DNA of 64,000 bases. Source: an uncultured Acidobacteriota bacterium. Its GTDB lineage: Bacteria > Actinomycetota > Acidimicrobiia > Spongiisociales > ZC4RG35. The stretch is taken from assembly GCA_963828465.1 (NCBI GenBank), contig CAWHEU010000025.1:128001-192000 (forward strand), given 5' to 3'. Shown here one piece after another: positions 1 to 64,000 of this stretch (position 1 is its first letter; every line of letters starts with the position of its first letter). The notes beneath the pieces were generated by a model that saw nothing but the letters and a program-made list of their open reading frames with translations, searched no databases and had not been told where the DNA came from. A program made the translations under genes and the position numbers.

Positions 1-783
1 GTCGGCGACGGTCCCGGGGAGTGGCGCCCGACCAGCGGGGTCAACGACCCATTCGCATGGGTCGCCAACGTTGAGCCATTCCTCATGAAGAGAACCTCAC
101 AGTTCCGGACCGACGGCCCCCTCGACCTCGACAGCCGCGCCTATGCCCGGGAGTACCAGGAGGTCAAGGATTACGGCAATAACGGCACCAGTACCAATAC
201 GCCGAACCTGCGCAGTCCCGAACAGACCGCCACGGCCATGTTCTTCACCGCCAACCCGGTCGAGATGTACAACCGGGCGTTCCGGACATTCGGCGTGGAT
301 CGCAACATGAAGCTGGTCGACCAGGCCCGGCTCTTCGCCCAGTTGAACCTGGCCGGTGCCGACGGGGTGATCGGTTGTTGGGACGACAAGGCTCACTGGA
401 GCTTCTGGCGGCCGATCACCGCGATTCATGAGGGAGACAACGACACCAACCGCAGGACTGTCGGAGACCCGACGTGGAACTCGCTGGTTCCGGCGCCCCC
501 CTATCCGGACCATCCGTCGGGATACAACTGTGTCACCGGTGCATTCATGCACACCGCGCAGGACTTCTTCGGGAAGAAGAAGGTGGAGTTCGACCTGGTC
601 AAGATCACAGCCGGCCAACCGGATCAGACGCGCAACTACGAGCGCTTCACCGACGTGATCAAGGACACGATCAACGCCCGGATCTGGCTGGGCATCCACT
701 TCCGGACCCCGGACGTGCAGGGAGCCGAGCTTGGCGAAGACGTCGCCAACTGGCTCGACAGGCGTTTCTTCGACAAGAGATGA
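1..783 (+). CDS. Vanadium haloperoxidase/PAP2-superfamily protein, 5' truncated by window edge
   Basis: Frame open from base 1; motifs KAHWSFWRP (KX6RP), PDHPSGY, ARIWLGIHF. Confidence 0.85.
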   Translation, partial: VGDGPGEWRPTSGVNDPFAWVANVEPFLMKRTSQFRTDGPLDLDSRAYAREYQEVKDYGNNGTSTNTPNLRSPEQTATAMFFTANPVEMYNRAFRTFGVDRNMKLVDQARLFAQLNLAGADGVIGCWDDKAHWSFWRPITAIHEGDNDTNRRTVGDPTWNSLVPAPPYPDHPSGYNCVTGAFMHTAQDFFGKKKVEFDLVKITAGQPDQTRNYERFTDVIKDTINARIWLGIHFRTPDVQGAELGEDVANWLDRRFFDKR

Positions 784-789
784 CATGAC

Positions 790-826
790 ACCGGGCGGGC
801 CTCCCTTCGGGGCCCGCCCGGTTCCT
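790..826 (+). terminator. Intrinsic terminator-like hairpin
   Basis: Perfect 12-bp stem ACCGGGCGGGCC (790-801)/GGCCCGCCCGGT (811-822) just after stop; weak U tail. Confidence 0.7.
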
Positions 827-863
827 TGCCTGTAACTTCGTATCAGAACGTAGGCAAGGAGCC

Positions 864-1583
864 ATGGCGACGTATGCGCTCATCCCCGGCGGCGGGGGCG
901 ACCCATGGGAATGGCACCGGCTGGTGCCCGAACTCGAGGCTCGGGGTCACGAGGCGATCGCGGTCCGCCTCCCGGCTGAGGACGAGACCGCCGGTTGGTC
1001 CGAGTATGCAGACGTGGTCGTCAAAGCCCTGGATCACCGCAGCGAAGTCACTGTCGTCGCAGCATCGATGGGGGGGTTCACCGCCCCGATCGTCTGCTCC
1101 CGGCGCAGGGTCGAGGTGCTCGTCCTGCTGAATGCCATGATCCCGACGCCAGAAGAGACCTTCAATGCGTGGTGGTCGAATACGGGCTCCGAAACGGCGC
1201 GCCATGAGTATCACGCCACAATCGGGCTGGCGCCCGGGGATGCCGACGACGACGGCGCGATCTACTACCACGACTTGTCGGCCGAGATCAGAACTGAAGC
1301 CATGGCACGGACGTGGCAGGACCAGTCGTCGACCCCGCTCGATGAGCCCTGGCCGTTGGGGGCATGGCCAGATGTTCCAACCCGCTTGCTGGCGGGCCGC
1401 TATGACCGGATGTTCCCGCTCGAGTTCCAAAGACGGATTGCTCGCCAGCGGCTTGGTATGGAGGTTGACGAGATCGAAGGGGGTCACATGGTCGCAATGA
1501 GCAACCCGGCCGAGCTGGCCGACCGATTAGAGGTGTATCGGATCGGAGCCCAGAACGGATGGCCCGGGGCAACAACGGCATAG
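864..1583 (+). CDS. Alpha/beta fold hydrolase
   Basis: PGGGGDPWEW start, AASMGG nucleophile elbow, GGHM catalytic His; SD AAGGAG. Confidence 0.85.
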   Translation: MATYALIPGGGGDPWEWHRLVPELEARGHEAIAVRLPAEDETAGWSEYADVVVKALDHRSEVTVVAASMGGFTAPIVCSRRRVEVLVLLNAMIPTPEETFNAWWSNTGSETARHEYHATIGLAPGDADDDGAIYYHDLSAEIRTEAMARTWQDQSSTPLDEPWPLGAWPDVPTRLLAGRYDRMFPLEFQRRIARQRLGMEVDEIEGGHMVAMSNPAELADRLEVYRIGAQNGWPGATTA

Positions 1584-1613
1584 AGTGCCAGTCGAGCCGT
1601 TTCCGAGGTGGAC

Positions 1614-2612
1614 ATGACAGATTCAATCCGTGTGGCGATCGTGCAACGGCCGCCAGTCACACTTGACCGCACCGCCACAATGAAGCGCGTCCTCGAGGGC
1701 ATCGACGAGGCGGCCGGGGATGGGGCACGGCTGGTGGTGTTCCCGGAGACCTATGTGCCGGGCTACCCCGAGTACATCTGGCGGTTACGTCCCGGGGACT
1801 CGCACGACTACCACCTCTCCCGCCAGATCCACGCTCGTCTGCTGGAGAATGCGGTAGATCTCGACGCTGACGATCTCGCTCCGGTCAGGGAGGCAGCCGA
1901 GCGGCACGGCATCGTCGTGATGCTGGGAGTCCACGAACTCGACGGCCGCTTCAGCCGAGCGACCTTGTACAACACCCTGGTCACTATTGGCCCCGACGGG
2001 AGCATGCTCAACCGGCACCGCAAGCTGGTCCCCACCAACCCCGAGCGGATGGTCTGGGCCCAGGGTGACGGCACCGGGCTGCAGGTGACCAGCACTCCGT
2101 TGGGTCGGATCGGGGGCCTCATCTGCTGGGAGAACTACATGCCGCTGGCCCGGTTTGCGCTATATGCGCAGGGGATCGACATCTACGTCGCCCCCACCTG
2201 GGATGAGGGTGACACCTGGCTGGCGTCGCTGCGCCACATTGCCAAGGAGGGTCGCTGCTGGGTGCTCGGGGCAGGATGTGCCGTCCAGGCCGCTGAGATA
2301 CCCGACGATTTCCCCGATCGCGACCGTCTCTATCCCGACCCAGACGAGTGGCTCAATTCAGGCGACTCGGTGGTGATCGATCCGACGGGTCGGGTGGTGG
2401 CCGGCCCGCTTCACGGCGAGTACGGCATCCTCATGGCCGACATCGACGTTGCCGAGGCCAAAGCCGCCCACTACACCCTCGATCCCGCCGGCCATTACAA
2501 CCGGCCCGACGTGTTCCAACTGACCGTCGACAGAACCGCCCGACCCCAAGTCGAGTTCGACGATCCCGAACCTACAGCCGTGAACTTCAGAGGCCCCCAA
2601 TCGCCCGAGTAG
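1614..2612 (+). CDS. Nitrilase (carbon-nitrogen hydrolase family)
   Basis: E-K-C triad motifs FPETYVPGYP, RHRKLVPT, GLICWENYMPLAR. Confidence 0.93.
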   Translation: MTDSIRVAIVQRPPVTLDRTATMKRVLEGIDEAAGDGARLVVFPETYVPGYPEYIWRLRPGDSHDYHLSRQIHARLLENAVDLDADDLAPVREAAERHGIVVMLGVHELDGRFSRATLYNTLVTIGPDGSMLNRHRKLVPTNPERMVWAQGDGTGLQVTSTPLGRIGGLICWENYMPLARFALYAQGIDIYVAPTWDEGDTWLASLRHIAKEGRCWVLGAGCAVQAAEIPDDFPDRDRLYPDPDEWLNSGDSVVIDPTGRVVAGPLHGEYGILMADIDVAEAKAAHYTLDPAGHYNRPDVFQLTVDRTARPQVEFDDPEPTAVNFRGPQSPE

Positions 2613-2709
2613 GCAAACGTTCCTTCCCAACCCGAGCGATCGGATGGGTTCGGAGTTCAGCAAGTTTGTTGATTGGCGAATCCGGACGGTGACGGCTCCG
2701 TGTGGCCAC

Positions 2710-3555
2710 TCAGATACGCTCGACCGACTTCGCCCGCCATGACGGAGCGTCCAATGTGGGCGCCCAGTAGTCGCTGATTCTCGAGATCAGGTCTCCGTCG
2801 AAATGGAGCAAGTGGAGCACCGTGCCATCCGCCGGATCCGCCGTCCGAAGCTCCACGAAAGCCGACCCTCCGAGCACCCATCGTTGATGGACCGGGGCCT
2901 GCCGGACAAGGGAAGACATGTACAGCTCCGTGATGTCGGAGGGACCCTCGACAAAGTCGGAGGTTTGAGGAAACTGGACTGTTGCGTTCTCAGACAGGAC
3001 CTCTGAAGGTGACGACCCGCTCATCAACGAGGGGTAGAAGACATCGAGGGTTCTCTCGTGTCGCTTCTGAGCACCAGGGGAGCCAGACGTCTCCTGGATG
3101 CCAGACGCAACGTCCGGCATCGGCCTCGACCACCGATCACGCCACGCCATCTCGATATCCATCGGGCAGTACCAGATCGTCTCCTTCGACATCCGATCCC
3201 CCATCGTCTCGCAGACCGCCACGCCCAACCACGTCGAATCGGGATAAGTCAGAGTGATTTCGGCGAACCAAGTGTCACCTCCGCCCGAGATTCTCACCCA
3301 GCGACCCATGGATCCGGGCTGGACCGAATTCAGGTACAACCACTCTTTGCCATGCCCCTCGACACTCCGCAGGCGGTGCCCGGGATAGCCTGGATAGTTG
3401 AGGCTGATCTCGGCGTCCGATAGGTGATTCGGGATTCGCTCTCCGGTCTGGGGCCAGTCGGCGTACCAATCTTCATGCCGCAACTCTCCCAGGCGATCCG
3501 GGTCGTAGGGATCCAGTGCTCGGATGTAGCTCTCGATCAGTTGACGGTCGTCCAG
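2710..3555 (-). CDS. Tandem SnoaL/NTF2-like domain protein; probable CTG start
   Basis: Two related halves (DWPQTGERI / QFPQTSDFV; ...WRDRW / ...PSWRAKSV); frame extends upstream of the TTG at 3483 to a CTG at 3555 with GGGAGG 7 nt upstream. Confidence 0.7.
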   Translation of the reverse strand: MDDRQLIESYIRALDPYDPDRLGELRHEDWYADWPQTGERIPNHLSDAEISLNYPGYPGHRLRSVEGHGKEWLYLNSVQPGSMGRWVRISGGGDTWFAEITLTYPDSTWLGVAVCETMGDRMSKETIWYCPMDIEMAWRDRWSRPMPDVASGIQETSGSPGAQKRHERTLDVFYPSLMSGSSPSEVLSENATVQFPQTSDFVEGPSDITELYMSSLVRQAPVHQRWVLGGSAFVELRTADPADGTVLHLLHFDGDLISRISDYWAPTLDAPSWRAKSVERI

Positions 3556-3581
3556 AAACTCGCCTCCCAGCGAGAAGTTAG

Positions 3582-3740
3582 CTCGGGGGCCTCGGATACG
3601 CGCTCTGGACCGGCGCCGTGGTGGTCGCGTTCACCCAGCTCCTTCCTGAAACCAAACGCCGGCAAATCAAGCGGGCGATCGACCATTACGAGGCAGGACG
3701 GCTCGAGGAGGCAGCAGACAAGAGCGACCGATCCGTTTGA
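3582..3740 (+). pseudogene. Gene remnant (TM helix plus charged tail), no clear start
   Basis: Reads LGGLGYALWTGAVVVAFTQLLPETKRRQIKRAIDHYEAGRLEEAADKSDRSV* directly after an in-frame TAG. Confidence 0.35.
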
Positions 3741-3776
3741 CGGCATGGATGCAGCGGTCCTAGGGTCCCCCGTCCG

Positions 3777-3968
3777 ATGGAGAGATCAGGGGCCGATCTG
3801 ATTCCGCTTGACCCGTTCGCCACGCTTCCCCCACTTGAACAACGTCGGCTTGCGCAGGTGCTCAGTGAGGCAATCGTGCGAACACCACCGGATCACGAAT
3901 CGTACGAGCTGTCGCTCACCATTCTCGACCAACTGATCAGAAGCCACCGAGCCGGTCCGGGTCACTAA
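3777..3968 (+). CDS. Small hypothetical protein (63 aa)
   Basis: ATG ORF with amphipathic helical composition; TAGGGT -10-like box upstream. Confidence 0.4.
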   Translation: MERSGADLIPLDPFATLPPLEQRRLAQVLSEAIVRTPPDHESYELSLTILDQLIRSHRAGPGH

Positions 3969-4080
3969 AAGACTTCCTGCCTCAGCAAAGGGAGGCGAGA
4001 ACCCAAGCGCCTCCGGCACCCCCCAGTCGGAGGCGCTCTCGCGCACCCCTCCCATTGCGGAAGACACCGCTGGGTGCGCC

Positions 4081-4281
4081 CTAGATCGGCTCGATCTCGA
4101 AATCGGATCCGATCAGATAGTCAGGTATTCCTAGATAGAACTGATCCGGCCCGGCGAAGTAATAGACCTCGTCATTGTCGTGCCGCTCACTTCTCTCGTA
4201 TCGCACCTCGATGCGCTCCGGCTCGGAGTATCCAGGCCGATGGATGATGAGCTGATAGTGGCTACTTGTTTGGAGATCCAT
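4081..4281 (-). CDS. Small hypothetical protein (66 aa)
   Basis: ATG at 4281; globular aromatic/acidic sequence MDLQTSSHYQLIIHRPGYSEPERIEVRYE. Confidence 0.5.
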   Translation of the reverse strand: MDLQTSSHYQLIIHRPGYSEPERIEVRYERSERHDNDEVYYFAGPDQFYLGIPDYLIGSDFEIEPI

Positions 4282-4614
4282 GTTTGCCCGCTGAGACAAG
4301 TCTCCGTCATGGATCTGTCATCCCGATATCTCTCGGGCCTACTTCTAATGAACTGTCGATGAATAGTTCCGCACATCCACCGGGGCTTGGGACGGTGTAG
4401 CTGAGCGGGTTATAGCTTTTCTCGATGGCCCAGGCGTCCGAGCCCTGACCTACTCATGGGTGACAGGATCGTGAACATAGGAATGAGGCGCTCGCCCAGT
4501 CCCGGGAGCGTGTAGAAACCCATCCTCTGCGAGATCCTCAGCAACCCAGGATCGTTCACGATGGGGATCAGCAGGATCTTGATTCCTTCGACCTTGCCGA
4601 CAGGAGAGAAAAGG

Positions 4615-5385
4615 ATGGCATCAAGCACGACTTGGCCCGACAGCGCTCCGGCGAGAGGCGCGCCGATGGATTCGATGAGGAAGGCTGCCGTATGGGCCGG
4701 GGCGCTCTACCTCCTCACTTTTGTTTCGATCCCAACGCTCGCTCTGTACGGTCCGGTCAAGGAGTCGGGCTACATATCCGGTCCTGGTCCAGACACTGGA
4801 GCCCTCTTCGGTGGGATCCTGGAGCTGATCGTGGGCCTCGCCTGCATCGGCACCGCTGTTGCGCTGTACCCAGTGGTCAAGCGTCAGAACGAAGGGATCG
4901 CAATGGGCTTCGTCGGCGCACGAGTCCTGGAAGCTGCGACGATTTTCATCGGGGTGGCCAGCCTGTGGACGATCGTCACCTTGCGGCAGGACGGAGCTGG
5001 AGCAGATGCAGTGCTGACGGGGGATGCCCTTGTGGCGTTCTACGAACGAGCGTTCCTCGTCGGACAGAGCTTCATTCCAGCCGTGAACGCTCTACTGCTT
5101 GGCACCCTGCTGTACCAGTCGCGTCTGGTACCGAGGGTTCTTCCCGTGCTCGGTTTCATCGGAGGTGCCGCCCTGATTTCGTACCACACCGCCACGCTCT
5201 TCGGTTTCACCGGGGAGACGGCAACTGTCCTGGCGGGGATCGCCGTACTCCCAATCGCGACATGGGAGTTCGGGCTGGGCGTCTACCTCATAGTGAAGGG
5301 CTTCCGGCCATCGGCGGTGGCGGAACTCGACACACTACCGGCGGTGCCTGGCACACCCTGGCCCGGTCGATTTGCATCTGATTGA
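4615..5385 (+). CDS. DUF4386 family membrane protein
   Basis: AGALYLLTFVSIP, GTAVALYPVVKRQ, LLYQSRLVPR, WEFGLGVYLIVKGFRP; AGGAG upstream of ATG 4615. Confidence 0.85.
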   Translation: MASSTTWPDSAPARGAPMDSMRKAAVWAGALYLLTFVSIPTLALYGPVKESGYISGPGPDTGALFGGILELIVGLACIGTAVALYPVVKRQNEGIAMGFVGARVLEAATIFIGVASLWTIVTLRQDGAGADAVLTGDALVAFYERAFLVGQSFIPAVNALLLGTLLYQSRLVPRVLPVLGFIGGAALISYHTATLFGFTGETATVLAGIAVLPIATWEFGLGVYLIVKGFRPSAVAELDTLPAVPGTPWPGRFASD

Positions 5386-5428
5386 GTCCTGACCCCCGAG
5401 ACCGCACCGGCGCTCGTTCCGTTGTCGC

Positions 5429-5449
5429 CGCGTTAATAACGCGTTAGGA
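5429..5449 (+). promoter_or_regulatory. 11-bp-period direct repeat, OmpR/KdpE-type site
   Basis: CGCGTTA at 5429 and 5440; related copy upstream of the DUF4118 gene. Confidence 0.55.
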
Positions 5450-5559
5450 AGCCTCTCCTATGGGCTCGGTTGGCGCTAGCAAGGGAGGTGGCGCGCCGAT
5501 CGGTGAGTGGCACCTGTTGTCACGCGGCCAAGTTGGATCCGGAAATGACGGGGTAAGAG

Positions 5560-7857
5560 GTGAGGGCTCAGACGGAAGTGAATCTCAAACAGAGGCTCTT
5601 CGGAAGGCCGTTCGCCTCTAACGAAGCGGACGCCCAACTTCTTCCCAAGCGGCTAGCTCTTCCGGTCTTCGCCTCCGACCCCCTGTCTTCGGTGGCGTAC
5701 GCGACCGAGGAAGCGATGTTGGTGTTGGCCCTCGCCGGCGCAGCAGCGTTCGCCCTGTTGACGCCGATCTCCCTGGCTATCGCCGCCCTGCTCGTCATCG
5801 TCATTGTCTCCTACCGGCAGACGATCAAGGCGTATCCGGACGGAGGCGGAGCGTTCATCGTCGCCAACGACAACATCGGAATCCGTGCCGGCGGGGTGGC
5901 CGCATCTGCCCTGTTGATCGACTACGTGTTGACGGTCTCGGTCTCGGTGGCCGCGGGTGTCGCCGCCATCACGTCGGCGGCGCCGGCTCTCATCCCGTGG
6001 CGGGTGTGGATCGCACTCGGGTTCGTGGTTCTCTTGACCGTCGCCAACCTGCGGGGCGTCAAGGAGGCTTCCACCGTGTTTGCCCTCCCCACCTATCTGT
6101 TCGTGGCCACCGTGGGAACGATGCTCGTGGTCGGCTTCGCCAAGTGTTTCGACGGTGTGTGCCCGACCGCGATCTCGTCGGGGGCCGACCTCGAGGCAGA
6201 GGCAGGCGTACTTGGACTCTTCCTGATTCTCAGGGCATTCGCCTCTGGATCGACGGCTCTGACCGGTGTCGAGGCCGTCGCCAACGGCGTGCAGGCTTTT
6301 CGAGAGCCCAAGTCGCAGAACGCCGCAGCCACCCTCGGGGTCATGGGCGTCATCTCGATCACGATGTTTCTTGGCATCTCGACGCTTGCCCTCTGGTTCG
6401 ATGTGCGAATCTCAGAGGACACCATCGACCAATACGGGACGGTGATCTCACAGATCGGACGAGCTGCCTTCGGAGGCGGCGTCGGTTTCTACATCCTGCA
6501 GGTGTTCACTGCCGCGATCCTGATCCTGGCCGCCAACACCGCTTACCAGGACTTTCCCCGGTTGTCGGCAATCCTGGCGAGGCACAAGCTGGTGCCTCGC
6601 CAGTTTCTGAACCGAGGCGATCGTCTGGTCTTCTCCAACGGGATCATCGCACTCGCCGTGGTCGCCGCCGCGCTTCTGATCGTGTTCGAGGCGGAGGTCA
6701 GTCGTCTGATTCAGCTCTATGTCGTCGGAGTATTCACGGCGTTCACCCTCAGTCAGACCGGGATGGTGCGCCACTGGTTGAGGACGAGAGAGCATGGGTG
6801 GAGACGGTCGGTGGCGATCAACACGGTCGGTGCCCTGACCACCGGAGTGGTGCTGATCGTCGTGGCCACGGTCAAGTTCACTCATGGGGCGTGGATCGTG
6901 ATCCTGATGATGCCGATCCTCGTCGGTCTGATGCTGAGCACACGGCGCCATTATCTGGGCGTTGCGGCCCAACTCAAACTGGTGCCAATTGAGGCTGAGC
7001 CTCGCCCGACGAGGATCATCGTCCTCGTAGCACATCACGACGAAGGAACCGACCGGGCTCTGCGTTATGCAGAGTTGGTCAACGCCGATGCCGTCACCTG
7101 TGTACATGCCGAGGAGCCTGAATCCGACGACCTCGTCTACACGTGGGATGCGGCCCACCCTGGCCATGCATTGGAGATCATCCCCGGTGAACGTGACTCG
7201 ATCTCGAGACGGGCCGTGCGGCGGGTTCGTCAGGAGCGAGACGCTCACCCCGAGGCGATCATCACAGTCATCCTCGCTGACCGCGTGCGCACTCGGTCGA
7301 TGCTCGCCCCATTCGCCCACCGCCACAGTCTCGCCATCAAGTCCCGGTTGCTCTTCGAGCCGGGCATGGTGGTGACCGACCTCAATGTCCCGGTTCGCTC
7401 ACGACGCAGCAAGTTGCCCCGCGTTCCAACCCGCAAGATCGAACAAGTGGTGCTCGTCTCCGACATGACCCGTCCCATCAGGGAGGCACTCACATATGCC
7501 CAAAGTCTTGGGCCTCAGGTGACAGCGATTCACATCGACGTCGACGAGGCACAAAGAGATCGGCTGGAGCGACAGTGGGTAGAAGCGGGCTACGAGCTTC
7601 CGCTCGTCGTCATTTCCAGTCCGTACCGAAGCATCGTGAGCCCACTCGTCAGATATCTACGCGATCGTCGACGGGCCGCCAGTCCGGGCACCCTGATCTC
7701 GGCGGTGATCCCTGAGTTCATCGTCCCAGGGCGGGTCACACAACTTCTGCACAATCAGACCGGTCTTGCCATCAAGGGCATCCTGGCCGCGGAAGCGGGT
7801 ATCGCAGTCACCAGTGTCCCCTTCCATCTCCGCACCAACGGCGGTTCGGACGACTGA
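5560..7857 (+). CDS. kimA: APC-family KimA/YdaO-like K+ transporter with duplicated C-terminal cytoplasmic domain
   Basis: FASDPLSSVAYATEE, SYRQTIKAYPDGGG, NLRGVKE, ALTGVEAVANG, ANTAYQDFPRL, SPYR, LLHNQT. Confidence 0.88.
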   Translation: MRAQTEVNLKQRLFGRPFASNEADAQLLPKRLALPVFASDPLSSVAYATEEAMLVLALAGAAAFALLTPISLAIAALLVIVIVSYRQTIKAYPDGGGAFIVANDNIGIRAGGVAASALLIDYVLTVSVSVAAGVAAITSAAPALIPWRVWIALGFVVLLTVANLRGVKEASTVFALPTYLFVATVGTMLVVGFAKCFDGVCPTAISSGADLEAEAGVLGLFLILRAFASGSTALTGVEAVANGVQAFREPKSQNAAATLGVMGVISITMFLGISTLALWFDVRISEDTIDQYGTVISQIGRAAFGGGVGFYILQVFTAAILILAANTAYQDFPRLSAILARHKLVPRQFLNRGDRLVFSNGIIALAVVAAALLIVFEAEVSRLIQLYVVGVFTAFTLSQTGMVRHWLRTREHGWRRSVAINTVGALTTGVVLIVVATVKFTHGAWIVILMMPILVGLMLSTRRHYLGVAAQLKLVPIEAEPRPTRIIVLVAHHDEGTDRALRYAELVNADAVTCVHAEEPESDDLVYTWDAAHPGHALEIIPGERDSISRRAVRRVRQERDAHPEAIITVILADRVRTRSMLAPFAHRHSLAIKSRLLFEPGMVVTDLNVPVRSRRSKLPRVPTRKIEQVVLVSDMTRPIREALTYAQSLGPQVTAIHIDVDEAQRDRLERQWVEAGYELPLVVISSPYRSIVSPLVRYLRDRRRAASPGTLISAVIPEFIVPGRVTQLLHNQTGLAIKGILAAEAGIAVTSVPFHLRTNGGSDD

Positions 7858-7890
7858 ACCGTTATCCGCAGTACGACTCAGCACAGTCGA

Positions 7891-8259
7891 TCACATGTCG
7901 CGATCACGACCACGTTCGAGCTCCCGTCGGACACGCAGGCCGCCTAGCTCGCTCGTGGCGATGCCGGCAACAAGGAGGAGCACGGCTGTGACGATGTCGT
8001 AGCGGTCGGTGATCACGAGTTGTAGATAGGGCTCTGTGAAGAAGAAGTCGAATGACAGGGCAGCGACGATTGCGGCGAGGATCCCGCCCTGTCTACCACC
8101 GACGATGGCGACGACCTGGACACCGAGAAGCAGGATGATCGCGACGTTGGCAGCACCCAGGAAATCACGCAGCGGCACCAAGAACATCGAAAAGATGAGA
8201 AGCCCCAGCGAACCCAGCCAGGCCGCCAGTTTCGTCTGATCCGTGGCTCTGCTCGTCAT
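7891..8259 (-). CDS. Stand-alone DUF4118 (KdpD TM domain-like) membrane protein, leaderless
   Basis: ANVAIILLL, AALSFDFFFTEPY; TAGCGT box 7 nt before ATG 8259. Confidence 0.8.
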   Translation of the reverse strand: MTSRATDQTKLAAWLGSLGLLIFSMFLVPLRDFLGAANVAIILLLGVQVVAIVGGRQGGILAAIVAALSFDFFFTEPYLQLVITDRYDIVTAVLLLVAGIATSELGGLRVRRELERGRDRDM

Positions 8260-8298
8260 CGGGGAGACGCTATGGGCGACTGAGTTGGTGGCTGCAGA

Positions 8299-8317
8299 TC
8301 CTGACGGAGACTTAGCG
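8299..8317 (-). promoter_or_regulatory. Second KdpE-type direct repeat
   Basis: Minus strand CGCTAAgtctcCGTCAGGA versus CGTTAAtaacgCGTTAGGA at 5431. Confidence 0.45.
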
Positions 8318-8398
8318 ACGGGGCCGAGCATCTTGACGTTTAGGGCCGCTTGAACCCGCCGCTCAGCCCGGAGGAATGTTCTTGTTGTGATGGAAGAC

Positions 8399-8655
8399 AT
8401 GCTGATCGAACACGGAGACACCGAGATCTGCAAGACGTACCCGGGCCTCGACGAGGACCTCTTCATCACGGCCGAGGCTAAGCCTTCGTCAAATGGCACG
8501 CCGGCCAGCTCACCTGGGCGGAAGCCACTCGCAACCACCGCATCCATCTCCACGGTCCATCGTCGCTGGTACGCGCCTTCCCCACCTGGAACGCCCGTAG
8601 CCTCTTCGCTCACGTCAAGCCGGTCTCACGGCCTGCGGCGCGTTCGGCAACCTGA
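8399..8655 (+). pseudogene. C-terminal remnant of HxlR-family regulator (SCP2-like tail)
   Basis: LIEHGDTEICKTYPGLDEDLFITAEA / frameshift near 8480 / AFVKWHAGQLTWAEATR...GPSSLVRAFPTWNARSLFAH; no HTH portion upstream. Confidence 0.6.
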
Positions 8656-8690
8656 CTGATCCGCGCACCGAGCCCATCTGTCTTCCCGGT

Positions 8691-9095
8691 TCACCCCGCG
8701 GAGGCGGCCGATTCTCGCCCGTGCCCGATCCGACCCAGGTGTGTGTCTTGAAAGCCAGTCGGAAGTTTGAGCCCGTAGCCAAGGGCGCGATCCATGCCGA
8801 CATGCGCCAGCAGCAGAGCTCCCGCCAAAAGCCCGAAACGCCACTCCAACCACCAGCCAATCCCGAGGAGGGCACCGGCAACGATGAAGTTGTGTACCGC
8901 GTTGTAGGTCAGCGCTCCGATGCGGTCGTTGGCCAGGTATCCGATCATCGAGACATCTGGGAGCAAAATGAATACCACCAGCCAGAGCAGCGACCCATCA
9001 TTGGCGAACCAGATGGCGATTCCACCGACGAGCGCTACCAAAGCCTCGCCCCGAAGGATTGCTGAGATCACGTTCGTGGGTTGTCGGGAGGTCAT
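8691..9095 (-). CDS. DUF4260 family membrane protein
   Basis: LPDVSMIGYL, YNAVH, AHVGMDRALGYGLK, FQDTHLG. Confidence 0.88.
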   Translation of the reverse strand: MTSRQPTNVISAILRGEALVALVGGIAIWFANDGSLLWLVVFILLPDVSMIGYLANDRIGALTYNAVHNFIVAGALLGIGWWLEWRFGLLAGALLLAHVGMDRALGYGLKLPTGFQDTHLGRIGHGRESAASAG

Positions 9096-9260
9096 GGATT
9101 TTCCATTCACTTAGGTGATGTCTGTTCAGAAATCGCGCTCGAGCCCATTGCCAACCGGCGCCCAACGCATAACCCACCATGAACAAAATCCCGGAGACGA
9201 TTCCTTTCCATAGCGCCATTGACGACACACCCGGAACCTACGCCGCCGGTTGTGACGCTC

Positions 9261-9297
9261 ACCTCGGGTTCACAGCCCCGAAGGTGCCGAGGTTCAC
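9261..9297 (+). repeat. Degenerate copy of the palindromic element end
   Basis: ACCTCGGGTTCACAGCCCCGAA matches 33608-33629 at 18/22. Confidence 0.4.
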
Positions 9298-9331
9298 ATC
9301 CCGCTCTTCCGTCAGCGGCGGTCGGGGACTC

Positions 9332-9799
9332 CTAGGGGAGGTTGCCGGCGCTGGTTTTCGGCCAGGTCCTCGCGTAGTGGAAGATGGCGACGAGGAGCGC
9401 GACCTCGACTGCACTGCCGAGGATGTAGTAGTTCCACTCGCCCACGGCACCGGCGATGATCGTGAGCGCGTAGATGATGCTCAGTGCCATATTGCTGATT
9501 CGGTTGACTCTTGGTCGGAGAACCAGTGCACCGAACACCATCAGGCTGGGGATCACGATGTAGATCGTCGTCGCCAACAGGAACGTCTCGTTGACGGTGA
9601 ATCCGCCGACCACCCCAGCCTCTATGTCGGCTCGGACATCGGCTCGGAAGAAGCCGAAAATGTCGACGTAGGCGAAGACGAACAGCATCGCCGTCCATAG
9701 CGCCGAGATCTTGATCCTCACGTTCACTCTGAACGGTTCGAATTCCGTCTCGGCGGTCTTTGGTGTGATCTGGGTCTGGGTGGCCATGCGCCTCTCCAT
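9332..9799 (-). CDS. DUF6326 family membrane protein
   Basis: VNVRIKISALWTAMLFVFAYVDIFGFF...YARTWP. Confidence 0.85.
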   Translation of the reverse strand: MERRMATQTQITPKTAETEFEPFRVNVRIKISALWTAMLFVFAYVDIFGFFRADVRADIEAGVVGGFTVNETFLLATTIYIVIPSLMVFGALVLRPRVNRISNMALSIIYALTIIAGAVGEWNYYILGSAVEVALLVAIFHYARTWPKTSAGNLP

Positions 9800-9812
9800 T
9801 CGTCGCCGGGTG

Positions 9813-9847
9813 GCTTACTAAGTAATCCTACGGGTTACTTAGTAAGC
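9813..9847. promoter_or_regulatory. Double TetR operator in divergent promoter
   Basis: GCTTACTAAGTAA and its reverse complement TTACTTAGTAAGC; each half is itself palindromic (TTACT-N-AGTAA). Confidence 0.75.
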
Positions 9848-9856
9848 TGTCAAGCC

Positions 9857-10552
9857 GTGACGCTCGCCAAAGACCCTAAACCTCGCCCGCCCCTGACCAG
9901 AGAACGAGTCTTTCAGGCTGCCGTTGATTTGGCCGATCGAGACGGTCTCGGTGCCCTGACGATGCGTCGTTTGGGGACTGAGCTCGGCGTCGAGGCGATG
10001 TCGCTCTACAAACACGTCACCAACAAGGAGGAGATCCTCGACGGCATCGTGGAGGTCGTGGTGGGAGAGATCGAGACTCCACGAGAGGGGGCCGACTGGA
10101 AAGAGGCAATGAGACAGCGGGCGATCTCGGCCCGCGAGGTGCTCAGCCGCCACTCGTGGGCGATCGGACTGCTGGAAGCTCGCGATTCGAAGGGGCCGAC
10201 GGCATTGCGCTACATCGACTCGATCCTCGGGAACCTGCGCTCGGCCGGCTTCTCGATCGAGAACGCCGTCCACGCCTTCTGGCTCCTCGACAGCTTCGTC
10301 TACGGACAGGTGATCCAGGAGACGAACTTGCCCATCAGCAGCTCGAAGGAGATGACCGAGTCGACGGGATCCACCCTCGAGCAGGACACGATGGATCAGT
10401 ACCCGCATCTCGTCGAGATCGGAGAGCACGCAATGAGATCCGACTACACCGTCGACAAGGAGTTCGAATTTGGCCTCGATCTCATCCTCGAGGCACTCGA
10501 CCAGAACTCGATGTCCGTCACCTCGTCCCAAAGCACGAGCGCCCCGGGATGA
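9857..10552 (+). CDS. TetR/AcrR regulator with TetR_C domain
   Basis: LTMRRLGTELGVEAMSLYKHVTNKEEIL; EFEFGLDLIL; leaderless TAAGCT-N8-GTG. Confidence 0.93.
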   Translation: MTLAKDPKPRPPLTRERVFQAAVDLADRDGLGALTMRRLGTELGVEAMSLYKHVTNKEEILDGIVEVVVGEIETPREGADWKEAMRQRAISAREVLSRHSWAIGLLEARDSKGPTALRYIDSILGNLRSAGFSIENAVHAFWLLDSFVYGQVIQETNLPISSSKEMTESTGSTLEQDTMDQYPHLVEIGEHAMRSDYTVDKEFEFGLDLILEALDQNSMSVTSSQSTSAPG

Positions 10553-10599
10553 CGAGTCGTCGAGGTTGCCGAGTCGAACCCTGATTCGACCCTCCTCGT

Positions 10600-10643
10600 T
10601 TGACGCCCGAACTGGGTTCCTCCTACGATTCACTGTAATCAAT
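10600..10643 (+). promoter_or_regulatory. SigA-type promoter with overlapping palindromic operator
   Basis: TTGACG-N18-TACGAT; ATTCACTGTAATCAAT at 10628-10643. Confidence 0.7.
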
Positions 10644-10666
10644 AGGTTGAAGGAATTGTCCTGCTC

Positions 10667-11461
10667 ATGAGTGAATCGGAGCCATGGGGGTCCGCCCTCT
10701 CGACCACATCCGCCGACCGCATTTCGATCCGTGGATTCGACATTGCCGAGCTGGCCGGAAATGTGGGCTTCGCTTCCGTCCTCTACCTGCTCTATGTGGG
10801 TGAACTCCCCGAGCCGGGGCCAGCCCGACTCTTGGATGCGCTGATGGTGGCTTCCATCGACCATGGACCGGCCACACCGTCGGCATCGGCGGCTCGTCTG
10901 GCGATATCGGGCGGAGGGTCTCTACAGGCAGCCGGCGCAGCCGGTCTTCTCACCATGGGGAGATACCACGGTGCGGCGGTGGAGGACGCTCTCGACACTC
11001 TCCAGGTCGTGATCGCCGGGTCGGACGAGGGTCGGGAGGTCGCCGGGGCCGCCGAGCAGGTAGTACGCGAGCGCTTGTCCGCAGGGATGCGCGTGTCCGG
11101 CTTTGGGCACCGCGAGCACAAGGAACGCGATCCCCGTGTCGTCAGGTTGTTCGCCGTGGCCGATGAGACCGGGGTCGCCGGTCCACATATCGAGGCTTGC
11201 CTTGCGGTTGAGGCCGCGTTGAGCCGGGTCACCGGAAAAGAGCTCCCGATCAACATCGACGGGGCCTTGGCCGCAGCACTCGGCGATCTCGGTTTTCCGC
11301 CCAAGTTCACCAACGCCGTCTTCATGGTCGCCCGTCTCGCCGGCGTCCTGGGACACGCCGCCGAGGAACGCGAGATGTCGCCTATGAGGCACATCGACTT
11401 CCAGGATCCCGGATACACCGGGCCAGCTCCGAGATCGCTCCCCAAGGAGGAGTCCCCGTGA
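10667..11461 (+). CDS. Citryl-CoA lyase-like protein (citrate synthase fold)
   Basis: IDHG, GRYHGAA, SGFGHR..KERDPR, PINIDG. Confidence 0.88.
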   Translation: MSESEPWGSALSTTSADRISIRGFDIAELAGNVGFASVLYLLYVGELPEPGPARLLDALMVASIDHGPATPSASAARLAISGGGSLQAAGAAGLLTMGRYHGAAVEDALDTLQVVIAGSDEGREVAGAAEQVVRERLSAGMRVSGFGHREHKERDPRVVRLFAVADETGVAGPHIEACLAVEAALSRVTGKELPINIDGALAAALGDLGFPPKFTNAVFMVARLAGVLGHAAEEREMSPMRHIDFQDPGYTGPAPRSLPKEESP

Positions 11462-13218
11462 ACGAAACCGTCGCAGCTCAGCTGGTGGATTACCTCGCCG
11501 ACCGCGGAGTCAGACACGTCTTCGGCCTTTGTGGGCATACCAACATCGCTGTGCTGTCGGCGATGGAGCACAGCCCGGTCGAATTCATAAATGTCCGCCA
11601 CGAACAGGTTGCCAGTCACGCCGCCGATGGATACGCCCGGGTCACCGGCAAGGCGTCAGTGTTGTTGACCCATCTGAGCCCGGGCCTCACCAATGCCGCG
11701 ACCGGAGTCGCCAACGCGGCGCTCGATTGCATTCCGATGGTGGTGATCGCCGGGGATGTCCCGACGTTCTATCACGGCAAGCACCCCCATCAGGAAGTGA
11801 ATCTCCACGCGGACGGCGCCCAATTCGAGATCTACCGACCCTTCGTCAAGCGTGCCTGGCGGGTCGACACACCGGAGTTGTTTCCCGAGATCATGGAGAA
11901 GGCTTTCTCCCTGGCCGAGTCGGGCCAACCGGGGCCCGTGTTGGTCGACGTGCCCATGGACGTCTTCTCTGCGCAGATCGACCCAGCCCTCTTTGCCCGA
12001 TTGGCGCACAACACCAAGGACCTCGTGCCCCCGTCGATGGACGACGAGACCGCGGAGAAGATCGTCCATCGCCTCGTAGCGTCGGACCGGCCAGTGATGT
12101 ACGTGGGTGGGGGGATCCATCTGGCCCGGGCGTCGGAGGAGTTGCGCACCTTCGTCGATCACATGTCGATCCCGGTCGCCCACAGCCTCATGGGCAAGGG
12201 CGCCCTGCCCGATGACCATCCGCTCGTGCTTGGCATGACCGGCTTTTGGGGAACCAGCCTGGTCAACCAGGCGTGCCTAGGAGCCGACACGATTCTCGCC
12301 ATAGGCACCCGGTTCAAGGAGGCCGACAGCAGTTCCTGGTACCCCGGTTACACCTTCGATATACCGAAGGCTCGCCTGATTCACATCGACATCGAGCCCA
12401 GCGAGATCGGAAGGAACTTCCCTGCCGACCTCGGGGTGGTCGCAGATGCCAGGGCAGCTCTGAGAGTGCTGAACCGAGTCGCGCGAGAGCTCTATCCCGA
12501 GGGGCGCCCGCCGGGCGAGGAGGCCGCAGCCATCCTCCGGTTCAGACGCGAATTCGAATCATCAAATCGGGCTATGGCGACGAGCGACGACTGGCCGATG
12601 ATGCCGGAGCGAATCCTGGCCGACACCCGGGCCGTCCTGCCCGCCGACGTCTACCTCACCACCGACGTCGGGTGGAACAAGAACGGCGTTGGCCAACAGT
12701 TCCCCATTCTCACACCGGGCACCTTCCTGACTCCGGGTGGGTTCGCGACCATGGGATTCGGACCGGGTGCCGCCATTGGTGCCAAATTCGCAGCCCCGAC
12801 TAGGACGGTCGTCTCCCTGGTCGGCGACGGTGGCTTTGGCCAGAACCCGGCAATGTTGTCGACGGCGGTGGAGCATGATCTCGGCATCACGTGGATCGTG
12901 ATGAACAACAACGCCTACGGGACCATTGCCGGTCTTCAGAAGGCGCATTTCGGCACGACGTACGGCACGACTTTTCCAGGGGCGATCGGTTCGGCATTGC
13001 CCGACTACGCCGCGATCGCCAGGGCGTATGGAGCCGAAGGCATCAAGGTCGAAGCCGCCGATCAGTTTCGGCCGGCGCTGGAGAAGGCATTGGCCATGGA
13101 GCGACCGGTCGTGATCGATGTAGCCATGGTCAACAATCCGACCCCGACCACCGGGCACTGGAACATCCTCGACATCTATTCGCCAGGTGAGGACGTGTCA
13201 CACGTGGCGACCGATTGA
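11458..13218 (+). CDS. Thiamine diphosphate-dependent enzyme (ALS/IolD-like superfamily)
   Basis: FGLCGHTN, RHEQ catalytic Glu, GDGGFG...NN ThDP motif; GTGA overlap. Confidence 0.92.
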   Translation: MNETVAAQLVDYLADRGVRHVFGLCGHTNIAVLSAMEHSPVEFINVRHEQVASHAADGYARVTGKASVLLTHLSPGLTNAATGVANAALDCIPMVVIAGDVPTFYHGKHPHQEVNLHADGAQFEIYRPFVKRAWRVDTPELFPEIMEKAFSLAESGQPGPVLVDVPMDVFSAQIDPALFARLAHNTKDLVPPSMDDETAEKIVHRLVASDRPVMYVGGGIHLARASEELRTFVDHMSIPVAHSLMGKGALPDDHPLVLGMTGFWGTSLVNQACLGADTILAIGTRFKEADSSSWYPGYTFDIPKARLIHIDIEPSEIGRNFPADLGVVADARAALRVLNRVARELYPEGRPPGEEAAAILRFRREFESSNRAMATSDDWPMMPERILADTRAVLPADVYLTTDVGWNKNGVGQQFPILTPGTFLTPGGFATMGFGPGAAIGAKFAAPTRTVVSLVGDGGFGQNPAMLSTAVEHDLGITWIVMNNNAYGTIAGLQKAHFGTTYGTTFPGAIGSALPDYAAIARAYGAEGIKVEAADQFRPALEKALAMERPVVIDVAMVNNPTPTTGHWNILDIYSPGEDVSHVATD

Positions 13219-13229
13219 AAGGAGCCGGC

Positions 13230-14637
13230 ATGACGCGGGAGATCACAGCAGAAGAACGGGACCTCGCCGCCACGATGCTCAGTCGTGCCAGAGCCGCCAT
13301 GGCCGAGATCGCCGACTACGACCAGGCAAGGGTGGACAGGTTGGCCCAGGCAATCGGGTGGGCCGTGGGCAACGAGGCGACCTTCACTCGACTCGGCCAG
13401 ATGGGGGTCGACGAGAGCGGAGCCGGTGATCGAGCCGGACGTCCGGCAAAGCGATTCAAGATCCACGGCATTCTCCGTGACGCCCTACGTCAGCCCAGTG
13501 TCGGCGTCATCGAGGAAGACCCGGAGAAGGGGATCGTCAAGTACGCCAAACCGGCCGGAGTCATTGCCTCGATCGTCCCCATGACGAACCCGGCCCTCAC
13601 CCCTCCAGGGACCGCCATCAACGCGATCAAGGCGAAGGATGCAGTGATCTTCTCGCCTCATCCCCGCACCAAGCGCACGACGTACGAGACGGTCGAGATC
13701 ATGCGCGCTGTCATGGCGCGGGAGGGCGCCCCGGCGGACATCTTCCAATGTGTCGAAGAGCCATCCATCCCGCTGGCCCAGGAGCTGATGGCCGTTTGCG
13801 ACATGACCCTTGCCACCGGCGGGCCCGCAATGGTCAAGGCCGCCTACAGCTCGGGCAAACCGGCGTTCGGTGTTGGTCAAGGGAACGCGACGATGGTGAT
13901 CGACGAGACGGCCGACATCGAGGAAGCCGCTCGCAACACCCGACTCTCCAAGACTTCCGACTTTGGGTCAGGTTGCTCGGCGGACGGCAACATCCTGATC
14001 GACGACACGATCTACGACCGATTCGTCGGCCAATTGGAGCTCGAAGGCGGATATCTCGTCACCCCCGAGGAGAAGGACCTGCTCGAACGCGCCATGTGGG
14101 CCCCCGATGGCACCCGCACTATCGAGACCGTCGCCCAGCCTGCCTCCAAACTGGCGGTAGAGGCAGGGTTCGCCATCCCTGATGACCGGCTGTTTCATCA
14201 TCGTCGAGCAGGAGGACATTGGAAAAGAGCACCGCTTCTCGGGCGAGAAGCTGACCTCAGTCCTTTCCGTGTATCGCTATCACGGATTCGAGGACGCACT
14301 CGACAAGGTCCGTCGCATCTACCAGGTGGCCGGGGCGGGCCACTCCTGTGGCATCTATTCGTTCGACGACGACCACATCGATCAGCTGGCGCGTGTGGCG
14401 CCGGTCAGCCGGATCATGGTTCGCCAACCTCAGTCGAAGGCCAACGCAGGATCTTTCACGAACGGCATGCCGATGACGTCCAGCCTCGGCTGTGGCATCT
14501 GGGGAGGCAATGTCACCAACGAGAACATCAGTCTCAAGCATTTCATGAACGTCACCTGGGTGAGTCGTCCCATCCCGGAGGACCGGCCGTCGGAGCAGGA
14601 GTTGTTCGGTGAGTTCTACGGGGCGGAGACCCCGTAG
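13230..14637 (+). CDS. CoA-acylating aldehyde dehydrogenase (SauS/AdhE-ALDH-like); frameshift near 14195
   Basis: PMTNP, FSPHP, ATGG, AYSSGKPAFGVGQGN, GSGCSAD; C-terminus (GEKL, GHSCG, SLGCGIWGGN) in ORF 14182-14637; one extra T in a TTT run. Confidence 0.88.
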
Positions 14638-14646
14638 GGATCGACG

Positions 14647-15486
14647 ATGAGCCGGCCTGAGTTCTCACTCGCATATCTGACCGCCTTCGGGACCGCTCCG
14701 GCCCGAATGGTCGACATCGCCGCCGAGACCGGTTACGACTACGTGAGTCTGCGTCTGACGCCGGTAACCGACCAAGAGCCGACATTTCCCTTCTTCACCG
14801 ACCCATCCGTTGTTGCCGACGTCAAAGCACGAATGGCCGACACCGGGGTCTCGGTGCTCGACGTCGAACTGATCAGGGTCGGCCCGGACGACGACCCTGC
14901 CGAATATGGGAGCTTCATGGAGATCGCCTCCGACCTCGGTGCCCGGCATCTCATCATGCAGCTCCCCGACCCCGATCGGAGCCGCGCTGCAGAGCGGTTC
15001 GCCCAAACTTGCCAGATGGCGGCGCCGTACCGCATGACCGTCGATCTCGAATTCATACCGTGGTCCACGACCGAGGATCTCGCCGCCGCCGTCGAGATAG
15101 TGACCAAGGCAGATCAGCCAAATGGGGGCGTGCTCATCGATACCCTCCATTTCGCCCGGTCCAAATCATCAGTTGCAGACCTGCAGCTGCTGCCCGAGAA
15201 CCTGTTCAATTTCGTCCAGCTCTGTGACGCCCCGTTCGAGGCTCCCAGGACACATGAAGGTCTGATCAATGCCGCCCGCACGGCTCGAAGCCTTCCCGGT
15301 CAGGCGGGCCTCGATCTGCGGCCTCTGATGGACGCCATCCCGAGGGTGCCATACTCGCTGGAAGTGCCCAACGACGTCATGCGGAACGATCTCGGGGTGG
15401 AGGAGTTTGCCCGACGCGTCCTGCGCGCCGGACAGACGTTCTTGGACCGGGACGAAACCGAATCGGCCAGGATCCGGACAGCACCG
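14647..15486 (+). CDS. Xylose-isomerase-like TIM barrel protein (AP_endonuc_2; IolE/AsbF-type fold), in frame with aroQ
   Basis: LEFIPW, LIDTLHF, QLCD, RSLPGQAGLDL, SLEVPN. Confidence 0.82.
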
Positions 15487-15942
15487 ATGACCACCGTCCT
15501 GGTGATGAACGGCCCGAATCTGAATCTGCTCGGGACTCGCGAACCGGGTATCTACGGGTCGGAGACACTCCCCGAGATCGTCGGCCGGCTTCGCGACCAC
15601 GCCACCGCTCGCGGAGTCGAGCTCAAGGATTTCCAGTCGAACACGGAGGGCGATCTGGTGACGATGCTCCACACCTCACGCGAGGAGGTGGACGGCGTGA
15701 TCCTCAACGCTGGGGCGCTCACCCATTACAGCGTCGCTCTGAGAGACGCCATCTCCGGGACGGGATTGCCAGTGGTCGAGACCCACATCTCGAACGTGCA
15801 CGCTCGGGAAGAGTTCCGCAAGACATCGGTGATCGCACCGGTCTGCGTTGGCATCGTGGCCGGATTCGGCGCCGAGAGTTATCTCGTGGCATTCGACGGG
15901 CTGATCCGGTACTTGGAGAAGCACGGCTCTGTCGAGGCCTGA
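15487..15942 (+). CDS. aroQ: Type II 3-dehydroquinate dehydratase
   Basis: NGPNLNLLGTREPGIYG, FQSNTEG, NAGALTHYS, VETHISNVHAREEFR. Confidence 0.95.
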   Translation: MTTVLVMNGPNLNLLGTREPGIYGSETLPEIVGRLRDHATARGVELKDFQSNTEGDLVTMLHTSREEVDGVILNAGALTHYSVALRDAISGTGLPVVETHISNVHAREEFRKTSVIAPVCVGIVAGFGAESYLVAFDGLIRYLEKHGSVEA

Positions 15943-15952
15943 CCGGCCGAGG

Positions 15953-17256
15953 TCAGAACGAAGCCCAGATCTTCTCCGTGTCGAGACCCCGACCGGCGAG
16001 CACATCCGATGGCGCCGTCGGGGAGGCCAGATGCAATCGCCCCAGTCCGACGATGTCGGTCGCTCCCGATCGCACCCGGCCTGGGCGACATTGGGCATCC
16101 ATTGCTGGAGGTAGCTGTACCCCGAGCCCACCACGAGCGAGTCCCGGCACGGCTTCCTTCAATCGCCTGGTCACATCGAGATGCCTGGCCACCCCAACAA
16201 GGGGATCCTCCGGTGGCAGGTACTCCCCGGGTGACACATTCAGGGCGGGTCTCTGCAGGTGACGCGCGTTGTAGGGGCTCGACCCGGTGATGCAGACCGG
16301 ATTGACCCCCATGTTCACGCATCATCGTCAGGAGTCTCACCGGCTCGCTGAGATCGATGCTGTGCCCGCTCTCATCGGTGCCGAACCAATAGCGGTAGTT
16401 GCCATCGGTGATCGGACGACCCACCCCGTGTTCATCCGCGACATGGGTCACGGTGTCGAAGGCACTGAGACGGAGGGCGAGCCGAATACCGGGGACCGCA
16501 GACTTGGCCCCTGACACGATGGAGGTGAGAAACCGAACACGGTTCTCGAACGACCCACCGAAATCCCCCGGTCGCTCGAATGCGCCGAGCAGCTCGTGAC
16601 CGAGATAGCCATGACAAGCCTTCAGATCGACGAAGTCGAATCCAGCTTCTGCCACGAGCCCCACTGCCGCGACGTAGGTCTCGATCAACCCGTAGATCTC
16701 ATCGTCGCCGAGGAGTGGCTGGCTTGGTGGCGGACCGACAGTCCGGTCGAGATAGGGGTGATGACGTACCGACACCGGTGAGCTCACGGCATGTGGCTTG
16801 CTGTATCGCCCGGAATGAGTGAGCTGCAGTCCAACCTTGAAATCCGCTGAGTCGCCATGAGCCTGGCGGTGGGCCTCGACGGCCGCCAGACGGAGCTTCT
16901 CGAGACCGGGCAGCGTGCTTCGGTCGACCAGCAACTGCTGGGGAGAGCTACGACCGTCGGCGCGCACTGCGGCCGACTCTCCCCAGATCAGCTTGGCGCC
17001 GCTTCGCCCCAGCCTCCGCCAGCGTTCCAAACTGGCATCCGTGGGATTCCCTTCCTCGTCGCTGTCCCATCCCTCCAGAGGGAGGATGCAGAACCTGTTG
17101 CCCACGACGAAATCCATCGATATCGACCGGCCAGCTCAGCGGGCCCGATGGGGCGGGCTCGAGGACTGCGTCGAAGGGGATCGCCACGCCCAGATCCTGA
17201 ACTCGGCTCTCGAATTCGCCAGGCGTGGTCATGGAGCGCAACGGTCTATACGGCAA
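15953..17256 (-). CDS. NADH:flavin oxidoreductase (old yellow enzyme family); several frameshifts
   Basis: NRFCILPLEGWD, GLQLTHSGR, GFDFVDLKACHGYLGHELL, FGGSFENR; N- and C-terminal parts in adjacent frames. Confidence 0.82.
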
Positions 17257-18051
17257 GGTCGAGCCCCTTCATCGTCGATCGCATAGCTGAGGAACTCGAT
17301 CTCCAGGGCCAGGTCGTGATTCGACACCTTGGTATGCACCGATCCGTGATCGAGGTTGGTGACGACCGTCGTGTTGCGCAGCGAATAGCGATCGGACCGA
17401 TCGGCCAACGCCGGCCAGTCTCTCGTGGAGGTCACGCACCAGCCCGGCCGATTCGAGGGTCACTCCGTAATGCCAGATGTCGTCTCCCGCCAAGCGCGAC
17501 CTGAACATGCCTGTGTCCAACGCGCTCATCTCGGACATTCATTGATTCCCGGGCAGACATTGCATCAAATCCGAAGGTCAGCACGGCGGTGGATGTCGAA
17601 GACCTCGAGCTCGAGGGCCCGCCCCTGATATCCGACCCACACCTGAGCCATCTCGACAAACGCACCCACACGATCCTGGAAAGCCTCCGAGGCGGGAATT
17701 CGCTTGGTTCCGACGACACTTGCCCCCAATCGGTCCGCCCAGATCGGGACACCCTCCAGGTAGATGTCGAGCGGCTCGGCGATGCTGAATCCGATATGAG
17801 CGACATCCGACCCCGTCGGTTGCATCCAGCACTGCCTCGACCAAATGCGGCTCGCCGCCGAAGAACTCTTCCATGAGCGACCGTTGCCCGACCGACCTCA
17901 GCTCCGTTGCGGCCATGATCGATGTCATCAGATCACTCCCGATGCCACGAGTCAGCGCCGAAGCGCTGTCGAGTCCCTTGAGGGCGAGCACCCGCTTGTG
18001 CCTCCGGCGCCAAAGCCGAATCCTGGCTCTGCTCTCGGCCACCCGCCTCAT
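17229..18051 (-). CDS. Hypothetical protein, possibly VOC/glyoxalase fold; about 3 frameshifts
   Basis: Stitched frames give AHIGF, LELEVFDIH, IWHYGVTL, LEIEFL; tightly packed between livF and the flavin oxidoreductase. Confidence 0.5.
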
Positions 18052-18058
18052 CGCCGTA

Positions 18059-18805
18059 TCAAGCCGGCTCGTCGATCTTCACCAACCCGCCGAGGAACAG
18101 GCTTCCGATCTGCGGATGCTCGAGGATCTCGTCCGCCCGCCCTTCCAGGACCGCCCGGCCTTGTTGGAGAACGATCCCGAAGTCGCTCACCTCCAGCGCC
18201 TTCTTCGCGTTTTGCTCGATCATCAACACCGTGATCCCGGTCTCGACGAGGCCCCGGAGCAGACCGAAGACCTGGCTGACGAGGAGAGGCGACAAACCGA
18301 TCGAGGGTTCGTCGATCAAGAGGAGACGTGGCTCGAGGAGAAGGGCCCGACCCACCTCGAGCATCTTTTGCTCCCCCCCGCTGAGGGTGCCCGCCTGTTG
18401 GTTCGACTTGTTCGCCAACACCGGGAACTGCTGAAAGGCAATGGTGTCGATCCGATCACGGGTCAGTTCGAGATCCTTGAGGCTGACGCCGCCCAACTCC
18501 AGATTGTCTCTCACCGACATGCGGGGGAAGATGTTTCTGCCCTGAGGGACGAAGGCGATACCCCGGTTCAACAACTCCAACTGTGGCGACCCGACGATGT
18601 CGTCGCCGTCGTAGACGATTCGACCCGACTCGACCTTCACCATGCCGAACACGGCTTTGAGTGCCGTGGACTTGCCGGCCCCGTTGGGCCCGATGACCGT
18701 CGTCATGGAGTGACTGTTCACGTCGAAGGTGGTCTCGTGGAGCACGGTTGCCATCCCGTATCCGGCCACGACCGCATCGAGCCGGAGTATCGAGGTGTCA
18801 GGCAC
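18059..18805 (-). CDS. livF: Liv-type ABC transporter ATPase
   Basis: GPNGAGKST, VPQGRNIF, LSGGEQ, DEPSIGL. Confidence 0.92.
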   Translation of the reverse strand: MPDTSILRLDAVVAGYGMATVLHETTFDVNSHSMTTVIGPNGAGKSTALKAVFGMVKVESGRIVYDGDDIVGSPQLELLNRGIAFVPQGRNIFPRMSVRDNLELGGVSLKDLELTRDRIDTIAFQQFPVLANKSNQQAGTLSGGEQKMLEVGRALLLEPRLLLIDEPSIGLSPLLVSQVFGLLRGLVETGITVLMIEQNAKKALEVSDFGIVLQQGRAVLEGRADEILEHPQIGSLFLGGLVKIDEPA

Positions 18806-19568
18806 CGAGGTAGACCTTGACGACCCGGGGATCGGCCCTCACCTCAGCAGGTGTGCCTTCCATCAGAATCGACCCTTCCGCCATGACTATCACCCGACTG
18901 GCCAGCCCGAAGATGAACTCCATGTTGTGCTCCACAATGGCGAAGGTGACTCCCTGTTCGGTGTTGAGCTCACGAATCCTGCCTTCCAGGTCTCCGAGCA
19001 TCCCCGGGTTCACCCCTCCCGCAGGCTCGTCGAGGAAGACGACCTCCGGGTTGGCCATGAACGCCATCGCTGTGTCGAGCAGCTTCTTCTGGCCAAACGA
19101 GAGGCTCGCGGCGTATTGGTCGGCAAGGTGCCCGAGCCGGAACCGATTCAGGACCGCATCGACAGTCGCGTCGAGACCCAGGTTCGGGCTCTTGAAGAGC
19201 GTGCCTGCGATGGTCGAGATATGAGGCTGGGCCGCAGTCATCAGGTTCTCCCGCACGGTCATTGAATCGAACACCTGGAGAAGCTGGAACGTGCGCGCCA
19301 GCCCGTACTTGGCCCGGCGATGGGGCATCCATTTCGTGACGTCGGTCTCGCCCACGGTCACGGTGCCGCCATCGGACCGATATTGCCCCAGCACGCAGTT
19401 GAAGAGGGTCGTCTTGCCGCATCCATTGGGACCGATTAGGCCAAGGATCTCGCCCGGGTACACATCGAAGGAGACATCGTTGACCGCGGTGATGCCGCCA
19501 AAGCGCTTGGACACGTTGCGCACACTCACCAACGGCGTCCTCGCCTCGGCGATGGCGCTGACGGTCAT
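18798..19568 (-). CDS. livG: Liv-type ABC transporter ATPase
   Basis: GPNGCGKTT, LSFGQKK, LDEPAGG, VKVYLG. Confidence 0.92.
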   Translation of the reverse strand: MTVSAIAEARTPLVSVRNVSKRFGGITAVNDVSFDVYPGEILGLIGPNGCGKTTLFNCVLGQYRSDGGTVTVGETDVTKWMPHRRAKYGLARTFQLLQVFDSMTVRENLMTAAQPHISTIAGTLFKSPNLGLDATVDAVLNRFRLGHLADQYAASLSFGQKKLLDTAMAFMANPEVVFLDEPAGGVNPGMLGDLEGRIRELNTEQGVTFAIVEHNMEFIFGLASRVIVMAEGSILMEGTPAEVRADPRVVKVYLGA

Positions 19569-20782
19569 GTTCCCCTCCTCTTGGCGGCGATGCTGGCCCT
19601 GAACAGGTTGAAGCTGCCGGCGATCCCTCTCGGCGCCACGATCAGGACGACGATGGCGAGCAGACCAAACCAGAACCTGTACCAGTCACCGAGAACACGC
19701 AGAGAGTCGGAGACGATGGTGATGAACGACGTCCCGATGAGGGGCCCGGCCAGTGTCCCCAAACCACCTATGACCGTTGCGAAGAGAAAGTCGAAGGACT
19801 GTCCGAGGAAGAAACTTCGTGGCTCGATGTACTCCAACAGACGCGCATAGAGGGCCCCGGCACCCCCGGCCAGCCCGGAACCGATGGCGAAGGCCAGCAA
19901 TGTGTAGGTGCGGACATCGATCCCGAGACTCGACGCTCGTTGGGAATTGTCCCGAATCGCCTTGAACGACCTGCCCCATGGTGAGCGAACGATCCACCAA
20001 ACGATGATCATCGTCAGCACGAGGAATGCGAGACAAAGGTAGTAGTAGTTCTGCAACGGGGTCATGTCGATTCCGAGGACCTCGAGGTCCTGTCTCCTAA
20101 CGATGATGCCCCTAGAGCCATTTGTGATGCCGACCTCGTTGTTGAAGACGATGTAGACGAGGACATTGAAGGCCAGAGTCACGAACGCGAGCCACGGGCC
20201 ACGCACCCGCAGGCCAGCCATGCCGATCAGGATGCTGAACAGCATGGCGACCGCGATCGCGATCACCATTGTCAGCAGAAAAGGGAGATCGGGCAGGTCG
20301 ATCACGATCCCGAACGCTTCGATCTCGCGGCCGGAGTCGAGGAGCACCGACGTGTAGGCGCCGATGCCCAGGAATGCAGCCTGCGCGATCGATACCTGCC
20401 CCGCATATCCGAACATGAGGTTCATCCCGATCACACACACCGAGAAGACCGCATAGAGCCCGAAGTCGGTGAGGGTCGAGTTCGCCCGACCGAAGGGAAA
20501 GACGACCAGGAATGCCACGAAACAGACGGTGGACATGACTCGCACGGCAGTGCCGTTCCTGCTGGCCCTGGGGATGAGGAGATTCGCCCCGAGGACTCCG
20601 GCGAGGACGAGCACCCACAGCCACATGACCGGTGTGAACTCGGATCTGCCGATTGGGAACCACACGAGGAAGGCCATTGCAAGCGTCAAGCCGGCAATTA
20701 GGAGAGGGGACAAGACGCCGCGGTCTTCAGACCTGGCCCGGGTCAGCTCGCGGTCATCGACGATCTGATCCCGGCCGCTCAT
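19565..20782 (-). CDS. livM: Liv-type ABC transporter permease
   Basis: GYAGQVSIAQAAFLGIGAY, SPWGRSFKAIRD. Confidence 0.9.
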   Translation of the reverse strand: MSGRDQIVDDRELTRARSEDRGVLSPLLIAGLTLAMAFLVWFPIGRSEFTPVMWLWVLVLAGVLGANLLIPRASRNGTAVRVMSTVCFVAFLVVFPFGRANSTLTDFGLYAVFSVCVIGMNLMFGYAGQVSIAQAAFLGIGAYTSVLLDSGREIEAFGIVIDLPDLPFLLTMVIAIAVAMLFSILIGMAGLRVRGPWLAFVTLAFNVLVYIVFNNEVGITNGSRGIIVRRQDLEVLGIDMTPLQNYYYLCLAFLVLTMIIVWWIVRSPWGRSFKAIRDNSQRASSLGIDVRTYTLLAFAIGSGLAGGAGALYARLLEYIEPRSFFLGQSFDFLFATVIGGLGTLAGPLIGTSFITIVSDSLRVLGDWYRFWFGLLAIVVLIVAPRGIAGSFNLFRASIAAKRRGT

Positions 20783-21726
20783 ACGATCCGCTCCTCAGGC
20801 CGACCGAACAGTCCCTGTGGCCGCCAGAGGATGACGATGATCATCAGGACGAGGGGGATGAACTCCCTGTAGGCGCTGGACAGATAGGTGCCCGACCAGT
20901 TCTGGATGACACCGACCAGGAACCCACCGAACAGTGCTCCCCTCACCTGGTTGAAGCCCCCGATGATCGCCGCGGTGAACGCAGCCAAACCGAGAGAGAT
21001 GCCGCCGTCGAATCGTGCTGTCGTCACCGGGGCCACGAGCAAAGCGGCAACAGTGACCAGCGCTGCGTTGATGGCGAAGGTGTAGAAGACCATCCGATTC
21101 ACCGGAATCCCCAACACGCGAGCCGTCTCCTGGTTCTGGGCGGTCGCCTGCATCTGCCTCCCGGTGTAGGTGCGATTGAGGAAGAATTGGAGGCCGATGA
21201 TCACGACAGTCGCGACGACGAGGACACCGACGTCGATGGCAGTGATGGACACACCCCCGACGTTCCATACGTAGTTGCCGAATGGTGAGGGAAACCTCTG
21301 GGGGGCGGCGCCGAAGGAGATGCGCAGGTATTCGCGCATCACGAGAGCCAATCCCAAGGTCGCGATCACTAGCGGGATGTCGTCCCCGCCGGGCTCGAGC
21401 AGCTGGTCGACCATCGTTCGCTTGAACACGTAGCCGAGCAGGAAGATCATCAGGGGCACCGTGATCGCGAAGGCGGCGATGATGCCCAGCTGCGGAATGG
21501 GACCGACGAGTTGGGTCCCCCCGATCAGGGGTATGAACTCGGGTATGCCGATCACCGGCTGCTGGGTGAGAACCAGCATCACCACTGCGGGCAGCACGAT
21601 GAATTCCCCGTGAGCGAAGTTGATTGCGCCGGCGGTCTGCCATAGGAGCGCGAAACCGACTGCGGCGATGGCGAAAACCGCGCCGGTGGCCAGCCCGGAG
21701 AAAGTGACCTGTAGGAACTGCTCCAT
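20779..21726 (-). CDS. livH: Liv-type ABC transporter permease
   Basis: INFAHGE, GRQMQATAQN, AAIIGGF. Confidence 0.9.
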   Translation of the reverse strand: MEQFLQVTFSGLATGAVFAIAAVGFALLWQTAGAINFAHGEFIVLPAVVMLVLTQQPVIGIPEFIPLIGGTQLVGPIPQLGIIAAFAITVPLMIFLLGYVFKRTMVDQLLEPGGDDIPLVIATLGLALVMREYLRISFGAAPQRFPSPFGNYVWNVGGVSITAIDVGVLVVATVVIIGLQFFLNRTYTGRQMQATAQNQETARVLGIPVNRMVFYTFAINAALVTVAALLVAPVTTARFDGGISLGLAAFTAAIIGGFNQVRGALFGGFLVGVIQNWSGTYLSSAYREFIPLVLMIIVILWRPQGLFGRPEERIV

Positions 21727-21750
21727 GAACGGGTGTGGGCGGCGACGCTA

Positions 21751-21786
21751 ATCGGCCGACGTCGGCTTGCGCTGACGTCGGCCGAT
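21751..21786. other. Intergenic hairpin after the substrate-binding gene (mRNA stabiliser or partial terminator)
   Basis: ATCGGCCGACGTCGGC-ttgc-GCTGACGTCGGCCGAT. Confidence 0.65.
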
Positions 21787-21811
21787 CAACTCACTCAGTG
21801 AGACCCTTGCT

Positions 21812-23116
21812 TCAGCAGCCTCGTTCCGACAGGTTGTCGAGCGGTGGCGCACTGGCAGCCACCACACCGACGCCATCGACGACCTCGAGGATGAAGCTCT
21901 CACGGTCGAGGTCTCCATTGCCATCGAAGGTCACATCAAGAAGCACACCCGGCTCGTCATCCACCGTGATCGTGGCGCAGTGCAACTGATCAGCGAGGGC
22001 GAGACGATCGAATCCACCGATCCTCTCGGTCATCTCCTTGACGTAGTGCACCGACATGTAGCCCTTGATGTTGTTGTGGTCCACTCCCTCGATACCGGGG
22101 TGGAACTCCTCATGGGCGGTGCGCCAGTCGGCGAACACATCCGCACCGGCAGCCAGGTTCGAGTGCGACTTGGCTCCATCGCCGGCGCCGGGCTGGGCGA
22201 GCTCCAGCGAGGCAGGGGAAGTGAGCACGTCACCGCCGTACAGGGGCTTTGCCAGACCCTGGGCCGTCCGCTCGTCGAGGAAGGCACCCGTCTCGATCTC
22301 CGTCATGTAGACGAACACCGAGTCGGAGTCCGAGGCGATCAATTGAGCCACCTCACCCGACTGGTCGAGCTGATCTGGCTGCACCAGGATCTCCTCGCCT
22401 ATCTCGATGCCCTCGGCTTCCATCGCGTCGCGATGTGCCCCGGCGCCTCCGGCTCCGAACTCGTCGTTCTTGTAGATGATGTCGACCTTCTGCACGCCTT
22501 CTTCAAGCATGAACTCCACGAGCTTGGGAGCGGCGTTGTCACCGCCGAACGAGGTTCGGAAGATGAAGTTGTTGTCGCCGTTCAGCTCTCGGTTGGTGAT
22601 GTCGGGAGCTTCGGCACCGACAAACTGCGGGATCTCGGCTTCCTGTGCTACGACCATGTTGACGATGGTCACGCTGGAGAACACGGTCCCGAGGAGGGCG
22701 TAGGGGTCCAACTCCACACCTTCGGAGACGACTTGCAAGCCGATGTCCGGGTCACCCTGAGTGCCCTCGAACTGGACTTCCACCGTGCACCCGAGGATTC
22801 CGCCCTCATTGTTGACGTCGGCGATGGCGTGCTCGATCCCGGCGCGCCAGTTGACGCCCGCAGGCTGGTTCTCTTCATAGGGCGCGAAAAGGAACACGCT
22901 GTTGTTCTCGTGGGGACACTCAGCCTCGGCGGCCGCCGTGGTGGTGGCTCCCGCCGCAGTCGTCGTGGTCTCGGCCTCGTCGCCCGCGGTCGTAGTCGCC
23001 TCTTCGCCGGCGGACGTCGTCGTCCCTTCCTCGCCACCGGTGCCTCCGCAAGCTGCCATCAGCAACGTGAGCACCGCCAGCAAGGCCAGCAACCGGTTCC
23101 CTCGCTTCTCGGTCAT
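21812..23116 (-). CDS. Liv-type ABC substrate-binding lipoprotein
   Basis: Lipobox MAAC, Thr-rich linker, Peripla_BP_6-like body (NNEGGILG, FRTS, NDEFG). Confidence 0.88.
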   Translation of the reverse strand: MTEKRGNRLLALLAVLTLLMAACGGTGGEEGTTTSAGEEATTTAGDEAETTTTAAGATTTAAAEAECPHENNSVFLFAPYEENQPAGVNWRAGIEHAIADVNNEGGILGCTVEVQFEGTQGDPDIGLQVVSEGVELDPYALLGTVFSSVTIVNMVVAQEAEIPQFVGAEAPDITNRELNGDNNFIFRTSFGGDNAAPKLVEFMLEEGVQKVDIIYKNDEFGAGGAGAHRDAMEAEGIEIGEEILVQPDQLDQSGEVAQLIASDSDSVFVYMTEIETGAFLDERTAQGLAKPLYGGDVLTSPASLELAQPGAGDGAKSHSNLAAGADVFADWRTAHEEFHPGIEGVDHNNIKGYMSVHYVKEMTERIGGFDRLALADQLHCATITVDDEPGVLLDVTFDGNGDLDRESFILEVVDGVGVVAASAPPLDNLSERGC

Positions 23117-23160
23117 CTCATCCTCCTCCACGGGAACCCGCCCTCATCGCGCATTCCCGA

Positions 23161-23203
23161 ATTGAATGCAGTGAATATAGCGATAAGGTTCGCGGTGCGT
23201 CAA
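23161..23203 (-). promoter_or_regulatory. SigA-type promoter with the same operator as 10628
   Basis: Minus strand TTGACG-N18-TATATT with overlapping ATTCACTGCATTCAAT (23176-23161). Confidence 0.7.
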
Positions 23204-24057
23204 TTGATTGGAAGCAGCGCCCGCATCTCGATCTCCACCCCCGTGGCGACCTCGTCGGGCAGGTCGATCCCGGTGAAGTGATGGAAAGCGTCGAGAGCCT
23301 GGCCGAGAAAGAGCTCCAATCCGTCGAAGACCATCAGTCCAGCCTCCATCGCCCTTTGCACCAATGGCGTGTGCACCGGTGTGTAGACCGCGTCGAACAG
23401 CCACTGCTGTCCGCCGATCGCGTCGAGCGAGACAGGAGTCCCAGGCGAGAAGTGCATACCGAGAGGTGTCCCGTTGAAGATCCCGGTCGCCGCTCGAACA
23501 GCCGCTTCCTGGGTGGCTCGGCTCACGGCTGTTCCCGGGAAGCTCCGAACGAGATCGTGCACTAGCTTCGCCGCCCGACCTGGGTCGAGGTCCGAGACCC
23601 GTATCTCCTCGGCACCCAGGCCGGCGAAGGCGAAGGCGGCCGCCCGTCCCACGCCTCCCGCGCCGATTATCGCCACCCTCCCTGGTGTCTCCGCCCCCAT
23701 CCGCTCCCGCCACCGACGCTGCAGACCGGAGTGATCCGTGTTGAAGCCGCTGACGACATTATCGGGTCCGAACACGAGAGTGTTGACCGCCCCAATCGAG
23801 TTCACGCCTGGCCCGGCGAGGTCCGCGAGGTCCAGGGCGGCTTGCTTGAACGGGTAGGTGACGTTGATGCCGTCGAACCCCTGTGAACTGACACCCCGGA
23901 TCACCGCGGCCAACTCCTCTGCGTCGAGGTCCGGTTGGGCGAGCAGGTCGTAAGTGACGTCCAATCCCATCCGTGCCCCGGCCTCGATGTGAAATGCCGG
24001 CGCCAGGGAACGGCTGATATTCGAGCCAATGAGCCCAAGCCGAATGCGTCGAGTCAA
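23200..24057 (-). CDS. Shikimate/quinate dehydrogenase family protein
   Basis: LGLIGSNISRSLAPAFH, GINVTYPFK, GAVNT, GFNTD, GAGGVG; TTG start overlaps the GntR stop. Confidence 0.88.
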   Translation of the reverse strand: MTRRIRLGLIGSNISRSLAPAFHIEAGARMGLDVTYDLLAQPDLDAEELAAVIRGVSSQGFDGINVTYPFKQAALDLADLAGPGVNSIGAVNTLVFGPDNVVSGFNTDHSGLQRRWRERMGAETPGRVAIIGAGGVGRAAAFAFAGLGAEEIRVSDLDPGRAAKLVHDLVRSFPGTAVSRATQEAAVRAATGIFNGTPLGMHFSPGTPVSLDAIGGQQWLFDAVYTPVHTPLVQRAMEAGLMVFDGLELFLGQALDAFHHFTGIDLPDEVATGVEIEMRALLPIN

Positions 24058-24836
24058 TCCTGTGCCAGGTCTTGGGAACTGTCGCTGGATCCGTCCATCG
24101 CCCAGAGGCGTTTCAGTGACGCCGATCCGGTGGTGACACGATGACCATCTCGACCCAGCGGTGAGACGATTCTCACGACCTCTCCGTATTCCTGGGCGAG
24201 CTCGATGTCGCCATCGACGACTGCGTGGAACAAGTTGGCATGCGCCTCGATCCGTCGACGCTCCCGGGAGGCTTCGGGCCCGGTATCGGGGAAGTCCACA
24301 TCGATGATCAGAGCCTCGGCTGCATCGAGGAGGTTCTGGTAGATCAAACGCAAAGTGGCGCTGTCTGCAAGCTTCAACAGCAACCGGTGCCCCCTCCATA
24401 TGACGCGCTGGGTATCGAAGGAGATCTCGGCGTTGTCGAGATGTCCTGCGATCGCATCGAGTTCGGCGAGGTCTTTGGGGTCCCGATCGGCGGCTCGGGC
24501 AGCCGAGACGCCGAGGAGCGAGGTGAGGGCCTCTCGCAACTCGATATTCTCCCCGAGCGACTGGGCGTTTCTCGCCCACAATTGCTTTGTACCGAGGCGA
24601 AGCACCGGTTGAGACTGGGCGACGAAGACACCACCCTTCGGGCCCCGTCTCAGGGAGACCAACCCGTCATTGGCGAGGAGCTTCAGGGCCTGATCGAGAG
24701 TCGGCCCGGCGACTCTGAACTCGGCTTGTAGCTCGGACTTGAGACCGATCCGATCACCAGGCTCCAGATGCCCATCGGTGATCCGCTGCTCGATGACGCT
24801 CCGGATCCACTCCGGTACCGATTCCAATCTATCCAT
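24054..24836 (-). CDS. GntR/FadR-family transcriptional regulator
   Basis: GHLEPGDRIG..SELQAEFRVAGPTLDQALKLLANDGLVSLRRGPKGGVFV plus FCD-like helical domain. Confidence 0.85.
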   Translation of the reverse strand: MDRLESVPEWIRSVIEQRITDGHLEPGDRIGLKSELQAEFRVAGPTLDQALKLLANDGLVSLRRGPKGGVFVAQSQPVLRLGTKQLWARNAQSLGENIELREALTSLLGVSAARAADRDPKDLAELDAIAGHLDNAEISFDTQRVIWRGHRLLLKLADSATLRLIYQNLLDAAEALIIDVDFPDTGPEASRERRRIEAHANLFHAVVDGDIELAQEYGEVVRIVSPLGRDGHRVTTGSASLKRLWAMDGSSDSSQDLAQD

Positions 24837-24903
24837 CAACGTTCATTCGGTCTCGACGATCCACGAAACAGGGTGGCCCACCCTCGGCGCTATTTTAGCC
24901 TCA

Positions 24904-25740
24904 ATGAGTTTAGGGAATGGCGGCCTGATCCCCACAGGGACATCGGACCTGTACAGCATTATCGGGCACCCGGTCACTCAGGTCCAGGCCCCGGGACTGT
25001 TCAACCAGTTCTTCGCAGAAACCGGAGCCGACGCGGTTTTCGTCGCCCTCGATCTCGACCCTGAGGGGGTCAGGTCCTTCTTCGAGGCAATGAGGGTCGC
25101 CGCCAATTACCGCGGGGGATTCGTGACCGTTCCTCACAAGGGAGCCGCTTCAGGCTGCATGGACGAGCTCACAACCCGGGCTCGTGCGCTCGGGTCAGTC
25201 AATGCCGTCAAGAACGACCATGGCCGGCTGATCGGCGACATGACCGATGGGCCCGCGTTCCTCGAGGCAACCCGAGGGCGCGGGCTGGATGTTCGGGGTC
25301 GCCGAGTGGCGATGATCGGCGGGGGTCACGCAGCGACGGCGATAGCACATGCCTGCGCCGAACAGGGAGCAGCGGAACTGGTGATGAGCGTCCGCCGCAC
25401 TGAGCGCCATGCCGAGCTGCGCCGGATAGTCGAGTCGGTCCCCGAACCACCCCAGCTCAGCTTCGACCTCGAAACCCTGGATGGGTTCGATCTCGTCATC
25501 AACGGGACGACCGTGGGGATGGCGGACGACCCCAATGTCCCGTTCCCGGTCGACACGATGTCGCCGTCGTCACTCATAGCCGAGGTGGTGACTCAGCCAA
25601 GGGTGACTCCTTGGCTAAGAGCCGCGCTCGACCGAGGCTGTCGTGTCCAGTACGGACGGGACATGACGCGTGCCCAGACCCAGCTGGTCGGACCGTGGTG
25701 GGGTCTCGATCTCCCCCTTGTGGATTGGGACGCCGGCTAG
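24904..25740 (+). CDS. Second shikimate dehydrogenase family protein
   Basis: IIGHPVTQVQAP, VTVPHK, GSVNAV, GDMTDG; leaderless TATTTT-N7-ATG. Confidence 0.88.
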   Translation: MSLGNGGLIPTGTSDLYSIIGHPVTQVQAPGLFNQFFAETGADAVFVALDLDPEGVRSFFEAMRVAANYRGGFVTVPHKGAASGCMDELTTRARALGSVNAVKNDHGRLIGDMTDGPAFLEATRGRGLDVRGRRVAMIGGGHAATAIAHACAEQGAAELVMSVRRTERHAELRRIVESVPEPPQLSFDLETLDGFDLVINGTTVGMADDPNVPFPVDTMSPSSLIAEVVTQPRVTPWLRAALDRGCRVQYGRDMTRAQTQLVGPWWGLDLPLVDWDAG

Positions 25741-25800
25741 GTCAGTCTATTTTCAAGCGGGAATCGGGGCTACGGGTCTCGACCGATATCCTCTAAAGCG

Positions 25801-27426
25801 ATGACGCCTGACAACAACCTCGTGCTCACCGGGTTCATGGGGACCGGAAAGACGACCGTCGGGCAACAGTTGGCTCGAAAACTCGGCCGTGAGTTCGTCG
25901 ACACTGATCTCGTCATCGAAGAACGCCACGGCCCGATCCACGAGATCTTCGAGAGACAAGGAGAGACTGCGTTCCGTGACATCGAGCGCTCCTTGGCGCA
26001 CGAGCTCGGCCAGCGAAAGGGCCTCGTGATCGCAACGGGTGGCCGAATGCTCCTCGATCGGGAGAACTTCAAGGCCTTGAGCAAGAACGGTCGGATCTTC
26101 TGTCTGGTAGCCACACCTGAGGAGATCTACGACCGGGTGACGGGCGATCCTGTCCGCGTCAACCGTCCGTTACTCGAAGTGGCGGACCCCAAGCAACGGA
26201 TCATCGAGCTGCTTGGCGAACGTGGTCCGGACTACGAACGCTTCCCTCAGCTGACCACTGATCAAATCGAGCCGGACGGCATCGCGGAGGAACTCGCCGA
26301 CCTGTGGGAAGGGCACGACACCTACCCGATAGCAAATCCAAGCGGCGGCTACGAGTTCACGGTTGGCGCCGGGATCCTTCCATTTCTCCACCAGCTTGCA
26401 TCGATACGTGGCCCATCGGTCGTCATCACCGATGACGTTGTCTATGACCTGTATGGGCATAGCCTCGGCGATTCAGACCTGACGATCACGTTGCCGGCCG
26501 GCCGCCACCAGAAGACGGTGGATTCGGTCCAGATCGTGTACGACCGGCTACTCGAAGCGGGTATTGATCGCTCGGCAACCATCGTTTCGCTCGGGACCAG
26601 CATCATCGGTGACATCGCCGGCTTCGCGGCGGCCACGTACCTGCGCGGGGTGGATCTCGTCCACTGTCCCACCAACCTCATCGCCATGATCGACACGAGT
26701 ATCGGCGGCAAGGTGGGTCTGGATACTCCCCAGGGGAGAAACCTGGTCGGGCTCTACAAGCAGCCGAAGGCGGTGCTTGCCGACGTGGCCACGCTGCAGA
26801 CTCTGCCCGATCGAGATTTCTTCTCGGGCCTGGCAGAAGTCATCAAGCACGGGCTGATCGCGAGCTCCTTCTTGCTCGACCACATCAAAGAGACCGACTG
26901 GCGCAGCAATACGCGGTTGTCACCAGGAGCCCTCGCCAATCTCCAGTATCTCGTCGCTCAGGCGATACAGATCAAGATCGCAATCGTCCAGGAGGACCCG
27001 TTCGAGGAATCGGGTCGTCGAACCGTCCTCAACCTCGGTCATACCTTTGCCTACGCGATCGAACACACCACTGGCGGTGAATGGAATCATGGCGAGGCAG
27101 TGGCTGTCGGCCTCATCGCGTCCGCGCGTCTGTCTGAGCTCACCGGCCACGCCGCCACGGGGTTGTCCGACGTAGTGGAGGCCTTCGTCTCACACGTCGG
27201 GCTGTCGACGCGACTACCCGACGGAATCCCTCCGCGAGCCCTCGTAGAAGCGATGCAGACAGACAAGAAGAGGGTTGGCGGTCAGCTCAGATTCGTGCTT
27301 CTCAGAGATGTCGGAGACCCATTCGTAGCCGATGACATCACCGAGTCGGAAGTGCTCGAGGTGCTCGAGGGGATGTACCAGAACGGATCGGCTGAGCAGC
27401 ACGACGTCACTGCCCACACGGCGTAG
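25801..27426 (+). CDS. aroKB: Bifunctional shikimate kinase / 3-dehydroquinate synthase
   Basis: GFMGTGKT, GETAFR, ATGG; DIAGFAAATYLRG, DTSIGGKVG, LAEVIKHG, LNLGHTFAYAIE, HGEAVAVG. Confidence 0.93.
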   Translation: MTPDNNLVLTGFMGTGKTTVGQQLARKLGREFVDTDLVIEERHGPIHEIFERQGETAFRDIERSLAHELGQRKGLVIATGGRMLLDRENFKALSKNGRIFCLVATPEEIYDRVTGDPVRVNRPLLEVADPKQRIIELLGERGPDYERFPQLTTDQIEPDGIAEELADLWEGHDTYPIANPSGGYEFTVGAGILPFLHQLASIRGPSVVITDDVVYDLYGHSLGDSDLTITLPAGRHQKTVDSVQIVYDRLLEAGIDRSATIVSLGTSIIGDIAGFAAATYLRGVDLVHCPTNLIAMIDTSIGGKVGLDTPQGRNLVGLYKQPKAVLADVATLQTLPDRDFFSGLAEVIKHGLIASSFLLDHIKETDWRSNTRLSPGALANLQYLVAQAIQIKIAIVQEDPFEESGRRTVLNLGHTFAYAIEHTTGGEWNHGEAVAVGLIASARLSELTGHAATGLSDVVEAFVSHVGLSTRLPDGIPPRALVEAMQTDKKRVGGQLRFVLLRDVGDPFVADDITESEVLEVLEGMYQNGSAEQHDVTAHTA

Positions 27427-27482
27427 GGGTCATCAGAACAGAGCCGACCTCGCTTACCTGGACCGGGGTCACGGCCCGCCGG

Positions 27483-28598
27483 ATGGCCCGCCACGCCTTG
27501 ACCGGGCCGGCAAGCGACCTCAGCGCAGCGGACATCGCCGGCGTGATGTGCGGTGCCCATGCCCAGGTTCTCAGCGCCGCTGAGTTCTCGATCGGGAGGC
27601 GCATCGCCGGGGCGACCCGCGCCCACGTCCAGCGAGCCCTTTGGGAGGAACGCACGCTGGTCAAGACCTTCGGTCCGCGCGGCACGGTGCACCTGCTGCC
27701 CACCGCCGACCTGCCGATGTGGACCGGGGCGTTGTCGGCCTTGCCGTCCTCGGTCCCGATGCATCCTGAGCCGGTCCGATTCACACCCGAGCAGGCCGAC
27801 GAGGTCATCGCGGCCATCGGCGACTCCCTTACGGACGCTGAGCTAACCGTGGACGAGCTGACCGAGGCGATTGTGGACCGAACCGGCGCGTGGGCCGGTG
27901 AACGAACAATGGACGCGTTTCAGGACAAGTGGCCACGCTGGCGCCTGCTGACCAGCACGGCCGCACACCGCGGTGTGCTCTGCTTCGGGCCGAACCGGGG
28001 CCGAAACGTGACCTACACCAACCCCCACCGCTGGCTGCCAGGCTTCCAACCCGACGACGACGCGGTGGCGATCCGCACCCTCGTCACGCGATACCTTCAC
28101 GCCTACGGCCCGGCCACGCCCCAGCACTTTGCCCGATGGCTCAACATTCCGCCGCGGAGGGCAGTCGATCTCTTCAACGAGCTCGCATCCGGCCTGGAGG
28201 AGGTAGAGATGGAAGGTGAGGCGGCGTGGGTGATTGTCGGCGATGTCGGGACGCCGAACCAGCCGCACAGGGGGATCACCCTGTTGCCCTACTTCGATGC
28301 TTTCGTCGTTGCCGGTCAGCCTCGGAACCTGCTCTATCCGGGCGCGGCGGCGATCCGTGCCCTCACCCCGTCGGGCCAGGCCGGCAACTACCCGGTACTC
28401 CTTATCGATGGTGTGGTTGGTGGCGTTTGGCACCAGAAGCGATCCGGTCAAAACCTCGCCATCACCGTCGAACCGCTGAGCAAGTTGACGACAACCCAAC
28501 GTCGTCAGCTCGATGAGGAAGTAGATCTCTTAGGCCAGGTCATGGAGGCCAAGCCAACCCTGACGATTGGCGCCGTGACGGTGGGAGCCCACGCCTGA
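27483..28598 (+). CDS. HTH_42 / AlkZ-like DNA glycosylase
   Basis: GAHAQV, FGPRGTVHLL, RYLHAYGPAT, LLPYFDAF, DGVVGGVW. Confidence 0.85.
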   Translation: MARHALTGPASDLSAADIAGVMCGAHAQVLSAAEFSIGRRIAGATRAHVQRALWEERTLVKTFGPRGTVHLLPTADLPMWTGALSALPSSVPMHPEPVRFTPEQADEVIAAIGDSLTDAELTVDELTEAIVDRTGAWAGERTMDAFQDKWPRWRLLTSTAAHRGVLCFGPNRGRNVTYTNPHRWLPGFQPDDDAVAIRTLVTRYLHAYGPATPQHFARWLNIPPRRAVDLFNELASGLEEVEMEGEAAWVIVGDVGTPNQPHRGITLLPYFDAFVVAGQPRNLLYPGAAAIRALTPSGQAGNYPVLLIDGVVGGVWHQKRSGQNLAITVEPLSKLTTTQRRQLDEEVDLLGQVMEAKPTLTIGAVTVGAHA

Positions 28599-28601
28599 GT
28601 G

Positions 28602-29036
28602 TCAGATGCGGCTCGCGTACGCGAATCTCTCGAAAGGCCACTTTTCCGCCAGCCACTCGCTGACGGACCGCCACACCACCGGATCCATTTCGGCTCGGCT
28701 CGCCGTAACCCACGAGCTGACCTCGGCGTCGTGTCCCTCGTCCTCAGCGGGGTCGATGTAGAGGCACCCGATCACGTCGTCCCCGTCGAGGACGGAGTAG
28801 GCGAACGCCTTCCGGTCGGTGAACTCGCGGGCGTGTCCCTCCAGATCTGACATGTTCTCCTCGATCGTCATGGGTGATGGCCAGCCACCGTCCATGCCGG
28901 GCGTGGCGCGGATGTGCTCGATGCTCGACATCCACGCCCTGTGGTCACGTTCGTTGTGGGCCGGCCCCAACGGCTCGAGCCGAAAACCGGGACCTGCGAA
29001 GTCCGTCGGCACAACGAAGTCGTCCGGAACGAACAT
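28602..29036 (-). CDS. GNAT-like N-acetyltransferase
   Basis: FRLEPLGPAHNERDHRAWMSSIEHIRATPG, FAYSVLD, GCLYIDP. Confidence 0.78.
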   Translation of the reverse strand: MFVPDDFVVPTDFAGPGFRLEPLGPAHNERDHRAWMSSIEHIRATPGMDGGWPSPMTIEENMSDLEGHAREFTDRKAFAYSVLDGDDVIGCLYIDPAEDEGHDAEVSSWVTASRAEMDPVVWRSVSEWLAEKWPFERFAYASRI

Positions 29037-29044
29037 GACGGCGG

Positions 29045-29497
29045 CTACGACCGGTCGTCGGTCTCGGCGTCGACGATCTCGTATTGCAGGACTTCCTGCG
29101 ACTCCCAATCCGGGCGCACGCGGCGGTTGCCGGTGAGCACATTGGCGCGACCCGACAGCCTTTTCGTGATGTTGCGGTAGACCATGTCCCTCACAGCCGG
29201 GATCAGGAGCAGGAAGCCGAGAGTGTCGGTGATGAATCCCGGTGAGATCAGAAAGGCGCCGGACACGAGGATGGCGGCCCCGTCACTCAGCTCACGCCCC
29301 GGGAGCACCCCCTGGTTCACCTTGCCCCGGAACCGACCCCATACCGAGACCCCGGCGCGACGGACCAGGACGGATCCCAGCACCGCTGTGACCAGGGCAA
29401 TGCCGAGGGCCCAGCCGAACCCGATCATCGATCCGACCCAGATGAATGCCGCCATCTCGGCAAGGGCCACGACAGTGAAGAGAAACACCAACCGCAT
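29045..29497 (-). CDS. fxsA: FxsA family membrane protein
   Basis: AEMAAFIWVG, GAFLISPGFITDTLGFLLL. Confidence 0.88.
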   Translation of the reverse strand: MRLVFLFTVVALAEMAAFIWVGSMIGFGWALGIALVTAVLGSVLVRRAGVSVWGRFRGKVNQGVLPGRELSDGAAILVSGAFLISPGFITDTLGFLLLIPAVRDMVYRNITKRLSGRANVLTGNRRVRPDWESQEVLQYEIVDAETDDRS

Positions 29498-29534
29498 CGA
29501 CACCAACGCTACCGGCGGCCGCGACTAACGACTC

Positions 29535-30827
29535 TCAATCGCCCCAGAACACCGACGGATTCAAAGTTCGATCCGGATCGAGCGCTTCCTTGACACGGCG
29601 CTGCAACTCCAGGACTGCAGGCTCTGTGGTCCGCCGCCACCAATCGGCCTTGGCGACGCCGATCCCGTGCTCGCTGGCAATGACGCCATCGAAGGCGACG
29701 ACGAGCTCCAGCACACGGTCGACCACCTCCTCGGGATCATGACTGCCAACGACATTCACGTGGAAGTTCCCTTCCGCCAGGTGCCCGAATAGGTAGGTCT
29801 GCCCTCCGAGGTCCAGGTGTTCAACCGCAATGGCGAAGTCGTCGACCCGATCGAGCGGGACCGCCACGTCGAGCTTGACCGGGATCCCCAGACCGTTGAG
29901 CGTCTCAGTAATCGACTCCCGGTAAGCCCAAAGCGTGCGATCCACGACCGCGACGGCATTCTCAGGAACAGGAGGAGGATCTCCGGATTCGATGAGAACG
30001 TAGAAAGGAGCTTCAGAAGTGAGGGGTTTGGGGAGGCCACGATGTTCGATCACTGCCTCCAGACAGGCCCTGTCGAAGAACTCGATCGCACGGACCTCGG
30101 GGCCAAGGAAGCCGAGACCCTCGCCGAGCGTCTTCAGGGCCACGAGCACCACCATCGGCGCCCCCGCCTCACCTGGCTGAAGTCTCAGCGTCGCCGCCGT
30201 GATGACACCGAGGGTCCCTTCACTGCCGACCATCATCTGTAGAGGATCGGGGCCGAGGCTCGCTTTGGGCATCCCGTCGAGGCCGGACAGAAGAGTCCCG
30301 TCGGCCAAGACCACTTCCAGGCCCAGCACTTGACGACGGGTGTCCCCGTTGGACACGACATGTGTGCCCCCGGCATTGGTGGCAATTGTCCCTCCGATCG
30401 TGGCCGAGTCACGGGAGGCGAGATCGACCCCGTACCGGAGCCCGGCCCGACGAGCGTGCTCCTGGACGGATCCGATCGTGACTCCCGCCCCGACCGTCAC
30501 CGAGAGCTTCCCGGCGTCAATAGGCCCTATCTGGTCGAGACGTCGCAGCGAGAGCACGATCTCGCCGTGGTGAGGCACCGAGCCCCCGACCAGACCGGTA
30601 TTCCCGCCCTGGGGCACCACCGCCATCCGGGCGCTGTGACAGATCCGGAGCAACGCCTGGACATCTTCAACGGAACCTGGCCTTATCACTGCGGCGGTGT
30701 GGCCCGTCCACCGACCGGTCCAGTCACGGACATAGCCGACCACCATGTCGGGCTCAGTCAGGACATGAGCCTCGCCCACGACCTCGCGGAGCGCCCTGAG
30801 GACGGCCTCTTCGCTCCCGAACGTCAT
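29535..30827 (-). CDS. FAD-binding oxidoreductase (GlcD/D-2-hydroxyacid dehydrogenase family)
   Basis: PQGGNTGLVGG, GGTIATNAGG, GSEGTLG, GHLAEGNFH, SEHGIG. Confidence 0.9.
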   Translation of the reverse strand: MTFGSEEAVLRALREVVGEAHVLTEPDMVVGYVRDWTGRWTGHTAAVIRPGSVEDVQALLRICHSARMAVVPQGGNTGLVGGSVPHHGEIVLSLRRLDQIGPIDAGKLSVTVGAGVTIGSVQEHARRAGLRYGVDLASRDSATIGGTIATNAGGTHVVSNGDTRRQVLGLEVVLADGTLLSGLDGMPKASLGPDPLQMMVGSEGTLGVITAATLRLQPGEAGAPMVVLVALKTLGEGLGFLGPEVRAIEFFDRACLEAVIEHRGLPKPLTSEAPFYVLIESGDPPPVPENAVAVVDRTLWAYRESITETLNGLGIPVKLDVAVPLDRVDDFAIAVEHLDLGGQTYLFGHLAEGNFHVNVVGSHDPEEVVDRVLELVVAFDGVIASEHGIGVAKADWWRRTTEPAVLELQRRVKEALDPDRTLNPSVFWGD

Positions 30828-30909
30828 CGAGCGACTCTATGCAGCGCGGCTTCCTGCTCTCCGCCGGTTCCCAAAATGTGCATTCGCATTAGGTTGGAGA
30901 GTCACAACC

Positions 30910-32331
30910 ATGCCGATGACCGAGTTTCACTACGAGCCGCTGTCTTATCTCGATGCGTCATTCCTGGCGCTGGAGACCAAGACCAGCCACATGCATGTCG
31001 CCGGGGTGGCGCTCCTCGATGCCGCCCCGCTGAAGGGCGAGGACGGTGGCATCGACATCGCCCGTATCCGTGCCCATGTCGAGTCGAAATTGCGCTACAT
31101 ACCGCGCTACCGACAACGACTCGACTGGGTTCCATTCGACAGGCGACCGGTCTGGGTGGACGACGAGCATTTTTCCATTGACTACCACCTCCGCCACAGC
31201 TCACTCCCCCGCCCAGGAACCGAGAGCCAGCTCAAACAACTAGCCGGGCGAATCGTCTCCACCCCGCTCGACAGGAGCAAGCCACTCTGGGAGCTCTGGG
31301 TCGTCGAGGGGCTCGACGACGATCGGTTCGCCCTGATCGCCAAGATCCACCACTGCATGATCGACGGCCTCTCCGGGGTGGACCTGACGACCATCCTGCT
31401 CAACGTCGTCCCCAGCTCCGAGGTCGAAGAGCCAGAAGTTTGGGTGCCACGTCCCGCCCCCACCCCCACCCAACTCTCGGTGGCCGAGGTCGCTCGTCTC
31501 ACCGGTCGCCTGGTCGACCGACTCACTCACCTGTCGGAGGCGGTGCGAGACGGCGTCATGCTCACCGATCGAACGCTCGACAAATCGGCGGCTGCCTTCT
31601 CATCCCTCCGCTCGGGCTGGCTGCGAGCCGCCGACCGCACGCCGCTCAACCCTGATATCGGTCCCAACCGGCGGTTCGACTGGACGGATACGCCTCTCGA
31701 GGCCATCAAGGATCTCAAGAACAAGCTCGGCGGCTCGGTCAACGACGTCGTGCTCGCCATCACCGCGGGCGCGGTGCGACAGTTCCTCATCGAGGAGCGT
31801 GGCTACGACGTCAGCGGCGCCGAGTTCCGGGTGATGAATCCGGTGTCGACCCGCAGCGCGGCCCAGCGAGGCGCTCTCGGCAATCAGATCGCCATGTGGC
31901 TCCTCGACCTTCCGATTCAGGAGGCCGACCCTCGGGTCCGGTTCGAGAAGGTCAGGGAGGCAACGGGCAACCTGAAGAAGACGAACCAGGCGCTGGGAGC
32001 GGCGACCCTCGTCGAAATCAGTTCGGGAACACCGATCACCCTGCTCTCGCTGGCAAATCGCGTCGTGGGGCAGAAGATCAGGCCCTTCAACATGACGGTG
32101 ACCAACATCCCCGGCCCGCAGTTCCCGATGTATCTGTTGGAGTCAGAGATGATCGCCAACTACGCGATGGTTCCGTTGTGGGCGCAGCACGGGCTCGGAA
32201 TCGCCCTCTTCTCCTACAACGGGCGCCTGCTCTGGGGCATTCACGCCGATTACGACACGCTGCCCGACTCCGACCGCTTCCTTGCAGCCATCCAGGACTC
32301 GTTCCGGGAGCTTCAGAACCTGCCGTCGTGA
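30910..32331 (+). CDS. Wax ester synthase / diacylglycerol acyltransferase
   Basis: HHCMIDG catalytic motif, LDRSKPLWE, VNDVVLA, TNIPGPQ. Confidence 0.93.
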   Translation: MPMTEFHYEPLSYLDASFLALETKTSHMHVAGVALLDAAPLKGEDGGIDIARIRAHVESKLRYIPRYRQRLDWVPFDRRPVWVDDEHFSIDYHLRHSSLPRPGTESQLKQLAGRIVSTPLDRSKPLWELWVVEGLDDDRFALIAKIHHCMIDGLSGVDLTTILLNVVPSSEVEEPEVWVPRPAPTPTQLSVAEVARLTGRLVDRLTHLSEAVRDGVMLTDRTLDKSAAAFSSLRSGWLRAADRTPLNPDIGPNRRFDWTDTPLEAIKDLKNKLGGSVNDVVLAITAGAVRQFLIEERGYDVSGAEFRVMNPVSTRSAAQRGALGNQIAMWLLDLPIQEADPRVRFEKVREATGNLKKTNQALGAATLVEISSGTPITLLSLANRVVGQKIRPFNMTVTNIPGPQFPMYLLESEMIANYAMVPLWAQHGLGIALFSYNGRLLWGIHADYDTLPDSDRFLAAIQDSFRELQNLPS

Positions 32332-32723
32332 GCAATCTCGATCTCGCCGACGGGCTGCGGATGATGCAGCAGGCGGGAGAGGATGGATACTTCGGGCACG
32401 AGGCCCATCTCCGATTCGCCTGGACCGTGCTCGAAGAAGCCGACGACGTGGAGGATGCCGAACGGGTCACCTGCCTGACGATCCGCCATGCGGCCGACAT
32501 CGGCGGTAACCCCGCCAAGTACCACGCCACCGTCACGATGTTCTGGATCCGGCTGCTCGCGCATTTGCGAGAAGCCCATCCCGACGTAACGTCGGTCGGG
32601 CAAATGCTCGATGTGTACCCGCCGCTTGGCGATCCTTCACTGCCCGAAAGACATTGGTCGAACCTCGACAGCGAAGAGTCGAAGACATCCTGGGTTGATC
32701 CGGATCTGATCCCGCTTCCGTGA
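32328..32723 (+). CDS. Hypothetical protein
   Basis: GTGA-coupled; FGHEAHLRFAW, KYHATVTMFW, WVDPDL. Confidence 0.7.
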   Translation: MSNLDLADGLRMMQQAGEDGYFGHEAHLRFAWTVLEEADDVEDAERVTCLTIRHAADIGGNPAKYHATVTMFWIRLLAHLREAHPDVTSVGQMLDVYPPLGDPSLPERHWSNLDSEESKTSWVDPDLIPLP

Positions 32724-33607
32724 CGTTGCTCGCTGCGCTGGCCGGCGCCGTGGCCATTTCCTTCTCGGCCATCCTCTACGCCCTGGCCGAGGTATCACCG
32801 ATCACGGGAGCGTTCTTCCGTGTGTTCTACGCACTCCCGATCCTGTTCGTTCTGTGGTGGGTGCGGCGCCGGGAAGATCACCGAACCCACAACAAGCGGT
32901 GGGTAGCGGTGGCCGCCGGGATCTTCCTCGGCCTCGACATCCTGGTCTGGCACATCTCTATCGAATACATCGGCGCCGGCCTGTCGACGCTCATCGCCAA
33001 TTCACAGGTGGTCGTCGTAGCGGTGATCGCCTGGATCTTTCTCGGCGAGCGCCCCAGCCGTCAGGTGGCCATCGCCGTACCCGTGGTCTTGATCGGCGTG
33101 AGCCTGGTGAGCGGTCTCGGCCGGGGGGACGCATTCGGCTCAAACCCGCTGCTCGGCACGATCCTGGCCCTGGCGTCGGCTCTCCTGTACGCCGGGTTCA
33201 TCCTCGGCTTCCGGATCTCCAACGACATCCAGGCTCCGTCGGCCGGACCGCTCCTCGAGTCAACCGCCGGCGCTGCCCTCGCCATTCTCTTGGCGGGGAC
33301 CCTGACCGGGGGTGTCGAGTTCACTCCGACTTGGCCGGCGCATGGCTGGCTGCTCGTCCTCGCCCTGACCTCTCAGGTGGTCGGCTGGCTGCTGATCGGA
33401 TACGCATTGCCCAGGCTCCCCGCCGTCGAGACCGCCACGATCATCCTCCTCCAGCCGGTCCTGACCATGATCTGGGCCGTCCTCATATTCTCGGAGAGCC
33501 CCTCGACCATCCAATGGGTCGGCGCCGCCCTCGTCTTGTCCGGTGTCGGCTTCGTCGCCATCTCCCGCGCCCGCCGTACCCCCGAAATCGCGCCGGCGCA
33601 ACCCTGA
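32720..33607 (+). CDS. DMT/EamA family transporter
   Basis: Ten hydrophobic segments, two EamA repeats (FLGERP, LLQPV...FSESP). Confidence 0.9.
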   Translation: MTLLAALAGAVAISFSAILYALAEVSPITGAFFRVFYALPILFVLWWVRRREDHRTHNKRWVAVAAGIFLGLDILVWHISIEYIGAGLSTLIANSQVVVVAVIAWIFLGERPSRQVAIAVPVVLIGVSLVSGLGRGDAFGSNPLLGTILALASALLYAGFILGFRISNDIQAPSAGPLLESTAGAALAILLAGTLTGGVEFTPTWPAHGWLLVLALTSQVVGWLLIGYALPRLPAVETATIILLQPVLTMIWAVLIFSESPSTIQWVGAALVLSGVGFVAISRARRTPEIAPAQP

Positions 33608-33725
33608 ACCTCAGGTTCCCAGGCCCGGATACGGGTCTAAACGCCTCACGTTCGACGCCCTTGACAGAGACTCTTCCGAACCTGAGGCAGCTCGGCCCGG
33701 ATATGGAACGCAGAACCTGAGGTTC
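33606..33725. mobile_element. 120-bp MITE-like element made of the two ends of the DUF559 element
   Basis: Terminal inverted palindromes GAACCTCAGGTTC/GAACCTGAGGTTC; internal direct repeat GGCCCGGATA; halves align to 62882-62933 and about 61868-61916. Confidence 0.7.
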
Positions 33726-33738
33726 GCAGTTCGAGGTA

Positions 33739-34701
33739 TCAGCCGCCCATCACGATCACCACCAGACGCCCGGTGGGGCCGTCGACGACGGAGATGCCGG
33801 TGCGGTCATAGGCGGTAACGGCGAATTGGGATAGGGCGGTCGGCGATCCCAGCATCGCGTCGACTGCGGCCCGTGCGCTGCTGGCCAGGGCCAGGTTCTC
33901 ACCGACCACGGCAAGGCGGATCCCGGCGGCGGCGACATCGGTTGTCACGCTTCCGCCAGGCGGGTAGTCCCGAGAGAGCCGGCCGCTGGTGTACATCCCC
34001 ACCGCCCTCGATTCGGCGATTCCGTCCAGCCCAGCGCTGCGCCCCAAGGCAGAAAGACCGAGACCTGTCCGATGCTCGTTTACCTGCTCCAACACACCCG
34101 CAGTTTCGTCCCGCACCTGGCGGACCTCGTCGGGGGCGGCGGGAGGGATGGTCAGGACCTCGTTTCCTTCCGGGACGATCCGGTTCACGCCAAACAACCC
34201 CTGGATCGCCGCCAACGAGCCAAGCACCCCGTCGGGCGCCATCGTCTCGAAAACCTGCTGGGGCGCCGCATCTGGTCCGGCAATGGCCTGGGCGACCGAA
34301 GAGTCCTCGAAACGAGCATCCCAGCCGCCGGGGACCACCCGGGCCAGATTGATCACCACGAGGATGATGGCGATCCCCCACAGCGCCGCGACCGCGGCAC
34401 CACCAAGGCGGTTGATCAGATTCAAACCCGGTAGCGACATCACCCGCGACAGATAGTGGGCGGCGATGGACATCGCCACACCGAAGAGCAGAAAGAGGAC
34501 CACACCCGCCCCGATGGTGGCCACCTCCGGCGACACCGAGAAACGATCGGTGAGGAACTCGCCTAACGGGCCGCTCAGGCGAAACGCAATCCAGAGGCCG
34601 ATGAAGAGAGCCACCAGGTCGAGAGCCTCCCTGACGAACCCACGAAGCCAACCCCGAACCAGCAGCCCGGCGATGAACAGCCCGAGGACGAAGTCGACCA
34701 T
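33739..34701 (-). CDS. CvpA family membrane protein fused to a CAP (SCP-like) domain
   Basis: RGWLRGFVRE, INRLGGA; C-terminal VNEHRTGLGL, GENLA, AMLGSP. Confidence 0.8.
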   Translation of the reverse strand: MVDFVLGLFIAGLLVRGWLRGFVREALDLVALFIGLWIAFRLSGPLGEFLTDRFSVSPEVATIGAGVVLFLLFGVAMSIAAHYLSRVMSLPGLNLINRLGGAAVAALWGIAIILVVINLARVVPGGWDARFEDSSVAQAIAGPDAAPQQVFETMAPDGVLGSLAAIQGLFGVNRIVPEGNEVLTIPPAAPDEVRQVRDETAGVLEQVNEHRTGLGLSALGRSAGLDGIAESRAVGMYTSGRLSRDYPPGGSVTTDVAAAGIRLAVVGENLALASSARAAVDAMLGSPTALSQFAVTAYDRTGISVVDGPTGRLVVIVMGG

Positions 34702-34750
34702 TGCGTCCTACGTTGTACGTTCTGAGCGCTACATATCGCGGTATTGCCGG

Positions 34751-35146
34751 TTAGACCCGGATGGTCAGGACCGGGCAGGGGGCACTCATCAGGATGTCGT
34801 GGGCGTTCGAGCCGAGGAGGAACTTGCCCGCCGACGTCCGTTGCCGGAGACCGATCACGATCACCTCGCCGCCGAGGTCGCTCGCGGCCTGGACGATGTC
34901 CTCCGCCGGCGCGTTTCCCCGTACGAAGTTGTGGATCGAGTAGGTGATGCCCTCCTTCGACAACTCCTCGTCGATGATCGCCAGGTCGCGATCACTGGCG
35001 ACCACGTCCTCGTCGTCATCCACTCCGGCGCCGTGCAGCGAATGAACCACCACCAGATCGGTGCCCCGCAGCTTGGCCTCTGTGATGCCCAGTTCCAATG
35101 CGGCCCGGCCGCGGTCTGCGGACATGTACCCGACGATCACGCTCAT
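34751..35146 (-). CDS. Universal stress protein
   Basis: IVVGY-like start, IVIGLRQRTSAGKFLLGSNAHDILMSAPCPVL. Confidence 0.9.
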   Translation of the reverse strand: MSVIVGYMSADRGRAALELGITEAKLRGTDLVVVHSLHGAGVDDDEDVVASDRDLAIIDEELSKEGITYSIHNFVRGNAPAEDIVQAASDLGGEVIVIGLRQRTSAGKFLLGSNAHDILMSAPCPVLTIRV

Positions 35147-35176
35147 GGTTGCCTTTCGCCTCCTGGTGGGCGGAAA

Positions 35177-35911
35177 TTAGCTCCCGGAGAGCTCGATCCG
35201 CATCCTCTTGTTGGCTTTTCCCTTCGACTCGGTCTTGACCACTCGCACCTGGCCCACCTCCAGGGTGGAGGCGACATGGGTGCCTCCGTCCGCCTGTCTG
35301 TCGAGACCCACGATGTCGATCACCCTGATCTCCTCCACCCACTCCGGGATGAGGTTGACCTTGGTCCGGATCAGGTCCGGGTCCTTCATGGCCTCCTGGC
35401 GCGCCATGAAGACCACCTCGGTCGGATAGCCACGAACCAGCTCTTCGTTGAGCCTTCGTTCGACATCCTGACCGAACTCGACCGAGATGCCCTCCAACTC
35501 GAAGTCCATCCGGGCAACGCCGGGCTCCATGTTCCCCCCGGTCACCTTGGCGCCGAAGTCCCGGAATATGACGCCGGACAGGGCGTGAAGGGCGGTATGG
35601 GTCCTCATCGTCCGATAGCGGCGCTCCCAATCGATCAGGCTCTGCACGGGCGTTCCCGGGTCGGGGAGGATGGCGCCAGTGGCGACGACATGGAACGGCA
35701 TGCCGTCCTTGCGGACGGTATCGGTCACGTCGATCTGCCCGCCGTCCCAGCGTATGACCCCGATGTCACCCGGCTGGCCGCCGCCCCGGGCGTAGAAGAC
35801 AGTGCGGTCGAGAACGAGTCCCTCGTCGGAGACGCTCGAGACCGATCCCTCGGCCTCGGCGCGATAGGCGTCCGTCGACGCCAGCTCTTCTGTGGGTCCC
35901 GACCCGGCCAT
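35177..35911 (-). CDS. alaX: Alanyl-tRNA editing protein AlaX-M
   Basis: FYARGGGQPGD, MRTHTALHAL, ADGGTHV. Confidence 0.9.
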   Translation of the reverse strand: MAGSGPTEELASTDAYRAEAEGSVSSVSDEGLVLDRTVFYARGGGQPGDIGVIRWDGGQIDVTDTVRKDGMPFHVVATGAILPDPGTPVQSLIDWERRYRTMRTHTALHALSGVIFRDFGAKVTGGNMEPGVARMDFELEGISVEFGQDVERRLNEELVRGYPTEVVFMARQEAMKDPDLIRTKVNLIPEWVEEIRVIDIVGLDRQADGGTHVASTLEVGQVRVVKTESKGKANKRMRIELSGS

Positions 35912-35948
35912 GGGCGGCGAGCCTAGACCGGTCTGAAACCAGCCTTCC

Positions 35949-36678
35949 TCAGGTGGTCTCGCCTGAGGTGAGACCGGAGAGCCGCCAGACCCTCGACTCC
36001 CAGAGGAACCTGGAGCCCTTGGGCACGAGATGGACGATGCCGTCCGCGATCAGGTTCTTCAGGGTCTCGCTGTCGGCGATCAGAGAGGGCAGCGGGATCA
36101 TCTTCTCGGCGCGGGCGGCCACCTTGTCGTAGAGGGCGCGGGCCGCATCGAGGATTGCTGTCTCATCCTGAAGGCTGCCGGTGGGGAGGAAGACCCGTCC
36201 GCCCGGGCCGCAACCGACGAACGGCCTCTCGCAACATCCGAATCGGCAGCTCGCTCCCGCGTGGCCCACCACCCTTGCCGTCGGGGAACCAGCCGCTCAC
36301 CTCGGCCAGAGAATCCGGCACGCCCGATACGTCGCCAATGATCACATCGGCGTCGACGTCCTCGTCGAGAGGATCGAACAGATCACCCTGGTGGAACTCG
36401 ATCCGGTCGGCGACGCCATGCGCCTCGGCGTTCGCCCGGCCCACCTCCTCTACCTCGGGGCTGTTGTCGATGGCCAGCACTCGTGACGCGCCCAATTTGG
36501 CGGCGATGATGGCGAGGACCCCGGTACCGGTCCCGACATCGATGACCACGTCGCCTTCCTTGACGTCCATGGTGTCCGCGACCAGGGTCGAGATCGTGGT
36601 CGGGGCAAACGTGTGCTCCCCGAGAATCAGGTCGAGCGGCCCCAAGCGGCCTTTCCATTGAAAATATCCAGCTGCCAT
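35949..36678 (-). CDS. Class I SAM-dependent methyltransferase (PrmA/HemK-like); frameshift near 36203
   Basis: IDVGTGTG, GDLF; continues as GGRVFLPTGSLQDE in the next frame. Confidence 0.8.
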
Positions 36679-36732
36679 CAGGATTCCCGTCGTTCGTTGA
36701 CATCAATCTACCTGGTTTGGCACTACTGATCA

Positions 36733-37290
36733 CTAGCGGGATGTGGAATCGTCGGGAACGAACGGCGCACCGTGCCCTGGAACTATCAATGTGGCCACCT
36801 CCAGGACCCGCTCTCGGTGTATGTGGAGGCCCTCGGGGTCGGTACACAGCGGATCGTGAAAGGGAGCGTCCCGGTACCACCAGAGGTGGCTGAAGGCGAT
36901 CGTCTCCCCGCCATCCTTGACCATCGTCGTGACGTCCTGAGCAGTGTGACCAGGCGTTTCCCACAACTCGACGCCTTCGGCCACCTCGAATCCCTCAGCC
37001 GGTCTGGATGTCCAGACGTCGTCTTTGTAGATCGCCCAGTGGTCGTGGATGTTGGCGTTGGGAAAGAGGGCGACGTTGATGGTGTGGTCAGGATGATGGT
37101 GGGAGAGGATCACATCGGTCACCTCCTCGGGCGAGCGACCGAGCCCGGCAATTGGGTCGAGGATCACCGACGTCGATGACACCATCCCGGGGTCGATGAC
37201 GATGAGCGCCGAGCCCGCGTCGATCAACGAGATGGTCGAGGCGACGCGATCCCCGCCGTAGCCGACGTTGAGGAGATGAAAGGCCGGCAT
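36733..37290 (-). CDS. MBL-fold metallo-hydrolase
   Basis: SHHHPDH, TPGHT, IVPGHG. Confidence 0.88.
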   Translation of the reverse strand: MPAFHLLNVGYGGDRVASTISLIDAGSALIVIDPGMVSSTSVILDPIAGLGRSPEEVTDVILSHHHPDHTINVALFPNANIHDHWAIYKDDVWTSRPAEGFEVAEGVELWETPGHTAQDVTTMVKDGGETIAFSHLWWYRDAPFHDPLCTDPEGLHIHRERVLEVATLIVPGHGAPFVPDDSTSR

Positions 37291-37294
37291 TGTC

Positions 37295-38386
37295 CTACGA
37301 CTCGCCGATTGGCAGCATCTCCAAGCCGGTGAAGGTCCTGTTAGCGAGAACCTCCATCGTCTCCGAGTTGCGGGTGTCGACGACCCATATGCCACGCGAT
37401 CCCGGGTAGGCGACGAAGCGCCCGTCCGAGCTCCAGGCGAGCTGAGGCACACCAGGACGACCGTCCGATTGGAGAGATGGGCCGCTGCCCTCGACAGGCA
37501 TCACGTGGATGCCCTCGGCGGTGAGGAGAGCGAGCCGTTGCCCGTCATCTGAGAATCGACCGGCGAGCACATCCTCTGATGGGGTAGCGGCCGGAAGCAT
37601 CCGGACTCCGCCACCGGCACTGAGCAGACCAACTCCCTGGTTGTCGACAGCCAGCCAGCCCGTGCCGACCGAGTCGAGGATCCGCCCGATCTTGGTGTCT
37701 TTGATCTCCCCGGCGGCTGTGAACAGGACGATGTTGGCGCGAGCATCATCCTGTACGGCAAAACCCCAATCCCCCCATGCCTCGACACGCCCATCGATGC
37801 CGACGGCCCGTGTGACTAGCTCGGGCACGCCGTTCCCCTGGTGCACCGCCCAAATCTGGAGCTCATCGTCGACAAAGGTGGTGTAGGCGAGTTGTGAGGG
37901 ACCGGTGTCATGCCAGGCGTATCCGGTGACGTCGGTGGCGATGATGGCGGCGTCTTGAGGGATCCCCGCATAGAGGACACCGGAGGGCTGGTCGGGAACG
38001 GGAAGCAACGAGGCGATGCTGCGTCCCGACAGGTCGAACTCGACCGGATCTGGGGGTCGGGAGACCCCGACCGGGATCGTCCGGACGATGGGCTCGCCAC
38101 GGACGGGCCAGACCAACAACTCGAGGCTCTGGCCGTCGCTGCGCGACACAGTGATCAGGCCATCGGGAAATCCGTCGATCACATCGCCGATTCCGCCCTG
38201 CTCCACACCCGCCCCGGTGGCCGTCGTGCTCGTGACCGCTTCGCCCGACGGGCCCGGCCGCAACACCAATATGGTCAGACCGGCACCCAGGACCAGACCC
38301 ACCACAAGCCATCCCAAGGCGGGTCGTGAGCCCCGCGGTTGCCGAGACTCACGGTCATCCTCGACGACTTTCGGTGCCGACACCAC
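37295..38386 (-). CDS. Membrane-anchored hypothetical protein, probable beta-propeller
   Basis: N-terminal TM, Thr-rich linker, WSSDGRFVAY/FSDDGQRLAL repeats; leaderless TACCGT-N6-GTG. Confidence 0.7.
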   Translation of the reverse strand: MVSAPKVVEDDRESRQPRGSRPALGWLVVGLVLGAGLTILVLRPGPSGEAVTSTTATGAGVEQGGIGDVIDGFPDGLITVSRSDGQSLELLVWPVRGEPIVRTIPVGVSRPPDPVEFDLSGRSIASLLPVPDQPSGVLYAGIPQDAAIIATDVTGYAWHDTGPSQLAYTTFVDDELQIWAVHQGNGVPELVTRAVGIDGRVEAWGDWGFAVQDDARANIVLFTAAGEIKDTKIGRILDSVGTGWLAVDNQGVGLLSAGGGVRMLPAATPSEDVLAGRFSDDGQRLALLTAEGIHVMPVEGSGPSLQSDGRPGVPQLAWSSDGRFVAYPGSRGIWVVDTRNSETMEVLANRTFTGLEMLPIGES

Positions 38387-38515
38387 GTCGCAACGGTACG
38401 CGTGAAACAGATATCTGAGGGCCGTTCCCGGTGACTGAGCCCGAAATTGAGTCTAAAGTCGCGCCGCGGCGTGGCTCCCTGTCTCGCCGCGCGTTTCCAC
38501 ATGGAGGAAAGAAAT

Positions 38516-39865
38516 ATGAAAATGAAGAGAGGCCTAAAGCTTCTCGCGCTCGTGGGAGTCCTTTCCCTCGTGATCGCCGCTTGCGGCGGCGGTGAGGGCG
38601 GAGACACCACCACGACGGCCGGTGGGGCCGAGACGACGACCAGCGCCGCCGGTGAGGAGACCACAACCTCAGCGGCCGGCGACACGACGACGGCTCCGGC
38701 CGAAGGCCTGGGCACGATCGAGGTCGCAGCAGGCGACCCCATCAAGATCGCGTCGTTGCAGTCGATCAGCGGTGAGACGGCCAGCCTCGGGACCGACCAG
38801 GTGCGTGCGATCGAGATCGCCATCACCGATAAGGCCGAGGTCCTTGGTCATCCCATCGAGCTCGCCTTCAACGAGGACGATGGCTGCAGCTCGGAAGGTG
38901 GTCAGACGGGTTCCACCCGGATCATCGCCGATCCTCAGGTGGTTGCCGTGATCGGCACCAGCTGCTCGGGCGCAGGCGTCCCGGCATCGAACGTGGTCAC
39001 TTCGGCGGGAAGGGTCCTGATCTCAGGGTCCAACACCTCGCCGGTGCTGACCTCGGACCTGGCAGGCACCGCGTCCCCCGAGTACCACGTGGGATACTTC
39101 CGGACGGCTCACAACGACGCCATCCAGGGAGCCGCCGCCGCAAAGTTCGTGTTCGAAGAGCTCGGACTGACCCAGGTTGCGACCATCAACGATGGTGACC
39201 CCTACACCCAGGGTCTCACCGGTGCCTTCGAAACCCCATTCGAGGAGCTTGGCGGGACGATCGTCCTCAGCACGGCGGTGACGGCCGACCAGACCGACAT
39301 GCGCTCGGTGTTGACCGAAGTCGCAGCCGCAGGTGCGGAGCTGATCTTCTTCCCGATCTTCCAGCCCGCAGGCGACTTCATCGCCGAGCAGGCCCTGGAA
39401 GTGGCCGGCCTGGAAGAGACGGTTCTGATGGGCGCGGATGGTCTGCTCTCGGACACCTACGTGACCCTGCCTCAGACTGAGGAGATGTACTTCTCAGGAC
39501 CGCAGACTCCGACCACTGATGCCTATGCCGAGTTCGTCACCAAATACACCGAGGCCTATGGAGAGGCTCCGATCCAGTCGTTCCACGCTCACTCCTACGA
39601 CGCGACCAACATGGTGTTCACCGCCATCGAGGAAGCGGCCACGGACGACGGCAGCGGCAACCTGACCATCGACCTGCAGGCGTTCCGGGATGCCTTGGGC
39701 AGCATGACCCACGAGGGTTTGACCGGCTCGCTGAGCTGCGATGACTTTGGCGACTGTGCCTCCCCGAACATCGACATAGTCCAGAACACCGCCGACCAGG
39801 CTGACATCGAAGCGGTTCGCGGCAACGTTCTCATCAGCTACTCGAGGGAGGACCTGGGTCTCTGA
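38516..39865 (+). CDS. livJ: Branched-chain amino acid ABC substrate-binding lipoprotein
   Basis: Lipobox IAAC, DDGCS, GTSCSGA, FRTAHND; SD GGAGG. Confidence 0.9.
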   Translation: MKMKRGLKLLALVGVLSLVIAACGGGEGGDTTTTAGGAETTTSAAGEETTTSAAGDTTTAPAEGLGTIEVAAGDPIKIASLQSISGETASLGTDQVRAIEIAITDKAEVLGHPIELAFNEDDGCSSEGGQTGSTRIIADPQVVAVIGTSCSGAGVPASNVVTSAGRVLISGSNTSPVLTSDLAGTASPEYHVGYFRTAHNDAIQGAAAAKFVFEELGLTQVATINDGDPYTQGLTGAFETPFEELGGTIVLSTAVTADQTDMRSVLTEVAAAGAELIFFPIFQPAGDFIAEQALEVAGLEETVLMGADGLLSDTYVTLPQTEEMYFSGPQTPTTDAYAEFVTKYTEAYGEAPIQSFHAHSYDATNMVFTAIEEAATDDGSGNLTIDLQAFRDALGSMTHEGLTGSLSCDDFGDCASPNIDIVQNTADQADIEAVRGNVLISYSREDLGL

Positions 39866-39883
39866 CCTGGGCTCCGCCCAATT

Positions 39884-39915
39884 GCCCGGCGCCGTGGACC
39901 AACACGGCGCCGGGC
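39884..39915 (+). other. Intergenic hairpin after the substrate-binding gene
   Basis: GCCCGGCGCCGTG-gaccaa-CACGGCGCCGGGC perfect 13-bp stem. Confidence 0.7.
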
Positions 39916-39944
39916 CCCGAACCAACGGGGAGGCCCGTCGCTAA

Positions 39945-41033
39945 ATGACCCAAGCCGCCACTGTCGAAACTCGCCCGGCACGGCGCGCCTCTCGAATCAC
40001 GCCGGTAAGTGTCTTTCTCTGGGCTCTCCGGATCGCGATCCTCGCGATAATCCTCTACGGGTCCTACCTCAGCATCTCGTCAGGACGGCTGAGCGCATCA
40101 CAGTGGCGAGACCTCTTCGTCTTCGGGATCTCCACCGGCTCGATGTATGCCCTGATCGCGCTGGGCTACACGATGGTCTACGGCGTCCTTCGCTTCATCA
40201 ACTTCGCCCATGGCGAGGTCTTCATGGTGGGGGCGATGATGGCCTTCTACGTGGCCAACGCCCTTGCGGTCACTCCGCTCTGGACGTCCAGCCCGGCCGT
40301 CTCACTCCTGATCGTCCTGGTTGCGGCCATGTTCACCTCTACCGCGATTGCAGTCATCATCGAGCGAATCGCCTATCGGCCCCTTCGGGGCGCCCCACGT
40401 CTCATCCCGTTGATCACCTCCATCGGCGCCTCGTTCACCATTCAGTACCTGGTCCGGGGGCTCGTCGGCCCCGCCACCAAGTCGTTTCCACGGATGGAGC
40501 CATTGCGAGGCACCTTCGAGTTCGGTGGATTTGTCATCCTCAAGACCCAACTGGTGGTGATCGTCGCCGCGCTGGTGATGATGGGCGGGCTCTACCTGTT
40601 CGTGGAGAAGACAAGGACCGGCAAGTCGATGCGAGCCGTCTCCGAGGATCCTGAAACCGCCGCATTGATGGGCATCAACGTGGACCGCACCATCGTCAAT
40701 GTGTTCGCCATCGGTGGCGCCATGGCGGGCGTGGCCGGCGCACTCTGGGGTCTGGTCTTCCCGAGCATCAACTTCTTCTCTGGGTTCCTCCCCGGGATCA
40801 AGGCCTTCACCTCGGCCGTCCTCGGCGGCATCGGCAACATCGTCGGCGCCATGCTCGGTGGCGTCAGTCTTGGGATCTTCGAGTCGGTCGGCCCCAGCCT
40901 GGTCCTCGCCGGCTATGAGATCCCTGCCTTCAGCCAGCTAAAGGATGTGGTGGCCTACGCCGCCCTGGTCCTGGTGCTCATCTTCCGACCGACCGGCATC
41001 CTCGGCGAGCGTCTCGCCCAGGAAAGGACCTGA
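39945..41033 (+). CDS. livH: BCAA ABC permease
   Basis: GYTMVYGVLRFINFAHGE, GKSMRAVSED, AVLGGIG. Confidence 0.93.
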   Translation: MTQAATVETRPARRASRITPVSVFLWALRIAILAIILYGSYLSISSGRLSASQWRDLFVFGISTGSMYALIALGYTMVYGVLRFINFAHGEVFMVGAMMAFYVANALAVTPLWTSSPAVSLLIVLVAAMFTSTAIAVIIERIAYRPLRGAPRLIPLITSIGASFTIQYLVRGLVGPATKSFPRMEPLRGTFEFGGFVILKTQLVVIVAALVMMGGLYLFVEKTRTGKSMRAVSEDPETAALMGINVDRTIVNVFAIGGAMAGVAGALWGLVFPSINFFSGFLPGIKAFTSAVLGGIGNIVGAMLGGVSLGIFESVGPSLVLAGYEIPAFSQLKDVVAYAALVLVLIFRPTGILGERLAQERT

Positions 41034-41036
41034 ACC

Positions 41037-42833
41037 ATGTCCCAGGTCATGGACCCACCTGCACCAGTCGAAGTCGAGCTTCGGCCGGCGCCGCCTCTCG
41101 ACATGCGAAGAGCAGTGAAGCTGGGGTTCGCAGGAGGTGCGGCCATGGTGCTCGTGGCCGCCACCGGGATGGTGGCCACCTTCCAGCCCCGGTTGGTGAT
41201 CGACCCGATCGTGCCGCTGGGGATCTTGTTTCTGTATCTGCTCGCCTTTGCCTTCGGCTGGATGGCAGGCCAGCCGCCGGCGACTCTGGAGGGCTACGAG
41301 CCGGCCACAGCAGGGGCTCGAAACGTCCTCGCCGGTGCACTGGCCGGGCTCCTGGGCGGCCTGTGTCTGGGTTTGCTCCTGATCGCGATCACCGTCTTCG
41401 ACCTGCGAGGCGTGTTCATCAACATGTCTCCAGAGCTGGCCGAAATCCTCGGCTTCGGATTACCGGTGGCTGCCGCAGTGTTCGTGATCGCGCTGGCGTC
41501 TGCGTTTATGGGCGCTCTGGGCGCGGGCGTTCATCTCCTCAGCAGACGGGTACGCCGGGCTTTGATAGGGGCGCTCACCGCCGTGATCGTGTTCTCCGTT
41601 CTCACCGACCTGTTCGGCCAGCTCTTCGCCGGACTGAGTCTCGAGCCTGTCATCGACTTCCTCTACACGGGGCGGGGTGGCGCCCTCACCATCATCGGAT
41701 CAGTGGTCATCTTCGGCGCGTTCATCGTCCTTTTCTGGTGGATGGAGGGGCGAGACAGCACGCTTCGGCAGCGGGTTCAGGCGATGCCCAAGGGCCAACG
41801 CTCCCGCTGGCAGATCGGAGCCGCACTGATCATCCTCGTGGTCCTGTATTTCGTGCCGAGGATCATGGGCCCATTCGTCAGCCAGATCCTGGTCACTGCG
41901 GGCATCTATCTGCTGATGGCTCTGGGCCTGAACATCGTGGTTGGCTACGCCGGGCTCCTCGATCTGGGCTATGTCGCGTTCTTTGCAGTTGGCGCCTACA
42001 CCACGGCCATCCTCACCTCTCCGCAGTCACCAGCGTTCGACCCGCAGATCTCGGTGCTCGCCTCCCTGCCGTTCGTCATGGTGGCGGCGGCAATCGCCGG
42101 GATCCTCGTCGCGACTCCGGTCATTCGAATGCGCGGCGACTATCTCGCCATCGTGACTCTGGGGTTTGGTGAGATCGCCCGCATCCTTCTCAACTCGGAG
42201 TGGCTGGCCCCCGTCTTCGGTGGCGCCCAAGGCATCACCAACATCCCCGACCTCCAGATAGGCCCGCTCACATTCAGCACCCCGCAGGATTACTTCTACC
42301 CCATCTTCTTGTTCGTGCTGCTCGCCGCATACGTGACGTTCGCTTTGCAGAAATCACGTTGGGGGCGAGCCTGGATGGCGATGCGTGAGGACGAATCCGT
42401 GGCCGAGGCGATGGGGGTGAACATCGTCACGGCGAAGCTCTCGGCGTTCGTTGTCGGCGCCATTTTGGCCAGCTTCGGCGGCTCACTGTTCGCTGCTCAG
42501 ATCGGCTCGGTCTTTCCCCATACCTTCGACATCGTGGTCTCGATCACCGTCCTGGTGATCATCATCGTTGGTGGCATGGGGAGCGTCCCCGGGGTGACTC
42601 TCGGTGCCCTGGTCCTCATCGTCCTCCCCAACCTGCTCCGCGAGTTCTCCGAATACCAGTTCCTGTTCTACGGCGTCCTCCTCATCGTGATGATGCTGAA
42701 GCGGCCGGAGGGCTTCATCCCCAGCAAACGGCGGGCGCAGGAGCTGCACACCGAGGAGCTGTCGCAAGATGCATGGCTCGAGATATACGGCGAGAAGGGC
42801 CAAGCCGAGCACGTGCCAGAGGGCTCAGTCTGA
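41037..42833 (+). CDS. livM: BCAA ABC permease with N-terminal membrane extension
   Basis: GLNIVVGYAGLLDLGYVAFFAVGAY, RGDYLAIVTLGFGEI. Confidence 0.92.
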   Translation: MSQVMDPPAPVEVELRPAPPLDMRRAVKLGFAGGAAMVLVAATGMVATFQPRLVIDPIVPLGILFLYLLAFAFGWMAGQPPATLEGYEPATAGARNVLAGALAGLLGGLCLGLLLIAITVFDLRGVFINMSPELAEILGFGLPVAAAVFVIALASAFMGALGAGVHLLSRRVRRALIGALTAVIVFSVLTDLFGQLFAGLSLEPVIDFLYTGRGGALTIIGSVVIFGAFIVLFWWMEGRDSTLRQRVQAMPKGQRSRWQIGAALIILVVLYFVPRIMGPFVSQILVTAGIYLLMALGLNIVVGYAGLLDLGYVAFFAVGAYTTAILTSPQSPAFDPQISVLASLPFVMVAAAIAGILVATPVIRMRGDYLAIVTLGFGEIARILLNSEWLAPVFGGAQGITNIPDLQIGPLTFSTPQDYFYPIFLFVLLAAYVTFALQKSRWGRAWMAMREDESVAEAMGVNIVTAKLSAFVVGAILASFGGSLFAAQIGSVFPHTFDIVVSITVLVIIIVGGMGSVPGVTLGALVLIVLPNLLREFSEYQFLFYGVLLIVMMLKRPEGFIPSKRRAQELHTEELSQDAWLEIYGEKGQAEHVPEGSV

Positions 42834-43618
42834 TGCCGATTCTCGAGATTCAAGGGCTGAACAAGGCATTCGGCGGGCTACGCGCCATCAACGGCTTGGA
42901 GTTGCATGTCGAGGAGGGCGAGGTAGTCAGCGTCATCGGGCCAAATGGGGCCGGGAAGACAACCTTTTTCAACCTGGTCACCGGGATGGAGACGCCGGAC
43001 GAGGGCTCGATCGTCTTCGACGGGCAAGACGTCGTGGGACTCCGTCCCAACCAGATCCTGAAGCTGGGCATGGCACGGACCTTCCAGAATGTGCGCCTCT
43101 TCCCCGCCATGACCGTCCTCGAGAACGTGATGGTCGGCCAGCACTCCCGCACCAAGGCCGGTCTGTTCGGGGCCATTTTCAAGACGCCCTCTCAGCGCAG
43201 GGAGGAGATTGAGATCGAGGAGAGGGCTAAAGAGGTGCTGTCCTTCTTCGGCACCAGGCTGGCCGGCTACCGCCACGACCAGCTCTCTATGGTCCTGTCG
43301 TATGCCAACCGCCGCCGTCTCGAGATCGCACGGGCCATGGCAACCAGCCCGCGTCTTCTGCTCCTCGACGAGCCGACAGCGGGGATGAACCCTCGAGAAA
43401 CGATCGAGTTGACCGAACTGATCGGCCGGTTGAGGAGCGAGCGGGGGTACACCATCGTCCTCATCGAGCACGACATGCAGGTGGTCCGAAACGTGTCCGA
43501 TCGGGTAGTGGTGCTCGACCATGGGGTCAAGCTGACCGAAGGCTCATATGACGAGGTGTCCACCAACGAGAAGGTGATCGAGGCCTACCTGGGACGACCG
43601 GCGGAACTGGGCGCATGA
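42833..43618 (+). CDS. livG: BCAA ABC ATPase
   Basis: GPNGAGKTT, RTFQNVRLF, LDEPTAG; TGATG overlap. Confidence 0.93.
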   Translation: MPILEIQGLNKAFGGLRAINGLELHVEEGEVVSVIGPNGAGKTTFFNLVTGMETPDEGSIVFDGQDVVGLRPNQILKLGMARTFQNVRLFPAMTVLENVMVGQHSRTKAGLFGAIFKTPSQRREEIEIEERAKEVLSFFGTRLAGYRHDQLSMVLSYANRRRLEIARAMATSPRLLLLDEPTAGMNPRETIELTELIGRLRSERGYTIVLIEHDMQVVRNVSDRVVVLDHGVKLTEGSYDEVSTNEKVIEAYLGRPAELGA

Positions 43619-44342
43619 CCACCAACGGCGCGCCCCAATCCTCTCCCTCAAAGGGGTGAACACCCACTACGGGGCGGCTCACATCCTGAAAGACGTCGAC
43701 ATCGACATCCACGCCGGCGAGATGGTCTGTCTGCTCGGGGGCAACGCATCAGGGAAGACCACGACTCTGAAGACGATGCTCGGTTATCTGAGGCCGTCGT
43801 CGGGGGCGGTTTACATGGACGGCGAGAACGTGAACAGCTGGAGCACGGCACAGCGTGTCGGACACGGGCTGACCATGGTCCCCGAGAACAGACGTCTCTT
43901 CAAGCGGATGACCGTGAGGGAGAACCTCGAGATCGGCGCCTACCTCCGTCAGAGCGACGATCTCGATGCTGACTACGAGCGGGTGTTCGAGATGTTCCCC
44001 CGCGTCAAGGAGCGACTCAGCCAGAAAGCGGGGACGCTGTCCGGTGGTGAGCAGCAGATGGTGGCCATGGGGCGAGCCCTCATGGCACAGCCGAAGGTTC
44101 TGCTGATGGATGAGCCCTCGATGGGACTGGCGCCGGTGCTGGTGGCCCAGAACTTCGAGATCATCGAACAAATCAACAAAGCCGGAGTAACCGTGTTCGT
44201 GGTCGAGCAGAACGCAAATATGGCGCTCTCGATCGCCGACCGGGGTTACGTGCTCCAGACCGGGAAGATCGTGCTCAGCGACACCTCACAGGCCTTGCTG
44301 GCCAACCCTCAGATGAGAGCGGCCTATCTAGGCGACGTCTGA
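43615..44342 (+). CDS. livF: BCAA ABC ATPase; probable 1-bp error near the start
   Basis: GGNASGKTT, LSGGEQQM, DEPSMGL; ATGA start at 43615 is one base out of frame. Confidence 0.9.
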
Positions 44343-45569
44343 TCCGACGGATCGAGGATCGCCGGCTCGTCCGTCAACGAGTGAAGGAAGCTCCTGAGTG
44401 TCGAACAGCCGGCTCTGGCTGGGTTGTCGGCGCCTGATCCCCGCGATCCGATCCGGCGGCTCGGTGTACTCGATCATGTGCTGGCTGGCCTCGCCCCAGG
44501 TCTCGCCCAGGACCCGGGTCCGCCACAGATGGCCAATGATGATCCTCACCGCTGCGGTCATCGGCACTGCGACGAGAACCCCGAGCAAGCCCGCCACCGT
44601 CCCTCCGATTATCAAGGCGAGCACGATGACGAGGGGAGAAAGATTGACCCTTGTCCGCTGCACCATGGGAGTAATGACGTGATTGTCGACCTGCTGGATG
44701 GCGATCATGATCAGGACCGCCCAGATCGCCTGAGTCACGCTGCCGTTTAGCAGAGCGACGAGGACTGCCAGGGCGCCACCGACCACCGGGCCCATGAAAG
44801 GGATCAGATTCAGGAATCCGGCGATGATTCCGATCAGCAGCCAGAACGGCAGGTCGATGAGCCACATGCCCAGGCTGGAGGCGGCTCCAACGATGATTGC
44901 CACCAAGAGCTGCCCACGAACGAAAGAGCTGAGGGCGGTGCCCACCTCCCCCGACACGAAGGCGAACTCCTCGCGATGACGGGGAGGTGTCATTCCCAGG
45001 GTATTGGCCTTGAACCTCTCCAGGTCGATCAGGAGGTATAGGGCGAGTACCGGCGCGAGACCGAGCACGGCGACCGCCTCGGCAAAGCCACGGATCACTT
45101 GCCCCGCCCCCGCCCCGAAGCCGAGAAGCAGGTTTTGCACGGTCTCCTGATTGGCCGGATCGTTGAGCCAATCCTCGATGGCCTGCTGGCTGAGCAATTC
45201 GTCGACGTCCAGCCCGATGCTGGCGCCGACGTCACGGACCCAATTGATCCCGGCCAGGTAGAGATCGGGGAGCCTCTGACCGAACTCCGCCGCCTGCGCC
45301 CTGATGGTGGGGAAGACGAGGGCACCCACGGCGATCACCAGACCGATCATCGCCAACAGGGCGAGGACCACCGCAACGGGACGCGGCATTCTTCGCTCGA
45401 GAAACCGCACGAACGGCTCGAGGAGGAAGACGATGCCGGCGCCGAATGCGATCGGGAGCCAGATCACCCTGACCGACCCGGCCACATAGAGGAGGACATA
45501 GCCGAGGGCAACGACCCCCACCGCGATCCAAACGATCAAGGCGACTCGTCTCAGCCGTTCTGAGGGCAC
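44328..45569 (-). CDS. AI-2E family transporter
   Basis: FVRGQLLVA, LIPFMGP, QQVDNHVITP. Confidence 0.9.
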   Translation of the reverse strand: MPSERLRRVALIVWIAVGVVALGYVLLYVAGSVRVIWLPIAFGAGIVFLLEPFVRFLERRMPRPVAVVLALLAMIGLVIAVGALVFPTIRAQAAEFGQRLPDLYLAGINWVRDVGASIGLDVDELLSQQAIEDWLNDPANQETVQNLLLGFGAGAGQVIRGFAEAVAVLGLAPVLALYLLIDLERFKANTLGMTPPRHREEFAFVSGEVGTALSSFVRGQLLVAIIVGAASSLGMWLIDLPFWLLIGIIAGFLNLIPFMGPVVGGALAVLVALLNGSVTQAIWAVLIMIAIQQVDNHVITPMVQRTRVNLSPLVIVLALIIGGTVAGLLGVLVAVPMTAAVRIIIGHLWRTRVLGETWGEASQHMIEYTEPPDRIAGIRRRQPSQSRLFDTQELPSLVDGRAGDPRSVGSDVA

Positions 45570-45605
45570 GTTTCGAGTGTAACGAGTGGTCCGATGGGCG
45601 GGCTT

Positions 45606-46466
45606 CTAGCCCTCGCTGACCGTCAGGGAAGACCCTTCTCCGACCGAGATGACCCAGCCGGCGCCGGCCGTAGGACTCTCGTAACCATCGTTCGTCGGTG
45701 CCCAGCCGGGCGGCACCGTCGCCTCACCCACCACCCGTGCCGGGACTCCTGGCGGAAGACTGATCTCGAAGACGCCGGAAACGGTCACCACGATGTTCTC
45801 TGCAGCCGCACCCAGCGCCGCCGAGCCTGCCCCGTCGATCTGTAAAGAGGCGAGTCGGAGGCGACTCAGATCCGCCTCGATCTCTCCAGCCAGGGAGAGA
45901 CTCCACATCGGGGCCTCGTCGAGATCGAGCTCCCACCCGGCAAACGTGTACAGGCCTGGGTCGGGCGAGGGCTCGAGGGCGACCGCGATGTTGGGTCCCT
46001 GGAGTTGCTCGTTGCCCACCGGCGGCCCGATTTCCCCGCCACGTCTCACCGGCTCCACGGCGTAGAGGAACCCCGATTGGCCCGACCCGACCTCGAGCTG
46101 CCCGTCGATCCGGGCGGATAGGGCACCGGTCGACACCGAGCCCGCTTGCGGGCCGTTTAGAACAGTCGCGGCGGATGGCATCGCCGCCCATCCCAGGATG
46201 TGGCCTGTGATGAACGCTCCGAGGACCAGCACCGAGACAATCGCCACCAACGCTGACACACGCACCCGCCCCCATCGCCTGCCCCGGGCCAGAAAGGCGA
46301 GCACCACCAACACCAGCCACACCGGCCACCAGGCGATCAGGTCGACCAACACGGAGCGGCTAAGGATGCCGAGCGAGATGGCGATGAGGATCATGACCAA
46401 GGCGAGCACCGGCAGGATCCACACCTTTGGCACGCCGCGGCGTGAGCCACCGGCGATATGGGTCAT
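45606..46466 (-). CDS. Hypothetical membrane protein (LiaF/DUF5668-like N-terminus)
   Basis: Three TM helices with WWPV, then beta-rich domain. Confidence 0.65.
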   Translation of the reverse strand: MTHIAGGSRRGVPKVWILPVLALVMILIAISLGILSRSVLVDLIAWWPVWLVLVVLAFLARGRRWGRVRVSALVAIVSVLVLGAFITGHILGWAAMPSAATVLNGPQAGSVSTGALSARIDGQLEVGSGQSGFLYAVEPVRRGGEIGPPVGNEQLQGPNIAVALEPSPDPGLYTFAGWELDLDEAPMWSLSLAGEIEADLSRLRLASLQIDGAGSAALGAAAENIVVTVSGVFEISLPPGVPARVVGEATVPPGWAPTNDGYESPTAGAGWVISVGEGSSLTVSEG

Positions 46467-47023
46467 TCCGTATATCCGGTGCCCAGCACCAGCACTACGT
46501 CCGCACCCGCCCCCACCTCAGGATCGGGTATGGGCTCCACCTGCGCCCCAGGCAGGAACGCGAGAAGGGCGTTGGCCTCCGCAGCAAATCCCTCCCTGAA
46601 CCAGAGGCGAGATGAATCCTGTTGTGGCTCGAGATCATCGGCCTGCTGGGTCTGATACCCGGCATCAGCCAACTGCTGCGTCATCCGACCTCCAGCGCCA
46701 TCCAAGCCGATCGAGTTCAGGACGATGACCCTTATCTCCCGGGGAGTTCGGACGGGCACCGTGGTCGTGCTATTGGTCGGGGCCGTGGTGGTGACTGAGG
46801 GCGCGGTGGTGTTGGTGGTCGATGGGCCGCTGGAGCCGATGACGCTGCTGGGTGTCGTCGTCGGGACTGTGGTCTCTCCGGCGACGGGATCGGGATCGCC
46901 GGCGAAGAGATAGAGAAGGAGGAAGACGGCGGCCCCGACCAGGAGGATGCCGACGACCATCATCGTGAGTTGCCTGTAGAAGGACGTACCACTATCGGCG
47001 GCGGCATGACGACCGCGGTTCAC
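46463..47023 (-). CDS. LytR C-terminal domain protein
   Basis: TM, Thr-rich linker, RVIVLNSIGLDGAG, ADVVLVLG; GTGA overlap. Confidence 0.82.
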   Translation of the reverse strand: MNRGRHAAADSGTSFYRQLTMMVVGILLVGAAVFLLLYLFAGDPDPVAGETTVPTTTPSSVIGSSGPSTTNTTAPSVTTTAPTNSTTTVPVRTPREIRVIVLNSIGLDGAGGRMTQQLADAGYQTQQADDLEPQQDSSRLWFREGFAAEANALLAFLPGAQVEPIPDPEVGAGADVVLVLGTGYTE

Positions 47024-47253
47024 GATGCTGCCTCCCCTGAAGCAGGTTCGCGCTCGATCATGGAGGTGACCCGGGCCACGGTGAGAGGATCGAATCGGGA
47101 TGCCTCGGGTAGGGACACGATCCTGATCAGGTGCTCGTAGTAGGCGGCGGCGGGCAGACCGAGACGCAGCTCGATGGCCTGATCCTTCGGACCAGGCTCC
47201 AGCCACCAGCCACGCTCGAACTCGAGGATGGATCGATCCTCAGCACTCAGCAT
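47020..47253 (-). CDS. DUF3263 family protein
   Basis: ILEFERGWW...KDQAI...AYYEHL...FDPLTV; leaderless TACCCT-N7-ATG. Confidence 0.85.
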   Translation of the reverse strand: MLSAEDRSILEFERGWWLEPGPKDQAIELRLGLPAAAYYEHLIRIVSLPEASRFDPLTVARVTSMIEREPASGEAAS

Positions 47254-47433
47254 GTTGGTGAGGGTATTTGTGGACCCGTGATTAGTTGAGGATTTGGCTC
47301 GCTGGCCACATTGACCTCCCGTCTCGACTGGACCACGATGCCTGAACATGTCTGGGCTCCATACGCAGCCTTTGATCGGCGACATGGAGGCAGTTGGGGA
47401 ACGGCACACCCGTTGTCGACCTCAAACCAGAGA

Positions 47434-47448
47434 TTGCCCTGAGGGCAA
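47434..47448. promoter_or_regulatory. Perfect palindrome, candidate operator
   Basis: TTGCCCT-G-AGGGCAA about 30 nt upstream of the DUF1801 start. Confidence 0.4.
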
Positions 47449-47477
47449 AGGCTGACTAATGGAAAGGAGAACATGCG

Positions 47478-47879
47478 ATGGCGAAAACACGCAAGCCAAA
47501 TACGACCCGAAAGCCGCCTGTGCCATCGGAGAGTCACGCCGAGATCGAGGATTGGATCCGGAGCCAGATGCCGGATCTGCAGCCCATCGTCAAAGGGGTC
47601 GACGAATTGATCCGCGAGATGATCTCCGGGCTTCAGTACGCCATCAAGTGGAAGAAGGCTTACTACGGGTTACCAGACCTCGGGTGGATCGTCGAGATGG
47701 TCGCCTACGACGTTTCGGTGAATGTCGTCTTCTTCGGCGGCGCGGATTTCGACCCTCAGCCGCCACTAGGAGACACCGACCGGAGTCGCTACGTCAAGCT
47801 GGCGACCCTGGAGAAGGCGCAGGAACCGGAGATGCACAAGTGGATCGAGCAAGCGGGGCGCGTCCCGGGTTGGAAATGA
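47478..47879 (+). CDS. DUF1801 family protein
   Basis: LQYAIKWKKAYYG, RSRYVKL, WIEQA; SD AAAGGAG. Confidence 0.82.
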   Translation: MAKTRKPNTTRKPPVPSESHAEIEDWIRSQMPDLQPIVKGVDELIREMISGLQYAIKWKKAYYGLPDLGWIVEMVAYDVSVNVVFFGGADFDPQPPLGDTDRSRYVKLATLEKAQEPEMHKWIEQAGRVPGWK

Positions 47880-47900
47880 GTCTGTTTCCCTGGTACTTAT

Positions 47901-47976
47901 TGGAGCCGGGTACCGGAATCGAACCGATGACCTGCTGTTTACAAGACAGCTGCTCTACCAACTGAGCTAACCCGGC
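47901..47976 (-). tRNA. tRNA-Thr (TGT)
   Basis: GCCGGGTTAGCTCAGTTGGTAGAGCAGCTGTCTTGTAAACAGCAGGTCATCGGTTCGATTCCGGTACCCGGCTCCA; cloverleaf, encoded CCA; TACAAT box upstream. Confidence 0.97.
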
Positions 47977-48725
47977 GGAAGGTCGGATTGTAGGGAGGGG
48001 TCGGATTCTGCCCGCACCCGCATGATCTCGAAACAGGCCAGCGCCGCCGACACCGAGGCGTTGAGGCTCTCGAAGCTCGCGGCCATGGGAATCGAGACCA
48101 GCATGTCGCATCGTTTCGCGGTGAGCACGCTGAGACCTGTCCCCTCGGCTCCGACCACCACCGCCACTGGCTCGGTCAACAGCTCCAGCCCGAGGAGCGA
48201 TGTGGCAGATCGGGCCTCCAATCCAACGATCCAGACCCCCCCATCCTTGAGACGGCTCAGCGCCTCCGGTATCGAGCCCACCACAGCCACCGGGAGGGTC
48301 TCTAGGGCGCCGGCCGCCGACTTGAACGCAGTGGCCGACAACGGGGCCGCCCGTCTCGATGAAACGACCAAGCCCGTCATTCCCGAGGCGAGGGCGCTGC
48401 GAGCGATGGCGCCGACATTGTGCGGGTCTTCGATGTGGTCGAGAACGATGACGGCCGCCCCCGGGACTCCCAATTCGTCGATGGGAACCGGCAAGATCGG
48501 GGCACAATCGGCGACAACGCCTTGTGGCGCCTCGCTTTCCGCAATCGGCCGCACGTCACGGACCAATGCGGTGTTCTCGCTGCCTACATGATCGACGATT
48601 TCGGCGATCTCGGAACGGCCGAGTCTCTTCTCCTCCACCCAAAGCTTGCGGATACGGCCGCGCTGAGCGGCGGCGGCAACCGAATGGATGCCCTCGACCC
48701 TATTTCCGTAACCAGCGGGTGCCAT
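47967..48725 (-). CDS. rlmB: 23S rRNA 2'-O-methyltransferase, TrmH family
   Basis: EDPHNVGAIARS, VGAEGTG, ESLNASV. Confidence 0.9.
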   Translation of the reverse strand: MAPAGYGNRVEGIHSVAAAAQRGRIRKLWVEEKRLGRSEIAEIVDHVGSENTALVRDVRPIAESEAPQGVVADCAPILPVPIDELGVPGAAVIVLDHIEDPHNVGAIARSALASGMTGLVVSSRRAAPLSATAFKSAAGALETLPVAVVGSIPEALSRLKDGGVWIVGLEARSATSLLGLELLTEPVAVVVGAEGTGLSVLTAKRCDMLVSIPMAASFESLNASVSAALACFEIMRVRAESDPSLQSDLPPG

Positions 48726-50091
48726 CCGGGCCATCCTCCAGTGTCACCCCGGCCTTTTCCAGGCCATCCCGTATCGCGTCGGCATCATCGAACCGGCGCT
48801 CGTCACGTGCCACGGCCCGAAGCTCGACAAGCCGGTCCACCACATCGTGACCGTCACCCTCGAGACCGAATCGGCTCGGGAGGTCGCCCAGATCGAGGGT
48901 CTCCTCGACGGGCAAGCTGGCGTCATCGAGGCCGAGGACCCCCACGATTGTCTCGACTGCCCCGGCAATGGCTTCGACATCGCCGCCCTCGTCGAGGAGG
49001 CGGTTGCCGTCGCGCACGAGATCGAAGAGCAGAGAGACTGCCAGCGGCGTTCCGAAATCGTCCTCCATCACCTGCCGGAATCGGGCGATCGCCTCGGGGT
49101 CTGGCTCGCCCGGCGTGGCCCTTGCGCGGAAGCGCTGGAGCCGGTCGAGGGCGTCTTCCGACTCGGTGAGGAGCTCGTCGGAGTATTCGATCGGGGACCG
49201 GTAGTGAGCCCGCAGGAGGAGAAGACGCAGCGCCCGGCCCCCATGCTTCTCCGTGATCGAGGCCAGGTCGACGAGGACGCCGGTCGACTTCGCCATCTTC
49301 TCGCCACCGAGGTTCACCATCCCGTTGTGCAGCCAATACCTGACAAAGCTGGTGCCGGTCGCCCCCTCGCTCTGGGCGATCTCGTTCTCGTGATGAGGGA
49401 AGATGAGGTCGGTGCCGCCCCCATGGATGTCGAAGTCTTCACCCAGATACTTGGCCGCCATCGCCGAGCACTCGATGTGCCATCCTGGACGGCCCGGGCC
49501 CCATGGTGAGTCCCACCAGGGCTCACCTGGTTTCGCCGACTTCCAAAGGGCGAAGTCGAGCGGATCGTGCTTTGCCTCCTCCACCTCGATCCGCACGCCG
49601 GAGCGAAGCTCGTCAGGGTTGCGACCCGACAGCTTCCCGTAGCCCTCATCTGCCCTGACCGAGAAATAGACATCTCCTTCTGATGGATAGGCCAACCCGC
49701 GTTCGATGAGGGACCGGATCATGTCGATGATCTCAGGAATGTGCTCGGTGGCCTTGGGCTCGAGATCGGGAGGGAGGACTCCGAGCGCCTCGTAGCCGGC
49801 GGCGAATCGCGCTGCCATCCGCTCCGCCAGAACCTCGACACTCTCGTCGGCCTCCGCAGCCGCGGCGATGATCTTGTCCTCGATATCGGTGACATTGCGG
49901 ACATAGGTCACGTCGCGGCCGCTCCACATCAGATAGCGGCGGATGACGTCGAAGGCGATAGCCGATCGCCCGTGGCCGACATGAGGCTCGCTCTGTACCG
50001 TCGGACCGCAGACATAAATCGCGACTTTGCCCTCGTCCCTCGGCTCGAAGGGGACGACGGCGCGGTGAAGCGTGCTGTACAGACGGAGCAT
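48700..50091 (-). CDS. cysS: Cysteine--tRNA ligase
   Basis: [31 protein letters not shown]. Confidence 0.97.
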
Positions 50092-50101
50092 CGTCGAAAT
50101 C

Positions 50102-50594
50102 CTACGACAGGGCGCTGACCGTGACCACAGCAGCAGCGGCCAACCCTTCACCCCTGCCGATGAAACCCAACCCGTCGGTAGTGGTCGCTTTCACCGAGAC
50201 GAGATCGGGAACGATGCCGAGGGCACGCGGCGAGGTTGGCCCGGATCTCGCCACGATGCGGGGCGATGCGGACATCCTCGACGACGACGGTGGCGTCGAC
50301 ATGTTCGATCTGCCAACCGGCGGCGACAGCCATGACGGCGGTCTGGCCGAGAAGGTCCATTGAGTCGGCGCCTGCCAGCGTTGGGTCGCCGGAAGGGAAG
50401 TGCTCCCCGATGTCGGAGAGAACACAAGCCCCGAGGACGGCGTCAGTGACGGCATGGGCCAGCACGTCCCCATCGGAGGTGGCACTGACACCGATCGTGT
50501 CCGAGACACTGACCCCACCCACGATCAAGGGGGGCTCACCATCGAGAGGGTGCGCATCGAATCCCCATCCGACACGGGTGCCGCCCACCGGCAC
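50102..50594 (-). CDS. ispF: MEcPP synthase; frameshift near 50226
   Basis: [25 protein letters not shown]; [18 protein letters not shown] in the next frame. Confidence 0.9.
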
Positions 50595-50598
50595 TTAG

Positions 50599-51111
50599 CT
50601 ATTCCTCGTCCGATTCGATCTTGGGCAGGGCACGGTCCAGTCTCTTGATCGCCTCCTCCTCGTCGATCTCGAGACTGAAGGCCAGTTCGGAGCTGAGGGT
50701 GAGACGCGCCTTGGACAACATCCGCTTCAGCGCTGGGCTGATCCCTTTGGTCTGCTGGGCAAAAGAGAGGTCACGCACGACCTCGGCCACCTGGAAGATG
50801 TCGCCCGATGTCATCTTCTCGTTGAGCACCTTGTACCACCGGCTCCAGTTGGACCCTGCCTCCTCGGGCTCGCCCTTCAGGGATTTGAGCACATCACGAG
50901 ACTTTGTCTTGGAGATCACAGGGCGGATCAGATCGTCGACCTTGTCCAGGGGAACCATGACGGTCAGTTGCTCGGTGGCGATGTCGAGGACGAAGTAATC
51001 CTGCTTCTTCCCTCCGAACGCCTGTTTGACCTTCTTCTGGATCGTGGCGGCCCCGTGTTGGGGGTGCACCACTTTGTCTCCTACCGAGTATTTCGTTGCT
51101 GTCGCAGCCAT
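50599..51111 (-). CDS. carD: CarD transcription factor
   Basis: VGDKVVHPQHGAA, NWSRWYK, AEVVRDL. Confidence 0.93.
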   Translation of the reverse strand: MAATATKYSVGDKVVHPQHGAATIQKKVKQAFGGKKQDYFVLDIATEQLTVMVPLDKVDDLIRPVISKTKSRDVLKSLKGEPEEAGSNWSRWYKVLNEKMTSGDIFQVAEVVRDLSFAQQTKGISPALKRMLSKARLTLSSELAFSLEIDEEEAIKRLDRALPKIESDEE

Positions 51112-51142
51112 TAGCGGGAGCGGAGTGTAGGGGGGCCCTCGC

Positions 51143-52204
51143 TCAATCGAGTACCGGCTCCCATTCGTCCGCGCTGTCCCGGAGCCTGTCGAAGTAGGCA
51201 CGCAGCTGGCCGGCCCTGGTCTCGCCCACGCCTTCCACGCTGAGCAATTCGTCGACCCGGGCCTCGAGAAGGCTCGACGCAGAGCCGAAGTGCCGGATGA
51301 TGTCGTCGCGGACGGGATCAGGGAGACGGCCTACCTGGGAAAGCAGGCGATAGCCACGCGGGTCAGCGGGATCATCGATGTCGGGGAATCCCAACTCTTT
51401 ACCCACACGACTCGGGTCCTCCAGATCGGACGCGGTCATCGCACTCAGGTCCTCCATGGCCTGACGGATGGCGCTGTTGCGCAGCGGCTTGATGTAGTCC
51501 CTGAGTACCGCCTTCTTGGTGAAATCGACACCAGCGAGCAGATCACTCAGCTGGAGGTACACGATGCGCCCCTCGTCTCCCAGGGTAAGGGTGCGAGCTT
51601 CGACGACGCGGCCCAGCCGCTCCACCAGCTCGGCTCGCTGCAAAACAGTGACAGCCGATCGATATGTGGTCAATCCGGCCACTTCGACTCGGGTCAGCTT
51701 GATCTCTGCGTCGTCGAGCCGGCCGCGCAGCCGATCGAGGCTTTGGAGCTCCTGGTTGACGTGGGCGGCGACCTCGGTCGGCGATGCCAGTTCGATCTTC
51801 TGGCCTCCGTAGAAAAGCGTCGCGACCTTGCGGCCCTCGCTAACAGCGACAACCGGCTTCCCGGTCTGGACGGCCATGCGCTCCGCAGTGCGATGGCGGG
51901 CGCCGGTCTCGTCGGTGGGGATCGAGCCGTCGGGGATGAAATGCACTCCTGCCTCGAGGATGTTCGACCACGTGTCGTCGAGGACTATGCCGCCGTCCAT
52001 CTTGGAGAGCTCGGCAAGGCGGGCCGGGCTGAAGATGGCGCCATTCAAGGAGAAGCCACCTGAGCTGGCCTCATCGACCTGAGCGCCGTCGCCCAGCACG
52101 ACGAGGCCGCCCTTCCCCTGCTGGATGATGCGCTCGAGGGCTCGACGCATTGGAGTCCCCGGAGCCAATCGTTCGAGTGTCTCGGTTATCGACGGTCCAC
52201 CCAC
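51143..52204 (-). CDS. disA: Diadenylate cyclase DisA
   Basis: LAPGT, ELSKMDGG, ETGARHRTAER, C-terminal HhH (VEGVG). Confidence 0.93.
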   Translation of the reverse strand: MGGPSITETLERLAPGTPMRRALERIIQQGKGGLVVLGDGAQVDEASSGGFSLNGAIFSPARLAELSKMDGGIVLDDTWSNILEAGVHFIPDGSIPTDETGARHRTAERMAVQTGKPVVAVSEGRKVATLFYGGQKIELASPTEVAAHVNQELQSLDRLRGRLDDAEIKLTRVEVAGLTTYRSAVTVLQRAELVERLGRVVEARTLTLGDEGRIVYLQLSDLLAGVDFTKKAVLRDYIKPLRNSAIRQAMEDLSAMTASDLEDPSRVGKELGFPDIDDPADPRGYRLLSQVGRLPDPVRDDIIRHFGSASSLLEARVDELLSVEGVGETRAGQLRAYFDRLRDSADEWEPVLD

Positions 52205-52249
52205 GGGTCCAGAGTACCCGATTCAGATGACGCTCACCCAGGTGAAGTC

Positions 52250-53542
52250 CTAGAGGCCCGCGTCCGCCAGAGCCTGACCGAGACGCAGGGGCTTGCCCCC
52301 GATCGGAGCGACCCGGTGCTCCAGCCCCATCCGATCGAGCTCCTCGATCCGTCTCATCTCCATGGGTATCGACCGCACTTCCCCGGCCAGCCCGATCTCA
52401 CCCCAGGCCGCCAGCCGTCCCAGCGGACGGTCGGAGTAGGACGATGCGACGGCGAGGGCGACGGGCAGATCACAACCCGGCTCGTCGATGCGCCAGCCCC
52501 CCACCACATTCACGTAGACCTCCTTGTCGTGAAGGCTCAGCGAGCTGTGGCGATCGAGGACCGCGAGCACCTGGTTCACCCTGGTCGGATCGAGTCCCCG
52601 GATGGACCGGCGAGGTTGAGCCTGCTTCGTCGGTGAGACCAGGGCCTGGATCTCCACCAGGATCGATCGTCGGCCCTCCACGGCCGGGTAGATGACCGTT
52701 CCGGGGACCTCGGACTCCCATCCGTCGAGAAAGAGCTTGGACGGGTCTTCCACCTCGGTGAGGCCCTCGCTTCTCATGTCGAACATTCCCGACACATGGG
52801 TGGCACCGAAGCGATTCTTCGTGCTGCGGAGGACTCTGAACCCACGATCGGGGTCCCCCTCCAGATACAGCACGACATCGACCATATGCTCGAGCATCTT
52901 GGGGCCGGCGAGCCCCCCCTCCTTGGTGACGTGGCCGACCAAGACCACAGCCACGCCTGTGGTCTTGGCTAGCCGGACCAATCGGGCCGCGCTCTCACGC
53001 ACCTGAGCTACCCCACCGGGGGCTGCCCCGATCTCGGGCACACCCACTGTCTGGATCGAGTCGATGATCAGCAACGCAGGGCGTTCGCGCTCGGCGAGAG
53101 TCACGATGGCGTCGACGTCGTCGTCGGTGACAAGGCTTATCGCTTCATCTCCGATCCCGAGACGGCCCGCTCGCATGGCGACTTGATCCGCCGACTCTTC
53201 GGCGCTGGCCACCATCACCGGGTCGCCTCTACCCGCCAAGGAACCCGCCAATTGGAGGAGGAGGGTCGACTTGCCCACACCGGGCTCACCGCCAAGGAGA
53301 AGGACCGAGCCTGCCACCACCCCACCACCGAGCACGCGGTCGATCTCTCCCCAACCGGTCATTCTCCGGTCGCTCGACTGCTCCGAGGCAGCCTTGAGGC
53401 CCACTGTCGCGGCGGCCCTGACCTTTCCCAGGGCTTTGGCTTCGCCGGCGACCTCCGCCAGAGGCTCGCTCGACCCGCATTGGGGGCAAAAGCCCATCCA
53501 TTTGGCCGATCGGTGGCCGCAGATCTCGCATCTAAATGCCAT
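52250..53542 (-). CDS. radA: DNA repair protein RadA/Sms
   Basis: Zn finger CEICG..CPQC, GEPGVGKST, KNRFG. Confidence 0.96.
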   Translation of the reverse strand: MAFRCEICGHRSAKWMGFCPQCGSSEPLAEVAGEAKALGKVRAAATVGLKAASEQSSDRRMTGWGEIDRVLGGGVVAGSVLLLGGEPGVGKSTLLLQLAGSLAGRGDPVMVASAEESADQVAMRAGRLGIGDEAISLVTDDDVDAIVTLAERERPALLIIDSIQTVGVPEIGAAPGGVAQVRESAARLVRLAKTTGVAVVLVGHVTKEGGLAGPKMLEHMVDVVLYLEGDPDRGFRVLRSTKNRFGATHVSGMFDMRSEGLTEVEDPSKLFLDGWESEVPGTVIYPAVEGRRSILVEIQALVSPTKQAQPRRSIRGLDPTRVNQVLAVLDRHSSLSLHDKEVYVNVVGGWRIDEPGCDLPVALAVASSYSDRPLGRLAAWGEIGLAGEVRSIPMEMRRIEELDRMGLEHRVAPIGGKPLRLGQALADAGL

Positions 53543-53558
53543 TGTTTTCCTATCCTGG

Positions 53559-53681
53559 TTAACGATTGCGCCGTTGAACGACGAAGATCAAGACAGCTAT
53601 CAGTGCCGCGAACACGATCGTCGAGGTCAGGATTGAGGCGATCGTCCAGGGCTCATGACTTCTAATCGCCCACAAAAACAT
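53559..53681 (-). CDS. 40-aa single-pass membrane microprotein (below the ORF-track cutoff)
   Basis: MFLWAIRSHEPWTIASILTSTIVFAALIAVLIFVVQRRNR*; TATTGT-N8-ATG; stop 16 nt before the radA start. Confidence 0.6.
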   Translation of the reverse strand: MFLWAIRSHEPWTIASILTSTIVFAALIAVLIFVVQRRNR

Positions 53682-53711
53682 CCCGTGGCACAATAACTAC
53701 GAAGGAGGGAT

Positions 53712-54731
53712 GTGGCCTCTCGCAAATGTGCTCAGTGCGGCGCGGGTGTCGCGGCCGACGAACAATTCTGCCCGAACTGCGGTTCGTTCCTCGATCCGTT
53801 AGAGCCGGATGCCCCAAAGGGCCGGGAAAATGTGATCTCGGTCAGCTCCGACGGCAACTACGAAGAATTCGAGCTGAGCACCCCCCCACCCGCCGGCGAC
53901 CGCTCGAGCACGGGCCGCGGCCAGGTCACTTGCCCGTCATGTGGGGCCAACAACCCGGCCAACAACCGTCATTGCCAGGAGTGTGGCGCCCGGCTCAGCC
54001 AAGGTCCGCTCCCCACCGCACCCCGTCCTGCGGTTCAGGCGACAGCAGGCGTGCGCGCCGCCCTCGCCATCAGCGCTTTGCTGTTCGGTGTCGTCGTCAT
54101 CGCCCTGCTCTTCAACATCTTCAGTGATGACCCCGCGGCAACGGCCACCAGCACGACCCTCGCCTCGAACACCAGCACCACAATCGCCGAGCTCGCTCCG
54201 ATCGACATCCTCGACGTCGAGTGCAACCAAGAAGGCGTGGGCTCTTTCGTCTGCGACAACCTGATCGATGGGACGGAGACCGAATACCAGTTCGACTACG
54301 AGGCAGTGCCTGAGGGCGAGGCGATCACGATCAAGCTCATCTTCGACCGTCCGACCGTTGTGCAGAGGATCGACTGGGTCAACCTCGAGGATGCAACACG
54401 TCTCAAGCGGAACTACCGGGCCCGAGGCATACAGATCGCCGCCGACAACTCGCTGCAGCCGCTCCTGCATCAACTGGAAGACCTGGCGGGAAGCCAGCCG
54501 GTTGCTTTCGCCGCCCTCGACGCCACATCGATCGAGATCACGATCGAGAGTGACTACCCGGCAGAGGTGGTCGACGAGGAGAGGTTCACCGAGATGGCGA
54601 TTCAGGAGATCAGGGTCATCGGCCGCCCCGGAAGCATCACCAACGGAACCAACGGCGCCACGCCGACCACGGTGCCGGGGTCGACCACCGTGCCCCCCAC
54701 CACTGCGCCCCCGACAACGGCTGCCTCGTAG
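53712..54731 (+). CDS. Double zinc-ribbon membrane protein with extracellular beta-sandwich (discoidin-like) domain
   Basis: CAQC..CPNC and CPSC..CQEC, TM helix, NLIDG motif, Thr/Pro tail; SD AAGGAGG. Confidence 0.75.
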   Translation: MASRKCAQCGAGVAADEQFCPNCGSFLDPLEPDAPKGRENVISVSSDGNYEEFELSTPPPAGDRSSTGRGQVTCPSCGANNPANNRHCQECGARLSQGPLPTAPRPAVQATAGVRAALAISALLFGVVVIALLFNIFSDDPAATATSTTLASNTSTTIAELAPIDILDVECNQEGVGSFVCDNLIDGTETEYQFDYEAVPEGEAITIKLIFDRPTVVQRIDWVNLEDATRLKRNYRARGIQIAADNSLQPLLHQLEDLAGSQPVAFAALDATSIEITIESDYPAEVVDEERFTEMAIQEIRVIGRPGSITNGTNGATPTTVPGSTTVPPTTAPPTTAAS

Positions 54732-54742
54732 CGGCAGAGGCC

Positions 54743-55965
54743 TCAGGCGGCTTCGATATCGACCCTGAGTTTCTCCAGCCCGCGGAACACCAAAGAGTGG
54801 ATGCGCCCTGAGGCCTCCCTCAACTCGATTCCGGCAACACGAGAAGCGAAGCTCCCGAACGCGGCTTCCAGTTCCACCCGGGCCAACGGGGCACCGACGC
54901 AATAGTGGAGCCCGGCGCCGAATGACACATGGGGATTGGGCTGACGGGCCAGATCGAGACCTTCCGGGTCGTCGAAGACTTCGGGATCGTGGTTTGCCGA
55001 GCCAAAGAGGAGCCCCACTTTGGACCCCTTCGCCAAACGCACTCCGGCCACTTCCGTGTCGACAAGGACCCAGCGCTCGAACATCTGAAGCGGGGAGTCG
55101 TAGCGGAGTAGCTCGTCCACAGCCGTGTCCCGACAGCGGCCTCTCCCTGGTGCAGCCGCCGGTATTGACCATCGTCCCGGGCCAACGCCAACAGGCCGTT
55201 GCCGATCGCATGCACGGTTGCTTCGTGGCCGGCGTTGAGCGTGAGAATCGACGTCCCGACGATCTCCTCGTCGGTCAGGGTGTCCCCCGCGTCCTCCACG
55301 TCGACCATGGACGAGATCAGGTCGTCTCCCCTCCTCTTTCGCCTCATATCCACGACATCCTCGAGATAGGCGACGAAATCCCTGGTGGCGGACTCGGCGG
55401 CCTCGCCGTCGGCTTCGGAGACGTTCTGGTCGAACACCTTGACGATGGCGTGGCTCCAATCCAGGACCTGTTGATGGTCGCTGGCCGGCAGCCCCATCAA
55501 CTCGGCGATCATTGCCACCGGAATCGGCGTCGCAAAGTCCTCTATGACGTCGAGGGTGCCTCGACTCCAGGGCTCGGTCGACGATATTGGCGGCCGCCTC
55601 CTCCAATCTGGGTCGGAAAGCCTCAGACGATCGCCGTGTGAACGCCTTGGAGACGAGACGGCGGAGACGGGTGTGACGGGGTGGTTCGAGATCGATGAAG
55701 GACTCCCGGATGTATCGAGCCCACGTCGGCCACTGGGCGGGTAGATACGGCGGTAGAGATCCTGGTCGACCTCATCGGGCTCGAGCCGGTGACGGAAGTC
55801 ACGCCCGAAGCGATCCCGATCCTTGAGGATGGCCGCGACGTCGTCGTGGCGGGTGAAGAAGGTGAGCTCCCAGGTCGCGTCATAGAACGCCGGTGACTCC
55901 TCACGGAGCCGGGCATATGTCGGATAGGGGTCGTCGAGGAACTCAGATGAGTACGGGTCGAACAT
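54743..55965 (-). CDS. Cytochrome P450; several frameshifts
   Basis: DPYPTYARLR, AGHEAT, ELLRYDSP, FGAGLHYCVG spread over frames. Confidence 0.88.
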
Positions 55966-55983
55966 CTGCCTCCGGGCGAGACC

Positions 55984-57247
55984 CTATCGGGCCTCGCCCT
56001 TGGCGTATCGGGCGCCATCGGCCGCCGGCATTCGAAGATGTTGGGAGGCTGCGGCCAGGACGAGGAGCGTGATCACATAGGGGAGAGCGGCGAGCAGCTG
56101 ATTGGAGACCTCCACGACCTGCAGGTAGTAGACGAGGAAGGCGGCGCCGATCACGATCTGGATGATTGCGGCGCGCAATCTCGAGCGAACAGCGGAATAG
56201 ACCCCAAAGGCGATCAGCCCGATCGCAACGGCGAGGATGAACGACTTCACCACCTCCGGCCCACGGAAGCGAAGCGAGTCGCCAAAGCCGAAGACGAGGG
56301 ACCCACCAAGGACCCCAACCGGCATCCAGTTGCCGAAGATCAAGGCACCAAGGCCTATGAAGCCCCGGCCCCCGGTCATCCCCTCCCGGTAGATCCCGGC
56401 CTGGACCAGGACAAGGAAGGCGCCGGCCAGACCGGACAGCATGCCGGAGATGATCACGCCGTAGTACTTCATCCGCAGCACCCGAACACCAAGCGACTCG
56501 GCCGCCCATGGGTCCTCGCCACAGGACCGAAGACGAAGGCCCCAGGGCGTCTTCCACAACAGCCAGGCGGTGATCGGCACCAGGGCGAGTCCCAGCAGAG
56601 TGAGCCAGTTGATCCCGCCGGTGAAACCTCGGAGTATCCCGGCAACGTCGGAGAGGAAGAACAGCTCCAGGTTCTCCAGCCATCCGAAGAAATCCGGGCT
56701 GCTCCAGCCAAAGAGCTGACCGCCGGCGAGGACGGGTAGATCGATGTTGGGGAGACCGTCGATCGGGGGCGACTGGATGACCGAGCCTCCGGTCTCGGGG
56801 GTGTAGACGATGGAGGAGAGGAATCGCATGGCACCGAGCCCGAGGATGTTGATGGCGACGCCGGAGACGATGTGGTCGACGTTGAAGGTCACGGTCGCAA
56901 GGGCGTGGAGAAGGCCGAAGACGGCGCCACCCAGCACGCCAAGGATGACTCCCTCCCATGGGCCGAACATCCAGGCACCCCATGCCGCGAACCAGGTGCC
57001 GCTGATCATCATGCCCTCGAGACCGATGTTGACCACCCCGGAACGCTCCGAATAGAGACCACCCAGTCCAGCGAGAAGAATTGGTATCGCCAGCCGGAGG
57101 GCGGCGCTGGCCGTGCTCCGGGAGGTCAGGTCGGAAGTGCCGGTGACCAGCTCGGCGATGAGTCATGACCAGGACAGCGGCTACGGCGATCATCACGACC
57201 CGCACGCCCCGATCGGCCTTCCGATAGCGATCGACCAGAGTGCTCAT
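55984..57247 (-). CDS. Nucleoside-type ABC permease; frameshift near the 5' end
   Basis: SERSGVVNIGLEGMM, GLRLRSCGE, GRGFIGLGA. Confidence 0.88.
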
Positions 57248-58362
57248 GCCGCCTCCGCCGAGGTGACCGGGTCGAAGTCGGTTGCCGCCGCCGCCGAGGC
57301 AATGACGCGGCGCTGGACGTACTTCGAGATGACCTCGTAGACGATGACCACGGCGAGCACGACGATCCCCTGAATGATCGTGACGATCTCCTTCGGCACA
57401 TCCCTGAGGTCCAGGATCAACGCCGACCTCTGCATGAACCCGAACAGGAGGGCGCCGAAGGCCATGCCCACCGCGTTGTTCCTTCCCAGCAAGGCCACGG
57501 CGATGCCGTTGAACCCGTAGTTGCGGGGGAAGTCCTGCGGGTACTGGTGGTAGAAACCGAGGAGCGGCGCGATCCCGACCAGACCGGCCAGCCCTCCCGA
57601 GATGAGCATCGTCCTGATGATCATCTTCTTGGGGTCGACGCCGCTTGCGTTGGCCGCCGTCGGGTTGATCCCGCTCGCTCGGAGGTCGTATCCGAAGCGA
57701 CTCTTGTTGACCAGATAGTGATACCCCACACCGAGGGCGATGGCGATGATGAGAAACCCTTGGAGGTTTGCCCCGGCCCTGACCTCGATCCCGAACGCCG
57801 CCAGCAGCGGGGTGAGAGAAGGTATCCAGCCCGACTCGGGGATCAGATCGGTCGCAATGGTGAGACCGGCGGTCTCTGCCCGGAACACATTGAGGAACAG
57901 GTAGGCGCTGAGGGCAAACGCGATGTAGTTGAGCATGATCGTCGCGATCACCTCATGGACACCGCGCTTCACCTTGAGATAGGCCGGGATCCATGCCCAG
58001 CCGGCGCCGACCAGGACCGCCACCAGGAGGATCGCGGTCACATGAAGGACCGGTGTAGTCGAGATCTGCGCCCCGACGTACGCGGCGAACAACGAGGCGA
58101 GCAGGTAGGTGCCCTCGACGCCGATGTTGAACAGCCCCATCTTGAATCCGACCGCCACGGCGAGAGCAGAGACGAACAGAGGGATGGCGTTGTTGACCGT
58201 GATGATCAGCGACTCGGCGGTGGTCCCGAAAACCCACATCTCCTTGTAGGCAGTGAGGGGATCGATGCCGACCAGCAGCAGGGCGATGGCGGCGAAGCCG
58301 AAGGCGATGATGAGGGCGATCGCCGGCGCCACCACCGCGGTAAGGAACCTCCCGGACTTCAC
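57244..58362 (-). CDS. Nucleoside-type ABC permease
   Basis: GLFNIGVEG, HEVIATIMLN, GFNGIAVALLG. Confidence 0.9.
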   Translation of the reverse strand: MKSGRFLTAVVAPAIALIIAFGFAAIALLLVGIDPLTAYKEMWVFGTTAESLIITVNNAIPLFVSALAVAVGFKMGLFNIGVEGTYLLASLFAAYVGAQISTTPVLHVTAILLVAVLVGAGWAWIPAYLKVKRGVHEVIATIMLNYIAFALSAYLFLNVFRAETAGLTIATDLIPESGWIPSLTPLLAAFGIEVRAGANLQGFLIIAIALGVGYHYLVNKSRFGYDLRASGINPTAANASGVDPKKMIIRTMLISGGLAGLVGIAPLLGFYHQYPQDFPRNYGFNGIAVALLGRNNAVGMAFGALLFGFMQRSALILDLRDVPKEIVTIIQGIVVLAVVIVYEVISKYVQRRVIASAAAATDFDPVTSAEAA

Positions 58363-59889
58363 GATGCTTTCTTCTCTCCTGCGCCGGTCATGTAGGACCC
58401 GAGGATCTCCGGAGTGATCTCAGACGGATCCAGCTTCGCCACCAGCTTGCCCTCGAAGAGGACGTGGATCGTGTCGGAGAGACCGATGAGCTCGTCGAGG
58501 TCGGCGGAGATGAGCAGGATCCCCATTCCGGCGGCACGGGCAGTCTTCAGCTCCTCCCAAACCGCGGCCTGCGCGCCGATGTCGATGCCACGGGTGGGCT
58601 GCGCTGCCAGTGAGGACAGTCGGGTTGGCCATGATCTCCCGGCCGACGACCAGTTTCTGCTGGTTCCCACCGGACAGGGCGGTGGCCGGGACGTCGACGT
58701 TCGGAGTCGCGACGTCGAATCGCCGCACGATCTCGGCGGTGTGCTCCCGTGTTCCCTTCTTGTCGATCCAGATGCCGTTGGCATAGGGCTCCTTGTATTG
58801 GTGGCCCAGCGCGGCGTTCTCCCACAGGGGCGAAGGGAGGAGCAAGCCCTGGCGATGACGATCCTCGGGGATCAGGCCGATTCCGGCAGCCCTGCCGCTC
58901 CCTCGTCGTGCAGGTCCACCATCGACTTGCCGGCCAGGGTGATGCTCCCGGTCGACGTCGGCGCCAGACCGAGCAGGGAGTCGACCAACTGGGCCTGCCC
59001 GTTGCCCTCCACGCCGGCGATCCCGACGATCTCGCCCTTTCGCACGACGAACGTGATGCCCTCGAGCACCGGGCGACCTTCGTCGGAGAGGAGTTCGAGG
59101 TCCGACACGTCGAGGAGCACCTCTTCCTGGACGGTCGACTCCTTGGTCTCCGGGGAAGGCAGCTCGGACCCGATCATCATCTCCGCCAATTGGCGGGCGT
59201 CGACCTCGGATGGCGTGGTGGTCCCCACCGTATGCCCGTCCCGCATGACCGTTATCCGATCCGCAATGGCCAGCACCTCGTCGAGCTTGTGAGAGATGAA
59301 GATGATGGTGTGACCTTCTTCTCTGAGGTCCCTGATCGAGTCGAATAGTTCATTCACCTCCTGAGGGACGAGCACGGCGGTGGGCTCGTCGAGGATGAGG
59401 ATCTGAGCGCCGCGGTAGAGCACCTTGATGATCTCCACCCGCTGACGCTCTCCGACCGACAGCCTCTCCACCTTCTGGTTCGGCTGGAGTCTGAGCCCGT
59501 AGGTCTCACCGAGGATGCGAATTCGGTCCGAGGCGCCTTCGAAATCGATCATCACCCCGGACCTGGGCTCCGATCCGAGAATGACGTTCTCCAGGACGGT
59601 GAGGTTGTCGGCCAACATGAAATGCTGGTGCACCATCCCGATTCCGGCGTCGATTGCGTCCTTGGGGGTCCGGAAGTTCGCCGGTGCGCCGTCGATGGTG
59701 ATGCGTGCCTTCGTCGGGGCGGACCATCCCGTAGATGATCTTCATCAACGTCGATTTGCCGGCCCCGTTCTCTCCCACGATGGCGTGGACCTCACCCGAG
59801 GCCACCGTCAGCTCGACGTCCTTGTTGGCAACTACCCCCGGATACCGCTTCGTGACGCCCTCGAGCTGTATTGCGGGTGCCTGAGCCAT
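58359..59889 (-). CDS. Nucleoside/sugar ABC ATPase (two ABC domains); frameshifts
   Basis: [42 protein letters not shown]. Confidence 0.9.
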
Positions 59890-59907
59890 CTCCCTGTCCA
59901 AATAGAA

Positions 59908-59935
59908 CGCCGGGCCCAGGAATCTGGGCCCGGCG
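59908..59935. other. Intergenic hairpin after the BMP lipoprotein gene
   Basis: CGCCGGGCCCAG-gaat-CTGGGCCCGGCG. Confidence 0.65.
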
Positions 59936-59958
59936 CAAGTTAGCAGGACTGCCTTCTG

Positions 59959-61143
59959 TCAGGCCCCTGGCTCTGTGGGAACTGTGATCTCCCCGGCGAT
60001 GATCTGCTCGGCATATCCATCGAGGTCGGCAGCGATGTCGTCCACGAACCCACCACGAGGTCGAGTAGCCGATACCGCCCTCGGCAAGCCCGAGACGGAG
60101 CCGACCAGGGGTGAACTCGTCGTTGAGGAAATCGACGATTGCCTTGTCCACTGCGACATCGACCCGCTTGAGCATCGAGGTCAGGATGTGCTCCTGGAGG
60201 GCAGGGTCGCCCACGGCCTCGTACTGGTCGGAGTCGACACCGATCGCCCAGAGGAAGCTGTCGTCGGTGGACTGCTCGACGGCTGCCTCGAACAGACCGA
60301 GACCCGGAACCGCCAGCGGCGTGGAAGATGACGTCCGCACCCTGGCCATAGAGGGCCAGAGCGGCCTCCTTGCCCTTGACCGGATCGTTGAACCCGGTGA
60401 AGTCGGGCACCTGGGTCAGGTACACGGCAGGGAGGATCGTGATGTCAGGGTTGGCTGCCGCCGCTCCGGCCTCGAACCCGGCCTGGAACTTGAGGATGAG
60501 CGGAGTCTCGACGCCGCCGATGAACCCCACGGTGCCTGTGGTGCTCTTCAGCGCCGCGGCGACACCCATCAGGAACGAGCCCTGCTCCTCGGAGAAGAGC
60601 ATGCATCGGACGTTGGGCATCTCCACCACGGTGAAGGTGTCGTCTTGAGGGCAGTCGTCGGTGATGGCGAACAGGGTGTCCGGGAACTCGGTGCCGACCC
60701 GCCACACGTTCTGGGCGAACGCGAAGCCGTTGGCGATGATCAATTCCATGCCGGACTCGGCCAGGAGCCGAAGGTTCTCCTCACGGTTCTCGCCACCGGC
60801 ATCGGGAGCCAGTTCCTCGCCCGTGACGCCGTAGGTCGCGATGGCATTGTCAAAGGCAAGCGGCGGCCAGGTCGTTGAACGACAGGTCGCCGCGCCCGCC
60901 GACATCGAAGGCCATGCCCACGGTGCGGCCGGTGCCGTCCGGGGCTACCCCTGCTGTCGTCGTCGTGTCACCGGCAGCGGATGTGGTTGGCTCCTCGCCC
61001 GCCGTGGTGGTGGGCTCGGCGGCGGCGGTCGTTGTGGCCTCGCCCGCCGTAGTGGTGGTATCTCCGCCTTCTTCGCCCCCACAGGCCGCGAGCACCAGTG
61101 CCAGGGCGGAGATCAGGGCGAGATACCGCAAATAGCGTTTCAC
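59959..61143 (-). CDS. BMP-family (PnrA/TmpC) nucleoside-binding lipoprotein; frameshifts
   Basis: Lipobox LAAC, DVGGRGDLSFND, EEQGSFLMG, GADVIFHAAG, AIGVDSDQ, TSMLKRVD. Confidence 0.9.
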
Positions 61144-61200
61144 GCTGATAGTCCTCCATATATCTGAAACGGCAGGGAACCCCCTGCCCGACGAGTCACA

Positions 61201-61842
61201 TTAACGACCATTTTGGGTGTAAGTCGCCGCCAGCGGCTCGGGGCGGACCCAGTAGATCCAGGGGATCGAGATCACCGTGATCAATGCCTTGAGAACCACA
61301 TTCACCCACAAGATCGACCACGCCACCTCCGGTGGGAAGACCCCGAACAGGGTCGCCAGCCCGACGAAGACAGCCGAGTCGACCGGTATGGCTATCGCGT
61401 TGCTGAACAGGACCCGGCCCCATTGCTTTTCCTCGCCGAACCGCGCAACCCAGCGTGAATACGCCTCGGTGTCGATCAACTCGGAGGCGATCTCGGCAAT
61501 GATCGAGGCCACGACGATGCCCCAGACCGGGGCTAGGACCACCCCGAACTCGAGCTGCGGCCCGGTGACCTGGTCCGGGGGGAGACGAGACACCAACCAG
61601 AAGAAGGCCGCCATGAACACGTTGATCCCGGCAGCGAGGAAGATCAGTGTCCTCGCCGCCGACTTCCCGGCGATCTTGTGCACCAGGTCGCGAAGCGTGA
61701 AGGTGAAGGGGTAGATGAGGGTGCCGGCGTCGACGGCCTGGCCCCCGATCTCGATGATGCGGAGACTGGCGATGTCGGCCATCATCTGCGCCGCCACATA
61801 CGCCCCACCCACCAACAACAACGACCGAACTCCGCGGTTCAC
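61201..61842 (-). CDS. Queuosine precursor transporter (VUT/YhhQ family)
   Basis: AGTLIYPFTFTLRDL, ASIIAE..SELID, SNAIAIPVDS; leaderless TAACTT-N6-GTG. Confidence 0.85.
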   Translation of the reverse strand: MNRGVRSLLLVGGAYVAAQMMADIASLRIIEIGGQAVDAGTLIYPFTFTLRDLVHKIAGKSAARTLIFLAAGINVFMAAFFWLVSRLPPDQVTGPQLEFGVVLAPVWGIVVASIIAEIASELIDTEAYSRWVARFGEEKQWGRVLFSNAIAIPVDSAVFVGLATLFGVFPPEVAWSILWVNVVLKALITVISIPWIYWVRPEPLAATYTQNGR

Positions 61843-61867
61843 GGGGGCAAGTTAGCCGGTGACTCAG

Positions 61868-62934
61868 GTACCCGAGGTTCTGCGTATCCGAGGCCGAACG
61901 CCCGGGTTCAAACGACCGAGCTCTAGTAATCGCCGCCCCGACGTGGCACCGTCGAAGCGGGATGGGAGAGAAGACTCGGCTGGTCATCCAGCACGCTCGG
62001 GCAAACGGCGGAATCATCACAACAAGCGAGGCCCAAGCAATGGGGATGGACAGGAGCGTGTTGGCGAGGAGGGTCGGAGAGGAGTGTTCACGCGGATCCA
62101 AAGAGGTGTCTTCGCCCTGCCGGGATCGATCATGACGCACGATTCGGATTCTCGAGGCGGCATGTCGGAAGTCTTGAAGCGGTCGTGTCCCACCATTCGG
62201 CCGGGCAGCTCCATCAGTTCGATGGACTGCCCTGGAGCCCGCCGACGGTGACCGTTCGCATCGGCGTCACCAATCGATCTTCCAGGCGTGTGATCGTCCA
62301 TCAATCGACAGACATCTCCGATGATCATGTCGTATCGATCGATGGACTTGCCGGTGACCAACCCAGAACGAACAATCATCGATCTGGCGGCGTCAGTAAG
62401 CTGAGCGGCAGCTTGATTTGATCCTCGACCGGGCGCTGTCATCGGGCATCGTCGATCTGAAAAGCTCGCCCTCGTCTTCTCCGGTTAGGCCGACGAGGCA
62501 AACCCGGGACTTCCAGCGTGCGGCAGGCTGCTCGAGAAACGGGAAGAGAAGTACACACCAGCTGACAGCGTCCTGGAACAGCGACTCCTCGCCATCATCG
62601 GCATGCGCGGACTCCCACTGCCCGACATCCCAGTTCGCACCCCCTTGGCTCGTCCCGACGAACGGGCGCGTCGACTTCGCATACAAGGAACGTCATTTGA
62701 TCATCGAAGCTGATAGCCGGAAGTGGCATCTCCTGATGAAGTCGTTCGAAACAGATCGTCATCGGGACAATCAGGCACAACTGGCTGGCTGGCGCATCCT
62801 TCGGTTCACGTGGCGACAGACCATCGACGAGCCCGAGATGATCGCATCTTCGATTCGACGCCGCCCTGTCAATGTGAGTGACGTCGTAGCTGAGGCGATT
62901 CGACCCCGTATCCGGGCCGCAGAACCTGAGGTTG
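61868..62934 (+). mobile_element. Candidate element: AbiEi-HTH/DUF559 gene bounded by palindromic inverted ends
   Basis: Left GTACCCGAGGTTCTGCG, right CGCAGAACCTGAGGTTG; both ends recur together at 33606-33725. Confidence 0.55.
61962..62880 (+). pseudogene. AbiEi-type HTH + DUF559 (Vsr-like) endonuclease, multiply frameshifted
   Basis: ANGGIITTSEAQAMG..RIQRGVFAL, VSHHSA, DGLPVTNPERTIIDLA, RVDFAY..IIEADSRKWH..DRHRDN..GWRILRFTW. Confidence 0.8.
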
Positions 62935-62947
62935 CTGGGAACGACCC

Positions 62948-63601
62948 CTACTGGACGACGTCGAGCAGTTTCGGGTCGAGCTGGCCGTAGCCGGGGAAGA
63001 TGGAGTCGGTGACGCCGGCGAACTCCCAGTGCCAGGGCTCCTGGGTGCTCCTGCCGCAATGAGCCCAGTCCGGGTGGACCCAGCCGAACCGGTGAGCATT
63101 TCCCTGCATCCACCGGAACGTTTCATCCGAACAGCCCAGCACGCCATTGCCGTCGGTGTAGTCGACGGCCCGGCCCCAACCATGGTTGGAGTGGCCGGGT
63201 CTGGCCGTGGGTGGCCCAGAGCACGCACGGCCGGATTTGACACCTGTCTGCACCTTGGAGCCAGTGGCCGGGTCGACTCCGTATACCGGCGTCTCGACCA
63301 CAGGGCACCGTCGGTTGTACGCCGAGGCTTGGGTGCTGAAGGACCGGTAGCAGTCTTCGTAACTGAGTGAGACGCCGTCCTCCTCGGCAGCCTCCATCAG
63401 GAGTGCATACATGTAGGCCGCATCGCGCTCCAGGGTGCAACCGTCAAACGACATCAACCGGTCATCGGGCATTGATCCGTTCACGTAACCATCGACTTCG
63501 AGGTCGAGCGTGTAGGCCTCGTCGTTGGCCGGGACGTACTCGGCCGAAGGCGTGGGGGCCAGCGCGGTCGAGATGGTGAGGAGGAGTGCGAGTATGGGCA
63601 T
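62948..63601 (-). CDS. M15 family D-Ala-D-Ala carboxypeptidase (VanY-like), secreted
   Basis: Signal peptide, YRS..Q, PGHSNHGWGRAVD, EPWHW. Confidence 0.88.
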   Translation of the reverse strand: MPILALLLTISTALAPTPSAEYVPANDEAYTLDLEVDGYVNGSMPDDRLMSFDGCTLERDAAYMYALLMEAAEEDGVSLSYEDCYRSFSTQASAYNRRCPVVETPVYGVDPATGSKVQTGVKSGRACSGPPTARPGHSNHGWGRAVDYTDGNGVLGCSDETFRWMQGNAHRFGWVHPDWAHCGRSTQEPWHWEFAGVTDSIFPGYGQLDPKLLDVVQ

Positions 63602-63648
63602 GCGTTTGCCCAAACAACATCGGCCAAATTGGCCTCAGGCTTTAACGG

Positions 63649-64000
63649 TCAGTCCTGGCCGGCCATCTCCGGTTGTGGTGTCGCATCGGTCGGATCCGGT
63701 GGAGCGACTGCCTCGAATGTGAGCTCCTCGTTCTCGGCGTCGAGGCCAACGAGGATCGTGCTGCCCGCCTTGAACTCCCCGAGCAGGACGCGCTCGCTGA
63801 GGGGGTCTTCGAGCAGGCGTTGGATCGCCCGACGCAAGGGACGGGCGCCGAGCTCTGGGTCATAGCCACGGGTGCCGAGGTGCACCTTGGCATCATCGGT
63901 GAGAACCAGATCGAGGTGCTGCGACTCGAGCTGCTCTCGAACCCGATCCAACATCAGATCGACGATCAGCTTGAGCTCGTCCATGGTCAGCTCGTGGAAC
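63649..64000 (-). CDS. clpC: ATP-dependent Clp protease ATPase, C-terminal part (continues beyond window)
   Basis: GYDPELGARPLRRAIQRLLEDPLSE. Confidence 0.9.
   Translation of the reverse strand, partial: FHELTMDELKLIVDLMLDRVREQLESQHLDLVLTDDAKVHLGTRGYDPELGARPLRRAIQRLLEDPLSERVLLGEFKAGSTILVGLDAENEELTFEAVAPPDPTDATPQPEMAGQD

Follow-up and report, generated by a model that had tools for sequence, protein, structure and literature searches.

A gene cluster of a soil actinobacterium tentatively assigned to the oxygen-independent, non-aromatising ring opening of quinate and shikimate

The genes of the cluster were placed by Pfam and NCBIfam models within the window, i.e. the stretch of 64,000 nucleotides that was analysed. 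A TetR-family regulator gene (9857-10552, plus strand; Pfam TetR_C_1, E 4.6e-24, and TetR_N), which is an addition to the earlier gene list, is followed after 114 bases by an operon on the same strand. This operon encodes a citryl-CoA-lyase-like (CCL-like) protein, which is a short citrate-synthase homologue (10667-11461; Pfam Citrate_synt), an AHAS-like ThDP enzyme (11458-13218; three TPP domains in Pfam), a SauS/EutE-like CoA-acylating aldehyde dehydrogenase (ALDH; 13215-14637; NCBIfam SauS), a xylose-isomerase-like TIM barrel (14647 to about 15480; Pfam AP_endonuc_2) and AroQ, a type II 3-dehydroquinate dehydratase (15487-15942; Pfam DHquinase_II, E 3.6e-54; score against TIGR01088 185.6, cut-off 169.85). 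On the minus strand lie the genes for an OYE-family flavin oxidoreductase (17117-15953; Pfam Oxidored_FMN, residues 7-230), a conserved hypothetical protein (about 17897-17232; placed by its frames and by the intact ORF of the relative G003), the transporter subunits LivF, LivG, LivM and LivH (18059-21726; Pfam ABC_tran and BPD_transp_2, NCBIfam LivF-like), the periplasmic binding protein of this ABC importer (21812-23131; Pfam Peripla_BP_6), the shikimate/quinate dehydrogenase paralogue SDH1 (24057-23200; Shikimate_dh_N, likely TTG start at 24057) and a GntR/FCD regulator heading the transporter operon (24839-24054; Pfam GntR, E 2e-9, and FCD, E 3.9e-8). A second shikimate dehydrogenase paralogue, SDH2 (24904-25740, plus strand; Shikimate_dh_N, ATG at 24904), is located upstream of a gene for an AroK-AroB fusion of shikimate kinase and 3-dehydroquinate synthase (25801-27426, plus strand; Pfam SKI, DHQ_synthase and DHQS_C). 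The fusion scored 305.6 against TIGR01357 (cut-off 305) and SDH1 222 bits against NF009201 (cut-off 235), while SDH2 was above the cut-off in no NCBIfam shikimate dehydrogenase model.

The genes named in the first-pass annotation, including the two dehydrogenase paralogues and the GntR regulator, were recovered by these models at the coordinates given, except that the label "VOC-like" given to the hypothetical gene found no support in sequence comparisons. Even its intact form in G003 gave no Pfam match, a PDB match was not obtained either, and a profile comparison revealed no resemblance to the HPPD-like domain of the QuiC-like proteins described below. In relatives, the protein is intact with 225-234 amino acids and belongs to a family with 29 members, none of which has a Pfam domain.

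Single-base indels interrupt the ALDH gene, the TIM/AroQ junction, the flavin oxidoreductase gene and the hypothetical gene of this assembly; the closest relative (G003) and Logan contigs from four soil metagenome runs are free of them wherever these positions are covered. One extra T near 14191-14193 (+1 frameshift), a base missing from the contigs of all three covering runs, splits the ALDH gene between two frames. Likewise, a 1-base indel near 15473 is the only reason why AroQ, which keeps its own ATG, shares its reading frame with the TIM gene. This indel is absent in all four soil runs, and in the relatives G003 and G030 the TIM barrel is encoded by a separate gene overlapping aroQ. The OYE gene and the hypothetical gene contain several single-base breaks each; the former is contiguous in G003. 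As to the ALDH, the match of the interrupted gene to NCBIfam SauS (280 bits) is confined to the first 320 residues, while the intact orthologue of G030 matches SauS over its full length (470 bits, cut-off 600) and can be aligned throughout with the acylating SauS, EutE and AdhE models.

For a comparison of gene neighbourhoods, the best 80 of 412 related loci were used, whose ThDP orthologues are at least 70% identical, many of the loci being close kin, notably from Ruegeria. All 80 contain an acylating ALDH gene next to the ThDP gene, and since this core recurs throughout, its clustering is not due to chance. In addition, 72 loci encode the small TIM barrel. As to the co-occurrence of the ThDP family with CoA lyases and shikimate dehydrogenases, which the first-pass annotation had suggested to look for, a lyase was detected in 69/80 loci and at least one hydroaromatic marker (SDH, AroQ or a QuiC-like protein) beside the module in 72/80, but SDH itself in only 31/80. 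Among loci of at least 19 kb, 55 of 58 carry such a marker. AroQ occurs in only 19 of the 80 loci; its low count, like that of SDH, weighs against the route preferred below. A QuiC-like two-domain protein (TIM plus HPPD-like) was found in 56 loci and the OYE-family gene in just three. The gene order is compact and confined to a single strand, e.g. DctPQM, QuiC-like, SDH, CCL, TIM, ALDH, ThDP. Besides the soil actinobacterium, marine and anaerobic bacteria possess the cluster. In the class of a sediment deltaproteobacterium (locus L099), the ThDP gene was found in five of 301 genomes, in all five together with TIM, ALDH and HMG-CoA-lyase-like genes within 10 kb and in three with SDH. AroB-like matches lie next to the module in 10/80 loci, and the aroK-aroB fusion adjoins it both in Acidimicrobiia and in a single genome of the Desulfobacteria type. 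In Acidimicrobiia, an aroE-like gene accompanies aroK-aroB at the module, so that part of the "hydroaromatic" neighbourhood may be biosynthetic.

Judged by its sequence, the CCL-like protein is a true citryl-CoA lyase homologue. It scored 228 bits against NF004869 (cut-off 212), matched PDB 6hxp (E 1e-46) and contains the DHGP, GFGHRxHKxxDPR and NIDG blocks, invariant in 10/10 aligned homologues, which we take to bear the catalytic residues of citrate synthases. A function as 3-hydroxy-3-carboxyacyl-CoA lyase is proposed. The lyase is CCL-like in 60 loci and HMG-CoA-lyase-like in nine, and no locus has both; of the 11 loci with neither, seven are shorter than 13 kb. In four further genomes of the L099 class, CCL is also replaced by an HMG-CoA-lyase-like gene. 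On the ThDP tree, the exchange coincides mostly with one deep split, with one exception, and thus reflects few independent events. Since both families cleave 3-hydroxy-3-substituted acyl-CoAs, a tertiary-alcohol intermediate is indicated, such as would arise from C1 of quinate or dehydroquinate.

The motifs GLCGHTN and KHPHQE noted at first sight in the ThDP enzyme are present and belong to the 214 of 586 positions that are invariant across 81 orthologues. In acetolactate synthases, the corresponding stretches read GYPGGAI and DAFQE. The enzyme was above the cut-off in no NCBIfam model, acetolactate synthase models outscored any hydrolase model, and IolD was not among the 25 listed of the 53 models matched. 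The best PDB match was BbmA (E 1e-77), that of cyclohexane-1,2-dione hydrolase (CDH) was middling (3e-45). A particular resemblance to IolD and CDH was not supported, as the protein is in NCBIfam and PDB comparisons no closer to them than to acetolactate synthases. Its His27 falls at CDH residue 28 by the phmmer offset, not by a residue-by-residue alignment, and would by this offset only be the counterpart of CDH His28, which is presumably required for C-C cleavage. The enzyme is proposed to be a ring-opening C-C hydrolase.

The structure model of the small TIM barrel (pLDDT 92) yielded IolI (1i60), Lmo2234 (2g0w) and QuiC1 (5hmq) as best folds, with AsbF ranking 23rd and IolE 27th. According to the model, the protein is nearest to enzymes acting on keto-cyclitols, and it is proposed to be a keto-cyclitol dehydratase acting on 3-dehydroquinate. 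QuiC1 is a real dehydroshikimate dehydratase, and the small TIM barrel could itself be one. Lmo2234 adjoins the regulator Lmo2233; parts of a preprint describe this regulator as located upstream of, and divergent from, the qui2 operon, which is induced by shikimate (bioRxiv 10.1101/2025.04.08.647683).

With Lmo2234 and QuiC1 among the nearest solved relatives, AroQ and a TIM barrel of this kind might form protocatechuate by the classical aromatic route, the ThDP enzyme, ALDH and CCL serving an unrelated substrate. This would agree with the overlapping, coupled TIM and aroQ genes of the relatives and with the QuiC-like genes common in alphaproteobacterial operons. We regard this explanation as quite unlikely. 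The small TIM barrel tracks the ThDP-ALDH pair far better than AroQ, and compact operons conserved across several phyla seldom combine unrelated functions. Moreover, in an alignment of 24 TIM sequences, the residue that follows the LEF glutamate is not consistently a histidine. By motif only, this position corresponds to the catalytic His144 of AsbF, located two residues past Glu142 (sections of PMC9324987). Finally, as the first-pass annotation had stated for the window, recognisable pca/lig ring-cleavage genes are lacking: the whole genome (92% complete) contains neither a PF00775 intradiol dioxygenase nor a recognised protocatechuate 4,5-dioxygenase, its one LigB-family gene lying on another contig and being HpaD-like below the cut-off. 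On the other hand, PF02900 (LigB-family) matches were detected in all three non-proteobacterial genomes checked. The QuiC-like proteins (461 bits against the QuiC model, cut-off 1200) could make protocatechuate and feed the classical route, so that a parallel aromatic branch is conceivable.

Transport genes bear on the nature of the substrate. The ABC binding protein gave weak PDB matches only (best 4evq, E 5e-9), and its orthologues adjoin the module in 5/80 loci. The alphaproteobacterial version has a TRAP binding protein 73% identical to PDB 4PF6, presumably a structure with bound KDO, and the relatives next in line are binders of sialic acids. Instead of a hydroaromatic acid, the substrate might therefore be a 3-deoxy-2-ulosonic sugar acid, for instance KDO or 3-deoxy-arabino-heptulosonate. 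This 2-oxoacid would first be decarboxylated by the ThDP enzyme, after which the ALDH would form a 3-hydroxyacyl-CoA and the lyase release acetyl-CoA, and the adjoining AroK-AroB might channel the sugar acid into 3-dehydroquinate in Acidimicrobiia. We consider this improbable, more so than the aromatic route, since the hydroaromatic markers found in most loci are specific for carbocyclic acids of the shikimate pathway, and a decarboxylated ulosonic acid would yield a secondary alcohol, whereas citrate-synthase-like and HMG-CoA-lyase-like lyases act on tertiary 3-hydroxyacyl-CoAs. In addition, sialic-acid-type ligands carry a hydroxyl and a carboxylate group on one ring carbon beside a CH2 group, as does quinate, which favours the reading given below, and the screening ligand may be a surrogate of quinate.

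The reading preferred here, tentatively and at slightly less than an even chance, is that the cluster is an oxygen-independent, non-aromatising ring-opening module for quinate and shikimate, with a facing importer and SDH paralogues. These plant acids would probably be broken down without oxygen and without an aromatic intermediate. After import, a shikimate-family dehydrogenase would convert quinate to 3-dehydroquinate or, alternatively, shikimate to 3-dehydroshikimate, which AroQ would hydrate back to 3-dehydroquinate. The TIM barrel would then eliminate the C5 hydroxyl to give 1-hydroxy-3,4-dioxocyclohexanecarboxylate, and hydrolytic C3-C4 cleavage by the ThDP enzyme would lead to the aldehyde-acid homocitrate semialdehyde. 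Formation of the CoA thioester by the ALDH would be followed by cleavage to acetyl-CoA and 2-oxoglutarate by the CCL-like lyase or, in other lineages, the HMG-CoA-lyase-like enzyme. We infer the substrate, all intermediates and the regiochemistry. Every comparative test that was run fits this logic, and the chemistry itself is predicted. What the analysis establishes are the gene families, their close and widespread co-occurrence and the exchange of lyases; together with the TIM folds, these agree with the route. The original proposal is thus supported in part, as a particular closeness of the ThDP enzyme to IolD or CDH and the VOC label found no support.

The same substrate class and module logic may be combined with other chemistry, which is unlikely, if less so than the alternatives above. 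The ThDP enzyme might directly cleave the alpha-hydroxyketone of 3-dehydroquinate or a derivative oxidised by Gfo/IDH/MocA dehydrogenases, which occur in 44/80 loci, frequently forming a pair with an unknown 224-aa protein where SDH is missing. Alternatively, the QuiC-like protein might be the actual dehydratase, with the small TIM barrel as an isomerase like IolI, its top structural match; the second TIM domain is frequent in the loci, and the data are compatible with more than one regiochemistry. In either case, a CoA ester other than homocitryl-CoA and a final 2-oxoacid other than 2-oxoglutarate would result. On the other hand, the versions of Acidimicrobiia and of the Desulfobacteria type, which have the small TIM barrel only, retain the ThDP enzyme, ALDH and lyase, and the proposed route appears to be the sole one that can be written from the core genes alone to central metabolites.

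In line with the initial statement that the route is not known, no paper was found describing the conversion of 3-dehydroquinate via the 3,4-dione and homocitryl-CoA to acetyl-CoA and 2-oxoglutarate. The elimination by the TIM barrel would be a beta-elimination of the IolE or dehydroshikimate dehydratase type, and the subsequent cleavage is likened to the reactions of IolD and cyclohexane-1,2-dione hydrolase. In favour of such a cleavage, the ThDP family carries invariant histidines at the positions of GYPGGA and DAF in acetolactate synthases.

Downstream of a TetR regulator gene (9857-10552, plus strand), assigned by Pfam/NCBIfam scans, an operon on the same strand encodes a citryl-CoA-lyase-like (CCL-like) protein (10667-11461), an AHAS-like ThDP enzyme (11458-13218), an acylating aldehyde dehydrogenase (ALDH; 13215-14637, in two frames in this assembly), a xylose-isomerase-like TIM barrel (14647 to about 15480) and AroQ (15487-15942). 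Convergent to it, minus-strand genes code for an OYE-type flavin oxidoreductase, a conserved hypothetical protein (17232-17897), LivF, LivG, LivM, LivH, a Peripla_BP_6 binding protein and a shikimate dehydrogenase (SDH1). The region also contains genes for a GntR/FCD regulator (24839-24054, minus strand), a second shikimate dehydrogenase (SDH2; 24904-25740, plus strand) and a fusion of shikimate kinase and dehydroquinate synthase (AroK-AroB; 25801-27426, plus strand). The region is flanked by a DUF4118 (KdpD-type) fragment (7891-8613) and an AlkZ-like DNA glycosylase gene (27483-28598); a DUF4260 gene (8691-9110) and a tRNA (47904-47976) were also noted. The ORF listing and the Pfam/NCBIfam scans bore out the gene list of the first-pass annotation except for its "VOC-like" label for the hypothetical gene. 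Neither the pieces of this gene nor its intact form in the closest relative, G003, matched Pfam, searches of the PDB and the protein atlas gave no usable match, and hhalign to the HPPD-like domain of QuiC-like proteins yielded a probability of 0.1%, so that the VOC fold was dropped. The family of the hypothetical protein comprises 29 proteins without domains, in which many His, Glu and Asp residues are invariant (window 17232-17897; related locus L013:17763-18563), suggesting a metal site. Two of its homologues lie on contigs of the same sizes (264628 and 82465) as contigs with ThDP orthologues.

Several genes of the cluster are interrupted in the window assembly. One extra T near 14191-14193 splits the ALDH over two frames, a single-base indel near 15473 brings the TIM gene into frame with aroQ, and several breaks are found in each of the OYE and hypothetical genes. 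In G003, which is 97% identical, ALDH is whole, the TIM gene and aroQ are separate and overlapping, and no break interrupts the ORFs of the OYE and hypothetical genes. Four soil metagenome runs provided Logan contigs, representing related strains 92 to 99+% alike, which were compared over 13000-18100 at the indel places 14191/2, 15473, 16076, 16132/4, 16314, 17263, 17411/2, 17537 and 17578. Wherever these places were covered, the indels of the window were absent. Thus, the intact gene form is the common one, and the breaks of the window may be either assembly errors or strain-specific decay. The clustering of indels between the window and G003 in the OYE and hypothetical genes had suggested decaying pseudogenes; due to the contiguous ORFs in G003 and the Logan contigs lacking the indels, this was withdrawn as a firm claim. 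The genome's second shikimate-kinase gene, located outside the window (G000:C4:80251-80701), is split into two frames one base apart, hence single-base frame breaks occur beyond this cluster too. The cluster copy of another relative (G012) is full of frame breaks and was for this reason left out of the gene-structure work.

The ThDP enzyme possesses all three TPP domains with HEQ at residue 48 and GDG at residue 456, both in conserved blocks, and contains the motifs GLCGHTN and KHPHQE named in the first-pass annotation. In NCBIfam, models of acetolactate synthases came first at 413 bits, still short of their cut-off; no curated model was passed, and IolD is not among the 25 listed of the 53 models matched. 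The best solved relatives are BbmA (E 1e-77), acetolactate synthases and glyoxylate carboligase. The cyclohexane-1,2-dione hydrolase (CDH) of Azoarcus (PDB 2pgn), an AHAS-like ThDP enzyme that produces an omega-oxo acid by hydrolysing a cyclic 1,2-dione, matches the window protein over its full length (E 3.4e-45), but the search gave 127 similar PDB sequences in all, among which CDH comes well behind the relatives just named. By sequence, the enzyme is an orthologue of neither IolD nor CDH. Across 81 sequences of the family, 214 of 586 positions are invariant, with invariant His residues where synthases have GYPGGA and DAFQE. This replacement is an indirect hint of hydrolytic C-C cleavage of a cyclic 1,2-dione. 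His27 of the window enzyme corresponds to residue 28 of CDH by the offset of the phmmer stretch, which is not a residue-by-residue alignment; His28 of CDH is presumably required for C-C cleavage.

The intact ALDH orthologue scored highest with SauS (470 bits versus a cut-off of 600, positions 4-460 of 464), followed by the AdhE N-terminal domain (382) and EutE-type enzymes (319), while hydrolytic ALDH models reached at most 50 bits. Since all matches stayed below the equivalog cut-offs, the protein is a member of the CoA-acylating family and not SauS itself. The sulfoacetaldehyde enzymes are similar in that SauS is the best NCBIfam model of the ALDH and Xsc is likewise an AHAS-like ThDP enzyme. 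However, Xsc also fell below its cut-off (281 versus 620), and none of the annotated recurrent neighbour families is related to sulfonates.

To what extent these genes belong together was assessed by a scan of one genome per species, which revealed 412 ThDP relatives. The analysis retained the best 80, all with at least 70% identity, and neighbours were counted by tblastn over these 80 loci, many of which are close kin and not independent. The acylating ALDH adjoins the ThDP enzyme in 80/80 loci, as does the small TIM barrel in 72/80. A CCL-like protein was found in 60 loci, an HMG-CoA-lyase-like (HMGL-like) protein in nine, and the two together in none, leaving 11 loci with neither lyase, seven of them shorter than 13 kb. 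Co-occurrence with CoA lyases and shikimate dehydrogenases, proposed earlier as a check on the ThDP family, was thus evident, with one of the two lyases in 69/80 and SDH in 31/80 loci. Further neighbours are a QuiC-like protein of 630 aa (56/80), Gfo/IDH/MocA dehydrogenases (44/80) and AroQ (19/80), as well as TRAP (43/80) and Tct (6/80) transporters and a Liv-type binding protein (5/80). At least one of SDH, AroQ and QuiC-like is present in 72/80 loci, and in 55 of the 58 loci of at least 19 kb. In 15/80 loci, a protein of about 224 aa is encoded between two Gfo/IDH/MocA genes (L054:4531-5172, L060:4736-5410 and 13 others); it gave no Pfam or NCBIfam match.

The 80 loci originate from Acidimicrobiia, many Rhodobacterales (among them cultured Ruegeria, Shimia, Nioella, Aliiroseovarius, Thalassobius, Tropicimonas and Aliiruegeria), Roseibium/Labrenzia, Hoeflea, Rhodospirillales, one gammaproteobacterium, a Myxococcota MAG, a Prolixibacteraceae MAG, "Bacterium UASB270" and "Deltaproteobacteria bacterium SG8_13". 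The usual alphaproteobacterial order, on a single strand, is DctPQM, QuiC-like, optionally SDH, CCL, optionally Gfo, unknown and Gfo, then TIM, ALDH and ThDP. Among 40 relatives, six have a ThDP orthologue of at least 75% identity; all other matches are paralogues of about 33% identity. G018, a relative flagged as unpublished, is just one of the genomes in this tally. Three relatives (G030, G008, G011) share the operon order CCL-like, ThDP enzyme, ALDH, TIM, AroQ, then convergent aroK-aroB. The named close homologues of the ThDP enzyme come from Acidimicrobiia MAGs. The record of the 97%-identical relative (L021) bears the label "uncultured Acidobacteriota bacterium", which looks wrong, as the other close relatives are Acidimicrobiia/Acidimicrobiales. 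The ThDP tree of the 80 loci departs from taxonomy: Myxococcota, Bacteroidota and gammaproteobacterial sequences nest among alphaproteobacterial ones, with 70-79% identity across phyla, which suggests that the whole module was transferred horizontally.

The most telling result is the exchange of the lyase. Membership of the window protein in the CCL family is indicated by NF004869 (228.3 bits versus a cut-off of 212) and by PDB 6hxp (E 1.1e-46 over residues 7-261), and its alphaproteobacterial counterpart reached 438 bits with NF004864 (cut-off 261). The DHGP, GFGHRxHKxxDPR and NIDG blocks, which we take to hold the catalytic His, His and Asp of citrate synthase, are invariant in 10/10 aligned sequences. 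In the ThDP tree, the HMGL-linked loci fall mostly into a single deep clade, to which there is one CCL exception. Within the class of the genome holding L099, the locus of Deltaproteobacteria bacterium SG8_13, a ThDP orthologue was detected in 5 of 301 sampled genomes; all five encode TIM, ALDH and an HMGL-like protein within 10 kb, and three encode SDH. In the four genomes of this class other than that with L099, AroQ and AroK-AroB each occur once. Two unrelated families, both cleaving 3-hydroxy-3-substituted acyl-CoAs, share one slot, so that the CoA ester formed by the ALDH is expected to have a tertiary alcohol in the beta position to its thioester. Among the acids of the shikimate pathway, such a carbon exists only in quinate and 3-dehydroquinate, whose C1 bears OH and COO- between two CH2 groups.

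This leads to the route put forward in the first-pass annotation, in which 3-dehydroquinate, derived from quinate or shikimate, would be converted to a 3,4-dione, opened to homocitrate semialdehyde, acylated to homocitryl-CoA and cleaved to acetyl-CoA and 2-oxoglutarate. It is the shortest route we could write using exactly the core genes and ending in central metabolites. Cleavage beside C3 is supported by three features: the step after the ThDP enzyme oxidises an aldehyde, the TIM barrel is similar to enzymes that act on keto-cyclitols by enolisation and beta-elimination, and dehydrogenases of the shikimate family are present. Against the route stand the ThDP enzyme, which is not orthologous to IolD or CDH, and the absence of SDH and of AroQ from most loci. 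On balance, we give the specific quinate/shikimate route via homocitryl-CoA slightly less than an even chance. A non-aromatic, ThDP-dependent hydroaromatic pathway in some form, i.e. this route or a variant chemistry on the same substrate, is probable. A variant via protocatechuate 4,5-cleavage, in which the ThDP enzyme decarboxylates 4-carboxy-4-hydroxy-2-oxoadipate and the pathway ends in citryl-CoA, was rejected, because no LigAB/LigI/LigJ-type family recurs beside the module and because the module occurs in the class of the sediment deltaproteobacterium.

The TIM barrel is compatible with more than one role. Its model (pLDDT 92) is closest in fold to IolI (1i60), Lmo2234 (2g0w) and QuiC1 (5hmq), with AsbF at rank 23. 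IolE (3cny) follows at rank 27 with 12% identity, and no NCBIfam IolE match was obtained. With the QuiC model NF042435 the protein scored 37 bits versus a cut-off of 1200, which does not identify it as a 3-dehydroshikimate dehydratase; phmmer detected 5hmq (E 1e-5) and AsbF (E 0.004). Judging from the modelled fold (TM 0.8 to 5hmq), a chemistry related to that of dehydroshikimate dehydratase is possible. According to a preprint, the shikimate-induced qui2 operon of Listeria has the regulator Lmo2233 upstream of it in divergent orientation (bioRxiv 10.1101/2025.04.08.647683), which places the neighbouring Lmo2234 in a hydroaromatic context. Lmo2234 may be the QuiC2 dehydratase of that work. It is conceivable that the small TIM barrel could itself be a dehydroshikimate dehydratase, and the QuiC-like protein of most alphaproteobacterial operons may make protocatechuate. 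AroQ was identified by curated models (TIGR01088, 185.6 versus 169.85; NF003807, 197.6 versus 130). SDH1 and SDH2 both contain the Shikimate_dh_N domain and belong to the shikimate/quinate dehydrogenases at the family level; SDH1 scored 222 with NF009201 (cut-off 235), SDH2 remained below all cut-offs.

The transporters allow another view of the substrate. The alphaproteobacterial TRAP binding protein shares 73% identity with PDB 4PF6 (R. denitrificans RD1_0742), compared with about 28% for sialic-acid binders. The 4PF6 structure was presumably solved with KDO, and this ligand, if correct, allows a sugar-acid reading of the substrate. The window's own Liv-type binding protein gave only weak PDB matches.

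The genome of the window comprises 3.07 Mb on 29 contigs (64% G+C, 92% complete). A biosynthetic role of the cluster, prompted by the adjoining aroK-aroB, was discarded. Elsewhere the genome contains chorismate synthase (aroC) beside a second AroB-like gene, a second AroQ, a third SDH and the second, split shikimate kinase, so that the aro-type genes of the cluster are extra copies; moreover, the module is not located beside biosynthetic genes outside Acidimicrobiia. Besides Acidimicrobiia, one Desulfobacteria-type genome has the AroK-AroB fusion next to the module (window, L024, L027, L029, L031, L033, L034, L115). In a catabolic cluster, the fusion might serve to salvage imported shikimate or to feed a 3-deoxy-heptulosonate into dehydroquinate, but both roles are guesses.

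The window had been noted to lack recognisable pca/lig ring-cleavage genes, and in the whole genome neither a PF00775 intradiol dioxygenase nor any recognised protocatechuate dioxygenase was detected; its single LigB-family gene, on another contig, scores HpaD-like below cut-off. In the genomes holding L099, L063 and L059, PF00775 had no match either, and PF02900 matched in all three. The genome holding L099 contains a strong LigB-family match at L106 (G041:C101:381-4172; 262 bits, open frame of 478 aa); this homologue of aromatic ring-opening dioxygenases in a presumed anaerobe is noteworthy. The module occurs in a Desulfobacteria-type class and in genomes where no protocatechuate dioxygenase is recognised, which fits an oxygen-independent hydroaromatic pathway.

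Quinate, shikimate and quinate derived from chlorogenic acid are abundant plant carbon. To our knowledge, the only established bacterial route for quinate and shikimate passes through protocatechuate and needs oxygen for ring cleavage. Brune and Schink reportedly found in 1992 that fermenting bacteria degrade hydroaromatic acids without aromatic intermediates, and we know of no genes assigned to this degradation. The first-pass annotation knew of no description of the homocitryl-CoA route, and in open-access papers and bioRxiv full text neither such a description nor the term "homocitryl-CoA" was found. The broadest reading is an undescribed oxygen-independent quinate/shikimate route common to soil Acidimicrobiia, marine Rhodobacterales and sediment lineages of the Desulfobacteria type, with a new ThDP ring hydrolase and a (homo)citryl-CoA-type lyase, bypassing protocatechuate and beta-ketoadipate entirely; we put it forward tentatively, with doubt outweighing confidence. 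If true, this gene set would explain fermentative hydroaromatic degradation without aromatic intermediates and assign a role to the proteins now annotated as "acetolactate synthase" or "thiamine pyrophosphate-binding protein", which form a very large and strongly conserved family. It would also change the annotation of carbon flow in abundant marine and soil groups and extend the range of available enzymes by a new ThDP C-C hydrolase and a lyase of new specificity. As cultured strains of Ruegeria, Roseibium, Shimia and Aliiruegeria carry the module, the idea is directly testable.

With the classical quinate/shikimate route (QuiA or QsuD, QuiB/AroQ, QuiC/QsuB, then protocatechuate and beta-ketoadipate), the module clusters share SDH-family proteins, AroQ, QuiC-like proteins and dedicated importers. 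What separates them is the conserved core of ThDP enzyme, ALDH, TIM barrel and lyase, which has no role in the classical route, and the lack of a detectable protocatechuate dioxygenase in the window's genome. The proposed last step, a retro-Claisen/aldol cleavage to acetyl-CoA and a keto acid, resembles those of the citryl-CoA lyase of Hydrogenobacter thermophilus (6hxp) and of HMG-CoA lyase. By contrast to citryl-CoA lyase, the context in the window is catabolic and not the reductive citric acid cycle, and the putative substrate would be the homologue of citryl-CoA extended by one CH2. Myo-inositol catabolism (IolG, IolE, IolD, IolA) is similar in the order of its chemistry, i.e. oxidation of a hydroxyl, beta-elimination by a TIM barrel to a 1,2-dione, ring opening by an AHAS-like ThDP enzyme and CoA-acylating oxidation of an aldehyde, and dehydrogenases of the Gfo/IDH/MocA family, detected in more than half of the module loci, are related to IolG. 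On the other hand, the ThDP enzyme is no IolD orthologue, IolI and QuiC1 are nearer to the TIM barrel than IolE is, the IolB, IolC and IolJ steps are missing, and direct acylation of the aldehyde falls to a SauS/EutE-type enzyme. The module ends with a citrate-synthase-type or HMGL-type lyase and neighbours shikimate-pathway genes instead of inositol genes. By analogy, its logic would be that of inositol catabolism, transferred to a new class of substrates and ending in a new way.
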